NCBI GenBank assembly: GCA_963796285.1
Contig: CAWCKW010000012.1
Coordinates: 256,001-320,000 of the forward strand
DNA: 64,000 bases
From: Nitrospirota bacterium
GTDB taxonomy: Bacteria; Nitrospirota; UBA9217
Direction of reading: 5' to 3'
Shown: one piece after another, positions 1 through 64,000 of the stretch
Position numbering within the stretch: the first letter of the stretch is position 1
Layout of the letters: every line of letters starts with the position of its first letter
Notes under the pieces: generated by a model
The model's database searches: none
What the model saw: only the letters and a program-made list of their open reading frames with translations
What the model was told of the DNA's origin: nothing
Translations under genes and position numbers: made by a program

Positions 1-2
1 AC

Positions 3-245
3 GCGCTCAAAGTACCGGTTGGCAAAAAGGACGCTGTTCTCGCTTGCGTGGATGCTCTGCCGAAATGGTCGCCGCCCAAGTTGGATTACGTGGTCCACCG
101 GGTGCGGAGAGGGGAGACCCTGTCCAGAATCGCCATGCACTATCGCACGAGCGTTCAGCGGATCATGGAAGCGAACAACCTGAGGCGGGGAAAGCTGATC
201 AGCGTCGGCCAGCGCCTGAAGATACCAGTTCGAACCACCAGCTAG
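3..245 (+). CDS. C-terminal LysM domain of a probable lytic transglycosylase (MltD-like), 5' partial
   Basis: Open frame from the window edge ALKVPVGKKD...HRVRRGETLSRIAMHYRTSVQRIMEANNL...ISVGQRLKIP is a canonical LysM repeat. Confidence 0.8.
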   Translation, partial: ALKVPVGKKDAVLACVDALPKWSPPKLDYVVHRVRRGETLSRIAMHYRTSVQRIMEANNLRRGKLISVGQRLKIPVRTTS

Positions 246-450
246 ATTTTCTTCTGTTCCGCGATCCGCCTCCTGATCCCTTCGGGGATCGAGATCTCCT
301 TTTCTTTCGCGATAATGATGCATCACCATGGCGCCCTCGCTATTCGCTGGGATCTCCCTGTGGCGATGGCCCACCACCTTGTACCTTATCGAGAAACGGT
401 CCTCCTCAATGCAAACGATCTTTGCTTCTAACGAGAACGTATCGGGATTG
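242..450 (-). pseudogene. Degenerate C-terminal half of a hotdog acyl-CoA thioesterase (YbgC/FadM-like)
   Basis: Manual translation PDTFSLEAKIVCIEEDRFSIRYKVVGHRHREIPANSEGAMVMHHYRE/(frameshift)KEISIPEGIRRRIAEQKKI*; in-frame stop at 462-464 upstream and no recoverable N-terminus. Confidence 0.55.
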
Positions 451-842
451 CAAGGAGAAATTTATCCGTCAGATAAATATAGATCGTCTTTCCCGGATAC
501 GATACATCAGGCCGCTATTTCAACATCTTATACATCTTTCATGCTGATTTTCCTCTCGCAATACCGTAGGACAAATAACCCCGGCAAATAGGGACTTCAT
601 CCAATTGTCAAAACCCCGTGTACCCTCTATGTTTAAATCAACAAAATGCGGTAGGGAGGGAAGCTGAAAAGCCAGAGGGCAGAAAAAAGTGCCGGGATAG
701 TCACCTGCCGGATCCGGCAAGCAAAAGGAGACTTTAGAAATCAATCTAGTTCACCTTGACGCTCTATTAACGTTCTGATTGTAAAGTAATAAATATAAGA
801 GTAAGAGAATGCCAAAAGCAGTTTATTCTTAAGGACACTGAA

Positions 843-2355
843 GTGACGAATAAAGAAAAAATAAAAGAACCATTCGATAAGAAAAAGCAAAAAGCAGAGG
901 ATAAACTCCGCGAAACGGAACTCCTCTATCAGGCCTTATTCAAGCAATCTCCTGACGGCATTTTAGTCATTGACACGAATGGGAATTTCGTTGAATTCAA
1001 TGAAGCCGCCCATCGCCAGCTTGGCTACACAAGAGAAGAATTTAAGGGACTTCGGATCTCCGACATAGACCCATTTCAAGGGCCTGAAGAAATACAAACC
1101 ACTATCAAGGACGTTTTAGAAAAAGGGAGCGCTGAATTTGAAGTCAAGCATAGAACGAAAGAAGGAGAGATAAGGAATGTTTACGTCATAACTCAATTGG
1201 TGGTTCTGTCCGGCCGCACATTATTCCATACCATATGGAGAGATGTCACCGAGCGCCAACGCGCGGAAGAGGAACGCGCTCGTCTTGTTTTGGCAATTGA
1301 GTCGGCCGCTGATGCTATTGTCATGACCGACGCCATAGGAAGCATAAAGTATGTCAACCCGGCGTTCGAGAGAATCACGGGCTACACCAAAGACGAAGCC
1401 CTGGGGCGCGATCTGCACATCGTGGAAAGCGGAAAACATGACGAAGCGTTTTACCGTGAGCTCCGGGAGACACTGACACGCCACGGCGTGTGGACGGGCC
1501 GTCTCGTGAACAAAAAGAAAGACGGCACCCTGTATCAGGAGGACTGTACCTATGCGCTGGTGAAAAATCAGTCGGGTGAGGTCATCAACTACGTCTCCAT
1601 CAAACGCGACGTGACCGAGAAAATCAAGCTTGAGTCCGTGGCCCAAGCCGTGGACATGATGAACAACATCGGCAGCATTTTTTCCGGGGTCAGGCACGAA
1701 ATCAGCAATCCCGTCAACAACATTGCCATGATCTTAGGCATTCTCAAGGAAAAGTATGAGAAGCTTGAGAGGTCCGCCATCAGAGATTATATCGATCGTT
1801 CCTTGAATGAGGTATCCAAGGTAGAATATCTTCTCGAAGGTTTAAGAAACTTCAATATGTACGAAAAACTCGAACTTCAGTACATCCGGTTGCCGGATTT
1901 CCTGGAGATTTTTCTTGCAGTGGTGAGATGAATATCTCAAAGACAGAGGCATCGAGATCACGACATCGGTCGAACCGGAAGCGGAGCTATGTTATACCGA
2001 TCCGCGCGCTTTGCATCAGGTTTTATTGAACATCCTTACGAATGCAGTCGATGCCTTGGATGGTCGGAAAAATCCAAGCGTGGCTCTCAGCGTCTCAAAA
2101 AAATATAATATGATCCACATACGGGTGGCGGACAACGGCTGCGGTATCGAAGAGGAAATGCGGAAAGACCTCTTCAAACCCTTCTACACTACCAAGGCCC
2201 GAGGGACGGGCCTCGGCCTCATGATCGCCAGGAAGATGCTCACCATGATCAACGGTGATATAGAGATAACAAGTCATAAAGATATCGGGACAACCGTGGA
2301 CATTGCCATCCCGGAGGGAAGAACAGAGGAACAAACCGACAAAACATGGGATTAA
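843..2355 (+). CDS. PAS-PAS sensor histidine kinase (frameshift near 1925)
   Basis: Two PAS domains, H-box GVRHEISNP; HATPase motifs (NILTNAVDA, DNGCGI, FYTTK, GTGLGL) in a shifted frame; the bridge DEYLKDRGIEITTSVEPEAELCYTDPRALHQ is continuous in the second frame. Confidence 0.85.
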
Positions 2356-2688
2356 GGACGTAGAAGGGGGAAATGCACAGGGTCGCTTCCGCTTTTGCAC
2401 TATGGCCCCATGATGGGAATCATGTTTGGTTGAAACCTAGACCTTTATACGGGTATCCAATGTGTGTGTGACAGGGAGTATCTGTTGACTGAAAACGATG
2501 TCATAAAGGGCATGATATAAAGAGTAATAGGTGTTCATCTGATGAGGCGATTCTCCCTGGAAGGTTTTATTGAAAGGACTGGCAGATTTGCCGGATTGGG
2601 TGGAAGCGTTCCGTTGGAACGGCGGTCGAATTCAATCGGAACGTATATTAGCCAATCACCAGAACCTGCAAGCCGGGTTTTCGCTTTT

Positions 2689-6204
<3,516 letters not shown>

Positions 6205-6219
6205 AGTGGTAAGGAAAGC

Positions 6220-6291
6220 TCCAAATTCCAATGAGTTCAAAATTTAAATATTTGGATTTGGCCAGTATTTGGAATTTCGGATTTCGAATTT
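6220..6291. repeat. Intergenic inverted array of short (~7 nt) repeats
   Basis: ccaaattcca...ttcaaaattt faced by tttggattt/tttggaattt/tttcgaatt. Confidence 0.45.
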
Positions 6292-6312
6292 ATTCCCGCA
6301 AGGCGGGAAAAC

Positions 6313-6388
6313 TGGAGGCGGCGATCGGATTTGAACCGATGAATGAAGGTTTTGCAGACCTCTGCCTTAGCCACTTGGCTACGCCGCC
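6313..6388 (-). tRNA. tRNA-Cys(GCA)
   Basis: Reverse complement GGCGGCGTAGCCAAGTGGCTAAGGCAGAGGTCTGCAAAACCTTCATTCATCGGTTCAAATCCGATCGCCGCCTCCA: cloverleaf, GCA anticodon, CCA end. Confidence 0.97.
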
Positions 6389-6522
6389 ACTTGTATGTAA
6401 TGAGATGAAAAAAGATGAAGGAGTGAGTCGGGAGTTACAAGATATTCGATGAACTATAACTCAAAACTCAGAACTTCAAGCGCTGTACTCTGAACAAGGG
6501 CTGTATGGCACGAACATGCGGG

Positions 6523-6551
6523 ATATTAAGGTAAAACAGACATGAAGTCAA
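6523..6551 (-). promoter_or_regulatory. sigma70-type promoter for tRNA-Cys/dnaE
   Basis: TTGACT-17 bp-TAATAT on the minus strand. Confidence 0.6.
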
Positions 6552-6647
6552 GTTCAAAAAAAGAGGTTATTTTTTTTCGTTCATATGTAGAACGAATGAA
6601 CCTTTGTGGTTGCACTTCTGACCTGTTACGTCGTACACATATCGGGA

Positions 6648-7058
6648 TCAATGCACGTTCTTATCGTTTATATGCTGGAGGGTGAGGGGAATGATGCCTG
6701 CCCGCTCCCCATCGATGAGCGTCTCGACCCAGTACGTACCGGGGACAGTGAACTGTGTGTTGAACCGGACCGATATGTCGCGGTGACGCTGGCTTTCGTT
6801 GAAAAGGCTTATTTTTGTTTCCGATTCCGAGAGGACCTGCTTCTGGTCAGGGGCGAGAAGCCTGATCCTGGACAGAAAATCTCCTTTGCCGCTGGTCCAT
6901 TCGTTCACGATGGCAAAACGATAGTGCAGGGCGGGAAAGGTATTCGCGAAAATGCTCTCGAACAGTCCCATGAAGCTGAATTTACCGCCCATCTCCTGAC
7001 GTACGTCGTCGCAAAGGAGTGTATAGTTTAATCTGGGCTTGATCTTCTTGTCCGCCAT
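6648..7058 (-). CDS. Conserved hypothetical protein (DUF6941-like)
   Basis: LLCDDVRQEMGGKFSFMGLF...FPALH...VPGTYWVE pattern. Confidence 0.7.
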   Translation of the reverse strand: MADKKIKPRLNYTLLCDDVRQEMGGKFSFMGLFESIFANTFPALHYRFAIVNEWTSGKGDFLSRIRLLAPDQKQVLSESETKISLFNESQRHRDISVRFNTQFTVPGTYWVETLIDGERAGIIPLTLQHINDKNVH

Positions 7059-7348
7059 GCGGACACCTTAACATACAATAACGAGGAACGTCAATCTGTT
7101 TTTCACCAGTGATTATCAGCAACCCTATGCGTGAAATATTACAGACCCTCCAATCAAAAGAAAGTGCGATTTTTTTGAATTGATAATCTGGGTGAGCGTT
7201 GTTTAAGGTAAATACCATTAAGTATGATAAATCATCATATTAGACTCGTTTTTTCGAGAGAGGTGATTATTATTTATTTTTGTTGTCAAAAGGTGGTTTT
7301 TATTGATATATTCATAACCGACGCGTTCAAGAAAGGGTGGCAGGAATC

Positions 7349-9262
7349 ATGGTGGAACAAAAGCTTACGACAAGAAAAAAATACCTCATAAAGATTGCCG
7401 CGTTTTTGATCTTCCTGTTGCAACTCCTTTCGAAGTTTACTCCTGCTTCAGCGCAAACCGCTGAAGAAAAGAATTTCCTGCTGATGTATTTCAAGGAGGA
7501 GGAACTTGTGGTGGAATCACCCACCAGGAGCCCGAAGCCCGTTTCCCAGGTCGCGGAGAACGTCACGGTCGTTACGGCCGCGGACATTGAGCTCATGAAC
7601 GCGCATACGCTCGCGGACGTGCTGAATACCGTCACCGGGGTCCAGGTATTCATGAACGGAGGACCCGGCCAAGCAGCATATGGGTATATCCAGGGCTCCG
7701 AGCAGAGACACGTTGCGGTCTTCATCGATGGTGTTTCCTTAAACAATCTCGGATCAGAGAACGTGGAACTCGGGATGGTCCCGGTCCAGAACATCGAGAA
7801 GATCGAGATCATCAAAGGACCTGCATCCTCAGCGTGGGGCTCGGCCCTCGGGGGCGTGGTGAACATCATCACCAAGTCGGGAAGCATGGACAATCAGGGC
7901 GGGACGCTCTCCGCATCTTACGGGACAAAAAATACAGACGATTTCCGGGCCGAGGCACGGGGCAAACAGGACAAGGTTGGTTATTATATCACTGCCGGGA
8001 GGCTCCAGTCGGATGGCCTGACAACGCACATGGGCGTCGGCGAAAATAACGGCTATGCGAAACTGACTTATGATTTTACCGAGAAGACCAACATTCTTTT
8101 CACCTTTGGGTATGAGAAAACTTCCCGAGACACGGGGGAATACGCGCCATACGATTTGTCCTTTCACAATACCTGGGAAAGCATTTTTTCATCTCTTGCG
8201 ATCAATTCCGCGATCAGCAAGGACATGGAGCTGGATGTTTCCGTCCGGACGATTCGCCAGGACTATATTAATGATACTTCCACGCTGAGTTCCGGCCTCT
8301 TACTATCGCCGTCGGAGCACGATGCTGATAAGGGATATGGCGCGAGTGCAAAACTCACCTATAAAAACACGTTCCAGACGATCGTGCTCGGCGCGGACTA
8401 TGATGATCAGAAGCTGACATCAAACCTCATAGCGGAGGGCGAACAGGGGATGAAAAAATGGGCCGTGTTCCTGAACGATACCCTGCTATTCAACAAGCTC
8501 GCAATAACGCCCGGCCTCCGGTATGAAAAAACAGATACGAGCGGAGATTCGGCTAGCCCGAGCCTGGGCATGACCTACAGCCTTGCGAACAGCACCATTC
8601 TCAGGGCATACGCGGCAAAAGGCTTCAACATCCCGTCTTTGGGAGATAGATTTGGAGACATCGCGTCATTTTATGTCGCAAATCCCGATTTGAAGGCTGA
8701 GACGGTCTGGTCGTATCAGGCGGGTGTTGAGACCGCTGCCCTGAAATACCTCTGGCTAAAGATGTCGGCATTCAGAAACGAAATACGTGATGCCCTCACT
8801 ACTGAACCTACCTCAACCGCGGGCACCCAGTTTACCTATGTAAATAAAGGGAGGCAGAGGCGCCAGGGCTTCGAGGTCGAGGCGAAGACTGTCCCTGTTT
8901 ACCATTTTTCTCTTTCCGCTGGCGCGGAAATCATCGACGCGAAAGACCTTGACACAGGCGAGAGAGTAACGGACATTCCGACCCGTGTATATGACCTGGG
9001 CCTTCATTACAATGACGAACATACGTTCAAGGCCCTTCTCCAGGGCCGCTATATTGACTGGAATGATCAGACACAGCTTAAGGGGGAATATGGTTCCTTT
9101 GTGTTCGATCTTAGTATGATCAAAAAGATCCTGGAGCGCAAGGACGCCTCTTTGGAGGCCTTTGCGAATGTTCATAACATATTTAACGGAAAACAGTATA
9201 TATTATCGGTCTACAAAAACCCAGAACGGTGGTTCGAAGGGGGAATACGATATAAGTTTTAA
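7349..9262 (+). CDS. TonB-dependent outer-membrane receptor
   Basis: Signal peptide, plug motif VFIDGV...IEKIEIIKGPASSAWGSALGGVVNIITK, NPDLKAE, C-terminal ..GGIRYKF. Confidence 0.92.
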   Translation: MVEQKLTTRKKYLIKIAAFLIFLLQLLSKFTPASAQTAEEKNFLLMYFKEEELVVESPTRSPKPVSQVAENVTVVTAADIELMNAHTLADVLNTVTGVQVFMNGGPGQAAYGYIQGSEQRHVAVFIDGVSLNNLGSENVELGMVPVQNIEKIEIIKGPASSAWGSALGGVVNIITKSGSMDNQGGTLSASYGTKNTDDFRAEARGKQDKVGYYITAGRLQSDGLTTHMGVGENNGYAKLTYDFTEKTNILFTFGYEKTSRDTGEYAPYDLSFHNTWESIFSSLAINSAISKDMELDVSVRTIRQDYINDTSTLSSGLLLSPSEHDADKGYGASAKLTYKNTFQTIVLGADYDDQKLTSNLIAEGEQGMKKWAVFLNDTLLFNKLAITPGLRYEKTDTSGDSASPSLGMTYSLANSTILRAYAAKGFNIPSLGDRFGDIASFYVANPDLKAETVWSYQAGVETAALKYLWLKMSAFRNEIRDALTTEPTSTAGTQFTYVNKGRQRRQGFEVEAKTVPVYHFSLSAGAEIIDAKDLDTGERVTDIPTRVYDLGLHYNDEHTFKALLQGRYIDWNDQTQLKGEYGSFVFDLSMIKKILERKDASLEAFANVHNIFNGKQYILSVYKNPERWFEGGIRYKF

Positions 9263-9413
9263 CCTGTAGACAAACACCCGCATCGGCGGACGCCCCTTTC
9301 ACTTTTTTAGATGTCATTCTTGAAATATTTTATCAGGAACTCGGTTTATTAAAACCATAGCCCCGATAGAAGCGCTCGGGGAAGATGAAAAGAGAGGAAA
9401 GGGGGTGAGGTGA

Positions 9414-9569
9414 ATGGCGGTCAAGAAAAAAGCAACTAAGAAAAAAGCTACCAAGAAGAAGGCGACGAAGAAGAAGGCAACAAAAAAGAAAGCTGCAAAG
9501 AAGAAAGTTACAAAAAAAGTAGCCCCAAAAGCTTTGTGCTGCAGCTTCGGGCCGACAAGGTTTATCTAA
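9414..9569 (+). CDS. 51-aa Lys-rich putative RiPP precursor peptide (not in the ORF track)
   Basis: SD-like GGGGGTGAGGTGA then ATG; MAV(KKKAT)4KKKAAKKKVTKKVAPKALCCSFGPTRFI*; synonymous variation between repeat units; directly upstream of a radical SAM/SPASM gene. Confidence 0.85.
   Translation: MAVKKKATKKKATKKKATKKKATKKKAAKKKVTKKVAPKALCCSFGPTRFI
9423..9512 (+). repeat. Six imperfect 15-bp tandem repeats encoding KKKA(T/A)/KKKVT
   Basis: aagaaaaaagcaact aagaaaaaagctacc aagaagaaggcgacg aagaagaaggcaaca aaaaagaaagctgca aagaagaaagttaca. Confidence 0.9.
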
Positions 9570-9588
9570 CAGCAACTCCAACCTTAAA

Positions 9589-9614
9589 TGAGGGAGGGCA
9601 AGCGCCCTCCCTCA
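9589..9614 (+). terminator. GC-rich stem-loop between precursor and maturase (leaky terminator or stability element)
   Basis: tgagggagggc-aagc-gccctccctca, perfect 11-bp stem followed by gaattttc. Confidence 0.7.
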
Positions 9615-9634
9615 GAATTTTCATTGAGACGTTC

Positions 9635-10935
9635 ATGACCCTTTCCCGATACTGCAAAATATATCGACATCCCGAAGACAAGGGACTCAGAAAACTTTTT
9701 TCAACCAGTACCATGGCCGCGGTGGACGTTACGCCCGAAGTGCTTCGGGACATTAAAAAGGGTGCACTCTCTGCGAAAAGTGAAAAGAAAACCCTCAAAG
9801 AACTCGGGTTCCTCGTAAAGAATGCTGAGTCTGAGCAACGAGAGCTGCTCGGTTTCATCGATGATTTCAATGCACAGACTACGTCATTCAGCGCCGTCGT
9901 GGTTCTGAATCTTGACTGCAACCTCGCGTGCAGGTATTGCTTCGAAGGCAAAAGAAAGGGCAAATTCATAACATGTCCGCTGAAACGGCGGACGATTTCG
10001 TGGATTTTGTAAGGATCCCGTGATCTCAAGGGCAAGGATGAGATCAATGTCGTCTTTTACGGCGGCGAACCGCTCCTCAGCATGGACACGATTCTCCGCA
10101 TCTCCGAAGAAGATGACGCGTTGTTGCCGATAAAAAGAAGCTGAAATATTAGTTTTGCCTTAATAACCAACGGCACGCTTCTTACCAGGCGCACTGTGGA
10201 AGAAATTGTTGCCCCTCGGCCTTACGACCGCCGGAATGACCCTCGACGGTCCCCGTGAGGTGCACGACCTCTTCAGACCCTTCAAGACCGGCAAAGGCTC
10301 CTTCGATGTTATCGTAAAAAATATTCAGGACGTATGTTCTTTGATCGACGTGCAGGTAGGTGGAAATTATACCAAGGACCATTACTAGGGAATTTCCTCT
10401 GCTGCTCGATCATTTTGCCGAGAAAGGCATAAGTCCCGACAAGATTTCCTCAGTTGATTTCAATCCCGTAATCAATGAACACAATGAATTCGCTCCGCCC
10501 GATTTTCATGACGGTTGCATGTCGACAAATGAGCCGTGGCTGTCCGAGGCGACCGTTTTCCTGAGGGAAGAAACATTGAAACGAGGCTTTCACACGCGTG
10601 CACTCATGCCCTCGGTTTGCGCCATAGAGCGGCCCAACAGCATCATTGTCAATTACGACGGCACGTTGTATAAGTGCCCGGGGCTGCTCGGGAGAAAGGA
10701 CTTCTGTGTCGGCGATCTGACGAATGGAATCATTGATTACAGCGCGTCACACTCGCTCGACAACTGGAAAAATGAAAAATGCCTCTCATGCAGTTATCTG
10801 CCGCTCTGTTTCGGCGGATGCAGATATATGAAACTCGTGCGCGACGGTCATATGCAGGGCGTCGATTGCAAAAAACAATATCTCGACGTGATTCTCGAGG
10901 AACTTGTCCTGCAGGACATTACCTACGATCTTTAA
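9635..10935 (+). CDS. Radical SAM/SPASM peptide maturase, geopeptide-maturase-like (several frameshifts)
   Basis: MTLSRYCKIY N-terminus, CNLACRYC, FYGGEPLL, ITNGTLL, TLDGPREVHD, SPASM cysteines (CAIE..YKCP..CLSCSYLPLCFGGC..DCKK) spread over several frames. Confidence 0.85.
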
Positions 10936-11072
10936 GAAATCCCAAATATGAAGCGATATTTTCATCCCATAGTTCAAGAGCAAATGTCTTACGCAGGTTA
11001 AGAAGATTTAAATTTAGCTCCTGGGTATTATTTGTAAATCGGGCCTTGAGAGTTGGTTTATAATTATCCTCC

Positions 11073-11993
11073 GTGTATACCCTATTCCGACATATTCGAG
11101 CACGATCCCGAAATCTATTCCTTGCCACAGCCGCGTTCGCGGCGTTCGCAGCCAGCTGTCCTGTACCCGCTGAATCGTTCGAGTTAGTCGTCGTTAAAAA
11201 TGCCGATTTGAAACCGTATCAGGATGTGCTCCGTGGCATCAAGGATTCCTGCAGCTGCACTGTGAGGGAATTAAAACTTCCTGAAGATGAAGGTGTGGAG
11301 AAGATACTGAAAGCTTCCCCGAACGCGGTCCTCGCAATCGGGACGAGCGTGTTCAAAAAGGTCAAGGAGATTAAAGGCCTTCCGGTGATTTACACCATGG
11401 TGATGCCGTCGGAGACCGCCGGTCCGCTGCGCCCGAACATCTCCGGCGTGAGCATGGACAGTGACCCCGCAGAATCCATCGCCGCCATAATGGGGGTGTT
11501 TTCCAAGGCTAAGAGTATCGGGATCGTATATGATCCGCACTACACTGCGGCGCTCGTGGAAGAGGCGGTAAAAGCCGCAGCATCCGCGGGAATCGATCTG
11601 GTGGTAAAGCAGGCGCATGACCAGCGTGAAATACCTCGTCTTTTGGATGAGTTGCGCGGCAGGATCGATGTCCTCTGGATGCTGCCTGACCCGACCGTGA
11701 TCAATACCGCAATGGTCGATTATCTGCTCAATTTTTCCTTTCAGTACAATGTGCCGATCTTCTCCTTTTCCAATAAATATGTCGAGATGGGGGCCGTGGC
11801 GGCCCTGGTTGCGGACCCCTATAATATGGGGGTGCAGGCGGGCGAAATCGTCAACAGGCTGTCAGCCGGCCGGTCGAACGCAACGAGAGCATATGCGAGA
11901 ACATCTCACCTCACGATAAACACAAAGGTGGCAGCAAAGATGGGTCTTAAGATCAAGGACGAAATACTCAGGAGGGCGAATATCTTTGAGTAG
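11073..11993 (+). CDS. ABC-type substrate-binding protein (ABC_sub_bind/DUF534-like)
   Basis: Signal peptide; LPVIYTMV, NISGVS, IGIVYDP, DVLWMLPD, INTKVAAKMGL motifs; no permease or ATPase nearby. Confidence 0.85.
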   Translation: MYTLFRHIRARSRNLFLATAAFAAFAASCPVPAESFELVVVKNADLKPYQDVLRGIKDSCSCTVRELKLPEDEGVEKILKASPNAVLAIGTSVFKKVKEIKGLPVIYTMVMPSETAGPLRPNISGVSMDSDPAESIAAIMGVFSKAKSIGIVYDPHYTAALVEEAVKAAASAGIDLVVKQAHDQREIPRLLDELRGRIDVLWMLPDPTVINTAMVDYLLNFSFQYNVPIFSFSNKYVEMGAVAALVADPYNMGVQAGEIVNRLSAGRSNATRAYARTSHLTINTKVAAKMGLKIKDEILRRANIFE

Positions 11994-13452
11994 ATTAAAA
12001 GAACGCTTCGGCCTCAAGGTGATTTTCTCTTTCGTAGTGGTCATCATCGTCGTGCTGTCGATATTCACCGTGTTCTCAGTTGTCCGTGAAGGAAATAAGG
12101 CGAAAGAAGACCTGAGGGAACAGGGGAACATGCTGGCAGTCCTTCTTTCGCGCAGCCTTATCGTGGGTGTTTTTGCGGAAAACGATAAATTACTGACGGA
12201 TGCGGCGGAGGGCATCATGGGCCTCAAGAATGTCGATTCGGTGACGATTTACAACGCAGATTTAAAAATGCTCAGCGCCGGCGGCAAGACTTCATCCGAA
12301 AAGAATTCGCTTACGGTCCGGAAAACCGGGGTACCTGACGTAAGACGCGTTCAATCGTTGACCATCGTGGAAACGCCGAATGCCTTTGAGTTTATGGAGC
12401 CCATCTTGATCAAATCCGGTTTGAACGAGGACGAGTCGCTGTATTTCGGCCACGGAAACGAGGACAAGACGGAAAAAGTGATAGGATATGTGAGAATCGT
12501 TTTGAGCAAGGACGCCTATCATAAAGAGATTTTGTCCGTAGTTCTCCGAAATGCCGCAATCATGTTGATCTTCATCTCTTCAAGCATCGTCATCATCTAT
12601 TTTGCGGTAAAAAAGGTCACCCGGCCGCTCGATACGTTGACCAGGAGCGTGAAGGCCCTCGAAAAGGGGATGCGCGTCGAACAGATGCCGGTTGAGACCG
12701 AGGATGAGATAGGAAACCTTGCTTCGGCCTTTAATGCCATGATCATCGCGCGAGGCCTGGCCGAGGAATCGCTGCGCTCCATGGTTTCGGAAATGTCGTT
12801 GATGGAATCGCGGATCGAGGAACGGGAACGACATCTTATCGCAGCGGATCTTCACGATTTTGTCGGGCAAAACCTCGCGGTGCTGTTGTTCAAGTTGGCT
12901 GCGTTGCGGAAAATGCTCTCTTCTCCGGAGGTTATCCATCAAGTGGAGGAACTACGTGAACTCATCGGGAAAACCATCCAGTATACGAGGTCGCTGACGG
13001 TTGAACTCAGCCCTCCCATTTTGTCCGAAATCGGATTTTTGGCCGCTGTAGAGTCTCTTGCCGAGGGAATCCAAAAAACGCACGGGATACGGATCAGTAT
13101 CTCGGATGACGGTCAACTCAAACAGGCCGATGACGAAACTCGATATCTCCTCTTCAGGATCGTCCGTGAACTCCTGATGAATATCGTAAAACACGCGCAG
13201 GCGAGTTCAGTAAAAATAAGTCTCGCCAGAAACGAAGACATCATGCATATTGCCGTTGAAGACAACGGCATCGGATTCGACACGGAAAAGGGTGCCGGAA
13301 GGAACAGTGGATTTGGACTGTTTACGATCCGCGAGCGGTTGAAACGATTGGGAGGATATTTCGCGGTTGATTCCAGGCCTGGTTTTGGAACGAAGGTGAT
13401 CCTGTCTGTTCCGCTCAAATCAAAACCGGGTGATCAGAAAGGGATAGTATGA
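11986..13452 (+). CDS. Membrane sensor histidine kinase (periplasmic sensor, HAMP, HisKA_3, HATPase)
   Basis: Two TM helices, HAMP (TRPL..EDEIGNLASAFNAM), ERERHLIAADLHDFVGQNL, NIVKHA, DNGIGF, GFGL. Confidence 0.92.
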   Translation: MSRLKERFGLKVIFSFVVVIIVVLSIFTVFSVVREGNKAKEDLREQGNMLAVLLSRSLIVGVFAENDKLLTDAAEGIMGLKNVDSVTIYNADLKMLSAGGKTSSEKNSLTVRKTGVPDVRRVQSLTIVETPNAFEFMEPILIKSGLNEDESLYFGHGNEDKTEKVIGYVRIVLSKDAYHKEILSVVLRNAAIMLIFISSSIVIIYFAVKKVTRPLDTLTRSVKALEKGMRVEQMPVETEDEIGNLASAFNAMIIARGLAEESLRSMVSEMSLMESRIEERERHLIAADLHDFVGQNLAVLLFKLAALRKMLSSPEVIHQVEELRELIGKTIQYTRSLTVELSPPILSEIGFLAAVESLAEGIQKTHGIRISISDDGQLKQADDETRYLLFRIVRELLMNIVKHAQASSVKISLARNEDIMHIAVEDNGIGFDTEKGAGRNSGFGLFTIRERLKRLGGYFAVDSRPGFGTKVILSVPLKSKPGDQKGIV

Positions 13453-14093
13453 GCATAAGAATTCTTCTTACCGATGATCACAAACTTCTGCGCGAGGGTC
13501 TGCATGCATTGATCGAAGAACAGCCGGACATGACCGTTATTGCGGAGGCAGAAGACGGAAGATCCACTGTGCAGCTTGCCGCAAAGCTGAAGCCCGATAT
13601 CATTGTGATGGACATCTCCATGCCTGGCATGAATGGAATGGAAGCCACCCGCCAAATCCTGTCCAAAAACCCCGGCATCAAGGTGCTTGCACTTTCAATG
13701 CATACTGACAGGCGGTTCATTGTAGAGATGCTCAGTGCGGGTGCCTCCGGTTATCTCTTGAAAGATTGCGCTTTTGAGGAATTGATCTGCGCCCTGCACG
13801 CCCTGGCCGATCAGAGAACGTATCTCAGCCCGAAGATCTGCGATCTGGTGGTCAAAGATTATGCTTGCCGCAACTCAAAATCGACGTTATCGTCCTCTGT
13901 TCTGTCGGCAAGAGAGCGTGAAGTGCTGCAGCTTCTGGCCGAGGGCAAATCCACCCGGAAAATTGCATCCATCCTCCATGTAGGCATGAAGACCGTTGAA
14001 ACCTACCGCCAACAAATCATGGAGAAGCTCGACATCCACACCATCGCAGAACTTACCAAGTTTGCCATCCGCGAAGGTCTCACCTCCCTGTAA
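13449..14093 (+). CDS. NarL/LuxR-family response regulator
   Basis: REC (DDH, VMDISMP, K) plus HTH LSAREREVLQLLAEGKSTRKIA...TVETYRQQIMEKL. Confidence 0.95.
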   Translation: MSIRILLTDDHKLLREGLHALIEEQPDMTVIAEAEDGRSTVQLAAKLKPDIIVMDISMPGMNGMEATRQILSKNPGIKVLALSMHTDRRFIVEMLSAGASGYLLKDCAFEELICALHALADQRTYLSPKICDLVVKDYACRNSKSTLSSSVLSAREREVLQLLAEGKSTRKIASILHVGMKTVETYRQQIMEKLDIHTIAELTKFAIREGLTSL

Positions 14094-14171
14094 AGAAGGG
14101 GCGTATCGGCATACGGTCCCTGCACCCCCGGCATCCATTATCCATCGGCTATCAGGAAAAACGAGGCTGAA

Positions 14172-14217
14172 AATCAGGGAATCCCTGATTGTTATTTTCC
14201 GTATTCTCTGCTATTAA
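14172..14217 (+). promoter_or_regulatory. Palindromic operator plus extended -10
   Basis: AATCAGGGA-A-TCCCTGATT (perfect 9-1-9) at 14172-14190; TGCTATTAA at 14209-14217. Confidence 0.55.
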
Positions 14218-14355
14218 ACTTAAAAGGCAGTTGGCTGAAAATTTGCCCCATGAGAGATGATTACGCTCTAACGGGGTAAACGCAGATAACCGTCGATAAA
14301 GCATAGTGAATAGCTCATTTCAGAGAGTAATCCTTTTAAATGGAGCGAGGAGAAT

Positions 14356-15375
14356 ATGGCAGCGGAAAATGCGGATAATAAGGACATGATGCGCGGAGAC
14401 CCATGGCTGTTCACAACGCTTAGCGAAACTGTGGGCGAAGGTGTGACCCTGAGCGACAGGACAGGCCGGTTCGCTTTGTATAACTCGAATATGAGAAAAA
14501 TAACCGGATATACCGATGCAGAGACCGGCACGTTGAATGAGTATTTGGTGCTGTTGTTTCAAGATTCTGCCGGAAGTGAGAGAGCGATGTCGGAAGTCCA
14601 TGAAATATTTCACAGAGAATGCCGCGACAGAGAGACCGTGATCCGTGCTAAAGACGGAAATTCAAAAACCGTACTTGTATCCACATCGCCTGTGGAGTAT
14701 CAGGGCGTGCATTTTCTGTTACATTCCTACCGTGACATTACCTGCAGCAAGACTGTGGAGGAAAAGCTCCTTATGGCCGAAAAACGGTATCGCGTGCTTT
14801 GTGAACAATCATTTGACGCCCTTGTGATCATCGATCCGGTAACGTTTCTTCCGATCGATTTCAACGACAAGGCACCGGGCCTTTTTGGGTATACAAAAGA
14901 AGAGTTCACCCGCATAAAATTTGATACGTTAGAAGTTCGCGGAATTTTTAGAAATAAAAGATCTCTCAATAAGCCGAAGCCTGCTGAAGAAGGGGACAAT
15001 TTTGAAACCGAAGTTCGTACGAAAAACGCGGGATTAAAGAATGTCAAAGTAAGCATGCGGATCGTCGAACTATCGGGAAAACGTTCATTCCAGTGCATCT
15101 TTCATGAGATTAGTGATAGTAAGAGTGAAGTGATCAAGAAGGACAAGGGAACTGTTGAATTGCACAACACACGTGCGAAAACCGTGATGTTGAAAGGCAC
15201 GATTCCCATCTGCTATGTTTGTAGAAAAATTTATGACGAAAAGGGCTTCTGGCGCCCGATGGAATCATCCACCAGCGAACGCTCGGATGTTTTGTTCAGT
15301 CACGAATTATGCCCGGTTTGCGAGGAAAGATTTTACCCGAAACACTTAAGTAAGCGTACACGCGAAGAAACGTAA
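14356..15375 (+). CDS. PAS-PAS protein with C-terminal four-cysteine domain, no kinase
   Basis: Two PAS folds followed by IPICYVCRKI...SHELCPVC. Confidence 0.8.
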   Translation: MAAENADNKDMMRGDPWLFTTLSETVGEGVTLSDRTGRFALYNSNMRKITGYTDAETGTLNEYLVLLFQDSAGSERAMSEVHEIFHRECRDRETVIRAKDGNSKTVLVSTSPVEYQGVHFLLHSYRDITCSKTVEEKLLMAEKRYRVLCEQSFDALVIIDPVTFLPIDFNDKAPGLFGYTKEEFTRIKFDTLEVRGIFRNKRSLNKPKPAEEGDNFETEVRTKNAGLKNVKVSMRIVELSGKRSFQCIFHEISDSKSEVIKKDKGTVELHNTRAKTVMLKGTIPICYVCRKIYDEKGFWRPMESSTSERSDVLFSHELCPVCEERFYPKHLSKRTREET

Positions 15376-15459
15376 GCGAGAATCGACACGGTTGATCAAC
15401 AATGAAGCAATACAGTCGGAGTCACTCAACGCGTGATGAGACAACAAAAAGGTGATGGC

Positions 15460-15903
15460 ATGAGTATCAGAGTTCTTCTTGCTGATGATCACAAGCTGTT
15501 ACGGGAGGGGCTTCGCGCTTTGATCGAAGATCAGCCGCAAATGGAAGTGATCGCGGAGGCGGAAGACGGGCTGACTGCGCTGCAGCTTGTTGGTGAATTA
15601 TCGCCCGACGTCGTCGTCATGGACATTTCCATGCCTCGAATGAACGGCATGGAAGCCACCCGTCAAATCATTTCCACGGCCCCCGGCGTTAAAGTCCTTG
15701 CACTGTCAATGCATGACGATGATCGATTTGTGGAGGAGATGCGTAACGCGGGCGCATCCGGCTATTTGTTGAAAGATTGTGCTTTTGATGAATTGATTCA
15801 TGCCATTCATGCTGTGGTCGAACAGGGAACGTACTTAAGTCCGAAGATAAACGTTCCGAGAGATTGTCAACGAGCCGCCGTCGGCAGAGATATTGTGAGG
15901 TGA
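15460..15903 (+). CDS. Receiver-only NarL-type response regulator (paralog of 13449..14093, no HTH)
   Basis: Intact REC motifs; ends shortly after TYLSPKI and the next gene starts 4 nt later. Confidence 0.85.
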   Translation: MSIRVLLADDHKLLREGLRALIEDQPQMEVIAEAEDGLTALQLVGELSPDVVVMDISMPRMNGMEATRQIISTAPGVKVLALSMHDDDRFVEEMRNAGASGYLLKDCAFDELIHAIHAVVEQGTYLSPKINVPRDCQRAAVGRDIVR

Positions 15904-15907
15904 ACAC

Positions 15908-17221
15908 ATGAAACACCCGTTGCATATACTTCACCTGGAAGAGAATGCCAAGGATGCCGAGCGTATTCGGAGAAACCTCGCAGAAGCGGAAATGGCGTGT
16001 GAGGTAACGAGGGTCGAGACGCTTAGGGATTTCGAAGCGGCCCTGGGACAGGGCGGGTTTGATCTCATCCTGACTAATTATTCCCCTCCTGCATTTGACG
16101 GACTTTCCGCGTTGAACATCGTAAAAGAGCGGCGACCGGAGATGCCCTTTATATTCGTAACGGGGTGGTTTGAAGAAGAAGCGGCCATTGAGGCCGTCAA
16201 ACAGGGGGCAACGGATTATGTGTATAAGCATCGGCTGTCCCCACGGCTCGTGTCCGCGGTTAAACGCGCGCTGGCGGAGGCGGATGAAAAAAAAGCGCGC
16301 AGAATTGCGGAAGAGGAGATGACGGAAACCGTAACGCGGTATCGGGCGCTATACGAAAAGGCCCTTCATTGCATATACGTCCATGATCTTGACGGAAACT
16401 TCCTGGACGCGAATGAAGCGGCTCTAAACCTACTGGGCTACACCAAGAACGAAGTCCTGTCCCTCAACATAATGTCCCTCATTGATAAGAACCAATTGCC
16501 CATGGTATTCAAGACGATCAATGAGATCAGGGAGCGAGGGTCGCAAAAATCCCCCAGACAGTTCAAGTTAAGAAAGAAAAACGGAGAAGATGTCTGGCTG
16601 GAAACGGATGCATGCCTTATATGCCGGAACGAAAAGCCTTACGCCATTCAGGGGATCGCCCTCGACATCACCGTACGGAAACGGTTGGAGTGGGAATTGC
16701 GTAAACTGTCGCTCATCGACAGCCTTACCGGGCTGTATAACCGGCGGGGTTTTTTCACGCATGCCGAACATCAAATGAAGATTGTCAATCGGACAAAAAA
16801 CAGGTTGACCCTGGTGTTTGCGGACGTGGATGACCTGAAGTCCATTAATGATACGCGGGGACATGGTGAGGGAGACAATGTCCTCGTGGAAACGGCAACA
16901 TTTCTGAAGACGGTATTTCGGGAATCGGACATTATCGCCCGCGTCGGCGGCGATGAATTCGTTGTTCTGGCGCTTGAGAACACCGGCACGGACGCGGCAT
17001 CGGGCTTGGTTCGCCTGACGGCAAATCTCGAAGCATTCAACTCCTCGCGGAACAGCGTCGAGCCGTTGTCGATCAGCGTGGGCTTCGCCTGCTATCAGCC
17101 AGATCAACCCTGTTCCATCGATGAGCTGCTCGCCCAGGCGGACAGGCTGATGTATAAGCAGAAGGGTGAAAAACGTCGGTACATCGTGGAGAACGGCGGA
17201 ACCGTTTACTCCGACTCATGA
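15908..17221 (+). CDS. REC-PAS-GGDEF diguanylate cyclase
   Basis: DSLTGLYNRRGF, RESD I-site, RVGGDEF; REC phospho-Asp position reads LILTNY. Confidence 0.92.
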   Translation: MKHPLHILHLEENAKDAERIRRNLAEAEMACEVTRVETLRDFEAALGQGGFDLILTNYSPPAFDGLSALNIVKERRPEMPFIFVTGWFEEEAAIEAVKQGATDYVYKHRLSPRLVSAVKRALAEADEKKARRIAEEEMTETVTRYRALYEKALHCIYVHDLDGNFLDANEAALNLLGYTKNEVLSLNIMSLIDKNQLPMVFKTINEIRERGSQKSPRQFKLRKKNGEDVWLETDACLICRNEKPYAIQGIALDITVRKRLEWELRKLSLIDSLTGLYNRRGFFTHAEHQMKIVNRTKNRLTLVFADVDDLKSINDTRGHGEGDNVLVETATFLKTVFRESDIIARVGGDEFVVLALENTGTDAASGLVRLTANLEAFNSSRNSVEPLSISVGFACYQPDQPCSIDELLAQADRLMYKQKGEKRRYIVENGGTVYSDS

Positions 17222-17397
17222 GACTGGTGATTATCATGACCTCACAATTTACAGATTGCATGCCGACAGAACGAAACTGTCGGAGGATCGGGACAAGATG
17301 ACCGGCCGGCGGATGAGGTGGATTTGCCATAATATATTTGGCGTAACTGCGGATAATCGTCGTAAATAATAATATCGCCAGGGGGGGACAGAACATC

Positions 17398-18924
17398 ATG
17401 ACGTCGGGCCCGAGAATTCTCTGCGTTGATGATAGCAAAACGATCCGCAATATCCTTGAGGAGTTTCTTGTCTCGAATGGATATGAAGTCATCCTTTCGG
17501 AGAACGGCGAGCAAGCCCTGGAAATCATCAATGCACAGAAGATCGACCTTGTGCTCCTTGATGTGATACTGCCGAAATTGAACGGTTACGAGGTATGCAA
17601 GAGGATCAAGAACGACGAGCGGCAGCGGAACATCCCTGTCGCGATAGTGACCCGTCTGACGTCGAAGGAGGAACGCATCAGGGGCATTGAAGCAGGGGCG
17701 GAGGATTTCATCAACAAACCCTTCGATCAGACGGAAATTCTCTCCCGGATCAGAATGCTTCTCAAGATGAAGAATCTCCATGACAGCCTTGATTCTGCCT
17801 ATGACACAATAACGGCCCTGACCGGGTTCGGCAAAAAGATGGTACTGTCGTTCGACCCGCTGAATTACAATATCATTTCCTCGTTCGACGTAATCGTCAA
17901 TAATATCATGCTGAAAACGCACAATTCAGCGAACAAACCGAAAATGGTCATTGTCGGTTATATCGACGAAAACAACGCATGGCAATGGCACCTGTTTGAA
18001 TCTTTTTATAAGAGCATCAACAGGATTTGGATAAAACTCGATATCCATAACTGCTTGAATCTTTCCGGAAATTCCGATACAGGCCGGTTGAAGACATTTT
18101 ATAATACGGACGATCTTAATGATGTCGACATACGTTCCCTGGTTGCAAAAATGGAACAAATTTCCGTCATGGTGTCGAATGTGGTTTGTTTCGTGGAAAA
18201 TGCGTTCTGTGTATTCGCACTCAACTATGATAAACAAGTGTCCCGCTATGAAGCCGAGGTACTGAACAGCATCGCCATGCAGAGCCTGTTTATGAAATCC
18301 CTTGCTTCCCAGGTGAAGGAAACGGAGGATTCCTTTGATTATCTCGTTCGCGCCCTCGCACGGGCGTCTGAAACAAATGATGAGGGCACGGGGAACCATG
18401 TCATGCGGGTCGGCGAATACTGTGCGGTTATTGCAAAGGAACTTAACCTCTCCGATAAATTCATCAAGAATATCCGTATTCAGGCCACTTTACACGATGT
18501 GGGTAACCTCCACGTTCGCCCTGATATCCTCAAAAAGGCCGGGAAGCTGACACCGAAGGAATATGAGGAGATGAAGAACCATACCATTTCCGGGGCAACA
18601 ATACTGGGTGACCATGTGAGGTTGTCTCTGGCAAAAAAGGTGGTGCTGTCACACCACGAGCGTTGGGACGGGAGCGGGTACCCATATGGATTGAAAGGGG
18701 AACAGATACCGATCGAGGCAAGGATAATGAACATCGCGGACCAGTATGATGCCCTGCGGAATGCACGGGTGTACAAACCCAGTTTTGATCATTCGAGGAC
18801 ATATGCCATCCTCACCGAGGGCGACGGAAGAACCATGCCCAATCACTTCGACCCGCAGGTGCTCCACGCATTCAAGAATACGGCCTCTCAATTCGAAGAT
18901 ATTTATGAGAAAATGAGAGGGTAA
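17398..18924 (+). CDS. REC + HD-GYP c-di-GMP phosphodiesterase
   Basis: REC (VDDS, LLDVILP), TGNHVMRV, LHDVG, HHERWDGSGYPYGL, IADQYDAL. Confidence 0.92.
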   Translation: MTSGPRILCVDDSKTIRNILEEFLVSNGYEVILSENGEQALEIINAQKIDLVLLDVILPKLNGYEVCKRIKNDERQRNIPVAIVTRLTSKEERIRGIEAGAEDFINKPFDQTEILSRIRMLLKMKNLHDSLDSAYDTITALTGFGKKMVLSFDPLNYNIISSFDVIVNNIMLKTHNSANKPKMVIVGYIDENNAWQWHLFESFYKSINRIWIKLDIHNCLNLSGNSDTGRLKTFYNTDDLNDVDIRSLVAKMEQISVMVSNVVCFVENAFCVFALNYDKQVSRYEAEVLNSIAMQSLFMKSLASQVKETEDSFDYLVRALARASETNDEGTGNHVMRVGEYCAVIAKELNLSDKFIKNIRIQATLHDVGNLHVRPDILKKAGKLTPKEYEEMKNHTISGATILGDHVRLSLAKKVVLSHHERWDGSGYPYGLKGEQIPIEARIMNIADQYDALRNARVYKPSFDHSRTYAILTEGDGRTMPNHFDPQVLHAFKNTASQFEDIYEKMRG

Positions 18925-19035
18925 AACGACCCCTTTATTCATCCCACGCTGAAGCGAAATACGACTGTCCTCCGCAGGGCGCTCTCTACCGCTGGTTTTT
19001 TTCTGAAAAGCAAATTCCTTCCACTCTATTTTTTC

Positions 19036-19064
19036 TTGACAATTATTTTCAATCAACGTAATCT
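19036..19064 (+). promoter_or_regulatory. sigma70-type promoter of pheS-pheT
   Basis: TTGACA-17 bp-TAATCT. Confidence 0.6.
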
Positions 19065-19076
19065 TATCCGCATCTT

Positions 19077-20645
19077 ATGGCAATACCAGACCTCATAAAA
19101 CTGCTCGAAAGTCTCCACCCGCTCGAACACAAGGTACTCCTCTCGTTTCAGCAGGGAGGGACCTTGTCTGCACCTGAACTCCTGAAAGCATCGGGCCTCG
19201 ACGAGTCCCGCCTTGACATGGCCTCAGGCTGGCTCCAGCCCAAGGGGCTTGCTCGAGGTAAAGGACGAATCCATCACCTCGCTTGTTTCACTTACCGAAA
19301 CAGGAAGGGAATACCTGGAAAAAGGCACTCCCGAGATGAGGATCATCAGCGCCCTCCGTGAAGGAAAACAGTTTACGGTCAAAGACATCATCCAGACCTG
19401 GGGTATGGACCCGTCCGAAGTGAGTTCTGCTGTTGGAGCGCTCAAAGAGGCGAAGGTCGTGCAGATCGCCCAGGGCGGCATCCTCGCTCTTGATCGCTGG
19501 GGCCGACATCTCGGTCATATGAGTTTCTGCCGGCTCTTATCAAGACCGTGGCCGGGAAGGATCAGAGTGATCTGACCTCGTTCTCCGAAGCCCAGCAGGC
19601 TGCGATCAATGCAAACTTCCACAAGCGCGGAAAGTCCAAAGGTCTCTTCCGCATCAGTGAAAAGAAAAATCGCATATACACGCTTACCAGTGACGGGCAG
19701 GCATTGCTCCATCTGATCGAGGAACGCGGTGTTGTTGCCGAAGAGGCTTCAATGCTCACTCCTGAGATGCTGAAGCAGGGTACCTGGAAGAACAAAAAGT
19801 TCCGCGCTTACAATATCGCGCTCAACCCCCCGCGCCAGAGCATCGGCAGGAAGCATCCCTACAAAGAGTTCCTCGATTTCGTGAAATACAAGTTCGTCGG
19901 CATGGGGTTCGAGGAGATGCGCGGGCCGCTCGTGGAGAACGAGTTCTGGGACATGGACGCATTGTACATGCCGCAGTTCCATCCGGCACGGAACATTCAC
20001 GATGTATATTTCGTAAAAGAACCCGCGGTGTGCAGGGAGATCGAGTCCCCGTTTGGAAAGAACGTGGCCGCGGCACACAAGGACGGCGGCAAGACCGGGT
20101 CGACCGGCTGGCGTTATCCGTTTGATATCGAACGCGCAAAGCGGCTGATCCTCCGCAGCCAGGGGACGGCCGTATCGGCGCGCACGCTTGCATCGGGACC
20201 GAAGGTCCCGGGGAAATACTTTTCCATCGCGCGCTGTTTCCGGTATGACTCGGTTGATGCCACTCATGCGCCTGACTTCTACCAGGTGGAGGGCATTGTG
20301 CTCGGCGAGGACATCAATTTCAGGGCGCTGCTCGGGCTCCTGCAGCTCTTTGGGCAGGAGATCGCCAAGGCGGGGGAGTTCCAGTTCAGGCCGGCCTATT
20401 TCCCGTTCACCGAGCCTTCGGTGGAACTGCACGTGAAGCACCCCGAACTCGGCTGGATGGAACTCGGCGGGGCGGGCATCTTCAGACCCGAGGTCACCAA
20501 GCCGCTTGGCGTGGATGTACCGGTGATCGCCTGGGGCCTCGGCCTCGACCGCATGGCCATGGTGGCGCTCGGGATCAGGGATATCCGCGATCTGTTCTCG
20601 AGGGACCTGGATTTCATAAGAACGAAAAAAATACAATTGGGATGA
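19077..20645 (+). CDS. pheS: Phenylalanine--tRNA ligase alpha subunit, archaeal/spirochaete long type (frameshifted)
   Basis: GRKHPY, FWDMDALYMPQFHPAR, CFRYDSVDATH, YFPFTEPS, WGLGLDR; ~230-aa N-terminal extension over three frames. Confidence 0.92.
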
Positions 20646-20648
20646 TAT

Positions 20649-20743
20649 ACCACGGATACACACGGATAAGCACGGATACAGGAATCAGAAAATATGGTGT
20701 TAAGAATCCTTCTGATCCATGACCATCCGTGATCATCCGTGGT
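20649..20743. repeat. Intergenic inverted array of 10-bp repeats
   Basis: (cacggatann)x3 faced by atccatg/atccgtg/atccgtggt between pheS and pheT. Confidence 0.8.
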
Positions 20744-20761
20744 TAACAATGTATTTAAACT

Positions 20762-22466
20762 ATGCCTACAATCGACATAAAAAAACGCGACCTCGACACC
20801 CTCATCGGGAAAAAGCTCTCTATTGCCGTCCTTGAGAAGAAGCTGATGCTCGCCAAGGCTGAACTGAAGGAGTACAACGCGGAGACCGACGAACTCAAGG
20901 TCGAGCTGTCGGACAGCAACCGGCCGGACCTCTGGTCCGCAGAAGGTATTGCGCGCCAGATCCGCATCGCATTGTCCGGCAAGCCTGAAACCTATCCCTT
21001 TTTCAAGCATGGCGGAAAGGCCAACGAGGGAGATCAGGGTCGCGAAGGGAATGAGATCCGTGAGGCCGTTCATCGCGGCCTGCACCGCGAGCGGCATCCG
21101 TATGAACGACGACGTGCTGGCGCAGATGATCCAGAGCCAGGACAAACTCTCGGAGATCTTCGGCAGGAAGCGGACCACGGTATCGATCGGCATCTATGAG
21201 CTCGACCGCATCGCATTTCCGGTGGACTACCGGCTCGCGGAGCCGTCCTCTCTGTCGTTCATCCCCCTCGGCATGGATGAGAGGCTTACGCTCGCCGGTA
21301 TCCTCGAACGCCATCCCAAGGGCATTGCCTACGGTGGTATCGTCAAGCCCTTCCCGCAGTATCCGGTGCTGACAGACAGCATGGGCCGCGTTCTCTCATT
21401 TCCTCCGATCATCAACAGCAGGGAGATCGGCGAGGTGAAGCCGAATACAAAAAATGTTCTGATCGAGGTGACGGGCACAGACCTGCGGATGACGGTGCTC
21501 ACGCTCAATATCCTTGCAACGAGCTTTTACGACCGGGGCGCGGACATCGAGCCGGTGCTGGTGACCTATCCGTATGAAACCGGGACTCGGGAAGCGCGTT
21601 ACCTTCCCCTCTGACACGTCCGGAACGTTCACGGTCCCCCTTGCTAAATTCTCAGCCGGCCTCGGTGAGGATGTTTCGTCCGCGGACGTGAAAAAACGGC
21701 TCAGTTCCTACGGCCACATCGTGAGCGCCGGACGCGGAACGCTTTCCGTACATGTGCCGCCGTATCGCGACGACATCATGCACCCCATGGACCTGGTTGA
21801 AGACTATGCCATCAGTCAGGGGTTACGATTCCTTCGAGCCGGTCATGCCGCGGCAATCGACGGTCGGATCTATTTCCCGGATCGAATTATTGTCCGATAT
21901 TGTGCGCGGCCACATGGTCGGCTCGGGTTTTCAGGAGATCATGTCGAATATTCTTTGTTCGCGGGAAGAGCTTGAATACGCCATGCCGGAGGGAGAGAAA
22001 CTGGTCGAGGTGGACAACGTGATGTCGCTTGCCTACTCCGTACTCAGGAACCGGGTTATCCCGTCACTCATGAACGTTGAAGCGGCCAGCTCAAAGGCCT
22101 TCTATCCCGCACCGGACGTTCGAGGTTGGCGAAGTCGCTGTGTTCGATAAGAAGGAGAACATGGGCTCACGCACTGACCTGAACCTGGGTGCGATCATTT
22201 CTCACCCGGCCGCCAATTTCTCGGAAATGCATTCAACGCTCGATATTTTGCTGTACTACCTCGGACTGGAATATAAACTGGAGCCATCGGAACATCCGCT
22301 CTTCATACCGGGCCGCTGCGGACGGGTGGTCACAGATGGTATTGAATTGGGTCTTATCGGGGAAGTTCGGCCCGACGTCCTCGAACTCACACAGATCACC
22401 ATGCCTTGCGCGGCCTTCGAGATCAGCCTGAACAGGGTATTGAATGCTGTGCCTGCCGGCCGCTGA
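20762..22466 (+). CDS. pheT: Phenylalanine--tRNA ligase beta subunit, short archaeal/eukaryotic type (frameshifted)
   Basis: MPTID...NRPDLWSAEGIAR, LSFPPIINS, PPYRDDIMHPMDLVEDYAI, FIPGRCG; ~560 aa with no OB-fold or ferredoxin-fold anticodon domain. Confidence 0.9.
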
Positions 22467-22503
22467 CACGGTCAGCCCCATACCATCCGCAGGAGGGATC
22501 ACC

Positions 22504-22941
22504 ATGCTGAAAAAAACGGGTTTCATTTCTGTCACGGTAATGGTCACATCATTGTGCCTGTCCTCAGCTCTTCTTGCGGAGCCGAACATGCAAGAAGGCA
22601 TGTGGGAGATCAAAGGAGAAATGAAGATCGAAGGAATGCCGTTTCCCATGCCACCGGTCCCCATGGCCTACACGCAATGTCTTACCAAAAAGGACATGGT
22701 CCCTCAGAAGAAGGAGAAGGACCAGGAATGCAAGACCATCAAGAATGAGATCGCTGGTAATACAGTGACCTGGGACATGCAGTGCAAGGACAAGAACGGT
22801 ATTACGGACAGTACGGGGAAGATAACATATAAAGGCAACAGTTTCGTCGGCACAGTCCATACGGTAATGAAGGACACGGAGGGGTCAAAATCGGAATCTA
22901 CCCTGGAAATGTCCGGAAAACGTACCGGCGACTGCAAGTAG
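22504..22941 (+). CDS. Secreted DUF3617-like protein
   Basis: Signal peptide, MQEGMWEI, TQCLT, WDMQC, GKRTGDCK. Confidence 0.8.
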   Translation: MLKKTGFISVTVMVTSLCLSSALLAEPNMQEGMWEIKGEMKIEGMPFPMPPVPMAYTQCLTKKDMVPQKKEKDQECKTIKNEIAGNTVTWDMQCKDKNGITDSTGKITYKGNSFVGTVHTVMKDTEGSKSESTLEMSGKRTGDCK

Positions 22942-22983
22942 AATTAGTTTCAATGATTGCACATGATGATTAGGATACGCATA

Positions 22984-23017
22984 ATGCTTCCCCGCGCGAG
23001 GGTGGGGCATTTTTTTT
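22984..23017 (+). terminator. Probable intrinsic terminator
   Basis: atgcttcccc...ggtggggcat hairpin followed by a T-run. Confidence 0.55.
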
Positions 23018-23062
23018 GTTGTAAAGCCGGGAGAATGAGGACAATCGCTGCCGGGAAAAGGC

Positions 23063-23091
23063 TTGACAGTGCAGGTAGGTTGGTGTAATAT
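23063..23091 (+). promoter_or_regulatory. sigma70-type promoter of the lipid cluster
   Basis: TTGACA-17 bp-TAATAT. Confidence 0.65.
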
Positions 23092-23245
23092 TTCTAACTT
23101 TCTGTGATTACCTGAAAATACCTGAAATATTAAATGGTTATAGTGTTTGTTTTCAGCGGTTAAGCGAGGCTTTCGGGATTATTTTTGGTCATTGATAATC
23201 AATAATCATCAAGGACTTTCGGCTACCGGAATACGGTTGAATATC

Positions 23246-23980
23246 ATGAATAATGCGACTAAAAAGACAGCGCTGGTAGTCGGTGGAAGCCGCGGGATAG
23301 GACGCGCCATTTCGCTCAAGCTGGCGAAGTCCGGTTTCAGCATCTGGCTGACGTATAAGGGCAACCACGAGGCTGCGCAAAAAGTAAAGGCCGAGATAGT
23401 CGCATCGGGAGGCTCCTGCGAGCTTATCCCGTTCGATGTCTCGAGTTTTGAAGAGACCGAAGCCGCTTTAAGCGCGCGCCTGGAAAACCTCTCACCCGAT
23501 GTGCTCGTGTACAACTCAGGTATCTCCCGGGACAACCTCCTGATGTGGATGACCAAGGACGAGTGGGGCTCGGTCCTCGCCACGAACCTGAACGGTTTCT
23601 TCAATGTGGCACGCGCGGTGGTCTTCTCGATGCTCAAGGCGAAGCGCGGGCGCATCGTTGTCATTTCGTCCGCGTCCGGGCAGATCGGGCAGGCCGGCCA
23701 GGTAAACTATTCCGCTTCGAAGGCGGGCTTGATCGGCGCGGCCAAGGCCCTCGCGCGCGAGGTGGGGAGGAAGAACATCTTCGTAAATGTGGTGGCGCCC
23801 GGCTTTATTGATACCGAGATGACCGAGAAGATCCCGAAGGAACAGGTCCTGCCCCTGATCCCGTTAAATCGCGTGGGCACGGTCGACGATGTGGCTTCGG
23901 TCGTGAATTTTCTGTGCACGGAACAGCATATGTATATTCATGGTCAGGTGATCGGCATCAATGGCGGACTGGCGATGTAG
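23246..23980 (+). CDS. fabG: 3-oxoacyl-ACP reductase (SDR)
   Basis: GGSRGIG, YSASKAG, VAPGFIDTEMT, INGGL. Confidence 0.9.
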   Translation: MNNATKKTALVVGGSRGIGRAISLKLAKSGFSIWLTYKGNHEAAQKVKAEIVASGGSCELIPFDVSSFEETEAALSARLENLSPDVLVYNSGISRDNLLMWMTKDEWGSVLATNLNGFFNVARAVVFSMLKAKRGRIVVISSASGQIGQAGQVNYSASKAGLIGAAKALAREVGRKNIFVNVVAPGFIDTEMTEKIPKEQVLPLIPLNRVGTVDDVASVVNFLCTEQHMYIHGQVIGINGGLAM

Positions 23981-24041
23981 TGCTGTTCCATGGATCTTTT
24001 AATTGATAGCGCGTGCTATTTCCCGGAAATAATCGACGACA

Positions 24042-25546
24042 ATGAAAAAATATGACGATATTGTAGTTGGGAGCGGCATCAGCGGTCTGACCATGACGCT
24101 TCTGCTCGCAATGAGCGGCCATCGCGTGCTGCTGCTTGAAAAAGCCCCCCATATCGGGGGCTCCCTTGCGCGGTTCTCTAAAAAAGGGGTCGCGTTCGAC
24201 ACCGGGTTCCATTTCACGGGCGGGCTTCATGAGGGCGGCATACTCTCCAACATCCTGTCGTTCCTCGGCATACGAGAATCCATTGAGCCGATCTTTCTTT
24301 CCGAGTCGTTCAGAAATCAGTTCTTTTTTGAATCAGCAGGCAAGCGATTCGAGCTCGCCAGTGGAATTGAAAACGGCAAGAAGCATCTCACCGGGTATTT
24401 TCCGGGAGAAGCGGGCGCCATCAGCAGGTATTTTGAAAAGGTGTCGTCGGTCTGCAGCCGGACCCCGTCGCTCAATATCTTTCAGAATGAAATCGCGCAC
24501 CCGAACCTGGACGAGGATTTCATTTCTCTCGATGCCGTCCTGAACGATCTGACCGCAAATGCGGTCTTACGGGGGCTGTTGTCCGGCTATGCAATGTGCT
24601 ATGGTGTGAGACCAACTGAAATCTCCTTTGCGAACCACAGCAGGATGGTCCTGAACTTCCATGAATCCATCTCCCGCGTGAAAGACGGCGGCGATGCCTT
24701 TATTAGGGCGTTTCAGGAAAAATTCAAAGAATACGACGTGGATGTCCGCTGCGGGACCACGATCGAGGAACTGGCGGATATCCAGGGCAGCAAGGTCGGC
24801 CGCTTTGTCCTGAATACCGGTGACGAGGTTTCTGCTGATTCCTGCGTGTTCACGATACATCCGAAAGAGATATTGAACCTGCTGCCTAAGGATCATTTCA
24901 GCAAGGCGTTTGCGGGCCGCATTACCTCATTCGAATCATCAGCCGGCTTTTTTTCGGTCTTTGCAACGCTCAAGCCGGGGAGCAGGGACCCAAATCCGGA
25001 GGCATCTATCATATCGCTCTTCCCGGATGCGGACGTCAACAAACTTTTAGACCCGGCATACAAAGGAATGCCTGCGCTTGGTCATCATGAAATTGCCGGA
25101 CTCGACCCAGGGCAAGGGAGATCAGGGCATATGCATCCTTGAACCCTCATTCTTCGAGCAAGTCTCTGCCTGGAAGGATTCCCGCAGGGGAAAGAGGCCC
25201 CAGTCGTATCTCGAATATAAGCAGGCGCGCGTTGAAGCGATCAAAGAACACATTTTCAGGGTGATTCCGGGATACCGGGAAAGTCTCGATATCATTGATG
25301 CCGGATCCATGCTGACCTTCAAGGAATATCTGAACAGTCCGGATGGGAGCGCCTACGGCGTGAAACAAAAGATGGGTCAGTTTAATCTCATCGGGAAGAC
25401 TTCCGCTCCATAATCTGTATGCGGCCGGCCAGAGTTCCGTGCTGCCGGGGATTATCGGCGCGATGATGTCTTCCTTGATCGTCGGCCGGGCTGTCGTGGG
25501 AAAGGAGCAGTACGGCAAACTGCTGAGCCAGGCGTCATGTCATTGA
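24042..25546 (+). CDS. Phytoene-desaturase-family FAD oxidoreductase (frameshifted)
   Basis: VVGSGISGL..LLEK..GG, FDTGFHFTGG, GSAYG, NLYAAGQS..PGIIGAMMS in shifted frames. Confidence 0.85.
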
Positions 25547-26763
25547 AGCGGGTCGTGATAACCGGGCTTGGCGTGGTTTCTCCCTTCGGGAATGGAATGC
25601 CGGCCCTCATGAAGGGGATCGAGGAAGGCCGGAGCGCGGTGCGGCGCATGGAAGGCTGGGAGCAGTATATCGGCCTGCGCAGTCTTGTTGGGGCGCCGGT
25701 CGAGATGCGGGATGAGAAGCGCATTCCGCGGCAGAAGCGTCGTTCCATGGGTCGTATGAGCATCTTCGCGGCACAGGCCGCTGACGAGGCCCTCGCCGAT
25801 GCGGGCATCTCCCTTGCCGGCGAAGACCTGTGGCGGGTCGGCTGCGTCATCGGCTCGACCATGGGGAGCGCTAAGAGCATCAACGATGCCTTTGAGACCA
25901 TGCTGCCGAACAAGGACCTGAGCCGGCTGAACTCTACCATGTTCTTCCAGTGCATGTCCCACACTGCGGCTGTGAACGTGGCCCAATATCTGGGACTGAA
26001 CGGTACGATCATGGCGCCGGCCGCTGCCTGTGCGTCAGCCCTTCACGCCATCGGCATGGGGTACGATCTGATCAGACTCGGGAGGCAGAATGTCCTCCTG
26101 TGCGGCGGGGCTGAGGAACTGCACCCCACGGTGACCGGATCCTTTGATATTCTTTTCGCCACCTCGACGAAATACAACGATAGGCCGCAGAAGACTCCGC
26201 GGCCCTTTGACAAGGACCGGGACGGACTGGTCTGCGGCGAGGGGAGCGGTCTGGTGGTCCTCGAGGACTACGAACGGGCGATCAAGCGGAACGCAAAGAT
26301 CTACGCCGAGATCAAGGGCTTCAGCACCACGGCGAATGGGCAACACGTGAGCCAGTCGAACAAGGAGTCCATGGTGGTCTGTATGCGGCAGGCGCTCCTC
26401 GATGCCGGGACGAAGTCCGGAGAGATCGATTATATCAATGCCCACGCCACAGCGACCATCCAGGGGGACCAGGAGGAGGCAGAGGCCATCGGGGAGGTCT
26501 TCGGTCCCACGGTGCCCGTCAGCAGCCTGAAGGGGTATATCGGCCATACACTCGGCGCTTCGGGCGCCATCGAGCTGGCTGCATCGCTCTTGATGATGGA
26601 ACAGGGCGTGATTTACCCGACGCTGAACCTGGACACGGTCAGTCCGGAGTGTGAAGGGATTCATCACGTAATTCAGCCGCTAAAAAAACAGATCAAGACT
26701 GTGCTGAAGAATGGGTTTGCCTTCGGCGGCATCAACGCGGCGCTGGTGTGCAGGAAAATATAG
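25537..26763 (+). CDS. Beta-ketoacyl-ACP synthase KS1 (FabF/ApeR-like)
   Basis: Cys-His-His triad: AAACAS, NAHATAT, GHTLGASG; FAFGGIN. Confidence 0.92.
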   Translation: MSLKRVVITGLGVVSPFGNGMPALMKGIEEGRSAVRRMEGWEQYIGLRSLVGAPVEMRDEKRIPRQKRRSMGRMSIFAAQAADEALADAGISLAGEDLWRVGCVIGSTMGSAKSINDAFETMLPNKDLSRLNSTMFFQCMSHTAAVNVAQYLGLNGTIMAPAAACASALHAIGMGYDLIRLGRQNVLLCGGAEELHPTVTGSFDILFATSTKYNDRPQKTPRPFDKDRDGLVCGEGSGLVVLEDYERAIKRNAKIYAEIKGFSTTANGQHVSQSNKESMVVCMRQALLDAGTKSGEIDYINAHATATIQGDQEEAEAIGEVFGPTVPVSSLKGYIGHTLGASGAIELAASLLMMEQGVIYPTLNLDTVSPECEGIHHVIQPLKKQIKTVLKNGFAFGGINAALVCRKI

Positions 26764-26798
26764 GGACCAAAAGCGGAATTCATACAGGAAAAAACCTC

Positions 26799-26883
26799 AT
26801 CCACAGATTTCGCAGATTGCGCAGATTGTAAAACTAATAAATCAGGTTCGGTTTAATCTGTGAAATCTGCGTAATCTGCGGAT
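26799..26883. repeat. Intergenic inverted array of 9-bp repeats
   Basis: cacagattt cgcagattg cgcagatt faced by aatctgtga aatctgcgt aatctgcgga. Confidence 0.8.
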
Positions 26884-26932
26884 TATATCTGTTTGAGTAG
26901 TTACTATTTTTTGAAATTCCACCGGAGGACTC

Positions 26933-27199
26933 ATGATCGATCAGGAGATTATCAACAAGATCAATAAGGTGTTCGAGGAATCCTTTGAGATCGAGAAGGA
27001 GCGTCTTGTTCCGGAGGCGCATATCTTTACGGACCTTGGGCTGGACAGCCTGGATATCGTTGACCTGGTGGTCGCGCTCCAAAACTCTTTTGGTGTCAAG
27101 ATCAGGAACGAGGAAAAGGTCAGGGACATCCGCACCCTGCAGGACATCTATCAGTTCATTTCCTCGCTGAAACATGAGGAAAACAAGACGGTCTCGTGA
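26933..27199 (+). CDS. Acyl carrier protein ACP1
   Basis: DLGLDSLDIVDL; SD GGAGG. Confidence 0.92.
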   Translation: MIDQEIINKINKVFEESFEIEKERLVPEAHIFTDLGLDSLDIVDLVVALQNSFGVKIRNEEKVRDIRTLQDIYQFISSLKHEENKTVS

Positions 27200-27954
27200 A
27201 CATGCCGGATCGACTGAAACTGTATCTCCTGAACGTGTATTTTTACACGTTCTTCATACTGTTGTCCTCGATCGTAATCCCCGCACTGACGCTCGTCGTT
27301 GCGATATCGCGGCTCTTCACGTCGCACCGCAGGACCATGCAGCGCTTTCGCCGCGCTATCAGTTGGTACGGCAAGATCATTACGGCCATACCGTATCCGT
27401 TCATCCGGCTGCGGTATGAGGACCACGCGAAGGACGGACCCGGCGGTCCGTACATCTTCGTGAGCAACCACCGTGCGGCATCTGACGCGTTCCTCATGTG
27501 CGTTCTGCCGCAGGTGTGCGTGCAGATAGTAAATGTCTGGCCCTTCAGGATTCCCGTACTCGGGCTCTATGCCAAGTTTTCCGGATACCTGAACATCAGA
27601 ATGATGTCGCACGAACAGTTTTTGGAAAAAGCGACGAAGTTGCTGTCCGACGGGGTGTCGATCATTTTTTTTCCCGAGGGCACGAGATCGGCGAGCAGGA
27701 CGATGGGAAGCTTTCACAGCGCGGCATTTCGTCTGGCACTCGAGACGAAGACGCCCGTGGTCCCGCTCTGCATCACCGGGAACGAGAACATTCCTCTGAA
27801 AGGATCCCTGCTGCTGCGTCCAGGAACCATCCGGGTAAGGCGGCTGCCTGCCATCACCTGGGACGAGTATAAGGACCTGAATGCATTCGCCTTCAAGAAC
27901 AGGGTGTGGCATATTATCGATAGGGAACTGTCCATCATGGAGAGCGGCGCATGA
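27196..27954 (+). CDS. Lysophospholipid acyltransferase (PlsC family)
   Basis: NHRAASD, FPEGTRS. Confidence 0.9.
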   Translation: MNMPDRLKLYLLNVYFYTFFILLSSIVIPALTLVVAISRLFTSHRRTMQRFRRAISWYGKIITAIPYPFIRLRYEDHAKDGPGGPYIFVSNHRAASDAFLMCVLPQVCVQIVNVWPFRIPVLGLYAKFSGYLNIRMMSHEQFLEKATKLLSDGVSIIFFPEGTRSASRTMGSFHSAAFRLALETKTPVVPLCITGNENIPLKGSLLLRPGTIRVRRLPAITWDEYKDLNAFAFKNRVWHIIDRELSIMESGA

Positions 27955-29263
27955 ACGTGATGGAATTCCATCGGAACAGAATGCTGGAGTTCTCCAAACC
28001 GGAGGAGATCAGGAACGTACAGGAAGGGTTACTGAAAAAGCATATCCAATATTGCTCAGCCCATTCGCCCTTTTACCGGAAGCTGTTCCGCGAGCAGAGG
28101 ATAGACAGCGGAGCAGTGAACCTCGACACCCTGCGCGAGTTCCCACTCACGGACAAAGCCGCACTCAGCCAAGCAAATGACGATTTTCTTGCTGCGCCGA
28201 TGTCGCAGATAGTGGACATCGTTCTGTCATCAGGGACCACCGGCAAATCGACGACGATGATGTATACCGAGAACGATCTCAGGCGGCTGGCTTACAACGA
28301 GGAAATCTCCTTCACGAGCTGCGGACTGACACGAGACGATATCGTACTGTTGACCTGCACCATGGACCGCTGTTTCATCGCCGGTCTGGCGTACTTTTCC
28401 GGGATCCGGAGCCTGGGCGCAGCGGCGATCAGGAACGGCTTGAGCAGCGTCGATAGCCATCTCGAGATCATCCAGCGGCTGAAGCCAACGGCCATCGTGG
28501 GCGTACCGACGTTCCTGCTCAAACTGGGACACTATCATGAAATCCCAGGACATCGATCCGCGCGGGTCCGGCATAAGCAAACTGATCTGCATCGGAGAAC
28601 CAATCAGGGAACGCAGCCTCGCGTTCCTGCGGGTAGCGGAAAGCCTGGAAGAGGTTTGGGGGGCGAAGATCTATTCGACCTACGCGTCCTCGGAAACCAT
28701 CACATCGTTCTGCGAGTGCATTGCCCAGCAAGGCGGACACCTTCATCCTGACCTTGCAGTGGTGGAGATCGTGAATGACCAGGGTGAGGTGCTCCCACCC
28801 GGCGAACCGGGTGAGGTGGTGATAACGCCCCTGGCGATCGAAGGTATGCCGCTTGCTCCGGTTTAAGACCGGTGACATCAGTTTTGTCATTGATGAACCC
28901 TGTGCCTGCGGGCGGCATTCGCCGCGCCTGGGTCCCATCCTCGGGAGAAAGAAGCAGATGATCAAGTTTCGCGGGACGACGCTGTATCCCAATTCGCTCT
29001 ACACGGTCCTCGATTCGTTCCACGGGATCAGCGAATACTACGTGACCGCAACAAGCGATTACGACCTCTCCGATGTGATCAAGGTCACTGTTGCCGTGAA
29101 AGATACCTCCTGCTCCGCCGACATGATCATGGATAAGCTCCAGGCACACCTGCGGGTGAGACCCGAAGTGGTCATCGTGAGCGAAGAAAGCGTGAAGCGT
29201 GAGGTGTACCCCGGGAATTCCCGGAAACCAATTCGATTTGTGGATAAGAGAAAAAACATATGA
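27951..29263 (+). CDS. Phenylacetate-CoA-ligase-like adenylating enzyme (frameshifted)
   Basis: SSGTTGKS, YASSE, PL(L)RFKTGD, GRKKQMIKFRG. Confidence 0.85.
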
Positions 29264-30748
29264 AAACCTGTCAAAGTAGCATCTATGGCGCAGAATTCTC
29301 CCGGGAGGAAATCGCCGCTGCCGTCCGGGACAACAAGCTGCTCTCGATGGAAATCGAGTTCAACAAGAGCTGTAATTTCCGGTGCCTCTACTGCTATGCG
29401 TCGGATCATACTGTTCATCGGAACGAACTGAGCAAACATGAGTTTCTTGATCTCATCAAGCAGGCCAGGGAACTGGGCGCGAGGAAAATCATCGTCCTTG
29501 GCGGTGAGCCCATGCTCTATCCTCCTATCATCGAGATGATCCAATACATCAGGGGTCTCGATATGGACGTCGAGCTTTTCACGAACGGGACGAACATCAC
29601 ACGAGAGATGGCTCAGACGCTGTATGACCTCGGCGTCCGCGTGGTCCTCAAGATGAACACGTTCGAGGAAAAGATCCAGGACATGCTTTCGGGAAGGAAA
29701 GGCGCGTATGCCCAGATCCATGAAGCGTTCAACAACCTGAAACTGGCCGGCTATCCATCGGCGGACCGTTTCATGGGGATCAGCACGGTCATTTGTCAGC
29801 AGAACATCGATGAGCTCCCGAAGATGTGGGAGTGGCTGCGGGACCAGAACATCGCTCCCTATTTCGAGATGATCACCCCGCAGGGCGGCGCTAAGGAACA
29901 CAATATGCTTGAAGTCGATTCCCGGCAGGTCGAGGAGCTGTTTCACCGGATCTCCCGGATCGACCGGAAAAAATACGGACACACCTGGGACCCCAAGCCT
30001 CCGCTCGTCGGTGGAGAGTGTCTTCGTCACCAGTTTTCCTGCGCAGTCAACTCCGAAGGCTTTGTGCAGCCGTGCGTCGGCGTTACGATCCCGATCGGCA
30101 ATGTGCGCAAGCAGCGGCTCAAGGACATTCTGCAGGAGAGTGAGGTGGTCCAGGACCTCAAGAACTATACCGAGACCATCAAGGGACCGTGCAGCGAATG
30201 CGAACGGCTGAACGAATGTTACGGCTGCCGGGGAGCGGCATACCAGATGACCGGCGACTACCTTGCTTCCGACCCCCTGTGCTGGAAGAACCTGGATAAA
30301 CGGGATGATATCATGTTCCTGCCGGTGGATGCCAGCCAGCTCGTTCCGCACAAACAGCCCATGCTTCTCATCGACCGGCTCCTCGAGATCCAGGAGCGGG
30401 CGTCGCTGTCCGAGATGATCGTGCGTGCCGGACATGGTCTTCGTGGGGAAAGACGGGAAGCTCGATGACGCCTCATATCCTGAGATCATATCCCAGGCCA
30501 TCGCCGCACAGGAGGGGTTTCGAAAGATCGGGAGCCGCAATCCTCAGCAGGAAGGCTTCCTGCTCGGCATCAAGAACCTTGAGATCATCGGCAGCGCACG
30601 CGTCGGCGACACCCTGCGCATATCAGTGTTCAAGGTCGCGAAGTACGGCGACTTCGGCATTATCCAGGGAGAGGTCAGGAATGGCGATGCCCTGATCGCC
30701 AGCGGAGAAGTAAAGGTCTGGCAGGGCGACGGCAAGGCAGCGGCATGA
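29260..30748 (+). CDS. Radical SAM/SPASM protein fused to a C-terminal hotdog dehydratase (ApeP/FabZ-like); frameshift near 30427
   Basis: CNFRCLYC, GGEPML, SPASM CSECERLNECYGCRG..DPLC, then in the same frame LVPHKQPMLLIDRLL; EIISQAIAA..GFLLGIK continues in the next frame. Confidence 0.85.
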
Positions 30749-31441
30749 TGATGAACGGGAATAACTGAGAATGAGCGTTGTCCTTCGCTGGTCCTGTGCA
30801 TCCTGTGCGCACGCCGGACACGGTTTTTGCGGACGACGCTGAACAAAGGAGGACGCTGCCGGAACAAGCCGACCTGTCCGCGTTGCTGAACCGCATCGGG
30901 AAAAAGGTCTCGGACTTCAAGACCCTCAAAACGGATTTCACCCAGGAAAAAGAGATGGCCATGTTCAAGGAGAAGCTCGTGCTCAAGGGCAGGATCTATC
31001 TCCAGAAGCCGAACAAGGTCGCCTGGCATGTCGATAAGCCCCTCCGGTATTCCGTCCTGATCACCGATAAATTTATCCGTCAGTGGGACGAGGACACGAA
31101 CCAGGTCCAGGAAATATCGTTGACAAAGAACCCGATGTTTCAGAACGTGATCAGGCAGCTGACCGTATGGTTCTCCGGCGAGTACGGCTCGCTCCTCGAG
31201 ACCAATGACGTGCGGCTGGTGAAACGCAGCCCCCTGGTGCTTGAGTTCTCGCCCCGCGCCAATAATGACGCCAGGAAGGTCCTGAAGAACATTACGATCA
31301 CGTTCCGCGAAGATGAAACCTATTTACAGCAGATTCGCATGCAGGAACTGAGCGGAGATGTCACGACGATCACGTTCCTGAACACGATCCTGAATGCCCC
31401 TCTCGACAGCGACAAGCTTTGAGGTAAAAGGGCATGTTTGA
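30748..31441 (+). CDS. LolA-family outer-membrane lipoprotein carrier-like protein (ends frameshifted, coordinates approximate)
   Basis: TLKTDFTQEK, GRIYLQKPNKVAWHVDKP, GDVTTITF. Confidence 0.8.
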
Positions 31442-33833
31442 TCAGGTATTTCTCCCTGCTGTACCAGTTTGTATTCCGGCATAAAAAATGGGTCCTCGCT
31501 TGCGTCCTTGCTGATAACCGTTGCTGCCGGTGCAGGGTTGTTCCTTGTCCGCTACGAAGGCAATATCGACATCATGCTTCCGCCGGACAAGGAGGTCATG
31601 CCGGAGCATGAACTTCCTGCGGGATTCGAGCCTGTCGGACAAGATCATCGTCTCCCTGCAGCTGACCGATCCCGCAAAAAACAAGAAAGACCTCTTCCTT
31701 GCTGTTGACCAGCTCGCAGCAACGCTCACAGCCGCCTTACTTTACCAAGGTCATTTCCGGCTTCTCGGTCGTGGATGTCATGGAGGAGTTCTCGCATCCT
31801 CCGCTATGCCCCCCAGATCCTGGGAGAGCAGGACCTTGCCTGCCATCGACGGCCAGATCAACAAAACGACGGTAGACCAGAAGATGCGGGCGATCTACCG
31901 GCAGTCGCTCAGGCCCGAAAGCATCTTCATGACATCGTTGTCACGCACGGATCCGCTCGGGATCAAAGTGCTCCTGCTGGATAAGCTGCGGGCGCTCCCC
32001 GCATCCATGGGGTATGATGTCGCGATCGAGGACGGGCCACTTCATCAGCCGCGACGGGCGTCATGCCATGCTGATCATCCAGACCACGGTCCCGATGATG
32101 GACAGCCAGGGGAGCAAGGAACTCATCGCCGCCCTGCAGGAGCGGCTCAAACAGCTGCCGGCGTTCATTTCCGCGGACGTTATCTGCGGCCACCTCCATA
32201 CGGTCAGCAACGAGCGCGTGATCAAACGCGATATCATGGTTGCATCGGCAGTGGCATCCATCGCCTTTCTCATTCTTTTCACGGTCGTTTTCCGCGATCT
32301 TCGGGCGCTCTTTGTCTTCATCATACCCCTGATCGCGGTCGTCTGGGCGATCATCATAACCACCGCGGTGGAAGGCAGACTATCGTATCTCGTCATCGGA
32401 TTCGGGTCCGCGATCGCGGGCATTTCGATCGACTACGGTCTCCTTGTGTATATTGCGATGAAGCGGGGCGCTGATGCTTCGCAGACCGCGAAGCTCGCAC
32501 GACTGGTCATCATTGACGCAGTCACGACCATGTTCAGTTTTTTGGTTCTTTATTTTTCCATGATCCGCGGGTACCACCAGCTCGCGTTGTTCTCGGCGCT
32601 CGTTGTGTTCATCTGCCTTGTTTTCTCTCTCTTTGTATTGCCGCTCATGCTGTCATGGAAGCACTACACCCTGGTCTCTGACCCGACCATCGGCGACCGG
32701 TTGCGGAAGGTAAACTGGCCCGCTCCGTTGGCCGTCGGCGTCTGGGTGGTCCTGACGATCGCGGCGCTGGTCCTTTCCTTTTCCGTGAAGTTCGACAGCG
32801 ATGTGAAAAAACTGGACGGCAGCGCTCCCGAAGTGCTCCAGGCGGAACAACGGTTCCACGAAGTATGGGGCGGCAAGACAAACCAGGCGATCTTTGTCGT
32901 GACCGGATCGAGCTATGAGGATGCCATGGAGCGGAACGACCTCATCTTCCGCGAAGCGGCAAAAGCCATCGGGCCGCAGAACATTTCGAGCATCGCCCTG
33001 TTCTGGTCCTCGGAAAAAATGCGAGAAGAAAATATCGACCGCTGGGACCGGTTCTGGCAGGAGGGGCGTGAGGCGAAGCTTAAGAGGTTGATCCGTGTGA
33101 CATCGTCTTCGTATGGTTTTTCGGACAAGGCTTTTTCCCCGTTCTTTGACGGGCTGTACACTCACCAGATCGAAACAACGAATCCGGAAGGCCTCATTGC
33201 AAGACTTCAGGAACGCTTTGTTGTGCAAAAGGACGGGGAATACCGGATCATGTCCTTCTTTCCCGACGATCAGCAATACGTCGATTCGCTCACACGCGAT
33301 ATCCAATAAGCATCCCGGGAACGTTCATCGTATCGGGCAGGGTGCTGTCCGCATCCATATCGGCATTTACGTCAAAGGAAATAAAGATCCTGGCCCCGCT
33401 GGCGATCCTGTTCAACGTGGTCCTCGCATGGATGTTCTTCCGGAACTGGAAAGAGACCTTTATCGCCCTGGTGCCGGTCATCACCGGCGTTATCTGGCTC
33501 GTGGGCATCATGTCGCTCTTCAAGATGCCGCTCAATGTCGTCAATATCGTTGCCGCTATCGTCACGACCGGCGTTATCGTGGACTATGGCCTCGGGATCA
33601 CCTATGAATACCGGTACAACCTGCGCATCGGGACGGTCATTGCCGTGACCTTGTCCGCAGGTGCGAACGTGATCGGCTCCGGGGCCCTGCTGTTCGCCAA
33701 ACATCCGGCGCTCTATTCCACCGGCGTTGCAATGGTCATCTGCATGGTCTCGGGATACCTGTCTTCGGTGATCGTGATACCGTCCCTGTGCAGCATCCTG
33801 GGGACGTCGAAACAGGAAGGGCTACAACCATGA
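31434..33833 (+). CDS. MMPL/RND-family lipid exporter (frameshifted)
   Basis: Two TM bundles with GISIDY and GVIVDYG motifs and large periplasmic loops. Confidence 0.85.
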
Positions 33834-34509
33834 AACGATTCGTCATTTTGATGTCATACTTCAGGTGCTGGTTGCCGGATGTGTTCGGGTCCCGTTTCAG
33901 AAAACGAAGTCTGGTACCGCTTGATTCCGAAGACCCTCGGAGCATGGTAGAGCGTTTTCATTACGGACATCCCGCACAGTTTTCAATTGCTAAGCACCGT
34001 TGTTTTTGAGTATAATTGACGCAAATTTACCGGCATCGGTACCGTGCAGATAAACAGGTCGGACGGCGTTTTCAAGGTCGCCGGTATGAATCCCATGGGC
34101 GTTAAACTGTTCGAGCTCTCCGGCGATCAGCAGCAGCGTGACAAGCCATTATTCAATCGCGGATTTCTCCCGGTACGGCGATATCGCAACCGCGGTGGGC
34201 AACGACATCAGACGCATCTATTTTGATCTGGTCCCTGGTCCCGAAGCGAGTATCTGGAAAAGAAAATATAAACTGATATTTCGACAACCTGCCGGCACCG
34301 GCTTTCTGGAGTATGTCTTCGCCGGGACGCGTGGAGACCTGATCGAGAAGAACTATTATGAAGAGGGCGGGATCGTCTGGAGGGCATCGTATTACGAATA
34401 CCGGGAACAGGACGGAAAGCGCTGGCCGCAGGGGATCGTCTTCATTCATTACCAGCACGGGTACCGGTTGATAGTTAGGCAGAAGGAGTTGCGTTTTGAG
34501 CACGATTAA
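33830..34509 (+). CDS. DUF3261/ApeN-like lipoprotein (frameshifts and an in-frame TGA)
   Basis: Probable lipobox VAGC, AGMNPMGVKLFELSGD, DIRRIYFDLVP. Confidence 0.65.
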
Positions 34510-34886
34510 AGAAGAGATCGAACGCTACATGACCGGCCTGGACAAAGGAAGGCACGAGGTTGACTTCTCGCTTCGCATTCCCGCCCGGGTTCATTGGTTT
34601 TCAGGGGCACTTCCCGGAGAAGAAGATACTGCCGGGCGTGTGCCAGATCCAATGCGCGCTCTCCCTGCTCGAAAAGGGGAGTGGAAAGGCCGTGGTCCTG
34701 AAAGAGATCGTGCTCGCCAAGTATTATTCACCCGTGTTCCCTGACGATGAAGTGACCTGTGTGGTAAACGATATGGGGGACACGAGCGGAGAGATCGTCG
34801 TGAAAGCGGCCATCTCAAGGAAGACCGACAAGATCTCGGAAATGAAACTGCGCGTCTCCTATGACAACGGGGAGAACAAGAGATAG
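34496..34886 (+). CDS. Hotdog 3-hydroxyacyl-ACP dehydratase (ApeI/FabZ-like; frameshifted)
   Basis: FIGFQGHFPEKKILPGVCQI. Confidence 0.85.
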
Positions 34887-34887
34887 C

Positions 34888-35374
34888 ATGAGGTCAAGGA
34901 ACAAGACAACCTATTTTGAGCGCGTCCCGGGAGTACCCGAGCCGATTGTCGTTGAAGTCAAGCGGCGGGTCCGGTTCAATGAGGCCGATCCCATGGCGAT
35001 CGCGTGGCATGGGCGGTATCCTCTTTATTTCGAGGAGGCGTCCGAGGAGCTTGGCAGAAAGTGCGGTCTGTCGTATGCGGACTATTTCGAAGCCGAGCTT
35101 GCGCGCGCCAGTTGTCGAATTCCACATCGATTACTATAAACCGCTGTTCCTCGATGAGGAATTTACGATCAAGGCATCGCTGATCTGGCACGAAGGGTCG
35201 CGGCTGAATATCGAGTATCTCCTGATCAAACAGGACAAGAGCATTGCGTCGAGCGCTTACATGGTACATCTGTTCACCGACCATCAGACCGGAGAGCCCA
35301 TTATGGTTTCACCGGAATTACTTGAACGCTGCCGAAGGAGATGGAAGGCAGGGGAGTTCCATCGCACACCATGA
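34888..35374 (+). CDS. Acyl-CoA/ACP thioesterase (4HBT/ApeK-like; frameshifted)
   Basis: RVRFNEADPMAIAWHGRYPLYFE, IDYYKPL. Confidence 0.85.
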
Positions 35375-36626
35375 AACCTGTCGTCGTATCGGCGGATATG
35401 CTGACGCCCTATGGCAAGGGAACGGACGCATGCTGGCAGGGTTTGCTTGCAGGGCAGAGCGCCATATCCCGGGTCAGCCGTTTCAAAACCGCGGCGTTCC
35501 ACTCGGACTATGCGGGTATCATCAGCGGCCTGCGGTATCACGAACAAACCTCCCTGGTCATGCAGATGTTGCAGTCCTTGTTCGAAGGAATAGCTGTCCC
35601 CGAAGACGCGAAACTTCTGCTGGCAACGACCAAAGGGGAGATCGACCTGCTCGAACAGAGCATGCTTGAGAACAAGGGCGATGTTGCTGACGCAGTGGCC
35701 AGCAAGCTCATCAGGAAGGTGGCCGGCCTGACCAATGCGAGGGGCGGCGGGCTGGTGCTTTCGGCAGCCTGCACGTCATCAGCAGCGGCAGCAGCGCATG
35801 CAGCTGCCATGGTCCGGAACGGTCATGCGGACTGCGTGCTTGTGGTTGCCTGCGACAGCGTTACGGAGTTCATTTTTTCCGGGTTCTCATCGCTCATGGC
35901 GTTGGACAAACAGCCTGCACGGCCCTTTGACAAGTATCAGGGCAGGCCTGAACGTGGGCGAGGCCGCGGCTTATGCACTAATTATGAGCGAAGAACGCGC
36001 AGTACGCGAGAACCGTCCTGTTCTCGGGACGATAGCAGGCTGGGGCCTGAGCGATGACGCAAACCACATGACCGGCCCATCTCGCGAGAGCGAGGGCCTG
36101 ATCCTGGCCATCACGAAAGCGCTTGTCGTCCGCTGGCATCGGTCCCGATGATGTGGGTGTTATCTCCGCGCACGGCACCGGCACCGTTTATAACGACCAG
36201 ATGGAGATGCGGGCATTTCGTACGGTCTTTCAAGATCGCGAACGTCCGGTGTATTCCATAAAGGGCGGCATCGGACATACCATGGGTGCGGCCGGACTTG
36301 TGGAGATGATCATTGCGCTCTGCGCGCTCAGGGAGCGGAAGTCGCCTCCGACAGTGAACCTGAAAGATCCTGACGACGATGCGCGGGGATGGGTCTCGGA
36401 CCATCAGCAGCCGGTCCGCGAACAGACGTTGGCCCTGGTGACGAACGCGGGTTTCAGCGGAGTGAACACGGCATTGCTGCTGGGATTGATTAATAAGTAC
36501 GGTCTCACGAAAGTAAACAACGTGAATGTTATGCTAAGAACGGTCATGATCCCGAAGATTTTATCGAGGAATCAGGTATTAAACCGTATTCTCGATTGCG
36601 AATATTCTTGCGGATTACAGCTATAA
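35371..36626 (+). CDS. Beta-ketoacyl-ACP synthase KS2 (frameshifted; true stop may be near 36500)
   Basis: SAACTSS, GEAAA, SAHGTGT, GHTMGAAG, GFSGVN. Confidence 0.85.
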
Positions 36627-36660
36627 TTGACATTCGGTTCTGGTTTGTTCAGGTTAAGGT

Positions 36661-37345
36661 ATGATGTCGATTTCGGTCCACGGCATAGGATGGCTTACGA
36701 AAGAAGGATACGGCTGTATCAGGAGCGGACTCCAGCACGCGTATGAGATGGGCGAAGGCGCCCACACCTTGCCGAAGAGGGACATTTTTTCACATCCCTT
36801 TAAAAACTTCGGACGGCTCGACACTATTTCAAAGATGACCGCGTTTGCCGTAAGTCTCGCTCTGCAGGACGGCGGCATCGAATACTCGCCGACAGACAAG
36901 CAGGACATCGGGATCGTGGGTACGAATTGCGAGGGCTCGCTCCGGTCGGATATCGAGTACTTCAGGGATTACCTCGCTGGAGGGCGCACGCTGTCGCGGG
37001 GAAACCTGTTCATCTACACGCTGCCATCCAGCCCCCTTGGTGAGGCGGCGATTCATTTCGGCCTCCTGGGTCCTGTTGCGTATGTAGCGAGTGAGAACCA
37101 CGCGCTGACGGCCGTACTCGACACGGCAGAAGAGATGATCCTTGCCGACGAGGCGCCGGCCATGCTCGCCGGCACAGTCAGAAGCGGAAGAGGCGATCTT
37201 CTTCGTCCTGGCGCGGGACCACGGTCGGGGACCGGCAGGTTCTTTGCGGCCTTGAAGAGGCACGAGCTCTTGCGGAAACGAGCCTCGATCTATCGGGGTT
37301 GATACAGAAATTCTTCCGCATCGCAGAAAGAAAGGGATAGTGTGA
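36661..37345 (+). CDS. Short KS N-terminal/chain-length-factor-like protein (3' end approximate)
   Basis: NFGRLDTISK, LFIYTLPS..GEAAIHFGLLGP; no catalytic Cys or His motifs. Confidence 0.75.
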
Positions 37346-38613
37346 AGATCAGACTCATTTATCCAAAATGGCCTAAACTTGAACGGCAGACGGAATTTCA
37401 TCTTCCTCCCCACGGTCCGATCTGTTTTGCGGCCACCGTGTCTGGCGACGACGAGCTTTTTTTCACGGACGAACATGTGGAGGACATCAACTTCGACGAG
37501 AAGGTGGATCTCATCGCGATCTCGTGCATGCTGACCTGCCAGATCACGAGAGGGTGGGAGATCGCCGATCAGTTTCGTGCACGGGGGATCCCGGTCATCT
37601 TCGGCGGTATCGGCACCATGATCCATGCGGAGGAAACCAGGCAGCATGCCGATTCGGTATTTCTCGGCGAGGCCGAAGGCCGTTTCGGTCAGGTCATCGA
37701 GGACCTGAAGAATAAGAGCCTCAAGAAAGTGTACGACTACCAGTGGAATTTCCCGAACATGAACGTCGTGGGGCCGGCGCGGAGAAACATTCTGAACCGG
37801 GAGCTTTACAACTATCGCGGGGTGCAGATGGTCGATCTTATCCACGCCTCGCGCGGCTGCCGGTTCAACTGTTTCTGCTGCTGTACGCCGTTCCTCGGCG
37901 GGCGTGAGTTCCGTCCCCGCCCCATCGATGACGTTGTTCGCGAGGTGGCGGCCATTGACAACAACCGCCTCTTCTTCGTGGACAACTCCCTGGCCCAGAA
38001 CGACCAATGGGAAAAGGACCTCTTTCGCGCGTTGATCCCCTTAAAGAAAAAATGGGTCTCTCATCCCATCAAGGACGATGACGAGATCCTGGACCTTGCG
38101 GCTGAAGCAGGCTGCTGGTACGTGTACCAGGCCATCTTCGATACGTCCGATTATATCCGGAACCGTGTGAAGCGTCTGCAGGACCGCGGCATCGGCGTCG
38201 AGGGGACGATCATCCTCGGGATGGACGAACAGGATGAGGATTACATCAAGCGGCTTGTTGATTTCCTCCTTGAGATCAAACTCGATTTGGCGGAGTTCAC
38301 CATACTGACGCCGTTTCCCCATACGCCGGTCCGCGATTTGCTCCAGAAAGAGGGCAGGATCCTGTCGAACGACTGGAACCAGTATACCGGCGGGCAGGTC
38401 GTGTACAAGCCGGCACAGATGACGCCGACAAAGCTGCAGGATCTCTATTACTATGCCTGGGACACCTTCTACAAGGAAACCAGCCAGAACCTCAGGATGG
38501 CCAAGCTTTTTTTGAAGGTCATTGAAAAGGAAAAGGCCGACGGAACGTACCGGGGGGGCAGCCTCAGGCGCAGAAAATGGCAGAAGGAAGAATCCACGGA
38601 GACGGTCCGATGA
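37342..38613 (+). CDS. B12-binding radical SAM protein 1
   Basis: B12-binding N-terminus (VIFGGIG, FLGEAEG), ASRGCRFNCFCC, FFVDNS, ILTPFPHT. Confidence 0.9.
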   Translation: MKIRLIYPKWPKLERQTEFHLPPHGPICFAATVSGDDELFFTDEHVEDINFDEKVDLIAISCMLTCQITRGWEIADQFRARGIPVIFGGIGTMIHAEETRQHADSVFLGEAEGRFGQVIEDLKNKSLKKVYDYQWNFPNMNVVGPARRNILNRELYNYRGVQMVDLIHASRGCRFNCFCCCTPFLGGREFRPRPIDDVVREVAAIDNNRLFFVDNSLAQNDQWEKDLFRALIPLKKKWVSHPIKDDDEILDLAAEAGCWYVYQAIFDTSDYIRNRVKRLQDRGIGVEGTIILGMDEQDEDYIKRLVDFLLEIKLDLAEFTILTPFPHTPVRDLLQKEGRILSNDWNQYTGGQVVYKPAQMTPTKLQDLYYYAWDTFYKETSQNLRMAKLFLKVIEKEKADGTYRGGSLRRRKWQKEESTETVR

Positions 38614-39980
38614 AAGTTTTATTGATCTCGGCCAATGTAACCCTGTCGCCCTACCCGCTCTATCCGCTGGGAGTCAGCATCATTGCAGGTGCGCTCACCA
38701 GGGCAGGCCACGAAGTCCGGCAGGCGGATTTTCTGCAGCAGAACAGCTCACTTGAGGCGATCGGCCGGGAAGCGCGTGAGTTCGGGCCTGACCTTGTCGG
38801 CATTTCAGTGCGCAATATCGACAACGTGAACCTGCTGCACGAACAGTATTACATCCAGAACGTCAAGAACATCGTGGGCGCGGTGCGGGAAGTCTCGAAG
38901 GCGAAAGTGCTCCTGGGAGGAGCGGGGTTCTCCCTCATCCCTGATCTGATCCTCAGGGAGACCGGGGCTGATTTCGGCATCATCGGCGAAGGAGAGGTCC
39001 TGGCTGTTGAGTTCGCGAACAACGCGGCAAAAGGGGTCTATCCAAAGGAAACCCTCATCAGCTCGCCGACAAAACTTCCGGGCAACCAGATCGACGCCGC
39101 CTTGTACGACGAACGGCTGCTCGAATTCTATCTTCACAGCGGCAACATCGCGTCCATTCAGACCAAACGGGGGTGCACCTATAAATGTGTGTACTGCACC
39201 TATCCGGTGCTGGAAGGCGCGGAACTCAGGAGACGCGATCCGAAAACAGTTGTGGACGACATGGTGGTTCTGCGCAATCAATACAAAACAAAGTATGTTT
39301 TCTTCGTCGATTCCGTATTCAATGATGACGACGGGGCCTACCTTGAGGTAATCAGCGAAATGGAACGACGGGACTTTTCAATGCCCTGGACCGCATTCAT
39401 AAAGCCGGGGGGCTTGACGGACGAGATCGTCGAGCGTATGAAGAAAACCGGATTCGCGGCAGCAGAGGTTGGTACCGACGCAGCCTGCGACACCACGCTT
39501 AAAAAACTGGGCAAGAGCTTCACCTTCAACGACGTCATCACGTCCAACGACCTCCTGGTACGCCACGGTATTGCGACCTCGCATTTTTTCATGTTCGGCG
39601 GCCCGGGAGAGACCGAAGAAACGGTGCAGGAGGGGATCAAGAACATTCTGAGCCTTCAGAAATGCGTGGCCTTTATTTTCATGGGCATCCGGATCCTGCC
39701 GAACACTCCCCTGGCCCGTCTGGCGATCATGGAAAAGCTGATTGCGCCCGATGACGGACTGTTGCAGCCCGTCTACTACATTTCGCCGACGGTCGATAAA
39801 AAGTGGCTCGAGGAAACGCTCACCAAGGCGTTCGCCGATGTACGTCATTGTGTGTTCCCGCCCGATGCCATGGACAACAGTCTCCAGGTGCTGCATAAGC
39901 TCGGCTACACCGGCCCCATGTGGGACCTGCTGCTTCCGAATAGAAAACTCCGGGAGAGGGCGCGAAATGCCGCAAAGTGA
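38610..39980 (+). CDS. Lipid-biosynthesis B12-binding radical SAM protein 2 (ladderane-island type)
   Basis: MKVLLISAN..SPYPLYPLG, GISVRNIDN, QTKRGCTYKCVYCTYP, FMFGGPGET; resembles the TIGR04072 family (recalled). Confidence 0.85.
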   Translation: MKVLLISANVTLSPYPLYPLGVSIIAGALTRAGHEVRQADFLQQNSSLEAIGREAREFGPDLVGISVRNIDNVNLLHEQYYIQNVKNIVGAVREVSKAKVLLGGAGFSLIPDLILRETGADFGIIGEGEVLAVEFANNAAKGVYPKETLISSPTKLPGNQIDAALYDERLLEFYLHSGNIASIQTKRGCTYKCVYCTYPVLEGAELRRRDPKTVVDDMVVLRNQYKTKYVFFVDSVFNDDDGAYLEVISEMERRDFSMPWTAFIKPGGLTDEIVERMKKTGFAAAEVGTDAACDTTLKKLGKSFTFNDVITSNDLLVRHGIATSHFFMFGGPGETEETVQEGIKNILSLQKCVAFIFMGIRILPNTPLARLAIMEKLIAPDDGLLQPVYYISPTVDKKWLEETLTKAFADVRHCVFPPDAMDNSLQVLHKLGYTGPMWDLLLPNRKLRERARNAAK

Positions 39981-41166
39981 CCCCCTCGTACAGGACCGGC
40001 TCTGGGTCGCTGTCCCCGTGTTCAACAACAAAGACACGGTGAAGCACGTAGTTGCCGAATGTCGTTCGATTGTTAAGCACGTCGTGGTAGTCGATGACGG
40101 CAGCACGGATGCTGATCTGGCGTCGCTGCTCGCGGGACTGGACGTGGTCCTTTTGAAGCACGGGAAAAATCTCGGTAAGGGCGCGGCGATCCTGACAGCG
40201 TCACGCTATATCGAAGAACGCGGCGGGACGTACATGATCACGGTGGACGCCGACGGCCAGCATGATCCCCGGGACATGGAACGGTTTTTCCCGCTGATGC
40301 TGGAGAGTGATGCGCGACTCATCGTCGGGTGCAGGGATTTTCATACGGATAACGTGCCCGCATCGAGCCGCTTTGGAAGGAAGTTCGCCAACTTCTGGCT
40401 CAAGGCCGAGACCGGATGCACGATCGATGATTGTCAGAGCGGTTTCCGCGCCTATCCTGTTCCTTACCTGAATCAACTTCGCTTCAAGGGCAGCAGGTAT
40501 GATTTCGAGGCAGAGGTGCTGGCCAAAGCAGCCTGGGCAGGGCTGGAACTCGTGATGGTGCCGATCGCCGTCCATTACCCGAAGCCCGGGGAGCGGGTAT
40601 CAAGCTTTAAACCGGTGCTGGACAATCTTCGGCTCACCCGCATCCATTCAATGCTGGTGGGCAGGCGTCTGCTTCCGTTGCCTCACAAAAAACTGGTGAA
40701 GAGAGAGCCTGGTTTCGACCTGTCCCTGCTTCGCCATCCGGGCAAGGTGCTGCGGCTGCTGCTTAAGGAGAACGCGACCCCGGAGGGGCTGGCCTTGTCC
40801 GCTGCTGTCGGCGTGTTCCTCGCCGTATTGCCGATCCTGTTCGCGCATTCGCTTGTGATCTTGTATGTCGCGCTCCGGCTGAACCTGAACAAGTTCGTGG
40901 CGCTGAATGTTCAGCATATAGCCATGCCGCCTTTTGTGCCGGCGCTCTGCATTGAAGTGGGGTACTATATGCGGCACGGCGCTTGGCTGACCGATCTTTC
41001 ATTTAAAACCGTATTCGAGCAATTTTCATCGCGGTTGTATGAATGGTTTTTGGGGTCCCTGATCATTGCACCTCTCACCGCTGTTCTGGTCGGAGGTCTC
41101 ATTTATATGTCCGCCCTCGTGATTAAACGGGTAAGGTGTCAGAATGCCGCAAAAGAAAGATGTTGA
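39967..41166 (+). CDS. GT2 glycosyltransferase fused to DUF2062
   Basis: VPVFNN, VVDDGSTD, GKGAAI, TVDADGQHDP, DCQSGFRAYP; hydrophobic C-terminal TPEGLALS domain. Confidence 0.88.
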   Translation: MPQSDPLVQDRLWVAVPVFNNKDTVKHVVAECRSIVKHVVVVDDGSTDADLASLLAGLDVVLLKHGKNLGKGAAILTASRYIEERGGTYMITVDADGQHDPRDMERFFPLMLESDARLIVGCRDFHTDNVPASSRFGRKFANFWLKAETGCTIDDCQSGFRAYPVPYLNQLRFKGSRYDFEAEVLAKAAWAGLELVMVPIAVHYPKPGERVSSFKPVLDNLRLTRIHSMLVGRRLLPLPHKKLVKREPGFDLSLLRHPGKVLRLLLKENATPEGLALSAAVGVFLAVLPILFAHSLVILYVALRLNLNKFVALNVQHIAMPPFVPALCIEVGYYMRHGAWLTDLSFKTVFEQFSSRLYEWFLGSLIIAPLTAVLVGGLIYMSALVIKRVRCQNAAKERC

Positions 41167-42046
41167 ACGAAAGAGAGGGAACAGGATCGGCTTCTGGATT
41201 TTCCGGGCAGCCGTGCGTGTCTTCGGCCTCAGGGGGGCATATGGGCTTCTCTATTTTGCCGCGCTCTATTATCTGATTGTCGATCGGGCTGTGGTTGCCG
41301 CGAGCATGGCGTATGTCAGGAGACGCTTCACCGGTCACGGCGCTCTCCGCCGCCTTCTTGACGTGTATTTGTTGTTCGTGAGCCAGGGGAAAAGCCTCAT
41401 CGACCGGTATTATGTGGCCGCAGGCGGCAGTGACATCGACCTCGAATTCATTGATGCTGAAAAAATTACCGGTTACCTTGCCGAGGGACGGAAAGGGATG
41501 ATCTTTCTGACCGCCCACGTGGGCGACTGGCAGGTCACCATGACGGCGCTCAGGAACCTCGGCCGCATCGTCCACATCATGATGCATCCCGAGGACAATG
41601 CAGCGGTGAAAGAGGCGCTGAGCGTCGACAGCGATACGGAATCGATCAGGATCATTTCCACAAACGGTGCCCTGGGCGGCGTGGTGGAAGCGTTGACGGC
41701 GATAAGCAGGGGAGAGATCGTTTCGATCATGGGAGACCGTACCTATGGGTATGCTTCGGTCGAGGCGTCGCTGCTCGGCGGGCACGTGCGGCTTCCCTAT
41801 GGTGTCTTCAGCCTCGCGGCCGCGGCTCGATGCCCTGTCGCGGTGCTGTTGTCGGCGAAGGTGGGGGTAAAAAAGCATATTACCGGCGTCGCACAAGTTA
41901 TCAACCCTCCCGCGGGCACTCGGGGCAACAACGAAGCGGAGCTCAAGGACTGTGTTCAGCAGTTCGCCCGGGCCCTCGAGGAGTATACTGTTCGCTTCCC
42001 CTACCAGTGGTTCGTCTTTCGCGACATATGGCAGGGAAATGATTGA
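41144..42046 (+). CDS. LpxL/HtrB-type lipid acyltransferase
   Basis: LTAHVGDW, IMGDR, FPYQWFVF. Confidence 0.85.
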   Translation: MPQKKDVERKRGNRIGFWIFRAAVRVFGLRGAYGLLYFAALYYLIVDRAVVAASMAYVRRRFTGHGALRRLLDVYLLFVSQGKSLIDRYYVAAGGSDIDLEFIDAEKITGYLAEGRKGMIFLTAHVGDWQVTMTALRNLGRIVHIMMHPEDNAAVKEALSVDSDTESIRIISTNGALGGVVEALTAISRGEIVSIMGDRTYGYASVEASLLGGHVRLPYGVFSLAAAARCPVAVLLSAKVGVKKHITGVAQVINPPAGTRGNNEAELKDCVQQFARALEEYTVRFPYQWFVFRDIWQGND

Positions 42047-42078
42047 TATGATCGACACTTTACGGCAAGGAGATACTA

Positions 42079-42366
42079 ATGGAGAAGAACAAGGAGCAGG
42101 AACTGGCGGCAATACGCAAGGAACTCAAGGAAATGATCGTCCGAGATCTCTCGCTCGAAGACATCAATCCGGCGGATATCAAGGATGATGAGGTCCTGTT
42201 CGGGGAAGGCCTCGGCCTGGATTCCCTCGATGCTGTCGAGATCGTGGTGCTGCTGCAGCGCAACTTCGGCATGGAAGTGAAGAATATGGACCAGGGGAAA
42301 GAGATTTTCCATTCCATCGATACGATAGCCCATTTTGTATATGAGAACAGGAAAAAAGACTCGTAA
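42079..42366 (+). CDS. Acyl carrier protein ACP2
   Basis: LFGEGLGLDSLDAVEIVV; SD AAGGAG. Confidence 0.92.
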   Translation: MEKNKEQELAAIRKELKEMIVRDLSLEDINPADIKDDEVLFGEGLGLDSLDAVEIVVLLQRNFGMEVKNMDQGKEIFHSIDTIAHFVYENRKKDS

Positions 42367-42388
42367 TGCCAGCATTACAGGCATCGTG

Positions 42389-43399
42389 ATGCATTTCATT
42401 TTAACAGTGTGGCTGTTGGCACTGTTGGCACTCATGGCTTCCTGCGGCAGCGTCAGCACCCGGGAACCCGTTATCCCGCGCGGCTCAGTCCCGCTGATCA
42501 CCTTTGTGTTCGATGACGGGAATGATACGGATTATTTGCTCGGCAGGGAGATCTTTCTTGAGCAGGGCTCTGTCGCCTGCTCGGCCATCACCACTGACTG
42601 GATCGATACCCCGGGGCATCTGACAATTGATCAGATACGGGGGCTCAGGGATGCGGGCTGGGAGATCATGAGCCACACCGTGTCGCATCCGAAGCTCACA
42701 TCGCTTGACGCCGCGCAGATCGAAGACGAGTTTGCGCGATCCAAAGCGACTCTTGAGCGCAGGGGCATACCGGTCCGTAACGTCGTGTATCCCAAGAACA
42801 TGAGCAATGAATTGGTCAGGAAGATCGCGAGGAAGTATTATCGTTCCGGCAGGGGCGGGACGTACGCGGTGAATACTGCGGACACTGATCCGTACTTTCT
42901 AAAATCCTATTCGATCAAACATGATCTCATCGGGCTTGAGCGTTCAATCGACCGTGCTTACGCAGGCGGATCATGGATCATTCTCTACCAACATGAGATC
43001 GACATCAAGGTCGGCGTATCGGGACGCAAGGGAGCTTTTATCCCCGGAGAAACACTGCATTTCAGCCCGTCGGGAGCTGTTGGAAGAACTGAAGCGCCGG
43101 CGTGGTTCCAGTATTTCGGCTCCCTGTATTTTGTCCCCCTCTCCGGAACTCCGAGGGAAGGGGACCGCATCGACGGGCAGAGCAGCGCCGCAACAGCGAG
43201 TATCGACCGTATTCTCTACGACGACCGGGCCCAGCTCCGTTCCCTGATCAAATACGTTCGAACGCAGTATCCGGAAATGCGGATCGTTACCATCGATCAG
43301 GGGTTGGATATTCTGGGAATGCCGAAGTGGGTAAAAGCGTCACAGGAATCCCCGTTGCAAGGTACTGTCAGGTCATCATCACCCGGCAGTCTTAACTGA
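42389..43399 (+). CDS. Polysaccharide deacetylase-family lipoprotein
   Basis: Lipobox LMASC, TFVFDDG, WEIMSHTVSHP, VVYP, ILYQH. Confidence 0.82.
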   Translation: MHFILTVWLLALLALMASCGSVSTREPVIPRGSVPLITFVFDDGNDTDYLLGREIFLEQGSVACSAITTDWIDTPGHLTIDQIRGLRDAGWEIMSHTVSHPKLTSLDAAQIEDEFARSKATLERRGIPVRNVVYPKNMSNELVRKIARKYYRSGRGGTYAVNTADTDPYFLKSYSIKHDLIGLERSIDRAYAGGSWIILYQHEIDIKVGVSGRKGAFIPGETLHFSPSGAVGRTEAPAWFQYFGSLYFVPLSGTPREGDRIDGQSSAATASIDRILYDDRAQLRSLIKYVRTQYPEMRIVTIDQGLDILGMPKWVKASQESPLQGTVRSSSPGSLN

Positions 43400-43413
43400 A
43401 GAATGCAGAAACT

Positions 43414-44595
43414 ATGAACGATACTTCAATGCTGATAACCGGTTTAGGCGTCATATCCGCCGCAGGCAATGGTCTTGCCGAAACGCTTCAGTCTTTCGAG
43501 CAGGGGCGAAGGAACGCGGGACCGGTGACGCTTTTCCCCACGATCTTGAAATCGCCAGTTTTTGAAGTGCGAGCGCCTCCCTGGTGAATATTATCTGGAA
43601 GGCTGGCGGACCTTGAGTCTTGCCCTTGTTGCCGTTGATCAGGCTCTCAAGGATGCGCGGCTTGCCGACCTGTCGGGATTCCGGGTAGGGGTATGCATGG
43701 GGACGACGGTAGCCAGTCAGCTGAACGCTTTGCAGTTCTATAAATCATACCGCGAGAATGGTGCGGCGCCGATGACCTCGGTGGACAGATTCTTGAAGGG
43801 CAATCTTGCCGAGTATATTGCGCGCAGGATCAACGCGCGCGGCCCGCAACTGAGCGTGGTGAACGCCTGTTCGTCAGGGACCGATGCGGTGGGAATCGCG
43901 CTGTCGTGGCTCAAGAGCGGTCTGTGCGACATCGCGATCGCCGGCGGGTCTGATGAGCTGAATCATGTGCCCTACTGCGGCTTCAACTCCCTCGGCATTG
44001 CCAATCCGGGACTCTGCGCGCCTTTTGACCGCGACCGCAAGGGACTGAACCTCGGTGAAGGCGCCGGAGTGATGGTCCTCGAGACCCGGGAAGCAGCGGG
44101 CAAACGGGGAACCTCTTCAGATCTTTTTCTCGCCGGCTATGGTTCTTCAAGTGATGCCTATCATCTGACAGCTCCCAGTCCTGAAGGGGTTGGGCTTACG
44201 GGCCGCGTTGCATGCGGCCATGGCGGAGTCAGGCATCGAGCCTCGGTTCGATCGGATTTGTCAATGCCCACGGCACCGGAACTCATGACAACGACCTGGT
44301 CGAGGGCAGGGTCCTGGCGGATATCTTCGGACCCGACCTCACCATGCTGTCCACCAAGGGGTTCACGGGACATACGCTGGGCGCCGCCGGCGGCATCGAG
44401 GCCGTATTCACGGCAGCGGGCCTCCGTGAAGGATGGATACCGGCCAGCGCGGGTTTCGAGAACAAGGACGAAGCCATCCCCATTTCACCGGTGCGGGAAA
44501 AGACCGTTATCACGAAATACTTTGCAATATCCACTTCCCTGGCCTTCGGGGGCACGAATGCCGCGATCGTGATCGGACGGGAGGCGGACGCATGA
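43414..44595 (+). CDS. Beta-ketoacyl-ACP synthase KS3 (ApeO-like; frameshifted)
   Basis: ITGLGVISAAG, NACSSG, GLNLGEGAG, NAHGTGT, GHTLGAAG, AFGGTN. Confidence 0.88.
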
Positions 44596-45662
44596 AGATC
44601 TCCGGGATCGGCGTGATCTGTTCGCATGGCCTTGGCGTCGCCTCGTTCGAGCAGGCCCTGAAAAGCGGCTGGCAGAAACCCGGGGAAACTGCGGCCCATT
44701 GGCTGGGGGGTGAAAAAGCGCCGGCATATCTCGTCAAATTTGATGCTTTGCCGGATAAGACGTTGCTCAAAAAAATCCGGCGTGCCGATGCCGTGAGCAA
44801 GATGGCCGTGCTCGCCGCGTCCGATGCCCTGTCGGACAGCGGTATAGAAGACATTGGCAGCAAAAGACTCGGGATCATCGTGGCCACGGCCTTCGGTCCC
44901 CACGTGACCACATTCGATTTTCTGGACGACATCCTTGATCACGGAGATGCCGCTGTCTCGCCGACCACGTTTTCCAATTCGGTGCATAATGCCGCAGCCT
45001 CCTACATCGCCATGGCGCTGAATATCAAGGGCCCGACGCTGACGATCACCCAGTTCAGGTTCTCGTTCCAGTCAGCGCTGCAGCTGGCGCAGGCCTGGCT
45101 CGACCAGGGGCGGTGCGACTACGTTCTTGCCGGGGCGGTGGACCAGTATGGCGACGTCCTGGGGTACGTATCCGATCATAAACTGACGACAGCGAAGGAC
45201 GGCAGGATACAACCCTTTGCGTTCAACCCCACCTGCCAGGTCCCGGGCGAGGGCGCCGCCTTCTTTCTGTTAAGCAACGGGAGTGAGGGGAATGTGTATT
45301 GCTCCGTCAACGCGGTCCACACCAATGATGACCCGGGACAGGGGATGTCCGTTGATATCAATATTATCGACGCCGACGGGATGTTGCCTGACGAGTCCGC
45401 CTACATCGCATCCCTGTCGAATGACATTCCAACGGCGGCCTATTCGCCGGTCTTCGGGAGTATGATGATCGGCAGCGCATTCAACGCGGCCGCTGGAGCG
45501 CTGATGCTGAAACAGCAAACGCGCTATGCGACTCCGGTGCAGGACAACCCACGGGGCATCCGCATGCTCACTGAGTCGGGGAGCGGCCCTCTTGAAACGA
45601 TCCGCTGTACAGGGTATAACTGTTACGCGGAAAGATCAGTGATTTACCTAACGAAGGTATGA
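44592..45662 (+). CDS. KS chain-length-factor-like protein
   Basis: IRRADAVSKM, SPTTFSNSVHNAAA; catalytic Cys position replaced (TITQFRFS). Confidence 0.82.
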   Translation: MKISGIGVICSHGLGVASFEQALKSGWQKPGETAAHWLGGEKAPAYLVKFDALPDKTLLKKIRRADAVSKMAVLAASDALSDSGIEDIGSKRLGIIVATAFGPHVTTFDFLDDILDHGDAAVSPTTFSNSVHNAAASYIAMALNIKGPTLTITQFRFSFQSALQLAQAWLDQGRCDYVLAGAVDQYGDVLGYVSDHKLTTAKDGRIQPFAFNPTCQVPGEGAAFFLLSNGSEGNVYCSVNAVHTNDDPGQGMSVDINIIDADGMLPDESAYIASLSNDIPTAAYSPVFGSMMIGSAFNAAAGALMLKQQTRYATPVQDNPRGIRMLTESGSGPLETIRCTGYNCYAERSVIYLTKV

Positions 45663-45706
45663 GTTCGGTGTTGCTTTCGTTCACGACGAGCCGAAAAAGC
45701 TTTTTA

Positions 45707-45803
45707 GCCACAGAGATCACAGAGAATACAGAGTGAAGCGAAAACGAGAAAAGTCTTCATTTCACTGCTCATGTTTCTAGCTTTTCTCTGCGCACTCTGT
45801 GGC
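45707..45803. repeat. Intergenic inverted array of 9-bp repeats
   Basis: gccacagagat cacagagaa tacagag faced by tctctgcgca ctctgtggc. Confidence 0.7.
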
Positions 45804-45860
45804 AAAATTATCCTGAAATTTTGAGAAGAAAAAACCTTTAGTCACTAACGCGTGAGGCTT

Positions 45861-46109
45861 ATGAATATGACTGTTCAGGAAATAGAAAATACGTTGATCA
45901 ACGGCATCGCCTCCATCTCGAATCAGGACGCTTCGGCCGTAGCGCCGGACAAACCGTTCCATGAACTGGGGATCGACTCGCTCGGGTTCATCGAGATCCT
46001 CGTGTTCATTGAAAAGACCTTCAAGCTTCCGCTGATAGCGTCGGACTTGACCAAAAAGGACTTCGAGACCATACATTCCCTGGCATCATATATCAGCAGC
46101 AGGTTGTAG
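45861..46109 (+). CDS. Acyl carrier protein ACP3
   Basis: ELGIDSLGFIEIL. Confidence 0.88.
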   Translation: MNMTVQEIENTLINGIASISNQDASAVAPDKPFHELGIDSLGFIEILVFIEKTFKLPLIASDLTKKDFETIHSLASYISSRL

Positions 46110-46122
46110 TCCGGAATTCGCT

Positions 46123-47454
46123 ATGCTGGTATCCAAACATAAACGGTACCTCTCCGGCTCCGACTGGGTGATCAACACCCTTGATCATATGATGAAGGCC
46201 ACGACCTGCGCTGGAAACATGTCGCAGGTGGTTCTTGTGCTGGACGGGCTTCTTGATGAGTCCGAGGTCAGGAGCCGATTAAACGCTTTTGTGAAACAGT
46301 TCCCGGTATTGCAGGGGCAGCGTGAGCCGTGATATCAAGCTTGCCCCTTACTGGAAGATCCCGGCGAAAGCGGTCGGCGAAATAACGCTTACGGCCGGGC
46401 ATGTTGATGACCTGTTGTCCGGCGGGACGATGCCTGACTCATTTTGAAAAAAGCGCGAATGTCCCTTTTCAACACAACAACGATCATGTGGCGTTCCATC
46501 TTTTCAGCGACCGCGGGCGAAGCATGTTCGCCATGGCCTTTGACCACCGTATCTTTGACGCACGGGGCGCGGAGATGTTTTTGAACTTGTTCCAGCAGAG
46601 TGTGAAGAGCGGTGCTTCCACCGTGTCCGGCGATATTGCCTTTGCCTCATCCTCAGCCTTGACCCAGTGGTCGAGGAAGTTTCTGGCCGGCCGGAACGTG
46701 AACCGCAGGATCATCGGCGCTGTCGAAATCATCGCACCGAAGCTTTGCCGGTTCCGCGGGAGGCAAGGGATCTTTCCGCTATCATCTCCTCTCATTCACG
46801 GAGCAGGAGACAGCGGCTATTTACGACCGGGCCTACCACCGAGGCCGGGTACCTCATGGAGTCTCCGTATCTGCTGTCCGTGTATCGTGCAGAGCATGCA
46901 TGAGCTGTTCATGAGCAGGCAGGCGACCGGCTCCAGCTATCTTATCCCCGTGACCATGGACCTGCGGACCGGCCTGGATCCGCTGCAGGAAATATTTTTC
47001 AACTACGTGTCCTACCTTTTTTATCAGATCCCGGTCCCTGAGGCTGATGATCGAAAGGGATTGATTGCCTTGCTCAAGCAGCAGATGTACGATCAGGTGA
47101 AGTCCGGCTTTCCCAGGGACCTCGCGGAAGCGAGTCTGCTGACCCGCATCGCGCCGCTGCCCGTGCTGGGGAAACTGCTTCACCTTCCGATGAAAGGGAA
47201 AATGGCAACCTTTGCATTCTCCCATCTCGGGAAGAGCTCATACCAGCATCCCTCTGTTCATGGATAAGAAGGTAGCGAATATTTTCCATATGCCGCGCGT
47301 TCCGGTTCCGCCGGGTCTGGGCTTCTTCAGCAATTATTACAACAGCAAGCTCAACGTGGTCATCTCCTATCTGGACGGAGTGCTCACCGATGACGATGTT
47401 CTGGAGCTTGACAGGGGGATCAGGGAGCGATTCGGCGTGGTGAGTGTCTCATGA
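46123..47454 (+). CDS. Condensation-domain/CoA-dependent acyltransferase-like protein (frameshifted)
   Basis: [10 protein letters not shown] (HxxxD), [19 protein letters not shown]. Confidence 0.7.
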
Positions 47455-48663
47455 GTACTTCCTGCGATGTGCTGGTGGTCGGCGGCGGCGTCGCGGGTGC
47501 GACGGCTGCGGTTGCCGCGGCGCGGGGCGGCGCCCGCACGATACTCGTTGAAAAGGAACTGCTATCTCGGCGGCACCGGCTTCGCCGGCAGGTTCCAGTA
47601 TATCTGCGGTCTTTACCTGAATGCGTGATACGGTTCCGACAGAAACCCTGAACCCCGGGATCACCCGCGAGATCTCCGGAACTGTTGTTCAAGGCCTCGC
47701 CGGGGAAAGGCATACAGAAGATCGGTCAGGTATACGCACAGCCTTACAACTACGATGACCTGCAGTCAGTTCTCGCGTCGCTGTGCCGGGGAGAGAGCAA
47801 TCTGGCCGCGCTGCAGGGGCACTCCGCAATAACGGCCACGATGGACAGCAATGAGATCGCGCTCGTCACGATAGAAGATTCGCACGGCCGGCAGGAGATT
47901 GCACCGAAGATGGTCGTTGATTGCTCGGGCAGCGGTGAAGTTGCCGCCCTTGCTGGCGCTCCATTTGACCTCACTCCGAAGGATGAACGGCAGCTGGCTG
48001 GATTCGTGGTCCACGTGAAAGGGCTCAGGGACGTGGATGAGAACCTGTCCCTCAAGGTCCCCTATCATCTTGCGCAGGCGGTGAAGCAGGGGATATTCGC
48101 GCCTGCGGTAAAATTAACGACCTTCAGTCCCGGCGATGCTGCTGATGAAGGGTATTGCAAGATGAGCGTTTTCAGTACTGACGAAGTGACAGTGACGGAG
48201 AAAAGCCCGAACAGCCGCGGATGCGGCTATCAGGTATCTCGCTTCGGTCTTGCCTGCTTTTGAAGGCGCTTATATTGCGGATACCTCGCTCAAGGTGCTT
48301 GAACGTGAAGGCAGGAGGGTCATTGGAGAGTATATGCTTACGAAGGAAGACGTGCTCTCTGCCAGGAAGTTTCCCGACGGCGTTGTGAAGAACGCCTGGC
48401 CGATCGAGCTCTGGGACAGGACAAAAGGCACGATCTATAAATACGTTCCGCGCGGGGAATATTACGAGATCCCGTTCAGGTGTCTTATGGTCAGCGGGAT
48501 CAAGAACCTGCTGACTGCGGGACGGTGCATATCGGTCACTCATGAGGCGCTTGGTTCCACGCGGGTGATGGGCACGTGCATGGCCCTGGGAGAGCAGGCT
48601 GGCAAAGCTGCCGCGTATCGGGTCAGGAACGGGAAGTATCCGGAGAAGGTCAAGATAATCTAA
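47451..48663 (+). CDS. FAD-dependent oxidoreductase (frameshifted)
   Basis: [60 protein letters not shown]. Confidence 0.85.
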
Positions 48664-48822
48664 ACTTCAAAGTGCTGAACTCACAAACAATTGCCGGAAA
48701 TACGAAGTCCAAAATTCAAACGTATTTGCCAGTCTTGAGGTCGCTTTAGTAATTGCAGATTCGTTTAGAATGATTTGATGATTAGTTATTTAGTGCTTGA
48801 TACAGTATCAAAGGGGGTATCA

Positions 48823-50263
48823 GTGCGAATATTACTCGTAAAACCGAATCCACAACTGCTCGTGGCAAGGCGCCTGCAGGAGGGGTTCCTGCACCTCGAA
48901 CCGCTGGAGCTTGAAATGGTGGCCGGCGGCGTGCCGCCTGAAGACGAGGTCGTTATCCTGGACCTGAGCTTTGAGAAGGACCCCATCCTCGGTTTTCAGA
49001 ACAAACTGCGCGAGATGAATCCCCAGATCGTCGGTTTCACCGGCTACAGCAGCCAGTCGGCTTTGGTAAAGTCCCTGGCAGATCTGGTGAAAAAGCATGA
49101 CCCAAAGATCGTGACCGTGGTCGGCGGGACGCACGCTACGATCATCCCGGCGGACTATGCATTGAACGGCAAAGGCATCGACATCATCGTGCGCGGCGAA
49201 GGGGGCACGGCGTTCGCCGAGATCGTAAGACGCTATAAGAAAGGCGAACCGCTCTTCTTCGGTGATGCCGTCCTCTCGCCGAAAGACCCTGATTTCGCGG
49301 TAAAGGCCGCAGCACTGCCTCCGGAATTCCCGGCGGTCGACCAGATCCCGCGGGCGCGTCGCGACCTCGTAGACCGGTCCCGCTATTTCTGCGTCTGGAC
49401 CTCGAGCACGGAAAAAAAGCTCGACACCATTTTCCCGCGGACCGCGAGCATGCGTACCTCGACGGGATGCGCTTACTCGTGCTCCTTTTGCGTTGTGCAC
49501 CACTTGATGCGCGGCAAGTATCTCCAGCGGCAGCCTGAGGACGTCGTGGACGAGATCGAGAAGATCTCAGAGAACCATATCTATTTCGTGGACGATGAAA
49601 CGTTCCTGAACAAGGACCGGTTGACAAAGATCGCTAATTTATTGCTTGATAAGGGGATCAAAAAGCAGTATATCAGCTGGGCGCGCGCTGATACGATCGT
49701 AAAATATCCCGAGTTGTTCAAACTCTGGAAGCAGGCCGGGCTTAGCGTGGTCTACGTCGGCCTCGAGGCCATGGTAGGATCAAGGCTCGACAAGTATAAG
49801 AAGCGGACGAGCGTGGACACGAACAGAAAAGCGATAGAAATTCTGAAAGAGATCGGCATCACGCTTCACGCGAGCTTCATGGTCGATCCGGACTTTTCGG
49901 TCCAGGACTTCAGGGACCTTGAAAAGGAGATAATGAAGGTTTGTCCGGCCGAGGTCACCTTTACCGTATTTTCACCATCGCCCGGGACCGACCTCTGGCA
50001 TACACATAAGAACGATTATATCGTCGACCCGTATCTGTATTATGACTGCATGCACACGATCCTGCCCACGAAGCTTGACATGAACCTGTTCTATTCGCAT
50101 TTCGCGAAGCTGTCGCGGGTGGCGCTTCAGGCGAACCCGCTGCAGGGTGAACAAGGTCAAAGTTCCCTTTCGTGAGACGGTCAAGATCATCTACCTTGGA
50201 ACACGGTATATTTTCGCCATGCGGAATATCTATAAGGACTATCTGCCGAAGAACAGGGCATGA
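48823..50263 (+). CDS. B12-binding radical SAM protein 3 (frameshift near 50143)
   Basis: EPLELE, VVGGTHAT, RGEG, GCAYSCSFC, FVDDET, GLEA, SPSPGT. Confidence 0.88.
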
Positions 50264-51688
50264 ACATATTTGACACCATACAACGCGAGACGGGAAACTT
50301 CTTGCACAAGACCGCGGTGATCGAAGATGATGACCGCATTACCTACGGACAGCTGATCGCTGCTGCTGAACAGGTTGCCGAGGCCTTACGACAGCTCGGC
50401 GTCGGACGGCTTCACCGCGTCGGACTTCTCTGCGACGACAGCATTGACTACATCATCGTGAGTCTTGCTATTTTGTCACTCTCGGCCGTTGTGGTACCGG
50501 TTTCGCCCGAACAGACGGCGGAGGAATCCGAAACAGTCATCGACAGGATCGACATTGATTTCCTGATCGCCGAACCGAGTCTGTGGCAGGGGGGATACGG
50601 CGACCCGCTGCAATCGGGCGGTCTCTTTAAAAAAGAATTTACCATCGTGAAGAGGACGACCAGAGAGCGTCCGAAGGCCGAGTATTTCAGGATCAACCCC
50701 GCGTTCATCAGGTTCAGCTCCGGCACCACGGGCACGAGCAAGGGGGTGGTGCTGTCGCACGAGGCGATCATCGAACGGACCGATGCCGCTGACCGGGGTC
50801 TCCGGATAACGTCAGAGGACACCGTGGTCTGGGTGCTGTCCATGAGCTACCATTTCGTGGTCACGATCCTCCTGTTCCTGCGGCGCGGCGCGACGATCGT
50901 GCTCTGCGGCCACAATTATCCGAAATCGATCATAGAAGGGATCAGGTCGCATCAGGGGACCTTTATCTATGCCTCGCCTTTCTATTACAGCCTCCTGTCG
51001 CGAACCGATGCGCTGCCGGGCGATGCCTTGAAGCAGATCCGCCTTGCGGTCTCAACGACCATGAAGCTGCCTGAACAAGTGGCAGAGGAGTTTTCAGCCA
51101 AGTTTGGTTTTGAGCTGACCGAGGCCTATGGGATCATCGAGGTCGGTTTGCCGTTTATCCGGCTTTCGCGGAGAAAGGACAAGCGGGGTTCCGTGGGAAA
51201 GCCGCTGCCGGATTTCGAGATCAAGCTCGACAAGAAGGATGCCGATGGAGTAGGGGAAATCCGGATCAAGGGCAAGGGGATGCTCGATGCCTATTATTCT
51301 CCCTGGCAGGGCAGGGAGGACATTCTGAACGACGGCTGGTTCAAGACCGGCGATCTGGGGAAAATAGATGAGGACGGTTTCCTGACGATCGTGGGCAGGG
51401 AAAAGGAAGTGATCAATTTTGTGGGCATGAAAATGTTCGCCCAGGAAGTGGAGTCTGTTCTGAACCAGCACCCGCAGGTGAAGGAGTCCCTGGTGTACGG
51501 CGCTGCGCACTCGCAATACGGCCAACTGCCCATGGCGAAGATCGTATTGCGGAACGGGAACGACGTTATGGACGTATATGACTCTGCGGCGCTTCTGCTA
51601 TCAGCGGCTTGCGCAGTACAAGGTGCCGAAGGATTTTGCATTCGTTGACAGCATACCCAAGACCGCAAGTGGAAAGATAAAACGATGA
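50260..51688 (+). CDS. Class I adenylate-forming enzyme (acyl-CoA/ACP ligase; frameshift near the 3' end)
   Basis: FSSGTTGTSKG, EAYGIIE, WFKTGDLG, PKTASGKI. Confidence 0.88.
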
Positions 51689-53116
51689 AAATCCTGCTGA
51701 TCAATCCCTTTGGCTCGAACTGGGTCGAAGGCATGGAAGACAATTCCGAGACCGCCATTCGCCTGGCGCCGAACGGCATCCTGTCAATTGCCGCCTATCT
51801 TCTTGGAAAAAGGGCATGAGGTGGAGGTACACGACTGCCGGGGGGCAGTAAGCCGCATCGGCGCCGACGATGTCCTCTCCCGCGTCCGGTCCTTCAAGCC
51901 CGACCTGGTCGGGTTCACGGCAGTGACGTCGGGTTTTCTGAATGCCTATCGCCTGACGGAAGAGATCAAAAATACAGCCCCTCACATCACGATCGTATTC
52001 GGCGGCGTGCATGTCTCCGCCCTGCGCGGGAAGATCCTGGCGTCCTATCCTGCCATCGACTTTCTGGTGACCGGCGAGGGAGAGCAGGCCATGGCAGAGC
52101 TTGCCGCGGGCGCAAAGCCCGGGACGATCCAGGGGCTGGTGTATCGCGAGGGGGACGGAGATCAGGGACAACGGTCTGCGGACCGATCTGTGCGCGCTTG
52201 ATTCGCTTCCGTTCCCCGCGTACCACAAGCTTGAGGGCTTCCCGAAGAAAGTACGAGGCAGCGCTGTTCAATTACCCGAAAGCACCATCAGCAACGATCA
52301 TCTCAAGCCGCGGCTGCCCCTACCAGTGCTCGTACTGCGACCGCTCGGTGTACCGCAGGAGCTTTCGGTACAACTCGGCTGAATATCTCTACGAGCACAT
52401 GGCGTTCCTGAAAAAAGAATTCGGTATCCGGCACGTGTTCTTCTACGACGACCTGTTCACCTTTAACCGCGAGCGGATCGAGAAGTTCTGCGGACTCCTG
52501 CAGGCGAAACCGCTCAAGATGACCTTTAATTGCGCAGTGCGCGTCGGACACATCGATGACGAACTGCTCAAGATGTTGAAGGCGTCGGGCTGCTGGATGG
52601 TAAGCCTCGGCATCGAGTCGGGCGCGCCCGGAGATCCTTGCACGGCACAAGACCCAGGTGGATTTCAATGAGATGAAGACAACGGTGAAGCGGATCCAGA
52701 AGAGCGGGCTGAGGGCCAAAGGCCTCTTCATGATGGGGCTCCCGGGAGAGACCGAGGCGACCATCCGGATGACGACCGATTTCATCACGAACCTGGAACT
52801 CGACGACATGAACATGACCAAGTTCACACCCTTTCCGGGAGCGCCGATCTACCAGACGATTCATGACGAAGGCGTATTTGATGAAAAGTGGGAACTGATG
52901 AACTGCCTGAACTTCGTCTTCGTGCCAAAAGGGATCGAGTCCAAGGAGCGGCTCGACGAGCTCTACAAACAATTCATCAAGCGCTTTTACACCGGGAAGA
53001 ACTGGACCCGCAAATTCGGTCCGCTTATGTTTAAGTCTCCCAACAGCACCTATCGGATCATCAGAAACCTTCCGACCTTTATCAAGATCAAGCGTGATTT
53101 CGAGCCGAAAGAGTAA
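51685..53116 (+). CDS. B12-binding radical SAM protein 4 (frameshifted)
   Basis: VFGGVHVS, TGEGE, SSRGCPYQCSYC, FYDDLFT, GIESG, MMGLPGET, TPFPGA. Confidence 0.88.
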
Positions 53117-53360
53117 TTCGCGCTGTTCTCCGCTGTATTAAATCAGAGTTACCAAGGTCCAGGAACAAAACCACCGGGCAATGCGGGGAAAAAGAGGAGA
53201 GAGAGGGGCAATCCAATTCAAAATATCGTAAAACAGGCTCACGTAGCCGAAACAGTGAACGAGAAAATGCCCGAGATTTCGAACGTCAAGAATAGCGGAA
53301 CAGTGCATGACGAGGACTTTTCTCTCTTTCGCCTGACAAGGTTGCGACGGTTCCATTTTA

Positions 53361-53389
53361 TTGACAAAACAGGTTAATTCTTGTATCTT
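53361..53389 (+). promoter_or_regulatory. sigma70-type promoter upstream of rhomboid
   Basis: TTGACA-17 bp-TATCTT. Confidence 0.55.
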
Positions 53390-53498
53390 GTCATCGGTCG
53401 TTTGCAGGTGGGTGAAATTGATCGTGATGACCGCCTTGCCAGTTAGACGAAGCGGTAGAGGGGTGCATGCATCGTGCTGGATTCAGTGGAGTTGAAGT

Positions 53499-54198
53499 TT
53501 GATTCCTATACGTGACATTAACCCGACGAGTCGGTTTGCAATCATTACATTCACACTGATCGTTCTGAATATCGCGGTGTTCGTCTATGAATTGACCCTG
53601 GGGAAGATGGGCGGCGAGGCATTCCTTGCCTCCTTTGCGCTCATCCCGAAGCGCTTGTTTTCCCCGGATGCCGTAATGGGCGGCACGATACCGGTAACAG
53701 CGACCCTGGTCACGTCCATGTTTTTGCACGGCGGCCTGCTCCACATCGCGGGCAATATGCTCTATCTCTGGATATTCGGGAACAATGTGGAGGACGACAC
53801 CGGGAGAGTGCGTTTTTTAGTGTTCTATGTGCTCTGCGGTCTCATTGCCGCTTATGCTCACGCGTTCATGAACCGGTCTTCGCTTACACCCATGATCGGG
53901 GCAAGCGGAGCTATTTCGGGCGTGCTCGGCGCCTATTTGCTCCTGTATCCGCGTGCGCGGGTCGTGACGCTCGTGCTGTTCGGTTTTTATATACGGACCA
54001 TTGAGGTTCCCGCCATGATCGTTCTGGGATTATGGTTCGTGTTGCAGTTTTTGAGCGCACTGCTATCGGGTGGCTCGGGCGAAGGCGTGGCGTGGTACGC
54101 GCATGTCGCCGGGTTCGTTGCGGGGATGCTCCTGATCGGGCTGTTTAAGCGTAGAGACGTGTTGTTCGGCGGTGGAAGGGGATGTTCGCTATCCATGA
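53499..54198 (+). CDS. Rhomboid intramembrane serine protease
   Basis: MIPIRD, TSMFLHGGLLHIAGNMLYLWIFG, GASGAISG, AWYAHVAG; probable true stop overlaps the next ATG after removing one G near 54180. Confidence 0.9.
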
Positions 54199-55284
54199 TC
54201 GTTTCCTGTGAATGCGGCGCAAAGCTCAAGATCGACGATGCCAAGATAACCGGCAAGGGCGTGAAGGTGCGTTGTCCGCGGTGCGGCAACGTGATCCCTG
54301 TCCAGAAACCGTCTCCGGCGTTGTCAGTGTCCTCTAGGGAAAACAGCCGCACTGACAGCAGTTTCCGCCGCATTATCAGATGCTCTGGTACTGGTTGCGC
54401 ATGACAGCGATGTGGTCAGAAAGATGGTCGCTGATCTCCTGATCGACGCTGGATTCAGGGTGGATACAGCGGCTGACGGTGTTGATGCGCTCAAAAGGGC
54501 CATGGAGAACAAACCGCAAGGCATGGTGCTCGATGTGGGGCTGCCGGGCATTTACGGTTTCGAACTGTGCGAACGGTTGAAGGGTAATCCGGCGACGCAG
54601 TCGATCAAAATCGTGCTCCTTTCATCAGTGTACGATATGAGGCGGTACAAACGCACGCCGACCAACCTGTATGGCGCCGACGATTATATCGAGAAGCACC
54701 ACATCCCGGATTTTCTGTTGACCAAGTTGCGAAAACTCATCTTTCCGGGACAGTTCGGAGCTGAAATGCCCACGATCAAAGGGCCTTCTCACCACGATCT
54801 TCCGGAGATGTCCCGGCCGCCTGCAAGGGAGTTCAAGTCGTCCCTGCTCAGTCCCCAAAACCAGGCGCTGGCGGAACGTGGTGTACCTGAGTCGGTCCCG
54901 TCCCAGTCCGCAGTATCGAAGCCCGCATCAATGGACGGTCCGGATTCGGCTGCGGTTTTCCCCGAGTCTCTCAGTCTTGATGCCTCGATCTTTCAGAAAG
55001 AAGAGTGCGACATCCCCCGCGTGGATGAAGCCGATCCCGAGGCCGTGGAAAAGGCGAGGCGGTTTGCTCGGATCATCGTGTCCGATGTCGCCCTCTATAA
55101 TCAGGAGGCGGTGATCGAAGGCCTTCGGAACGGGACCTTTTATGAGGTTCTCAATGCGGATGTAACCGAAGGCAGGGACCTGTACGAAGGTCGGGTTCCC
55201 GCTGCTATCAGGGCAAAAAAGGACTATTATCAGGAAGCCTTTGATAATTTCATCGCTGCGGCACAGAAGAAGATTGTGCGTTGA
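54195..55284 (+). CDS. Zinc-ribbon + receiver + Pro/Ser linker + RomX-like domain protein (frameshifted)
   Basis: MIVSCECGAKLKIDD..KVRCPRCG; REC VAHDS..VLDVGLP; C-terminal EKARRFARIIVSDVALYN..EGRDLYEGRV..YYQEAF. Confidence 0.8.
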
Positions 55285-55309
55285 CATACGGATGCAGTTA
55301 GTATATTAT
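55281..55309 (+). promoter_or_regulatory. sigma70-type promoter of tRNA-Pro
   Basis: TTGACA-17 bp-TATTAT. Confidence 0.65.
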
Positions 55310-55321
55310 TATACGGTTTTG

Positions 55322-55399
<78 letters not shown>

Positions 55400-55488
55400 T
55401 TTTTCTTGATTGTAAATGGCTTCATATCAGCTCAAAGGATCAGCAAAGGGAGCACCTTGAATCCTATTTTTCATGCCACGAGGTGTTC

Positions 55489-56455
55489 ATGAGTGAGAGG
55501 GAACGACCGGTTGATGATCTGATGGGCGCAGAGCCCTTCAGCGAAGAACACGAGGATAATGAAAGCAGAGTCAAAGGAAAGCATCAGCGACTCCTCCGAC
55601 GCCGCATCCGAAACGCCGGCATCAAAGGGCCTTGATGCCATCAAGTACTATCTCAAGGAAATCCGCAAGACCCCCCTCTTAACGTTTGAGCAGGAACAGG
55701 AACTCGCCAAGAAGATCGAGAAAGGCGACCAGGATGCTCGCGCCAAAATGATCGAGGCGAATCTCCGGCTTGTTGTGGCGATTGGGAAAAAATACATCAA
55801 TCGGGGGCTGCAGTTCTCGGACATCATCGAAGAAGGCAATCTTGGCCTGATCCGGGCCGTGGAAAAGTTCCAATATCAGCGGGGTTTCAAGTTCAGCACC
55901 TACGCTTCGTGGTGGATCAAACAAGCCATCGAACGGGCGATCGTCAACCAGACAAGGACCATCCGCCTGCCTGTCCATATTGCCGAAATCGTCAATTCCT
56001 ATCTGCGCTCCATGCGACAACTTACACAGACCCTGGGACGCGATCCTCAGATAGAGGAAATCGCCAAGAAGATGAAGGTCTCCGTCGATAAGGTGCGGAG
56101 CATCTCGCAGGTGGTGCGCGAGACTTACTCTCTGGACATGCTCATCGGCGACCAGGAGGAAGACACCCTCAAAGATATCTTGCAGGACACCAATGCGTTA
56201 TCGCCGGCGAGCGCCTCAGAGGATATCCAGAGACGGGAGCACATTGATGAATGGCTTCAGCAACTTTCGGTGAGCGAACGGAAGGTCATTGAACTGCGGT
56301 TCGGACTGGGTGACGGCGAACCCAAGACCCTCGATAGCATCGGCAAGGATTTCGGTATTACTCGCGAGCGGGTGCGGCAGATCGAGACCCAGGCCCTCAA
56401 TAAGCTAAGGGTCATCACGAGGCGGAAAAAAATCGATTTGGAAGAAATGCTGTAA
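55489..56455 (+). CDS. rpoS: Group 2 sigma-70 factor, RpoS-like (frameshift near 55560)
   Basis: [48 protein letters not shown]; no region 1.1. Confidence 0.8.
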
Positions 56456-56557
56456 TAAATTCTGATGTCTGAATGCAGATTACAGAGTATAAAAAAAATT
56501 AAACATTTGCAGGTACTCTTTCCGAATCTCCGCATTTCATAATTCTCATTAGAACAA

Positions 56558-56634
56558 GCCCCTGTAGCTCAGGTGGATAGAGCAGCGGTTTCCTAAACCG
56601 CGTGCCGGAAGTTCGAGTCTTCCCAGGGGCACCA
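56558..56634 (+). tRNA. tRNA-Arg(CCT)
   Basis: GCCCCTGTAGCTCAGGTGGATAGAGCAGCGGTTTCCTAAACCGCGTGCCGGAAGTTCGAGTCTTCCCAGGGGCACCA. Confidence 0.97.
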
Positions 56635-56894
56635 TTCTTTTTCAATGACGTACGGTCAGGAGGCGGCTTTAGATTACATTCCGTAATCGATGGAATACCC
56701 TGAAAATACCCCATTATTTTTCTTGACAATAAATTAAAAACTTGTAAACTAATTATGTCAATCTATAGTATTAACTTCCATCTGTACAAGAAACAGTATC
56801 ATTTTGAGCCAATGCAGTAGATGACTGTTTTTTTGATTTGAACGCAAACCTGGTTTTTGTGCATAACAATTATAAACTGAGGAGGAACGGTTAT

Positions 56895-59261
56895 ATGAAA
56901 AATGACATTCTACGGCGGTTAAAGAAGAGCAACTTGTTAATTTATAGAAACTTTGCTTTGTTAACTGCGAAACTGGGGTTAGCTTTGGCGCTTGTGGCTT
57001 TCGCTGGTTGTGGCGGTAGCGGTGGAGACGGAGGCATAGCAGGGAGCGGACTTTATACTGTATCCGGTACGGTGAGCGGGCTCGTCGGCACAGTCATACT
57101 CCAGGATAATGGGGCAGATAATTTGAGTGTATCCGCAAACGGGGCATTCACGTTCGCGACAGGGATTGCCGACGGAGCGTCGTACATCGTCACGGTCAAG
57201 ACCCAGCCGTCGGGCCAGATCTGCACGGCAAGTAACAATACCGGCACGATCGCGGGAGCGAACGTGACGAACGTCTCGGTTGTTTGCGCTGTAAATACTT
57301 ATACGGTAGGCGGTACGGTGAGCGGGCTGACCGGCACGGTCGTACTTCAGGACAATGGTGCAGATGATTTGAGTATATCCGCAGACGGGATATTCACGTT
57401 CGCGACAAAGGTTGCCGAGGGAGCGGGGTACAACGTCACGGTCAAGACCCAGCCGTCGGGCCAGACCTGCACGGCAAGCAGCAATACCGGCACGATCGCG
57501 GGAGCGAACGTGACGAATGTCTCGGTTGTTTGTGCTACAAATACTTATACGGTAGGCGGTACGGTGAGCGGACTAACCGGCACAGTCGTACTCCAGGACA
57601 ATGGGACAAATGATTTGAGTATATCCTCAATCGGGACATTCACGTTCTCGACAAAGATTGCCGACGGAGCGGGGTACAACGTCACGGTCAAGACCCAGCC
57701 GTCGGGCCAGACCTGCACGGCAAGCAGCAATACCGGCACGATCGCGGGAGCGAACGTGACGAATGTCTCGGTTGTTTGTGCTGTAAATACTTACTCGGTA
57801 GGCGGTACGGTGAGCGGGCTAACCGGCACAGTCGTACTCCAGGACAATGGGGCAGATGATTTGAGTATATCCTCAAACGGGACATTCACGTTCTCGACAA
57901 AGCTTGTCGACGGAGCGGGGTACAACGTCACGGTCAAGACCCAGCCGTCGGGCCAGAACTGCATAGCAAGCAGCAATACCGGCACGATCGCGGGAGCGAA
58001 CGTGACGAATGTCTCGGTTGTTTGCGCATCATGGACAGGGACAAAACAGCTCGGCGTGTCAGCGGGAGATACACGAGCCTACGGCGTTGCCGTGGATTCA
58101 AGTGGCAATGTGTACGTGGCTGGCTGTACAGACGGCGGGCTGGACGGCAACACCCTTACGGGCACTACGGACTTTTTCGTCACCATGTACGATTCAGCGG
58201 GGAACAAGGTGCGAACAAAACAGCTCGGCGTGTCAGGGGAAGATACAGAAGCCTACGGCGTTGCCGTGGATTCATTGGGCAATGTGTACGTGGCTGGCTT
58301 GACAACCGGCGGGCTGGACGGCAACACCCTTACGGGCACTACGGACTTTTTCGTCACCATGTACGATTCAGCGGGGAACAAGGTGCGAACAAGACAGCTC
58401 GGCGTGTCAGGGGGAGATACACGTAGCCCATGGCGTTGCCGTGGATTCAATTGGGCAATGTGTACGTGGCTGGCTATACAGACGGCGGGCTGGACGGCAA
58501 CACCCTTACGGGCACTGAATGACTTTTTCGTCACCATGTACGATTCATCGGGGAACAAGGTGCGAACAAAACAGCTTGGCGTGTCAGGGCAACATACACG
58601 AAGCCTACGGCGTTGCCGTGGATTCAAGTCGGCAATGTGTACGTGGCTGGCTACACAACCGGCGGGCTGGACGGCAACACCCTTACGGGCCTAATGACTT
58701 TTTCGTCACCATGTACGATTCATCGGGGAACAAGGTGCGAACAAAACAGCTTGGCGTGTCAGGGGAGATACAGAAGCCTACGGCGTTGCCGTGGATTCAA
58801 GTGGGCAATGTGTACGTGGCTGGCTGCACAGACGGCGGGCTGGACGGCAACACCCTTACGGGCCTAAGGACTTTTTCGTCACCACGTACGATTCAGCGGG
58901 GAACAAGGTGCGAACAAAACAGCTTGGCGTGTCAGGGGAAGATACAGAAGCCTACGGCGTTGCCGTGGATTCAAGTGGCAATGTGTACGTGGCTGGCTTC
59001 ACAACCGGCGGGCTGGACGGCAACACCCTTACGGGCACGAATGACTTTTTCGTCACCACGTACGATTCAGCGGGGAACAAGGTGCGAACAAAACAGCTTG
59101 GCGTGTCAGGGGGAGATACAGAAGCCTACGGCGTTGCCGTGGATTCAAGTCGCAATGTGTACGTGGCTGGCTGCACAACCGGCGGGCTGGACGGCAACAC
59201 CCTTGCGGGCGTGTATGACTTTTTCGTCACCATGTACGATTCATCAGGGAACAAACAGTGA
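56895..59261 (+). CDS. Surface lipoprotein with 4 beta-sandwich repeats and 7 SBBP-type beta-propeller repeats (frameshifts in repeats 3-5)
   Basis: SD GAGGAGG, lipobox AFAGC, Gly linker, 82-aa repeats (YTVGGTVSGL..TQPSGQTC..NVSVVC), 58-aa repeats (AYGVAVDSSGNVYVAG..DFFVT.YDS.GN). Confidence 0.85.
57054..58030 (+). repeat. Four 246-bp tandem coding repeats
   Basis: Units start near 57054, 57300, 57546, 57792 and are nearly identical. Confidence 0.92.
58041..59258 (+). repeat. Seven ~174-bp tandem coding repeats
   Basis: acaaaacagct(c/t)ggcgtgtcag-type starts at 58041, 58215, 58389, 58566, 58741, 58914, 59088. Confidence 0.92.
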
Positions 59262-59272
59262 GTCAATGAATG

Positions 59273-59352
59273 AAAACCCCTCACCTTGCCCTATTCCGCA
59301 AACTCAGGGCATCCTCTCCACTCCGGGAAAGGATAAAGGTGAGGGGAGTTTT
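59273..59352. repeat. REP-like inverted repeat or terminator after the lipoprotein
   Basis: aaaacccctcacctt ... aaggtgaggggagtttt. Confidence 0.55.
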
Positions 59353-59740
59353 TTGCGCTGGTTCGATCTTGTAGATTGAACCAAAACGGGATGTCAAGGT
59401 GATAGTGGTGAAGTCTTTATTTCTCTTGCTTTTCAAGAGCAGATACTTTTTACCTTTTTAGATATAGTTATAGAATCAAAGAATGGAGAGTATCGCACAA
59501 CCTCCCCGGCCTGTAGTGACCCGCACTCGTGCTCTACTATAGCAAAGCTACAGGTCCGGGTGCCTGTCAGCAACCGGACTCAGAGGGCGACCGAAGTCGA
59601 TCTCGCCTCCTTTCGTGGCATATTTGCGGATGTTGTCGAATTTCGCACCCTTTTTAGCCTAAAAGTGTATATCCTTGCAAACCCAACCATGTTGTCCCAC
59701 ACATCCATCATAACCAGCCGCATAACATCACCAGGCACTC

Positions 59741-59768
59741 TTGACATGAGAAAATATTAGTGTATAAC
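59741..59768 (+). promoter_or_regulatory. Orphan sigma70-type promoter
   Basis: TTGACA-16 bp-TATAAC followed by GC-rich ccgcgc; no downstream + strand ORF. Confidence 0.45.
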
Positions 59769-59890
59769 TCCGCGCTTTTGCGTTTCGAGGGCACGCGCCG
59801 AGAACACGCCGTACCGATCTTTCCTATTCCAATACCGGCTTCCGAAAACCTACCGTTTAATATTGTGCACCCATTTCATGAATATTTTGT

Positions 59891-60124
59891 CTACAGCTTC
59901 CGGATGGATTTATCCTTAAACGTAAGGTGACCGTGCCAGACCCAGCCCAATTCCGGACGTATTATCAGCATGCCCGCGTAGTCTCGCCCGGTCTGTATCG
60001 GCTCCCAGTACGGACGTGGAACAACCTTCATCCTACCTGATAGCATGCGCTCATTAAAGTTCACGTTAATTTCACGTTCACTCAACAGCCTCACAATTTC
60101 GCCGGTGTCTGCTTCATGGGCCAC
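59891..60124 (-). CDS. Small hypothetical protein or gene remnant
   Basis: 77-aa ORF with plausible composition, no recognised motif. Confidence 0.3.
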   Translation of the reverse strand: MAHEADTGEIVRLLSEREINVNFNERMLSGRMKVVPRPYWEPIQTGRDYAGMLIIRPELGWVWHGHLTFKDKSIRKL

Positions 60125-60814
60125 TATGACGACATGTTCCGATAGACTTTCGGGGTATTCGCGAGCGCATCCTCAGGTATGATTTCGTGGCTGCGACCTT
60201 AGATCACCTATGGTCAATGCCTCCACACTGTGTGAAGAACGGAGTTAATTTACTTTAGCTCTGTGAATGTTCATAGATTATTGACTGGGTAGATGCGTTG
60301 TGGTAGTGTGATGCGTTTACAATGGGCATTTAAGGCTGAAGTGGTACTGCTCATACAGGCCATCTGTCGAGATTATTTACATTGTGTCCATTAAGGTATC
60401 CATAGTAGGGAGACTTTAATTTGATTTCCCGTTACCTGCAACTACCACGAACAGTAACGGGTGCGTTGTAATCGTTTTAATAACAAGCACTTAAATAATT
60501 TAAGTATTTGCCCGAAAAAAGCTATTTTTCATCAGGCCGATATCTAAACCAAAGAGCGCAGAAGGGATGCGGCCAGCCACAGATGTACTTTCTCCATGTA
60601 TTCAATTAATTATCTATTAGCTCTTTGATAAATATTGACATTATGACGGATAAAATGGTGATAATATTATTTAATTTAAAAATGTTACCATCCAAACTAC
60701 ACCTATTGTCAATTTTAAAAAGTAATTGCAAATATATATTGTCGGTTTTTCTTACGTTAAAATAAATTTTCAATAATAAAGATATAATAATATATAAATT
60801 CAATATGTTAATCA

Positions 60815-60831
60815 TTGGCATAGATTCTGCT
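60815..60831 (+). promoter_or_regulatory. sigma54 -24/-12 promoter
   Basis: TTGGCATAGATTCTGCT with exact GG-N10-GC spacing, in an AT-rich region upstream of PEP-CTERM genes. Confidence 0.7.
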
Positions 60832-60890
60832 ATAATACTAATGCAGTATTATAAATTATGTAATTTATTTAGTGGATCTTTAAGGAAAAG

Positions 60891-61001
60891 ATGTTCAGAA
60901 CTATCTCTACCATCAACTTCCGGTACCGATTAACCAAGATGCTTCTTTGATTTGCAGGCCTGAATGGCATAGCTGGCTTAAGGAGAGTCACAAAGAAGTA
61001 A
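60891..61001 (+). pseudogene. Decayed PEP-CTERM sorting-signal remnant
   Basis: PVP(frameshift)..KMLL*FAGLNGIAGLRRVTKK* aligns codon by codon with the intact tail MLFFGAGLIGIAIMRKK downstream. Confidence 0.6.
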
Positions 61002-61065
61002 TAATATTTTATCTTACGAGATGTGTTGGATTATTAGATTAATAATGATAGGCAAAAGAGGGAAC

Positions 61066-61236
61066 ATGAAAAAAAATAAATGGGTAGGGGTGCTTATAGT
61101 CATGAGTATCCCTTCTTTAGCATTAGCTAGCATGGGTTCCGATCCAGTTCCTGAACCAACATCAATGCTTTTTTTTGGCGCAGGTCTTATTGGTATAGCG
61201 ATCATGAGAAAAAAATATAAGGCTAAGAGTGATTAA
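61066..61236 (+). CDS. Minimal 56-aa PEP-CTERM protein
   Basis: SD-like GAGGG; MKKNKWVGVLIVMSIPSLALA-SMGSDP-VPEPTSMLFFGAGLIGIAIMRKKYKAKSD. Confidence 0.85.
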   Translation: MKKNKWVGVLIVMSIPSLALASMGSDPVPEPTSMLFFGAGLIGIAIMRKKYKAKSD

Positions 61237-61241
61237 AAAAG

Positions 61242-61286
61242 CCAAAAAATAGGGATGTTCTTATGAAGAACATCCCTATTTTTTGG
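61242..61286. terminator. Bidirectional intrinsic terminator
   Basis: Perfect 21-bp stem ccaaaaaatagggatgttctt-atg-aagaacatccctattttttgg. Confidence 0.85.
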
Positions 61287-61377
61287 TGCTCATTCCTTGT
61301 CACATAAATGAACGTAAATAAGTAAACTGTCAGGTCTAAAAGATAATTGTAGCCACTACATATAGATATTAAATTTC

Positions 61378-61406
61378 TTGACGCACAATATGTATTGTGT
61401 TAATAA
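61378..61406 (+). promoter_or_regulatory. sigma70-type promoter with palindromic spacer
   Basis: TTGACG-17 bp-TAATAA; spacer contains CACAATA-TG-TATTGTG. Confidence 0.5.
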
Positions 61407-61668
61407 TAAAGCAATAAAAAATGATTGTTGCTAATTAATAAAAAAAAGACTTTGATAGAGGAATGAAGGCATAAAATGCAGAGTGTTATCCTTATTATAT
61501 AGTGAGCGTATAATGTTTTTTTTTGATTCGAATCCCATGCACTGCTTCGCACGCGCTCATCGAAATCGGTATGCGTTTACTGCAGAATTTGACATGGTTT
61601 CCCTTTCTCATTTAGGGTTTAAAAAATGTTCTTCAACGACGGATACGCAGTACGTCGGAGGCACAGAG

Positions 61669-63699
61669 TTGAACGCGATTACCGGAGAACACCTGAAAGA
61701 TCTCTTCGCGACTGAGACATGGCAGGACCAATTTACAGCCCTTTCCGATAGCCTTGGATTTTCTCTAAGCATCTATTCGCAGACTGGAACGAAGCTCTTC
61801 GCTCCGATTACGCGCTCATCCTCTCTGTCAGGGGTTTCGCTCGTCTTCCTCCGAATTCAACGTCGCAGTGTGAATCTTATTGTCATCCCTTCATGATGAA
61901 CACGATCTCGAAGGGAAAACCCGATGTCTATAAATGTTATGCAAAGATCATGACCTTCGCCCTCCCGATCGAATACATGGATGAACGCGCAGTGGTCTTG
62001 GGACAGGGTTCATTCTCTTCTTACGAGGATTTTCGTGAATGCATGAATCTTCTGAGTGCCATCGGTCTTGACACGATTTCCATAACAACGCCGCTCACGT
62101 TTACCAGCGTCGAACATACCTGGAAGGTTATCGGGTTTAGTCGCTGACTCCGTGGGCCGACTTCTCAAAAACGCCCAGGAAACCGTTACTCTCAGGAGGA
62201 AGATCGAGAGCCTGAAAAGTATTATCGGGAAGTGGGGTTCTTCGGCAGAGGAACGATCTGAAACGCTTTATAAAGAGATGATAGACAAACTGTCCTCACT
62301 GCTCGACATCGATGGCATTGCCATTCTTGTCTTTGACCGAAAACAGAAAAGCTATTTGAGCCTCTACAGTCTGTCGAGAAGCAGCGGTCCGTCCGAGACC
62401 ATCTCTATCAGCGAGCATGATACCATCGTGCAGGATCTTGCCAGCGGCAAACCGTTTGTTCTTTCAGCTGAACCCGTAGAAGATCCCAGGGCTGATTTCC
62501 TGAACGGAATGGGGGCCCTTTATTTTTTCCCCATCATGGTTTTCAAAAAATTGGAAGGGATCCTGCGGATAACCGACCGGGTTCTCAAAGAGAGTGATAA
62601 ACAGATCCTCATGGCATACTGCCAGCAGACCGCTCTCTCCATAGAGAACCAGCGTTTGCACCAGGACCTCGATAAAAAATTTGACCGGTTTGCCGCGAGT
62701 TTCGGAACTGACAAAGACAATGACGCACATTCGGGATTATGAAACACTGCTCCAGACGATCCTTGATAAATCCGCAGATCTGCTCAAGGCCGAGCAGGGG
62801 TCTCTCATGCTGGTGGACCACGAGACCGATGAACCTGCTCGTGGAGGCAAAAAAGGGAAACATCGAAGAGGTGACGGAAAAACTCAGGATCAATCGGGGC
62901 GAAGGCATAGCCGGCAGGGTGGCGGAACTCGGCGAGGCCATCCTTGTCGAGAACCTTGAAGATGATCCGAGAGTGATGCAAAAAAACAGGCAGCATTATA
63001 AAACACGATCATTTGTCAGCGTACCGCTCAAGATCGATGATCGTATCATTGGCGTGCTCAACCTGTCGGACAAGATGTCCGGCGAGGTGTTTGATGAGGA
63101 AGACCTGAAACTCATCCAGTCTTTTGCGACCCATGCCGCCATTGTCATGGAGCGGAATGTTTTCTATCATAGATCGGAGGAGCTTAAAAAGCTGACAATA
63201 ACCGATTCCCTGACTGGTCTTCTGAACCGGAGATACCTGTATGAGACGGCTGAAGGATGAAGTGGCCCGGTCCGAACGATATAGCCACCACCTCAGCCTT
63301 CTCATGCTGGATCTGGACGGATTCAAATATTGCAATGACACGTTCGGGCATTTTTTGGCGACAAGATGCTCAAAGACATAGCGGAAGCATTACAAAACAC
63401 GGTGCGGTCCATGGATATTGTGGCGCGGTACGGAGGAGATGAATTCATGGTGATCCTTCCCGAGACCGCCGAAGCTTTGGCGATCGATATCGCGGAACGA
63501 TTGCGGAGCAATGTGGCAGTAGAAGGCGGTGCTTCCTCAGGAAGCAGCGGATAAGGGACCACATCCGCTTACGGCCAGTATCGGCATTGTCTGTTATCCC
63601 GACCACGGGAAAACGATTGAACTCCTGCTCGAGAACGTTGACAAGGCATTGTACCGCGCCAAGAACAAGGGAAAGAACAGGATCGAGGTGTTCTCATAA
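61669..63699 (+). CDS. PocR-like sensor + GAF + GAF + GGDEF diguanylate cyclase (multiple frameshifts)
   Basis: KPDVYKCYAKIMTFALPI; GEGIAGRVAE..VPLKIDDRIIGVLN; TDSLTGLLNRRY; RSMDIVARYGGDEF; AKNKGKNR. Confidence 0.85.
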
Positions 63700-63700
63700 G

Positions 63701-64000
63701 ATGCCATTCAGTTCACTCCAGAAAAAGGATTTTTTCGGAAGACAGGTAGAGCTGGCCAGCCTCTACAAGAGGGTCCTCCAGGCGGACAGTGGTCAGGCGC
63801 AAAGCATTGTTCTGTCCGGACGCCGCGGCATCGGGAAAACAGAGCTGCTCAAACATCTTTTCGGCCAGCTATTCTTAATCAGGACCGAGCAGTTCCTTTC
63901 CTGTATGCAGTCAATCCTGCGCTGTTGTCTGTAACTGCCTTTTCCAAAATCCTATCTGAGCCAGTTTATTTGCCAGAGACTCGCCTTTGAAAAAAAAGAC
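63701..64000 (+). CDS. P-loop AAA/archaeal-type ATPase, 3' partial
   Basis: FFGRQVEL..VLSGRRGIGKTELL (Walker A). Confidence 0.75.

Follow-up and report, generated by a model that had tools for sequence, protein, structure and literature searches.

A conserved radical SAM cassette that may let diderm bacteria re-import and sense their own peptide

A region of a Nitrospirota genome encodes a TonB-dependent outer-membrane receptor, a short precursor peptide, a radical SAM/SPASM maturase, an orphan periplasmic binding protein, a membrane histidine kinase and a response regulator. We tentatively propose, giving the idea a little less than an even chance, that a secreted radical-SAM peptide is re-imported via the receptor and sensed in the periplasm by the binding protein and the kinase. 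Judged from comparison with related loci, the cassette is a conserved unit that is widespread in anaerobic diderm bacteria. The linkage of this maturase family to the receptor, binding protein and kinase is documented here from 80 related loci around maturase homologues, which form our comparison set; the family is known by name only, and in the literature we found no paper naming 'geopeptide' or 'TIGR04280'.

Organization of the locus

The features discussed below lie in the window, by which we mean the whole 64,000-nucleotide stretch of DNA analysed.

7104..19025, no strand: segment of 11.9 kb holding the cassette and four signalling genes (blastn against genomes G004 and G005, GC contrast)
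7283..7312, + strand: sequence resembling a sigma-70 promoter, 5' of the receptor gene (hexamers matching at 10 of 12 positions, TG extension; consensus match only)
7337..9262, + strand: TonB-dependent outer-membrane receptor, 641 aa from GTG 7337 (ATG at 7349), with Plug (PF07715, E 2.9e-23) and barrel (PF00593, E 2.4e-38)
9414..9569, + strand: precursor peptide, 51 aa, of the CC-motif small ORF family, 5' of the maturase
9589..9614, + strand: hairpin between precursor and maturase, 11-bp stem with 8 G-C pairs (intergenic fold -27.1 kcal/mol)
9635..10935, + strand: radical SAM/SPASM maturase (TIGR04280, SPASM TIGR04085), frame broken six times between 9965 and 10386
11073..11993, + strand: periplasmic solute-binding protein, ABC_sub_bind (PF04392, E 1.9e-26; PDB relatives 3lkv, 3lft)
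11986..13452, + strand: membrane histidine kinase with TM, periplasmic PDC/Cache-like sensor (residues ~32-186), TM, HAMP, HisKA_3 and HATPase (domain search)
13449..14093, + strand: NarL/FixJ-type response regulator, REC (PF00072, E 3.9e-29) plus GerE HTH (PF00196, E 1.4e-18)
14172..14190, + strand: terminator-like hairpin 3' of the regulator gene (consensus match only)
14356..18924, + strand: four signalling genes inside the 11.9-kb segment (domain search), namely
14356-15375, + strand: PAS protein
15433-15903, + strand: REC-only protein
15908-17221, + strand: REC-PAS-GGDEF protein
17398-18924, + strand: REC-HD-GYP protein

Every gene named in an earlier note on this DNA (receptor, small ORF, radical SAM/SPASM enzyme, binding protein, kinase, NarL regulator, and PAS, REC, DGC and HD-GYP genes) was found, all co-directional on the + strand. 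The overlap of binding-protein and kinase genes pointed out in the note measures 8 nt, and the kinase and regulator genes overlap by 4 nt; the hairpin that follows the regulator gene is the probable end of the operon. The GC content of the segment (0.47-0.51) differs from that of its flanks (0.55-0.58), and in a blastn comparison of window positions 1-25000 two same-genus genomes lacked the segment, 7103 being joined directly to 19026 with an exact junction.

The earlier note extended the circuit to a c-di-GMP read-out, which the comparison does not bear out. Queries with the DGC and HD-GYP proteins gave matches within 10 kb in only 16 of the 80 loci, in varied places and on varied strands, and many of these matches come through the shared REC domain. 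The terminator-like hairpin lies between the regulator gene and the c-di-GMP genes. None of the four signalling genes is a conserved neighbor of the cassette in other genomes. The REC-only protein is a paralogue of the NarL regulator, sharing 74% identity with its receiver over 130 aa.

The maturase and its interrupted frame

TIGR04280 ("geopeptide radical SAM maturase") is a far better match to the maturase than any other NCBIfam family, with three pieces scoring 108.5, 89.1 and 271.0 bits over profile positions 1-109, 180-247 and 248-427. The protein has a CNLACRYC motif and a SPASM domain (E 1.8e-14), and its best solved relative is 5wgg (E 1.8e-24), which we take to be the SCIFF thioether maturase CteB. 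Weaker NCBIfam matches are to CefB, SCIFF, QhpD and PapB, all far below cut-offs, and to CcpM; these are maturases of thioether or Cys-rich peptides. In a low-confidence model (mean pLDDT 56.7) the first ~80 residues are predicted to form three strands and then helices, like leader-binding RRE domains.

The earlier note took the maturase for one open gene and missed that it runs through three frames, with stops at 10010 (TAA), 10142 (TGA) and 10386 (TAG). Frame-aware alignment to three intact homologues called for six corrections, all of them extra letters in the window, at ~9965-9971 (two), 10015 (one), 10115-10124 (two), 10150 (one), 10199-10205 (one) and 10386 (one). Between the breaks every maturase motif is kept and no further stop occurs. 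These breaks are most probably assembly errors, since other genes of the window (pheS, pheT, a kinase and a ketoacyl synthase) are split as well and contigs from other runs are without the extra letters at each lesion that they span. Both pheT and pheS are essential single-copy genes; pheT occurs at a single place in the genome and is broken there into five frame pieces, and pheS, which has two stops in the window, is open at 525-526 aa in six of the seven genus relatives with a match and is 546 aa long in the seventh. The contigs, which come from other samples or strains at a depth of 2.8-11 and represent intact relatives rather than the window's own DNA, are free of the extra letters at 9965-9970 in three of three covering runs, at 10016 in the single covering run and at 10387 in two of two; one of them has 209 letters against the window's 214 between 10013 and 10228, which corresponds to the four lesions there.

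Six frame breaks and three stops could also mean that this copy, as distinct from the family, is a real pseudogene in a decaying cassette, so that the cell would at most take up and sense the peptide of its neighbours. A second, thoroughly decayed cassette in the relative G013 (locus L019) is in keeping with such decay, as are the absence of the maturase from all eight same-genus genomes, the lack of the entire segment in two of these, a kinase without the PAS domain of its nearest relatives and a leader without part of its N-terminal motif. With essential genes broken in the same manner close by, maturase motifs preserved throughout and extra letters absent from the other contigs, we regard true decay as quite improbable.

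The precursor peptide

The precursor consists of a Lys/Ala/Thr-rich leader followed by CC and eight further residues (CCSFGPTRFI; ORF end ...ALCCSFGPTRFI). This tiny ORF is more than a chance occurrence, since a CC-motif small ORF lies between receptor and maturase in 73 of the 80 related loci, with the CC 7-11 residues from the end. Among 74 precursor peptides there are 72 distinct cores (consensus CC-x-G-A/G-F/L-I-P-F/L-R), in which nothing but the Cys-Cys pair is invariant. The leader in the window is a long Lys/Ala-rich repeat that does not have the K-R-I-T part of the N-terminal motif kept by its nearest relatives; one contig from another run is identical to the window over 9300-9590, which includes the precursor region. 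Against NCBIfam, the window's precursor gave no match, TIGR04229 included, and the precursor of one relative matched TIGR04229 weakly (15 bits).

A stable fold (z < -2) was found between precursor and maturase in 60 of the 66 related loci tested, and the hairpin at this place in the window likely serves as an attenuator or stabilises the transcript.

Receptor, binding protein and kinase

Every one of the 58 related loci that offer 2300 nt or more of sequence 5' of the maturase has a receptor homologue. The earlier note had named binding of B12, a siderophore or amino acids, with no kinase response to the peptide, as an outcome that would undo its proposal; the receptor scores below the cut-off of every NCBIfam equivalog model, including those for B12, heme and siderophores, and a search for a cobalamin riboswitch found none. 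The Plug begins at residue 69 and there is no N-terminal signalling extension. We also looked for a shared operator upstream of the receptor genes across loci and found none, so autoinduction is without support.

Of the 36 loci with the longest flanks, 32 have the PF04392 binding protein and 31 have it beside a kinase; over all related loci that hold it the two genes adjoin in 47 of 54. The binding protein is encoded co-directionally downstream in 31 loci and divergently upstream in 14, and as the linkage to the kinase survives rearrangement between these two gene orders, it is presumably functional. No ABC permease or ATPase gene lies beside the binding protein in the window, in agreement with the earlier note, and none recurs in the neighborhoods of related loci.

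The kinase's periplasmic sensor domain is cassette-specific. It is kept in 39 kinases while the transmitter varies (HisKA_3, HisKA or hybrid). Among 41 relatives all six maturase-bearing genomes have it (the window's own and five that score over the cut-off), as do just three others, one of them at the edge of a contig and two with 26% identity. The sensor is modelled as a single PDC/Cache-like fold (mean pLDDT 75.9), and a fold search points to the extracytoplasmic domains of WalK, LapD-type proteins and CitA (E ~1e-3, TMq 0.45-0.59).

Complex prediction for the binding protein and the kinase sensor gave a median ipSAE of 0.48 against 0.01 for the best control, one of three runs scoring 0.01. 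The runs agreed in 2% or more of contacts, with a partner pLDDT of at least 65. The tool rates this as weak support for docking, a mark that 58 of 80 solved complexes and 2 of 110 mismatched pairs also attain; those attaining it with a score of 0.60 or under are only 7 of the 80 complexes and both of the mismatches. The suggestion that the binding protein hands its ligand on to the kinase gains to this extent.

The known ligands of PF04392 proteins, held in their structures according to Table 1 of PMC10443332, are free Trp, Tyr or Phe. This favors a reading with some ligand other than the peptide: the receptor, the binding protein and the kinase would sense an external compound (such as an aromatic amino acid, foreign peptide or cofactor) and switch on a radical-SAM peptide acting elsewhere, for example as an antimicrobial or inside the cell. 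Two-component systems do commonly regulate RiPP clusters, and the Bacteroides and Parabacteroides clusters described below, noted with no sensing loop proposed, also suit this reading. We hold it to be unlikely, given that in two phyla the receptor gene immediately precedes the precursor gene within one operon, that a producer has little cause to link an importer so closely with a peptide that is not imported, and that the cassette contains neither the immunity gene nor the exporter expected of a bacteriocin cluster.

Conservation of the cassette

Conservation of the neighborhood, which the earlier note had put forward as a check, is clear: receptor, precursor, maturase, binding protein and kinase co-occur across Nitrospirota and Desulfobacterota in two gene orders. 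The binding protein was scored missing in four of the 36 best-flanked loci, two of which (L059, L102) show one in a cruder table, so that 2 to 4 are without the sensor. Since these loci keep receptor, precursor and maturase, uptake could be central and sensing an accessory function.

No conserved protease, leader peptidase or exporter was found in the 80 loci. The earlier note saw neither protease nor exporter in the window; among the ORFs scanned this holds near the cassette, and a rhomboid protease is encoded at 53499-54404, 40 kb away. A gene for a half-size MFS transporter lies 3' of the maturase in 12 of the 80 loci, but no specific copy of it exists in the window's genome.

These patterns also suit a metallophore-type public good, a role that we consider less probable than not by some way and yet worth weighing. 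The secreted CC-peptide would bind a scarce chalcophile metal in sulfidic, anoxic habitats and return loaded through the TonB receptor, like methanobactin through MbnT, and the sensor pair would report its return, the cell adjusting uptake and production as in siderophore-sensing two-component systems. Consistent with this, no partner accompanies precursor and maturase as constantly as the receptor, the sensor pair is dispensed with in a few loci, and the hosts, by their record titles, live anaerobically in sediments, peat and groundwater; TonB receptors usually import scarce nutrients, and the best sub-threshold matches of this one are B12, heme and siderophore receptors. The sole invariant part of the core is a pair of cysteines, and methanobactin operons, too, combine a TonB receptor and a binding protein without a permease in the operon. 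However, the maturase's relatives use up cysteine thiols as thioethers, which would remove the best metal ligands, and the neighborhoods show no recurrent inner-membrane importer, reductase or metal-responsive regulator. The translational coupling of the binding-protein gene to the kinase gene, the cassette-specific sensor and the great diversity of cores likewise speak against this role. Quorum sensing, the role suggested in the earlier note, is retained as one of at least two that fit, the metallophore-type role fitting almost as well.

Proposed mechanism and relation to known systems

In the uptake-and-sensing mechanism that we propose, the precursor, with its invariant Cys-Cys and tail of 7-11 residues, would be modified by the cytoplasmic radical SAM/SPASM enzyme, most likely by cross-linking of the cysteines to neighboring residues, as homology to thioether-forming maturases suggests. 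The hairpin after the precursor gene may keep precursor transcript in excess of enzyme transcript. The peptide would be exported by a route encoded outside the cassette (in some relatives perhaps the half-size MFS pump), and its leader would be cut off by a protease. The mature peptide, at ~1 kDa, would be over porin size and hence need the dedicated TonB-dependent receptor, which would pump it back over the outer membrane. The orphan PF04392 protein would capture it in the periplasm and dock on the PDC/Cache-like sensor of the kinase, which would phosphorylate the NarL-type regulator and so alter transcription.

Parts of this scheme are familiar. The NCBIfam/TIGRFAMs geopeptide system (precursor TIGR04229, maturase TIGR04280, hypoth_equivalog) is alike in its maturase and in a CC-motif precursor directly upstream, and differs in the precursor family and leader described above. 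The SCIFF/CteB, PapB, QhpD and CefB thioether maturases share the radical SAM and SPASM domains and a Cys-containing substrate; here the substrate has only two adjacent cysteines in a very short core. LuxP-LuxQ, TorT-TorS and ChvE-VirA are binding-protein-dependent sensor kinases in which, as here, an orphan periplasmic binding protein stands beside a membrane kinase with a PDC/PAS-like periplasmic domain and no ABC permease. In our case the genes overlap, the binding protein belongs to PF04392, and the presumed ligand is a ribosomal peptide needing a TonB receptor.

Methanobactin (MbnT, MbnE), PfeS/PfeR and FecA-FecR-FecI couple TonB-dependent re-import of a self-made secreted compound to regulation, and the predicted system resembles them in its self-made compound, dedicated receptor, periplasmic binding protein and regulation. 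It has a radical SAM/SPASM enzyme in place of MbnBC and no MATE exporter, its receptor carries no signalling extension, and sensing would be two-component, via the binding protein. Agr and ComCDE, which serve peptide quorum sensing in Gram-positive bacteria, likewise unite a ribosomal peptide, membrane kinase and response regulator in one locus, with cores that are diverse between strains, whereas the present cassette has no dedicated exporter or protease and would rely on active transport over the outer membrane and on sensing via a binding protein.

Radical-SAM RiPP clusters of Bacteroides (itf of B. thetaiotaomicron) and Parabacteroides, as their cluster descriptions in PMC11002830 and PMC9389541 have it, include a short precursor and a TonB-dependent transporter, and in the case of the uncharacterised Parabacteroides cluster a two-component system. 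Unlike the present cassette they contain a peptidase-containing ABC exporter, YcaO and nucleotidyltransferases, they include no orphan binding protein in those descriptions, and the same descriptions propose no uptake-and-sense loop.

With both an outer-membrane importer and a periplasmic sensor encoded in the cassette itself, the cell can probably recover the peptide that it makes and sense it. If the proposed mechanism is true, the cell would gauge the external level of that peptide, as a signal or as a cue.

A conserved gene cassette around the radical SAM maturase

Six co-directional genes on the plus strand, spanning positions 7337-14093 of the window, make up what we refer to as the geopeptide cassette. 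The genes listed in the earlier note were all found on this strand and in order, and the orphan binding protein that it described as overlapping a kinase is borne out by an 8-nt overlap, with no ABC permease or ATPase alongside.

Features of the cassette and its surroundings (window positions)
From 7337, + strand: TonB-dependent receptor with Plug and barrel domains
9414-9569, + strand: precursor ORF of 51 codons, preceded by a good Shine-Dalgarno sequence, for a Lys/Ala/Thr-rich peptide with the C-terminal end ALCCSFGPTRFI
9589-9614: strong hairpin between the precursor ORF and the radical SAM gene
9635-10935, + strand, after the precursor: radical SAM/SPASM maturase gene, matching TIGR04280 in three pieces
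After the maturase, + strand: solute-binding protein (PF04392)
11986-13452, + strand: membrane kinase with HAMP, HisKA_3 and HATPase domains, its start overlapping the binding-protein gene by 8 nt
To 14093, + strand: NarL-type regulator, with a 4-nt overlap with the kinase gene
14172-14190: terminator-like hairpin 3' of the regulator gene
Downstream of the regulator: genes for a PAS protein and for REC-only, REC-PAS-GGDEF and REC-HD-GYP proteins

A profile built from four intact maturases was scanned against 185,579 species genomes, in which maturase relatives are encoded in 188 stretches. Neighborhood counts refer to the best 80 of these 188 related loci, which by their record titles come mostly from Nitrospirota/Thermodesulfovibrionia and Desulfobacterota MAGs, and gene families are clusters of all ORFs in those 80 loci.

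Gene families in the best 80 loci
Maturase: 79 of 80
Receptor: 73 of 80
Kinase/regulator: 60 of 80
Binding protein: 55 of 80
188-aa membrane protein: 12 of 80
Every other family: at most 9 of 80

When contig ends were taken into account, with 79 loci scored, the receptor was present in all 58 loci having at least 2300 nt upstream, and the binding protein in 32 of the 36 having at least 5.5 kb upstream and 3.5 kb downstream; two of the four well-flanked loci scored without a binding protein had one in a cruder table. The binding protein adjoins the kinase in 31 of the 36 well-flanked loci and in 47 of all 54 loci that hold it. Two gene orders recur: receptor, precursor, maturase, binding protein and kinase (31 loci), and an arrangement in which the binding-protein/kinase pair is divergent and lies upstream of the receptor (14 loci). 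The neighborhood conservation that the earlier note had named as a check of its claim is therefore found, and since the linkage survives rearrangement across phyla, it is the strongest evidence presented here for a joint function of the cassette genes.

The interrupted maturase gene

The maturase of the window matches the NCBIfam family TIGR04280 ('geopeptide radical SAM maturase') only as three pieces in three frames, with 108.5, 89.1 and 271.0 bits over profile positions 1-109, 180-247 and 248-427 (160.2, 85.7 and 268.6 bits in another scoring), and each open frame taken singly stays below the curated cut-off of 400 bits. Read through six breaks, it aligns end to end with intact members, which score 565-574 bits. 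A frame-aware alignment with three intact homologs required six frame corrections, all of them extra letters in the window, at about 9965-9971 (+2), 10015 (+1), 10115-10124 (+2), 10150 (+1), 10199-10205 (+1) and 10386 (+1). Stops are found at 10010 (TAA), 10142 (TGA) and 10386 (TAG), with no further stop, and the CxxxCxxC cluster motif (CNLACRYC, in the first piece) and the GGEPLL, NGTLL and SPASM cysteine motifs are all intact between the breaks. The last piece contains the SPASM domain (TIGR04085, E 1.8e-14). A structure model of the maturase (four sequences, mean pLDDT 56.7) is too poor for fold search, and only the secondary structure over its first 80 residues is taken into account, as a hint. 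Programmed frameshifting and an alternative genetic code were both rejected, as each stop is a different codon and the breaks are insertions of one or two letters in non-repetitive sequence.

Genes besides the maturase are split in the window, as listed here.

Split genes other than the maturase (window positions)
843-2355: kinase whose PAS-HisKA part (843-1931) is severed from its HATPase domain (2011-2355)
19077-22470: pheS, where a pair of compensating shifts creates two in-frame stops, and pheT, the sole copy in the genome, in five aligned pieces in frames 2, 3, 1, 2 and 3
35341-36626: ketoacyl synthase, split at 36057/36123

The matches to pheS in seven same-genus genomes have an open frame, of 525-526 aa in six and 546 aa in one. 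Over 9300-11100, we also compared the window with contigs from four public runs, each belonging to a different study. All three runs that cover 9965-9970 lack both extra letters there, the single run covering 10016 lacks the one at that position, and both runs covering 10387 lack the one there. Across 10013-10228, one 8.5-kb contig has 209 letters against 214 in the window, a difference equal to the four lesions in that interval; bins 10093-10214 have zero aligned contigs across the four runs, a gap that itself carries no evidential weight, and the three lesions there are judged only by the length of a bridging contig from X2, the contig set of one run. The contigs of one run match the window without any difference over 9300-9590, precursor included, and over 11001-11100. 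As the comparison contigs were obtained from different samples or strains, at depths of 2.8-11, they prove an intact gene for close relatives and not for the DNA of the window itself. Real decay of the maturase is improbable: with nearby essential genes also broken and the extra letters missing from the contigs of other runs, the breaks are very probably assembly errors. Insertion errors seemingly occur in clusters in this assembly, and annotation of the genome will over-call pseudogenes.

A related genome carries a second cassette, L019 (G013:C6:164000-183000), in which receptor, maturase, binding protein and kinase are each in several pieces, and an intact cassette (L016) elsewhere. L019 represents either real decay of a redundant copy or more assembly errors.

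Precursor peptides

In 73 of the 80 loci, the interval from receptor to maturase contains a small ORF with a CC motif, and the window's precursor (9414-9569) ends in CCSFGPTRFI. In this family the CC is followed by 7-11 residues, most commonly nine, with the tail consensus x-G-A/G-F/L-I-P-F/L-R, and 72 of 74 cores are distinct, the window's included. Leaders are of two kinds, sixty being short and fourteen, the window's among them, consisting of Lys-rich repeats; the pattern I/V-x-I/V-L-x-K/D-G occurs in 45 of the 74 (for example, KRIVVLKKGID). The nearest relatives keep K-R-I-T after the first two residues, which is missing from the window's leader. Long, polycationic (A/T)KKK repeat leaders resembling histone H1 were seen in the window and in the related loci L023-L028, L037, L038, L049, L061, L066, L072 and L080, and these and the short leaders of the KRIVVLKKGID type serve one enzyme family.

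The NCBIfam 'geopeptide' precursor model TIGR04229, which has 22 positions and a cut-off of 30 bits, gave no match to the window's precursor at E up to 10; applied to the peptides of seven relatives, it touched only that of L084, weakly, at 15 bits against the cut-off. The spacer between precursor and maturase forms a stable hairpin in 60 of the 66 loci tested (z < -2; median -22.9 kcal/mol), with a fold of -27.1 kcal/mol in the window.

The sensing module

An N-terminal transmembrane segment, a periplasmic domain, a second transmembrane segment and a HAMP domain are conserved throughout an alignment of 39 cassette kinases. Their cytoplasmic part varies between HisKA_3 (the window's type, with NarL-type partners), HisKA and hybrid forms, and partner regulators of about 447-458 aa would, judging from size only, fit the NtrC family. 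The constancy of the periplasmic part and the switching of the cytoplasmic part indicate that it is the periplasmic module, not the output, that belongs to the cassette. A PAS domain of about 130 aa lies between HAMP and HisKA_3 in the nearest relatives of the window's kinase, those of L045, L028, L042, L039, L023, L040 and L050; it is absent from the window's kinase (11986-13452) itself, where the gap is in frame.

The distribution of the sensor region follows that of the maturase. The maturase scores over the cut-off in 5 of 41 relatives of the window's genome, is present as the broken copy in that genome itself, and was not found in any of eight same-genus genomes; in the same set of 41 relatives, the kinase sensor region is present in exactly those six maturase genomes. 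Beyond these, the sensor region matched one genome of the same genus, where the hit lies at the edge of a contig, and gave two weak matches at 26% identity.

A model of the sensor domain from 39 sequences (mean pLDDT 75.9) has a single PDC/Cache-like fold, and its Foldseek neighbors are the extracytoplasmic domains of WalK/YycG, a LapD orthologue and CitA (E about 1e-3, TMq 0.45-0.59). The solved relatives of the binding protein are 3lkv and 3lft, and the only ligands listed for solved PF04392 structures in Table 1 of PMC10443332 are L-Trp, L-Tyr and L-Phe. When the mature binding protein and the sensor domain were predicted as a complex, the median score was 0.48 and the best control scored 0.01, which the tool rates as weak support; two runs gave about 0.5 and one 0.01, with contact agreement of at least 2% and partner pLDDT of at least 65. 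Among 80 solved complexes, 58 reach the mark set by the docking tool, as do 2 among 110 mismatched pairs, and passing scores of 0.60 or under include just 7 of the 80 solved complexes and both passing mismatches. An orphan binding protein next to a kinase, with no ABC permease or ATPase, likens the cassette to the LuxPQ and TorTS kinase systems.

Receptor, export and cyclic di-GMP genes

A conserved EELVV stretch after the receptor's signal peptide looks like a TonB box. The B12 receptor BtuB was rejected as an identity for this protein, which scored 165.8 bits against a cut-off of 599.7 and 145 against 836, and which has no riboswitch upstream; at Rfam gathering thresholds the whole window yielded three tRNAs only and no riboswitch. 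No shared operator was detected among eight regions of 460 nt upstream of receptor genes, searched for 9-mers with at most one mismatch, and the words common to these regions are A/T-rich, plus ordinary sigma-70-like hexamers. In the 14 loci with a divergent sensor pair, this pair and the receptor operon have a common control region.

No leader peptidase or ABC exporter recurs in the 80 loci or occurs in the window's cassette. The earlier note had seen no protease or exporter in the window. Among the ORFs scanned, the only protease is a rhomboid with a zinc-ribbon tail at 53499-54404 (+), 40 kb downstream; we found no evidence linking this rhomboid to the cassette. The sole recurrent extra gene encodes a 188-aa, half-size MFS protein with six helices (PF07690, E 5.9e-24; NCBIfam matches to efflux pumps), directly 3' of the maturase in 12 of the 80 loci (L064, L069, L071, L077, L085, L090-L094, L099 and L100), and it is the sole candidate exporter seen for the cassette family. 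The window's genome has no specific copy of this half-MFS gene, only generic full-length MFS genes at 20-28% identity. The lack of a dedicated exporter or processing protease distinguishes the cassette from circuits of the Agr and Com type.

The same note had also proposed a cyclic di-GMP read-out, which the family does not bear out: DGC or HD-GYP queries match within 10 kb in just 16 of the 80 loci, at varying positions and strands, and many of these matches arise through the common REC domain. In the window's genome, the c-di-GMP genes share the fate of the cassette. In the same-genus genomes G004 and G005, one of which has 95% identical flanks, a precise junction takes the place of the whole 11.9-kb segment 7104-19025 with its cassette and its PAS, REC, GGDEF and HD-GYP genes. 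The segment carries an imperfect 8-nt direct repeat at its ends (CTGTTTTT / CTATTTTT), and its GC content is below that of the flanks. In L021, from another genus of the same family, the cassette likewise lies directly upstream of pheS, which makes ancestral presence followed by loss as likely as insertion. A tRNA gene is located at 6316-6388 (-), 0.7 kb to the left of the left junction. The REC-only protein (15433-15903) lacks a DNA-binding domain and shares 74% identity over 130 aa with the receiver of the cassette's NarL-type regulator. Two possible explanations for this protein are a duplicate that was truncated and a phosphate sink serving the same kinase.

Proposed function of the cassette

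The relatives of the maturase are thioether-forming SPASM enzymes (sub-threshold NCBIfam matches, and 5wgg, the best solved relative, which is the SCIFF thioether maturase CteB), and cross-links from both cysteines are therefore expected. The product, at about 10-12 residues, would be too large for porins, which would give the private TonB receptor a purpose. Since no inner-membrane importer is present and the binding-protein gene is coupled to a cassette-specific sensor kinase, the peptide is probably bound for the periplasm, and its uptake probably serves sensing. We tentatively propose that the peptide is re-imported and sensed in a loop with a signaling role, a reading that we regard as plausible.

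Uptake has to be weighed against sensing as the core function, and the peptide could instead be a metallophore. The constancy of the receptor, together with two to four loci without the sensor, agrees with uptake as the core, and the TonB receptor and periplasmic binding protein beside a precursor resemble methanobactin systems; the cassette differs from these in having no MbnB/MbnC-type enzymes, radical SAM/SPASM being the sole modifying enzyme. The thioether-type enzyme class, however, consumes thiols, the cores are highly diverse, several cassettes occur per genome (by isolate names, for example, L025/L039, L061/L069 and L066/L094), and no metal-related gene is a neighbor, all of which point to signaling; a metallophore is the less likely reading. 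The re-import-and-sense loop could extend to true peptide quorum sensing in diderm anaerobes with the outer membrane as the gate, where a cross-linked CC-peptide would be released, pumped back by its private TonB receptor and read by the periplasmic binding protein and kinase, and where diverse cores and several cassettes would provide orthogonal channels; this is possible, if doubtful.

In the literature searched, we found no experimental study of the family, for which NCBIfam names exist, and no publication on the geopeptide or TIGR04280 family, although subscription journals and supplements lay outside the scope and a study may have been missed. Nothing was found that joins radical SAM, TonB-dependent receptor, precursor peptide and histidine kinase, broader results being reviews and genome reports. 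Excerpts of two papers describe radical-SAM RiPP clusters with a TonB-dependent transporter, namely Bacteroides itf and one in Parabacteroides with a two-component system; these carry peptidase-containing ABC exporters, and the excerpts propose no sensing loop for them (PMC11002830, PMC9389541).

What is new in the geopeptide cassette is the combination of known parts plus a cassette-specific sensor domain. Binding-protein-dependent kinases are known, as is uptake of a RiPP by a receptor and a binding protein in the case of methanobactin. Peptide signaling is textbook knowledge for Gram-positive bacteria, and for diderms the accepted picture is one of small diffusible molecules, in part because the outer membrane does not let peptides through. 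By joining in one unit a modified peptide, its private outer-membrane importer and a sensor in the periplasm, the cassette offers a concrete and testable way round this barrier. The hypothesis is directly testable, since the precursor, the enzyme, the binding protein and the sensor domain are each of small size and can be produced in a laboratory host. If the peptide is a metal carrier, it would be a peptide metallophore of a new, radical-SAM class, at work in sulfidic habitats; if the quorum-sensing reading is true, the cassette would represent a new peptide-signaling architecture for bacteria with two membranes.

Follow-up and report, generated by a model that had tools for sequence, protein, structure and literature searches.

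A 28-gene cluster shared by anaerobic bacteria, probably for making, tailoring and exporting an unusual outer-membrane lipid, in a Nitrospirota bacterium

The closest described systems are of two kinds. The first are the APE/APEL-type clusters: the APEL structure and its gene roles (bioRxiv 10.1101/2020.12.19.423268) are the basis of the pathway analogy used below. The second is a cluster family described, in the available portion of Rattray 2009, in Kuenenia, Desulfotalea, Geobacter and Pelobacter; the same portion reports polyunsaturated hydrocarbons and no ladderanes in Desulfotalea, which has a syntenic cluster. Such clusters are called ‘ladderane’ BGCs by antiSMASH in many non-anammox phyla (Cariaco preprint, as excerpted). 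The Kuenenia island kuste3335-3352 has in common with the locus reported here a TIGR04072 protein, a CrtI-like flavoprotein and a PaaK-like ligase. According to PMC4790861, as excerpted, expression of Kuenenia homologues in E. coli yielded no fatty acid that was new, and CrtI activity was not seen for kuste3336. Current anammox work favours another cluster, kuste3603-3608, which is conserved across anammox genera.

The locus lies at positions 23246-53116 of a 64,000-nucleotide stretch of a Nitrospirota genome (the window) and comprises, when counted by orthology, 28 co-directional genes on the + strand rather than the approximately 26 of the initial annotation. Scanning the + strand ORFs with Pfam and NCBIfam recovered every gene class of that annotation where it had been placed, and the classes were also confirmed on the intact orthologues of a same-genus genome (G001). 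A type II PKS/FAS set of the APE/APEL type, together with LolA/MMPL/DUF3261 export genes, makes up the APE/flexirubin-type scaffold that had been recognized from the outset. It is accompanied by five radical SAM enzymes, two flavoproteins, two ligases, a GT2 glycosyltransferase, a deacetylase and three acyltransferase types. By their coordinates, 24 of the 27 gene junctions in G001 overlap or span at most 55 nt. G001 and G002 have all 28 genes in collinear order, and of 35 related loci drawn from Nitrospirota, Geobacter, Pelobacteraceae, Omnitrophota and Desulfamplus, 32 share a collinear gene order. Of 401 genomes in this phylum, 71 carry the family, as do 25 of 401 in the phylum of Desulfamplus. 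Because the same 28 genes recur in the same order in other genomes, the cluster is far beyond chance. Since it is collinear in most related loci and its family is already described, the mix of APE-type and ladderane-type genes, whose peculiarity the initial annotation had implied, is the standard architecture of a widespread family and no peculiar hybrid. To our knowledge, the family is an orphan, with no member of known product.

The cluster opens with an intact FabG-type, FlxB-like ketoreductase (23246-23980; adh_short E 7e-51; 86% identity to G001), which in the window scores 289 bits with FlxB, below the cut-off of 340, and 278 with FabG NF004200, above the cut-off of 273. The CrtI/amine-oxidase-like flavoprotein (24042-25546; Amino_oxidase and NAD_binding_8; 498 aa in relatives) reaches 56 bits against the crtI_fam cut-off of 238 and has two frame changes, near 25079 and 25400. 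It is followed by KS1, a catalytic ketosynthase of the PRK09116/ApeR type (25537-26763; 434.6 bits, cut-off 470), ACP1 (26933-27199; PP-binding; PRK05350 73.9 bits, cut-off 65; DSL serine motif), an intact LPLAT/PlsC-type acyltransferase with an ApeD-like role (27196-27954; PF01553 E 1.4e-19) and a PaaK/FlxY-like adenylating ligase (27951-29263; FlxY 457.7 bits for the intact orthologue, cut-off 520) with two frame changes, at 28535 and 28853. The putative export genes are a LolA-like periplasmic lipid carrier in the ApeL role (30778-31422; LolA E 6.9e-19; LolA2_flexi 111.8 bits here, 117.3 for the G001 orthologue, cut-off 125), an MMPL/RND exporter in the ApeM role (31422-33833; 793 aa in relatives; MMPL Pfam on the intact orthologue; best NCBIfam matches HpnN and BstA, far under cut-off; at least two frame changes) and a DUF3261 protein in an ApeN/LolB-like role (33830-34509; 24.5 bits vs 22.3, G001 orthologue; two frame changes).

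The dehydratase pair of the initial annotation is present as two functions and not as two genes. One half is a separate ApeI-like hot-dog subunit (34533-34886; PF22818 E 1.8e-4, 22.2 bits, cut-off 28.5) with the invariant GFQGHFP motif. The other is an ApeP/FabZ-like hot-dog domain at the C-terminus of a radical SAM/SPASM protein (29260-30748; Radical_SAM, SPASM; one frame change near 30424-30431), whose motif LVPHKQPMLLIDRL is present in the window. The last 150 aa of this protein match ApeP-like PF22817 (E 2.8e-4), a match which, like the ApeI-like one, is below its gathering score; residues 366-494 of its structure model match FabZ (1u1z, Z 14.2) and ApeI:P (6qsr_B, Z 14.1, 26% identity). 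The fusion of a SPASM radical SAM enzyme to a predicted ApeP-like dehydratase is a new detail.

A 4HBT-type thioesterase in the ApeK role (34891-35374; 4HBT_2; one frame change near 35098) precedes the first of two KS:CLF pairs: KS2, a catalytic ketosynthase (35371-36626; ketoacyl-synt N and C domains; two frame changes), and the chain-length-factor-like CLF2, short at 224 aa (36661-37340; weak ketoacyl-synt match; one frame change), whose C-terminal domain is absent in the alignment. Further downstream are ACP2 of the PRK09184 type (42079-42366; NF006617 76.2 bits, cut-off 70; GLDSL motif), KS3, a catalytic ketosynthase of the PRK09185/ApeO type (43411-44595; orthologue 285.8 bits with PRK09185, cut-off 407; three frame changes), the chain-length-factor-like CLF3, without Cys or His (44592-45662; ketoacyl-synt, Ketoacyl-synt_2 and alignment), and ACP3 (45867-46109; PP-binding; GIDSL in translation). 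Alignment of the G001 orthologues, with the motifs seen in the window too, bears out the count of three catalytic ketosynthases and two CLF-like proteins: KS1, KS2 and KS3 carry Cys-His-His, and the active Cys is missing from CLF2 and CLF3.

All five radical SAM proteins in the window have the CxxxCxxC motif. No other protein of the cluster is as conserved as the divergent B12-like/radical SAM protein, here rSAMw (37342-38613; B12-binding and Radical_SAM near cut-off; motif CRFNCFCC), whose mean column identity among 20 orthologues from three phyla is 82%. The TIGR04072 gene is directly preceded by rSAMw in 34 of 34 loci and has GT2 downstream in 33 of 34. The TIGR04072 lipid biosynthesis B12-binding/radical SAM protein (38577-39980) scores 615.4 bits against a cut-off of 360; with it, the ladderane-island genes named initially, i.e. 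the CrtI-like flavoprotein, the PaaK-like ligase and the B12 radical SAMs, are all in place. Its closest solved structure is TsrM (6wte, E 7.5e-31); the equivalent of TsrM Arg69 is retained and that of Glu273 is Val (residue roles from PMC8992657, as excerpted). Hence, the enzyme is predicted to be TsrM-like, again a new detail. Two more B12-binding enzymes stand near the 3' end: an HpnR-like one (48817-50260; HpnR 222 bits, cut-off 650; CAYSCSFC; one frame change) and an HpnJ-like one (51685-53116; CPYQCSYC; three frame changes), whose intact orthologue gives HpnJ 187.5 bits against a cut-off of 577.6 and BchE 148. The roles suggested for the radical SAM enzymes come from their nearest named relatives, all far under cut-off save TIGR04072.

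The GT2 glycosyltransferase has a DUF2062 membrane domain (39952-41166; Glycos_transf_2, DUF2062) and is of the lipid-phosphate sugar transferase type, its best NCBIfam matches being PpgS, AglJ and ArnC, every one under cut-off. Near it are an LpxL/HtrB-type acyltransferase (41144-42046; Lip_A_acyltrans) and a NodB-type polysaccharide deacetylase (42335-43399; Polysacc_deac_1). The third of the acyltransferase types counted initially is a stand-alone protein of 440 aa in relatives (46063-47454; several frame changes), with no Pfam or NCBIfam match in either the window ORFs or the G001 orthologue. Its AF2 model (pLDDT 72.6, pTM 0.79) has NRPS C/E/Cy domains as top Foldseek PDB matches (E about 1e-19), its ESM Atlas neighbours are in part annotated Condensation or WS_DGAT, and it has an invariant D-H-x3-D-A-R-G (DHRIFDARG in the window). 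By this predicted structure it is an acyltransferase of the NRPS condensation-domain fold, a further new detail. The remaining genes encode an FAD_oxidored flavoprotein (47451-48663; PF12831, both halves; intact orthologue 266.8 bits; one frame change near 48204) and a FadD/MenE-type AMP-binding ligase with an ApeH-like role (50260-51688; AMP-binding E 5.4e-55; one frame change).

The best named matches of the cluster, to FlxB, FlxY, LolA2 and the APE-type PRK models, could indicate a genuine pigment of the aryl polyene or flexirubin type, in which an aromatic starter enters via the PaaK/FlxY-like or FadD-like ligase and the B12 radical SAMs decorate the aryl head only. The ApeI:P-like dehydratase is consistent with this, and TsrM and BzaD, the nearest characterized relatives of TIGR04072, methylate aromatic carbons. 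However, every Flx equivalog cut-off is missed, also by the G001 orthologues (FlxB 294 vs 340, FlxY 458 vs 520, LolA2 117 vs 125). Neither an aromatic ammonia-lyase (PF00221) nor a UbiC-type chorismate lyase (PF04345) was found across the 96%-complete genome, in line with the lack of aromatic-starter genes reported initially, and Pfam scans of the window ORFs and G001 orthologues revealed no DarA/DarB-type gene. Moreover, characterized APE clusters have neither five radical SAM enzymes nor a second KS:CLF:ACP module. We consider such a pigment unlikely.

The second alternative, proposed by Rattray et al. (as excerpted) for the genes shared by Kuenenia and Desulfotalea, is an anaerobic PUFA/hydrocarbon route, in which the CrtI-like flavoproteins and radical SAMs would desaturate ordinary acyl chains. 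The hydrocarbons reported from Desulfotalea would fit it, as would the two flavoproteins and the lack of an enoyl reductase gene in any Pfam scan of window ORFs or G001 orthologues. It leaves unexplained, however, the GT2, the deacetylase, the three acyltransferase types and the LolA/MMPL/DUF3261 export genes, and the excerpted Kuenenia results, in which neither CrtI activity nor new fatty acids appeared, also speak against it. This route seems to us distinctly doubtful.

The indels suspected initially are real features of the given sequence: at least 23 frame changes are spread over 14 of the 28 genes, at sites outside long homopolymers, as might be expected of real pseudogene lesions in a decaying, non-functional cluster. 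Yet the sole pheT of the genome, an essential gene just upstream, is also split (rpoB and dnaE are whole), and public metagenome contigs (four runs, three studies; 90-99% alike, so possibly other strains) have one base fewer at 28535, 31842, 43573, 44190 and 46320. The frame changes are assembly errors, and the idea of genuine indels in a dead cluster fails. Each lesion found is a frame change of a single base, and only six stop codons lie within matching segments, all of them in four genes that are also frame-changed; protein identity to relatives is 50-93% in 27 of the 28 genes (DUF3261, 44%); the catalytic motifs are all kept; and the cluster is intact in the same-genus genomes. Decay is thus very improbable. 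A ladderane (cyclobutane lipid) pathway outside anammox bacteria, to which the genes shared with the Kuenenia island might point, is barely credible, given that the organism is, as initially surmised, no anammox bacterium (its same-genus genomes are Nitrospirota/Nitrospiraceae MAGs), that Desulfotalea has a syntenic cluster and no ladderanes (Rattray 2009, as excerpted), that anammox work now favours a different cluster and that the family is so common.

With gene content, cross-phylum collinearity, intact catalytic motifs and the artefactual origin of the frameshifts established, we lean towards reading the locus as a working copy, wrongly assembled in this sequence, of a conserved, operon-like 28-gene cluster of anaerobes, most likely making and exporting an APEL-like outer-membrane lipid. 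By analogy with APEL, the two ligases would prime carrier proteins, and chains would be extended on the three ACPs by KS1 and the two KS:CLF pairs, with the FabG-type reductase and the ApeI-like/ApeP-like dehydratase. As no enoyl reductase is encoded, the chains should remain polyunsaturated. Since a radical SAM/SPASM protein carries one half of the dehydratase as a fused domain, radical chemistry would likely take place during chain growth, on ACP-bound hydroxy/enoyl intermediates. The TsrM-like TIGR04072 enzyme, its partner rSAMw and the HpnR-like and HpnJ-like enzymes may act on the chain or the sugar, by C-methylation or rearrangement; HpnI/HpnK/HpnJ (GT, deacetylase, radical SAM) and HpnR serve as the analogy here (PMC13459092, as excerpted). 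The PlsC-type transferase might place a chain on a glycerophospholipid, and GT2 might link a HexNAc to the lipid phosphate; its amine would be freed by the NodB-type deacetylase. Attachment of the special chains would fall to the LpxL-type and condensation-fold transferases, and transport of the product to the outer membrane to MMPL, LolA and DUF3261. The exported, radical-tailored glycolipid proposed initially was a reasonable suggestion, its polyene nature and its methylation or cyclisation being putative, and the product is best read as an exported, radical-tailored, polyunsaturated acyl-aminosugar lipid. This Nitrospirota bacterium has its own copy of a large cluster, common among anaerobic bacteria, by which an unusual outer-membrane lipid is probably built, chemically tailored and exported.

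The cluster at window 23246-53116 is a mis-assembled member of a known, widespread orphan type that has already been described in the literature, and not a new discovery; its interest lies in its chemistry. It was delineated by scanning with Pfam and NCBIfam first the open frames of the window and then the intact orthologues from a genome of the same genus (G001), yielding 28 genes, all on the forward strand. In order, these code for: a FabG-type reductase with an adh_short/FabG match; a CrtI/amine-oxidase-like flavoprotein; the first ketosynthase (KS1); ACP1; a PlsC-type acyltransferase; a PaaK/FlxY-like ligase; a radical SAM/SPASM enzyme; a LolA-like protein; an MMPL exporter; DUF3261; an ApeI-like dehydratase; a 4HBT thioesterase; KS2; a short chain-length-factor-like (CLF-like) protein; a divergent B12-like radical SAM protein (rSAMw, 37342-38613); the TIGR04072 B12/radical SAM protein (38577-39980); a GT2 glycosyltransferase with DUF2062; an LpxL-type acyltransferase; ACP2; a NodB-type deacetylase; KS3; a second CLF-like protein (CLF3); ACP3; a predicted condensation-fold protein lacking a Pfam match (gene 24, 46063-47454); a FAD_oxidored flavoprotein; an HpnR-like B12 radical SAM enzyme; a FadD/MenE-type ligase; and an HpnJ-like B12 radical SAM enzyme. 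The gene classes recognized in the initial annotation are thus all recovered, and its borders are right, given the flanking genes: pheS, pheT and a DUF3617 gene upstream, and a rhomboid gene, a response regulator and a sigma-70 gene downstream. The Cys-His-His triad is seen in all three ketosynthases, and the Cys is missing from both CLF-like proteins, in the G001 alignment as well as in the window, while the window itself has CxxxCxxC in all five radical SAM proteins. The matches to MMPL, LolA and DUF3261 were obtained on the intact orthologues. No enoyl reductase was recovered in any Pfam scan of the cluster or of its G001 orthologues. An Rfam scan of the window returned three tRNAs only (6316-6388 on the reverse strand; 55323-55396 and 56558-56631 on the forward strand), with no riboswitch found at the cluster. 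Further downstream, positions 60001-62000 have a G+C content of 0.38, as against 0.50-0.57 elsewhere, with open frames that have no Pfam match.

Searches with the TIGR04072 protein gave 6621 matches at E <= 1e-3 among the 8000 scored. The best 120 of these all share an identity of 72% or more, and the majority of those with a source name are termed 'lipid biosynthesis B12-binding/radical SAM protein'. Using this protein, 36 loci were found, 35 of which were judged for collinearity with the 28 G001 proteins as labels. The 36 loci come from metagenome-assembled genomes (MAGs) of Nitrospirota and Thermodesulfovibrionia, from Desulfobacterota (a Geobacter MAG, a Pelobacteraceae MAG and Desulfamplus magnetovallimortis) and from Omnitrophota. 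Gene order is collinear in 32 of the 35, including the Geobacter and Pelobacteraceae loci; the exceptions are a relocated PaaK gene in Desulfamplus and mislabelled fragments in two loci. The gene for rSAMw, the most conserved protein of the cluster (mean column identity 82% across 20 orthologues), lies immediately upstream of TIGR04072 in 34 of 34 loci, and in 33 of 34 the gene that follows TIGR04072 is GT2. Omnitrophota and Desulfamplus likewise carry the distal module, which runs from KS3 to the final radical SAM enzyme. Among the genomes sampled from the phylum of the window, 71 of 401 have a TIGR04072 score above the cut-off (6 of 8 in its own genus and 26 of 63 in its own family), as against none of 14 control genomes; in the phylum of Desulfamplus, 25 of 401 genomes have it at E <= 1e-140. 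Defining the Kuenenia/Desulfotalea/Geobacter-type family by TIGR04072 in a conserved FAS II/PKS-like neighbourhood along with a second radical SAM enzyme, a CrtI-like flavoprotein and a PaaK-like ligase, the cluster belongs to it. Hence, the initial interpretation holds for the scaffold and tailoring genes, but not for the notion of a peculiar hybrid of two systems: this gene set is the standard architecture of the family. The gap between CLF3 and ACP3 (45662-45867) is a variable point: an extra SPASM-like radical SAM gene is found in or near it in several of the related loci (L003, at about 17100-20300, L002, L011, L029 and L035), and many public contigs stop or depart from the window at 45685-45737, their loose ends not being alike.

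Alignment of the window with the 28 intact proteins of G001 reveals at least 23 frame changes across 14 of the genes, the remaining 14 being whole. The initial annotation had allowed that such indels might be real and the cluster dead; instead, they are errors of this assembly and not gene decay, for several reasons. First, pheT, present in a single copy in the genome, is likewise split over five frames (about 20759-22463, forward strand), just downstream of a whole pheS (19548-20645), while rpoB and dnaE are whole in the same genome; the defect is therefore local and also strikes an essential gene, with the indel-dense stretch beginning ahead of the cluster, at about 20.7 kb. Second, over 27001-47000 we compared contigs from four metagenome runs of three studies (peat, sediment and wetland), which are 90-99% alike to the window and possibly derive from other strains: these are one base shorter at the frameshift sites 28535, 31842, 43573, 44190 and 46320 and at several other places. 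Of 12 indels itemized, 11 correspond to bases that only the window has; a further 84 fall outside this listing. Third, the lesions seen are single-base frame changes, with six stops inside matching segments, in four frame-changed genes; all catalytic motifs are retained, and the same-genus genomes carry the cluster intact. Identity to G001 is 50-93% in 27 of the 28 genes and 44% in DUF3261. In their sequence context the frameshift sites lie outside long homopolymers. The assembly (13 contigs, the largest of 2.06 Mb, completeness 96.2%) looks like a long-read MAG. The coverage by long open frames did not set the cluster apart from the rest of the genome, since it is inflated by open frames on the opposite strand. 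The frameshifts in this window should, in practice, not be taken as decay.

Split or stop-interrupted matches to TIGR04072 or rSAMw occur in three further Nitrospirota MAG loci (L024, L031 and L013), so a frame-broken cluster is not peculiar to this window. Far from the cluster, a PAS/HisKA histidine kinase (771-1928) and its HATPase domain (1927-2352, both forward) lie in adjacent frames, possibly owing to a single-base assembly error. Large SBBP β-propeller-repeat proteins are encoded at 56808-59376 (forward), the second of which (58519-59376 and 58698-59258) is possibly frame-split too. Where KS2 ends and the short CLF-like gene begins (36483-36664), the contigs of two public runs omit about 180 bases; the KS2 frame of the window continues about 140 bases beyond the end of the G001 alignment.

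The scaffold of the cluster is of the aryl polyene (APE)/flexirubin type, as had been proposed at the outset. Taking the APE core as the gene list of the aryl polyene lipid (APEL) preprint (bioRxiv 10.1101/2020.12.19.423268, Fig. 1 legend), we find: a KS (apeO/R type) and a CLF (apeC type), with PRK09116 and PRK09185 as best models, below cut-off; two ACPs of the apeE/F type (PRK05350, 73.9 bits against a cut-off of 65; PRK09184, 76.2 against 70), and a third ACP besides; and a ketoreductase (apeQ) and an MMPL protein (apeM) with LolA-like and DUF3261 partners. With the apeA-R genes of E. coli CFT073 and Xenorhabdus doucetiae the cluster further shares a KS alongside a KS:CLF pair, at least two ACPs, a putative ApeI:ApeP-type dehydratase, a thioesterase, an AMP-ligase, a PlsC-type acyltransferase, glycosyl- and acyl-transferase functions, and the lack of an enoyl reductase; by analogy, it may also share the logic of the APEL product, a lipid-phosphate-HexNAc bearing polyene chains. 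Only the window has five radical SAM enzymes, two flavoproteins, a NodB-type deacetylase, a PaaK-type ligase, a predicted condensation-fold transferase and a second KS:CLF:ACP module, whereas the ApeB-type SAM methyltransferase belongs to apeA-R only. Moreover, the two functions of ApeJ correspond to two separate genes in the window, and the ApeP half appears to be fused to the radical SAM/SPASM enzyme. The aromatic starter route of apeA-R was not found in the genome of the window: the 96.2%-complete assembly has neither an aromatic ammonia-lyase (PF00221) nor UbiC (PF04345), and the Pfam scans recovered no DarA/DarB-type dialkylresorcinol genes, in agreement with the initial annotation. Among named families, those of the flexirubin pathway score best: FlxB with the reductase, FlxY with the PaaK-like ligase and LolA2 with the LolA-like protein; the intact orthologues fall narrowly below the equivalog cut-offs (FlxB 294.1 versus 340, FlxY 457.7 versus 520 and LolA2_flexi 117.3 versus 125), and, in contrast to flexirubin systems, no DarA/DarB or tyrosine ammonia-lyase was recovered.

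Three annotations of the cluster are new: the fusion of the radical SAM/SPASM enzyme to a dehydratase, the fold of gene 24, and the relation of TIGR04072 to TsrM. The last roughly 130 residues of the radical SAM/SPASM protein feature an invariant FabZ-like motif, LVPH-K-x-P-M-LL-ID-R, and their best Pfam match is ApeP-like (E 2.8e-4; 21 bits, below the cut-off of 27). In a model of moderate quality (pLDDT 62.8; C-terminal blocks 66-90, with the SPASM region and linker of low confidence), this domain superimposes on FabZ (1u1z; Z 14.2, rmsd 2.8 Å over 121 residues) and on chain B of the Xenorhabdus ApeI:P dehydratase (6qsr; Z 14.1, rmsd 4.0 Å over 128 residues, 26% identity), while residues 10-343 match the SPASM/twitch enzymes SuiB, PqqE, SkfB and anSME. 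The protein is thus predicted to be a fusion with a FabZ/ApeP-like domain, which would form the dehydratase pair with the ApeI-like gene (Pfam 22.1 bits, below the cut-off of 28.5). The gene 24 protein (440 residues in relatives; AF2 pLDDT 72.6, pTM 0.79) has as its best Foldseek matches in the PDB the C, E and Cy domains (E about 1e-19, TM 0.56-0.75), pointing to the condensation-domain fold of NRPSs. An invariant D-H-x3-D-A-R-G, also present in the window, is the counterpart of HHxxxDG; together with the fold, it predicts a fourth acyl-transfer enzyme. Its ESM Atlas neighbours are hypothetical proteins, most commonly of Planctomycetota and Omnitrophota, with a minority (18-26%) in two neighbour clusters annotated as Condensation or WS_DGAT.

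The TIGR04072 enzyme ('rSAM_ladder_B12') scores 615.4 bits against an equivalog cut-off of 360, over positions 1-442 of the 443 of the profile, and its nearest solved structure is TsrM (PDB 6WTE/6WTF; E 7.5e-31). TsrM is a cobalamin-dependent tryptophan C2-methyltransferase in which Glu273 blocks SAM at the cluster, making it non-radical (PMC8992657). Its Arg69, in the lower axial space of the cobalamin, is kept in 120 of 120 members of the TIGR04072 family, whereas the position of Glu273 is Val in 118 of 120; consequently, TIGR04072 may well do radical chemistry. These residues would fit a methylcobalamin site resembling that of TsrM, with the capacity for radical chemistry retained. A complex prediction for TIGR04072 with rSAMw scored 0.00 relative to a mark of 0.32, which says nothing for or against their pairing, and a literature search on TIGR04072 and its names found no paper. 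Outside the window, the genome has a second gene above the TIGR04072 cut-off (contig C10, 21934-23166, forward; 392.6 bits, 34% identical to the cluster enzyme), near which none of the other cluster genes were found; being solitary, it does not constitute a second cluster. A second such gene is also seen in the same-genus G002/G136 (403.8 bits), and many genomes of the phylum have only a lower-scoring class of about 360-430 bits.

The ladderane-island genes that the initial annotation had recognized are present, namely B12 radical SAM enzymes (TIGR04072 among them), the CrtI-like flavoprotein and the PaaK-like ligase, and their host, a member of Nitrospirota, is indeed not an anammox organism. 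The comparison with Kuenenia and Desulfotalea was made by published descriptions, with the orthology to kuste3342/3343 resting on the papers and the family name. As reported, the synteny of Kuenenia kuste3335-3352 with Desulfotalea is 'striking', similar clusters occur in Geobacter and Pelobacter carbinolicus, and ladderanes were not found in Desulfotalea (Rattray et al., 2009; PMC2649909). The published Kuenenia gene list includes a glycosyltransferase, a phytoene-desaturase-like protein, two radical SAM enzymes, a phenylacetyl-CoA-ligase-like enzyme, FabF paralogues, ACPs and a deacetylase-like protein, and expression of the Kuenenia genes in E. coli gave no new fatty acid (Javidpour et al., 2016; PMC4790861). 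Going by these descriptions, the unusual gene set of the clusters in Kuenenia, Desulfotalea psychrophila, Geobacter and Pelobacter carbinolicus is also that of the window: a pair of neighbouring radical SAM genes, the phytoene-desaturase-like flavoprotein, the phenylacetyl-CoA-ligase-like enzyme, a glycosyltransferase, a deacetylase-like protein, several FabF paralogues (one non-canonical), ACPs and FabG. The Kuenenia list compared here also names two SAM methylases, FabZ and a VacJ-like protein, while LolA, MMPL and DUF3261 do not figure in it (PMC4790861). According to a Cariaco Basin preprint, antiSMASH 'ladderane' clusters occur, and are expressed, in Desulfobacterota, Myxococcota, Omnitrophota and other phyla. 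Current anammox work centres on another cluster conserved across anammox genera ('Cluster I', kuste3603-3608), with amxACP, amxFabZ, an amxFabF2/FabFmut heterodimer, PDH and one B12 radical SAM enzyme; a 2026 review regards no ladderane route as experimentally supported.

Hopanoid tailoring offers a second analogy for the sugar and radical steps, in the trio HpnI/HpnK/HpnJ and in HpnR. The deacetylase fold of HpnK differs from the NodB-type fold. HpnJ, HpnR and HpnN are the best named matches of three window proteins, all far under cut-off (187 versus 578, 222 versus 650 and 93 versus 752 bits, respectively). In the hopanoid set, HpnI is a glycosyltransferase, HpnK a deacetylase, HpnJ a radical SAM enzyme of ring contraction and HpnR a B12 radical SAM C-3 methylase (PMC13459092). 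By likeness to the trio, a HexNAc might be added to a lipid and deacetylated, followed by a B12-type radical SAM step; a second B12 radical SAM enzyme would parallel the lipid methylation by HpnR, and an RND-type protein would move the lipid outward as HpnN does. The lipid of the window would differ in being polyketide/fatty-acid-derived.

The APEL pathway is probably the template for how the cluster works. In Xenorhabdus, two ACPs are loaded with an aryl polyene and a conjugated C26:5 acid, a lysophospholipid is the acyl acceptor of ApeD, ApeJ both attaches GalNAc to the lipid phosphate and acylates it, and export to the outer membrane is the task of ApeM, ApeL and ApeN (bioRxiv 10.1101/2020.12.19.423268); all of these listed functions have putative counterparts in the window. 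Polyunsaturated chains are to be expected, as the scans recovered no enoyl reductase, and GT2 has as its best named matches PpgS and ArnC, transferases of sugars to lipid phosphates. Since an extra deacetylase and two transferases are encoded, of the LpxL and predicted condensation-fold types, the HexNAc may be de-N-acetylated and re-acylated. That a dehydratase is joined to a radical SAM enzyme suggests that radical chemistry might act on ACP-bound intermediates while the chain grows.

On a bolder reading, which we consider improbable, the product would be a non-isoprenoid polyene aminoglycolipid that cobalamin and radical SAM chemistry has methylated or carbocyclised; in an anaerobe, this acetate-derived lipid would be the equivalent of carotenoids or hopanoids. 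The radical SAM-dehydratase fusion would then modify ACP-bound enoyl intermediates during chain growth. A comparable radical modification during chain growth is that by Jaw5 in jawsamycin. With 28 genes and five radical SAM enzymes, the cluster is among the largest conserved orphan lipid clusters of anaerobes, and its cultivable carriers (Geobacter, Pelobacter and Desulfotalea) make the question directly testable. Its unusual enzymes are also those of the anammox island that was the first to be put forward for ladderane synthesis; if the bolder reading is true, the same enzyme set would have supplied the chemistry which anammox bacteria extended to ladderanes.
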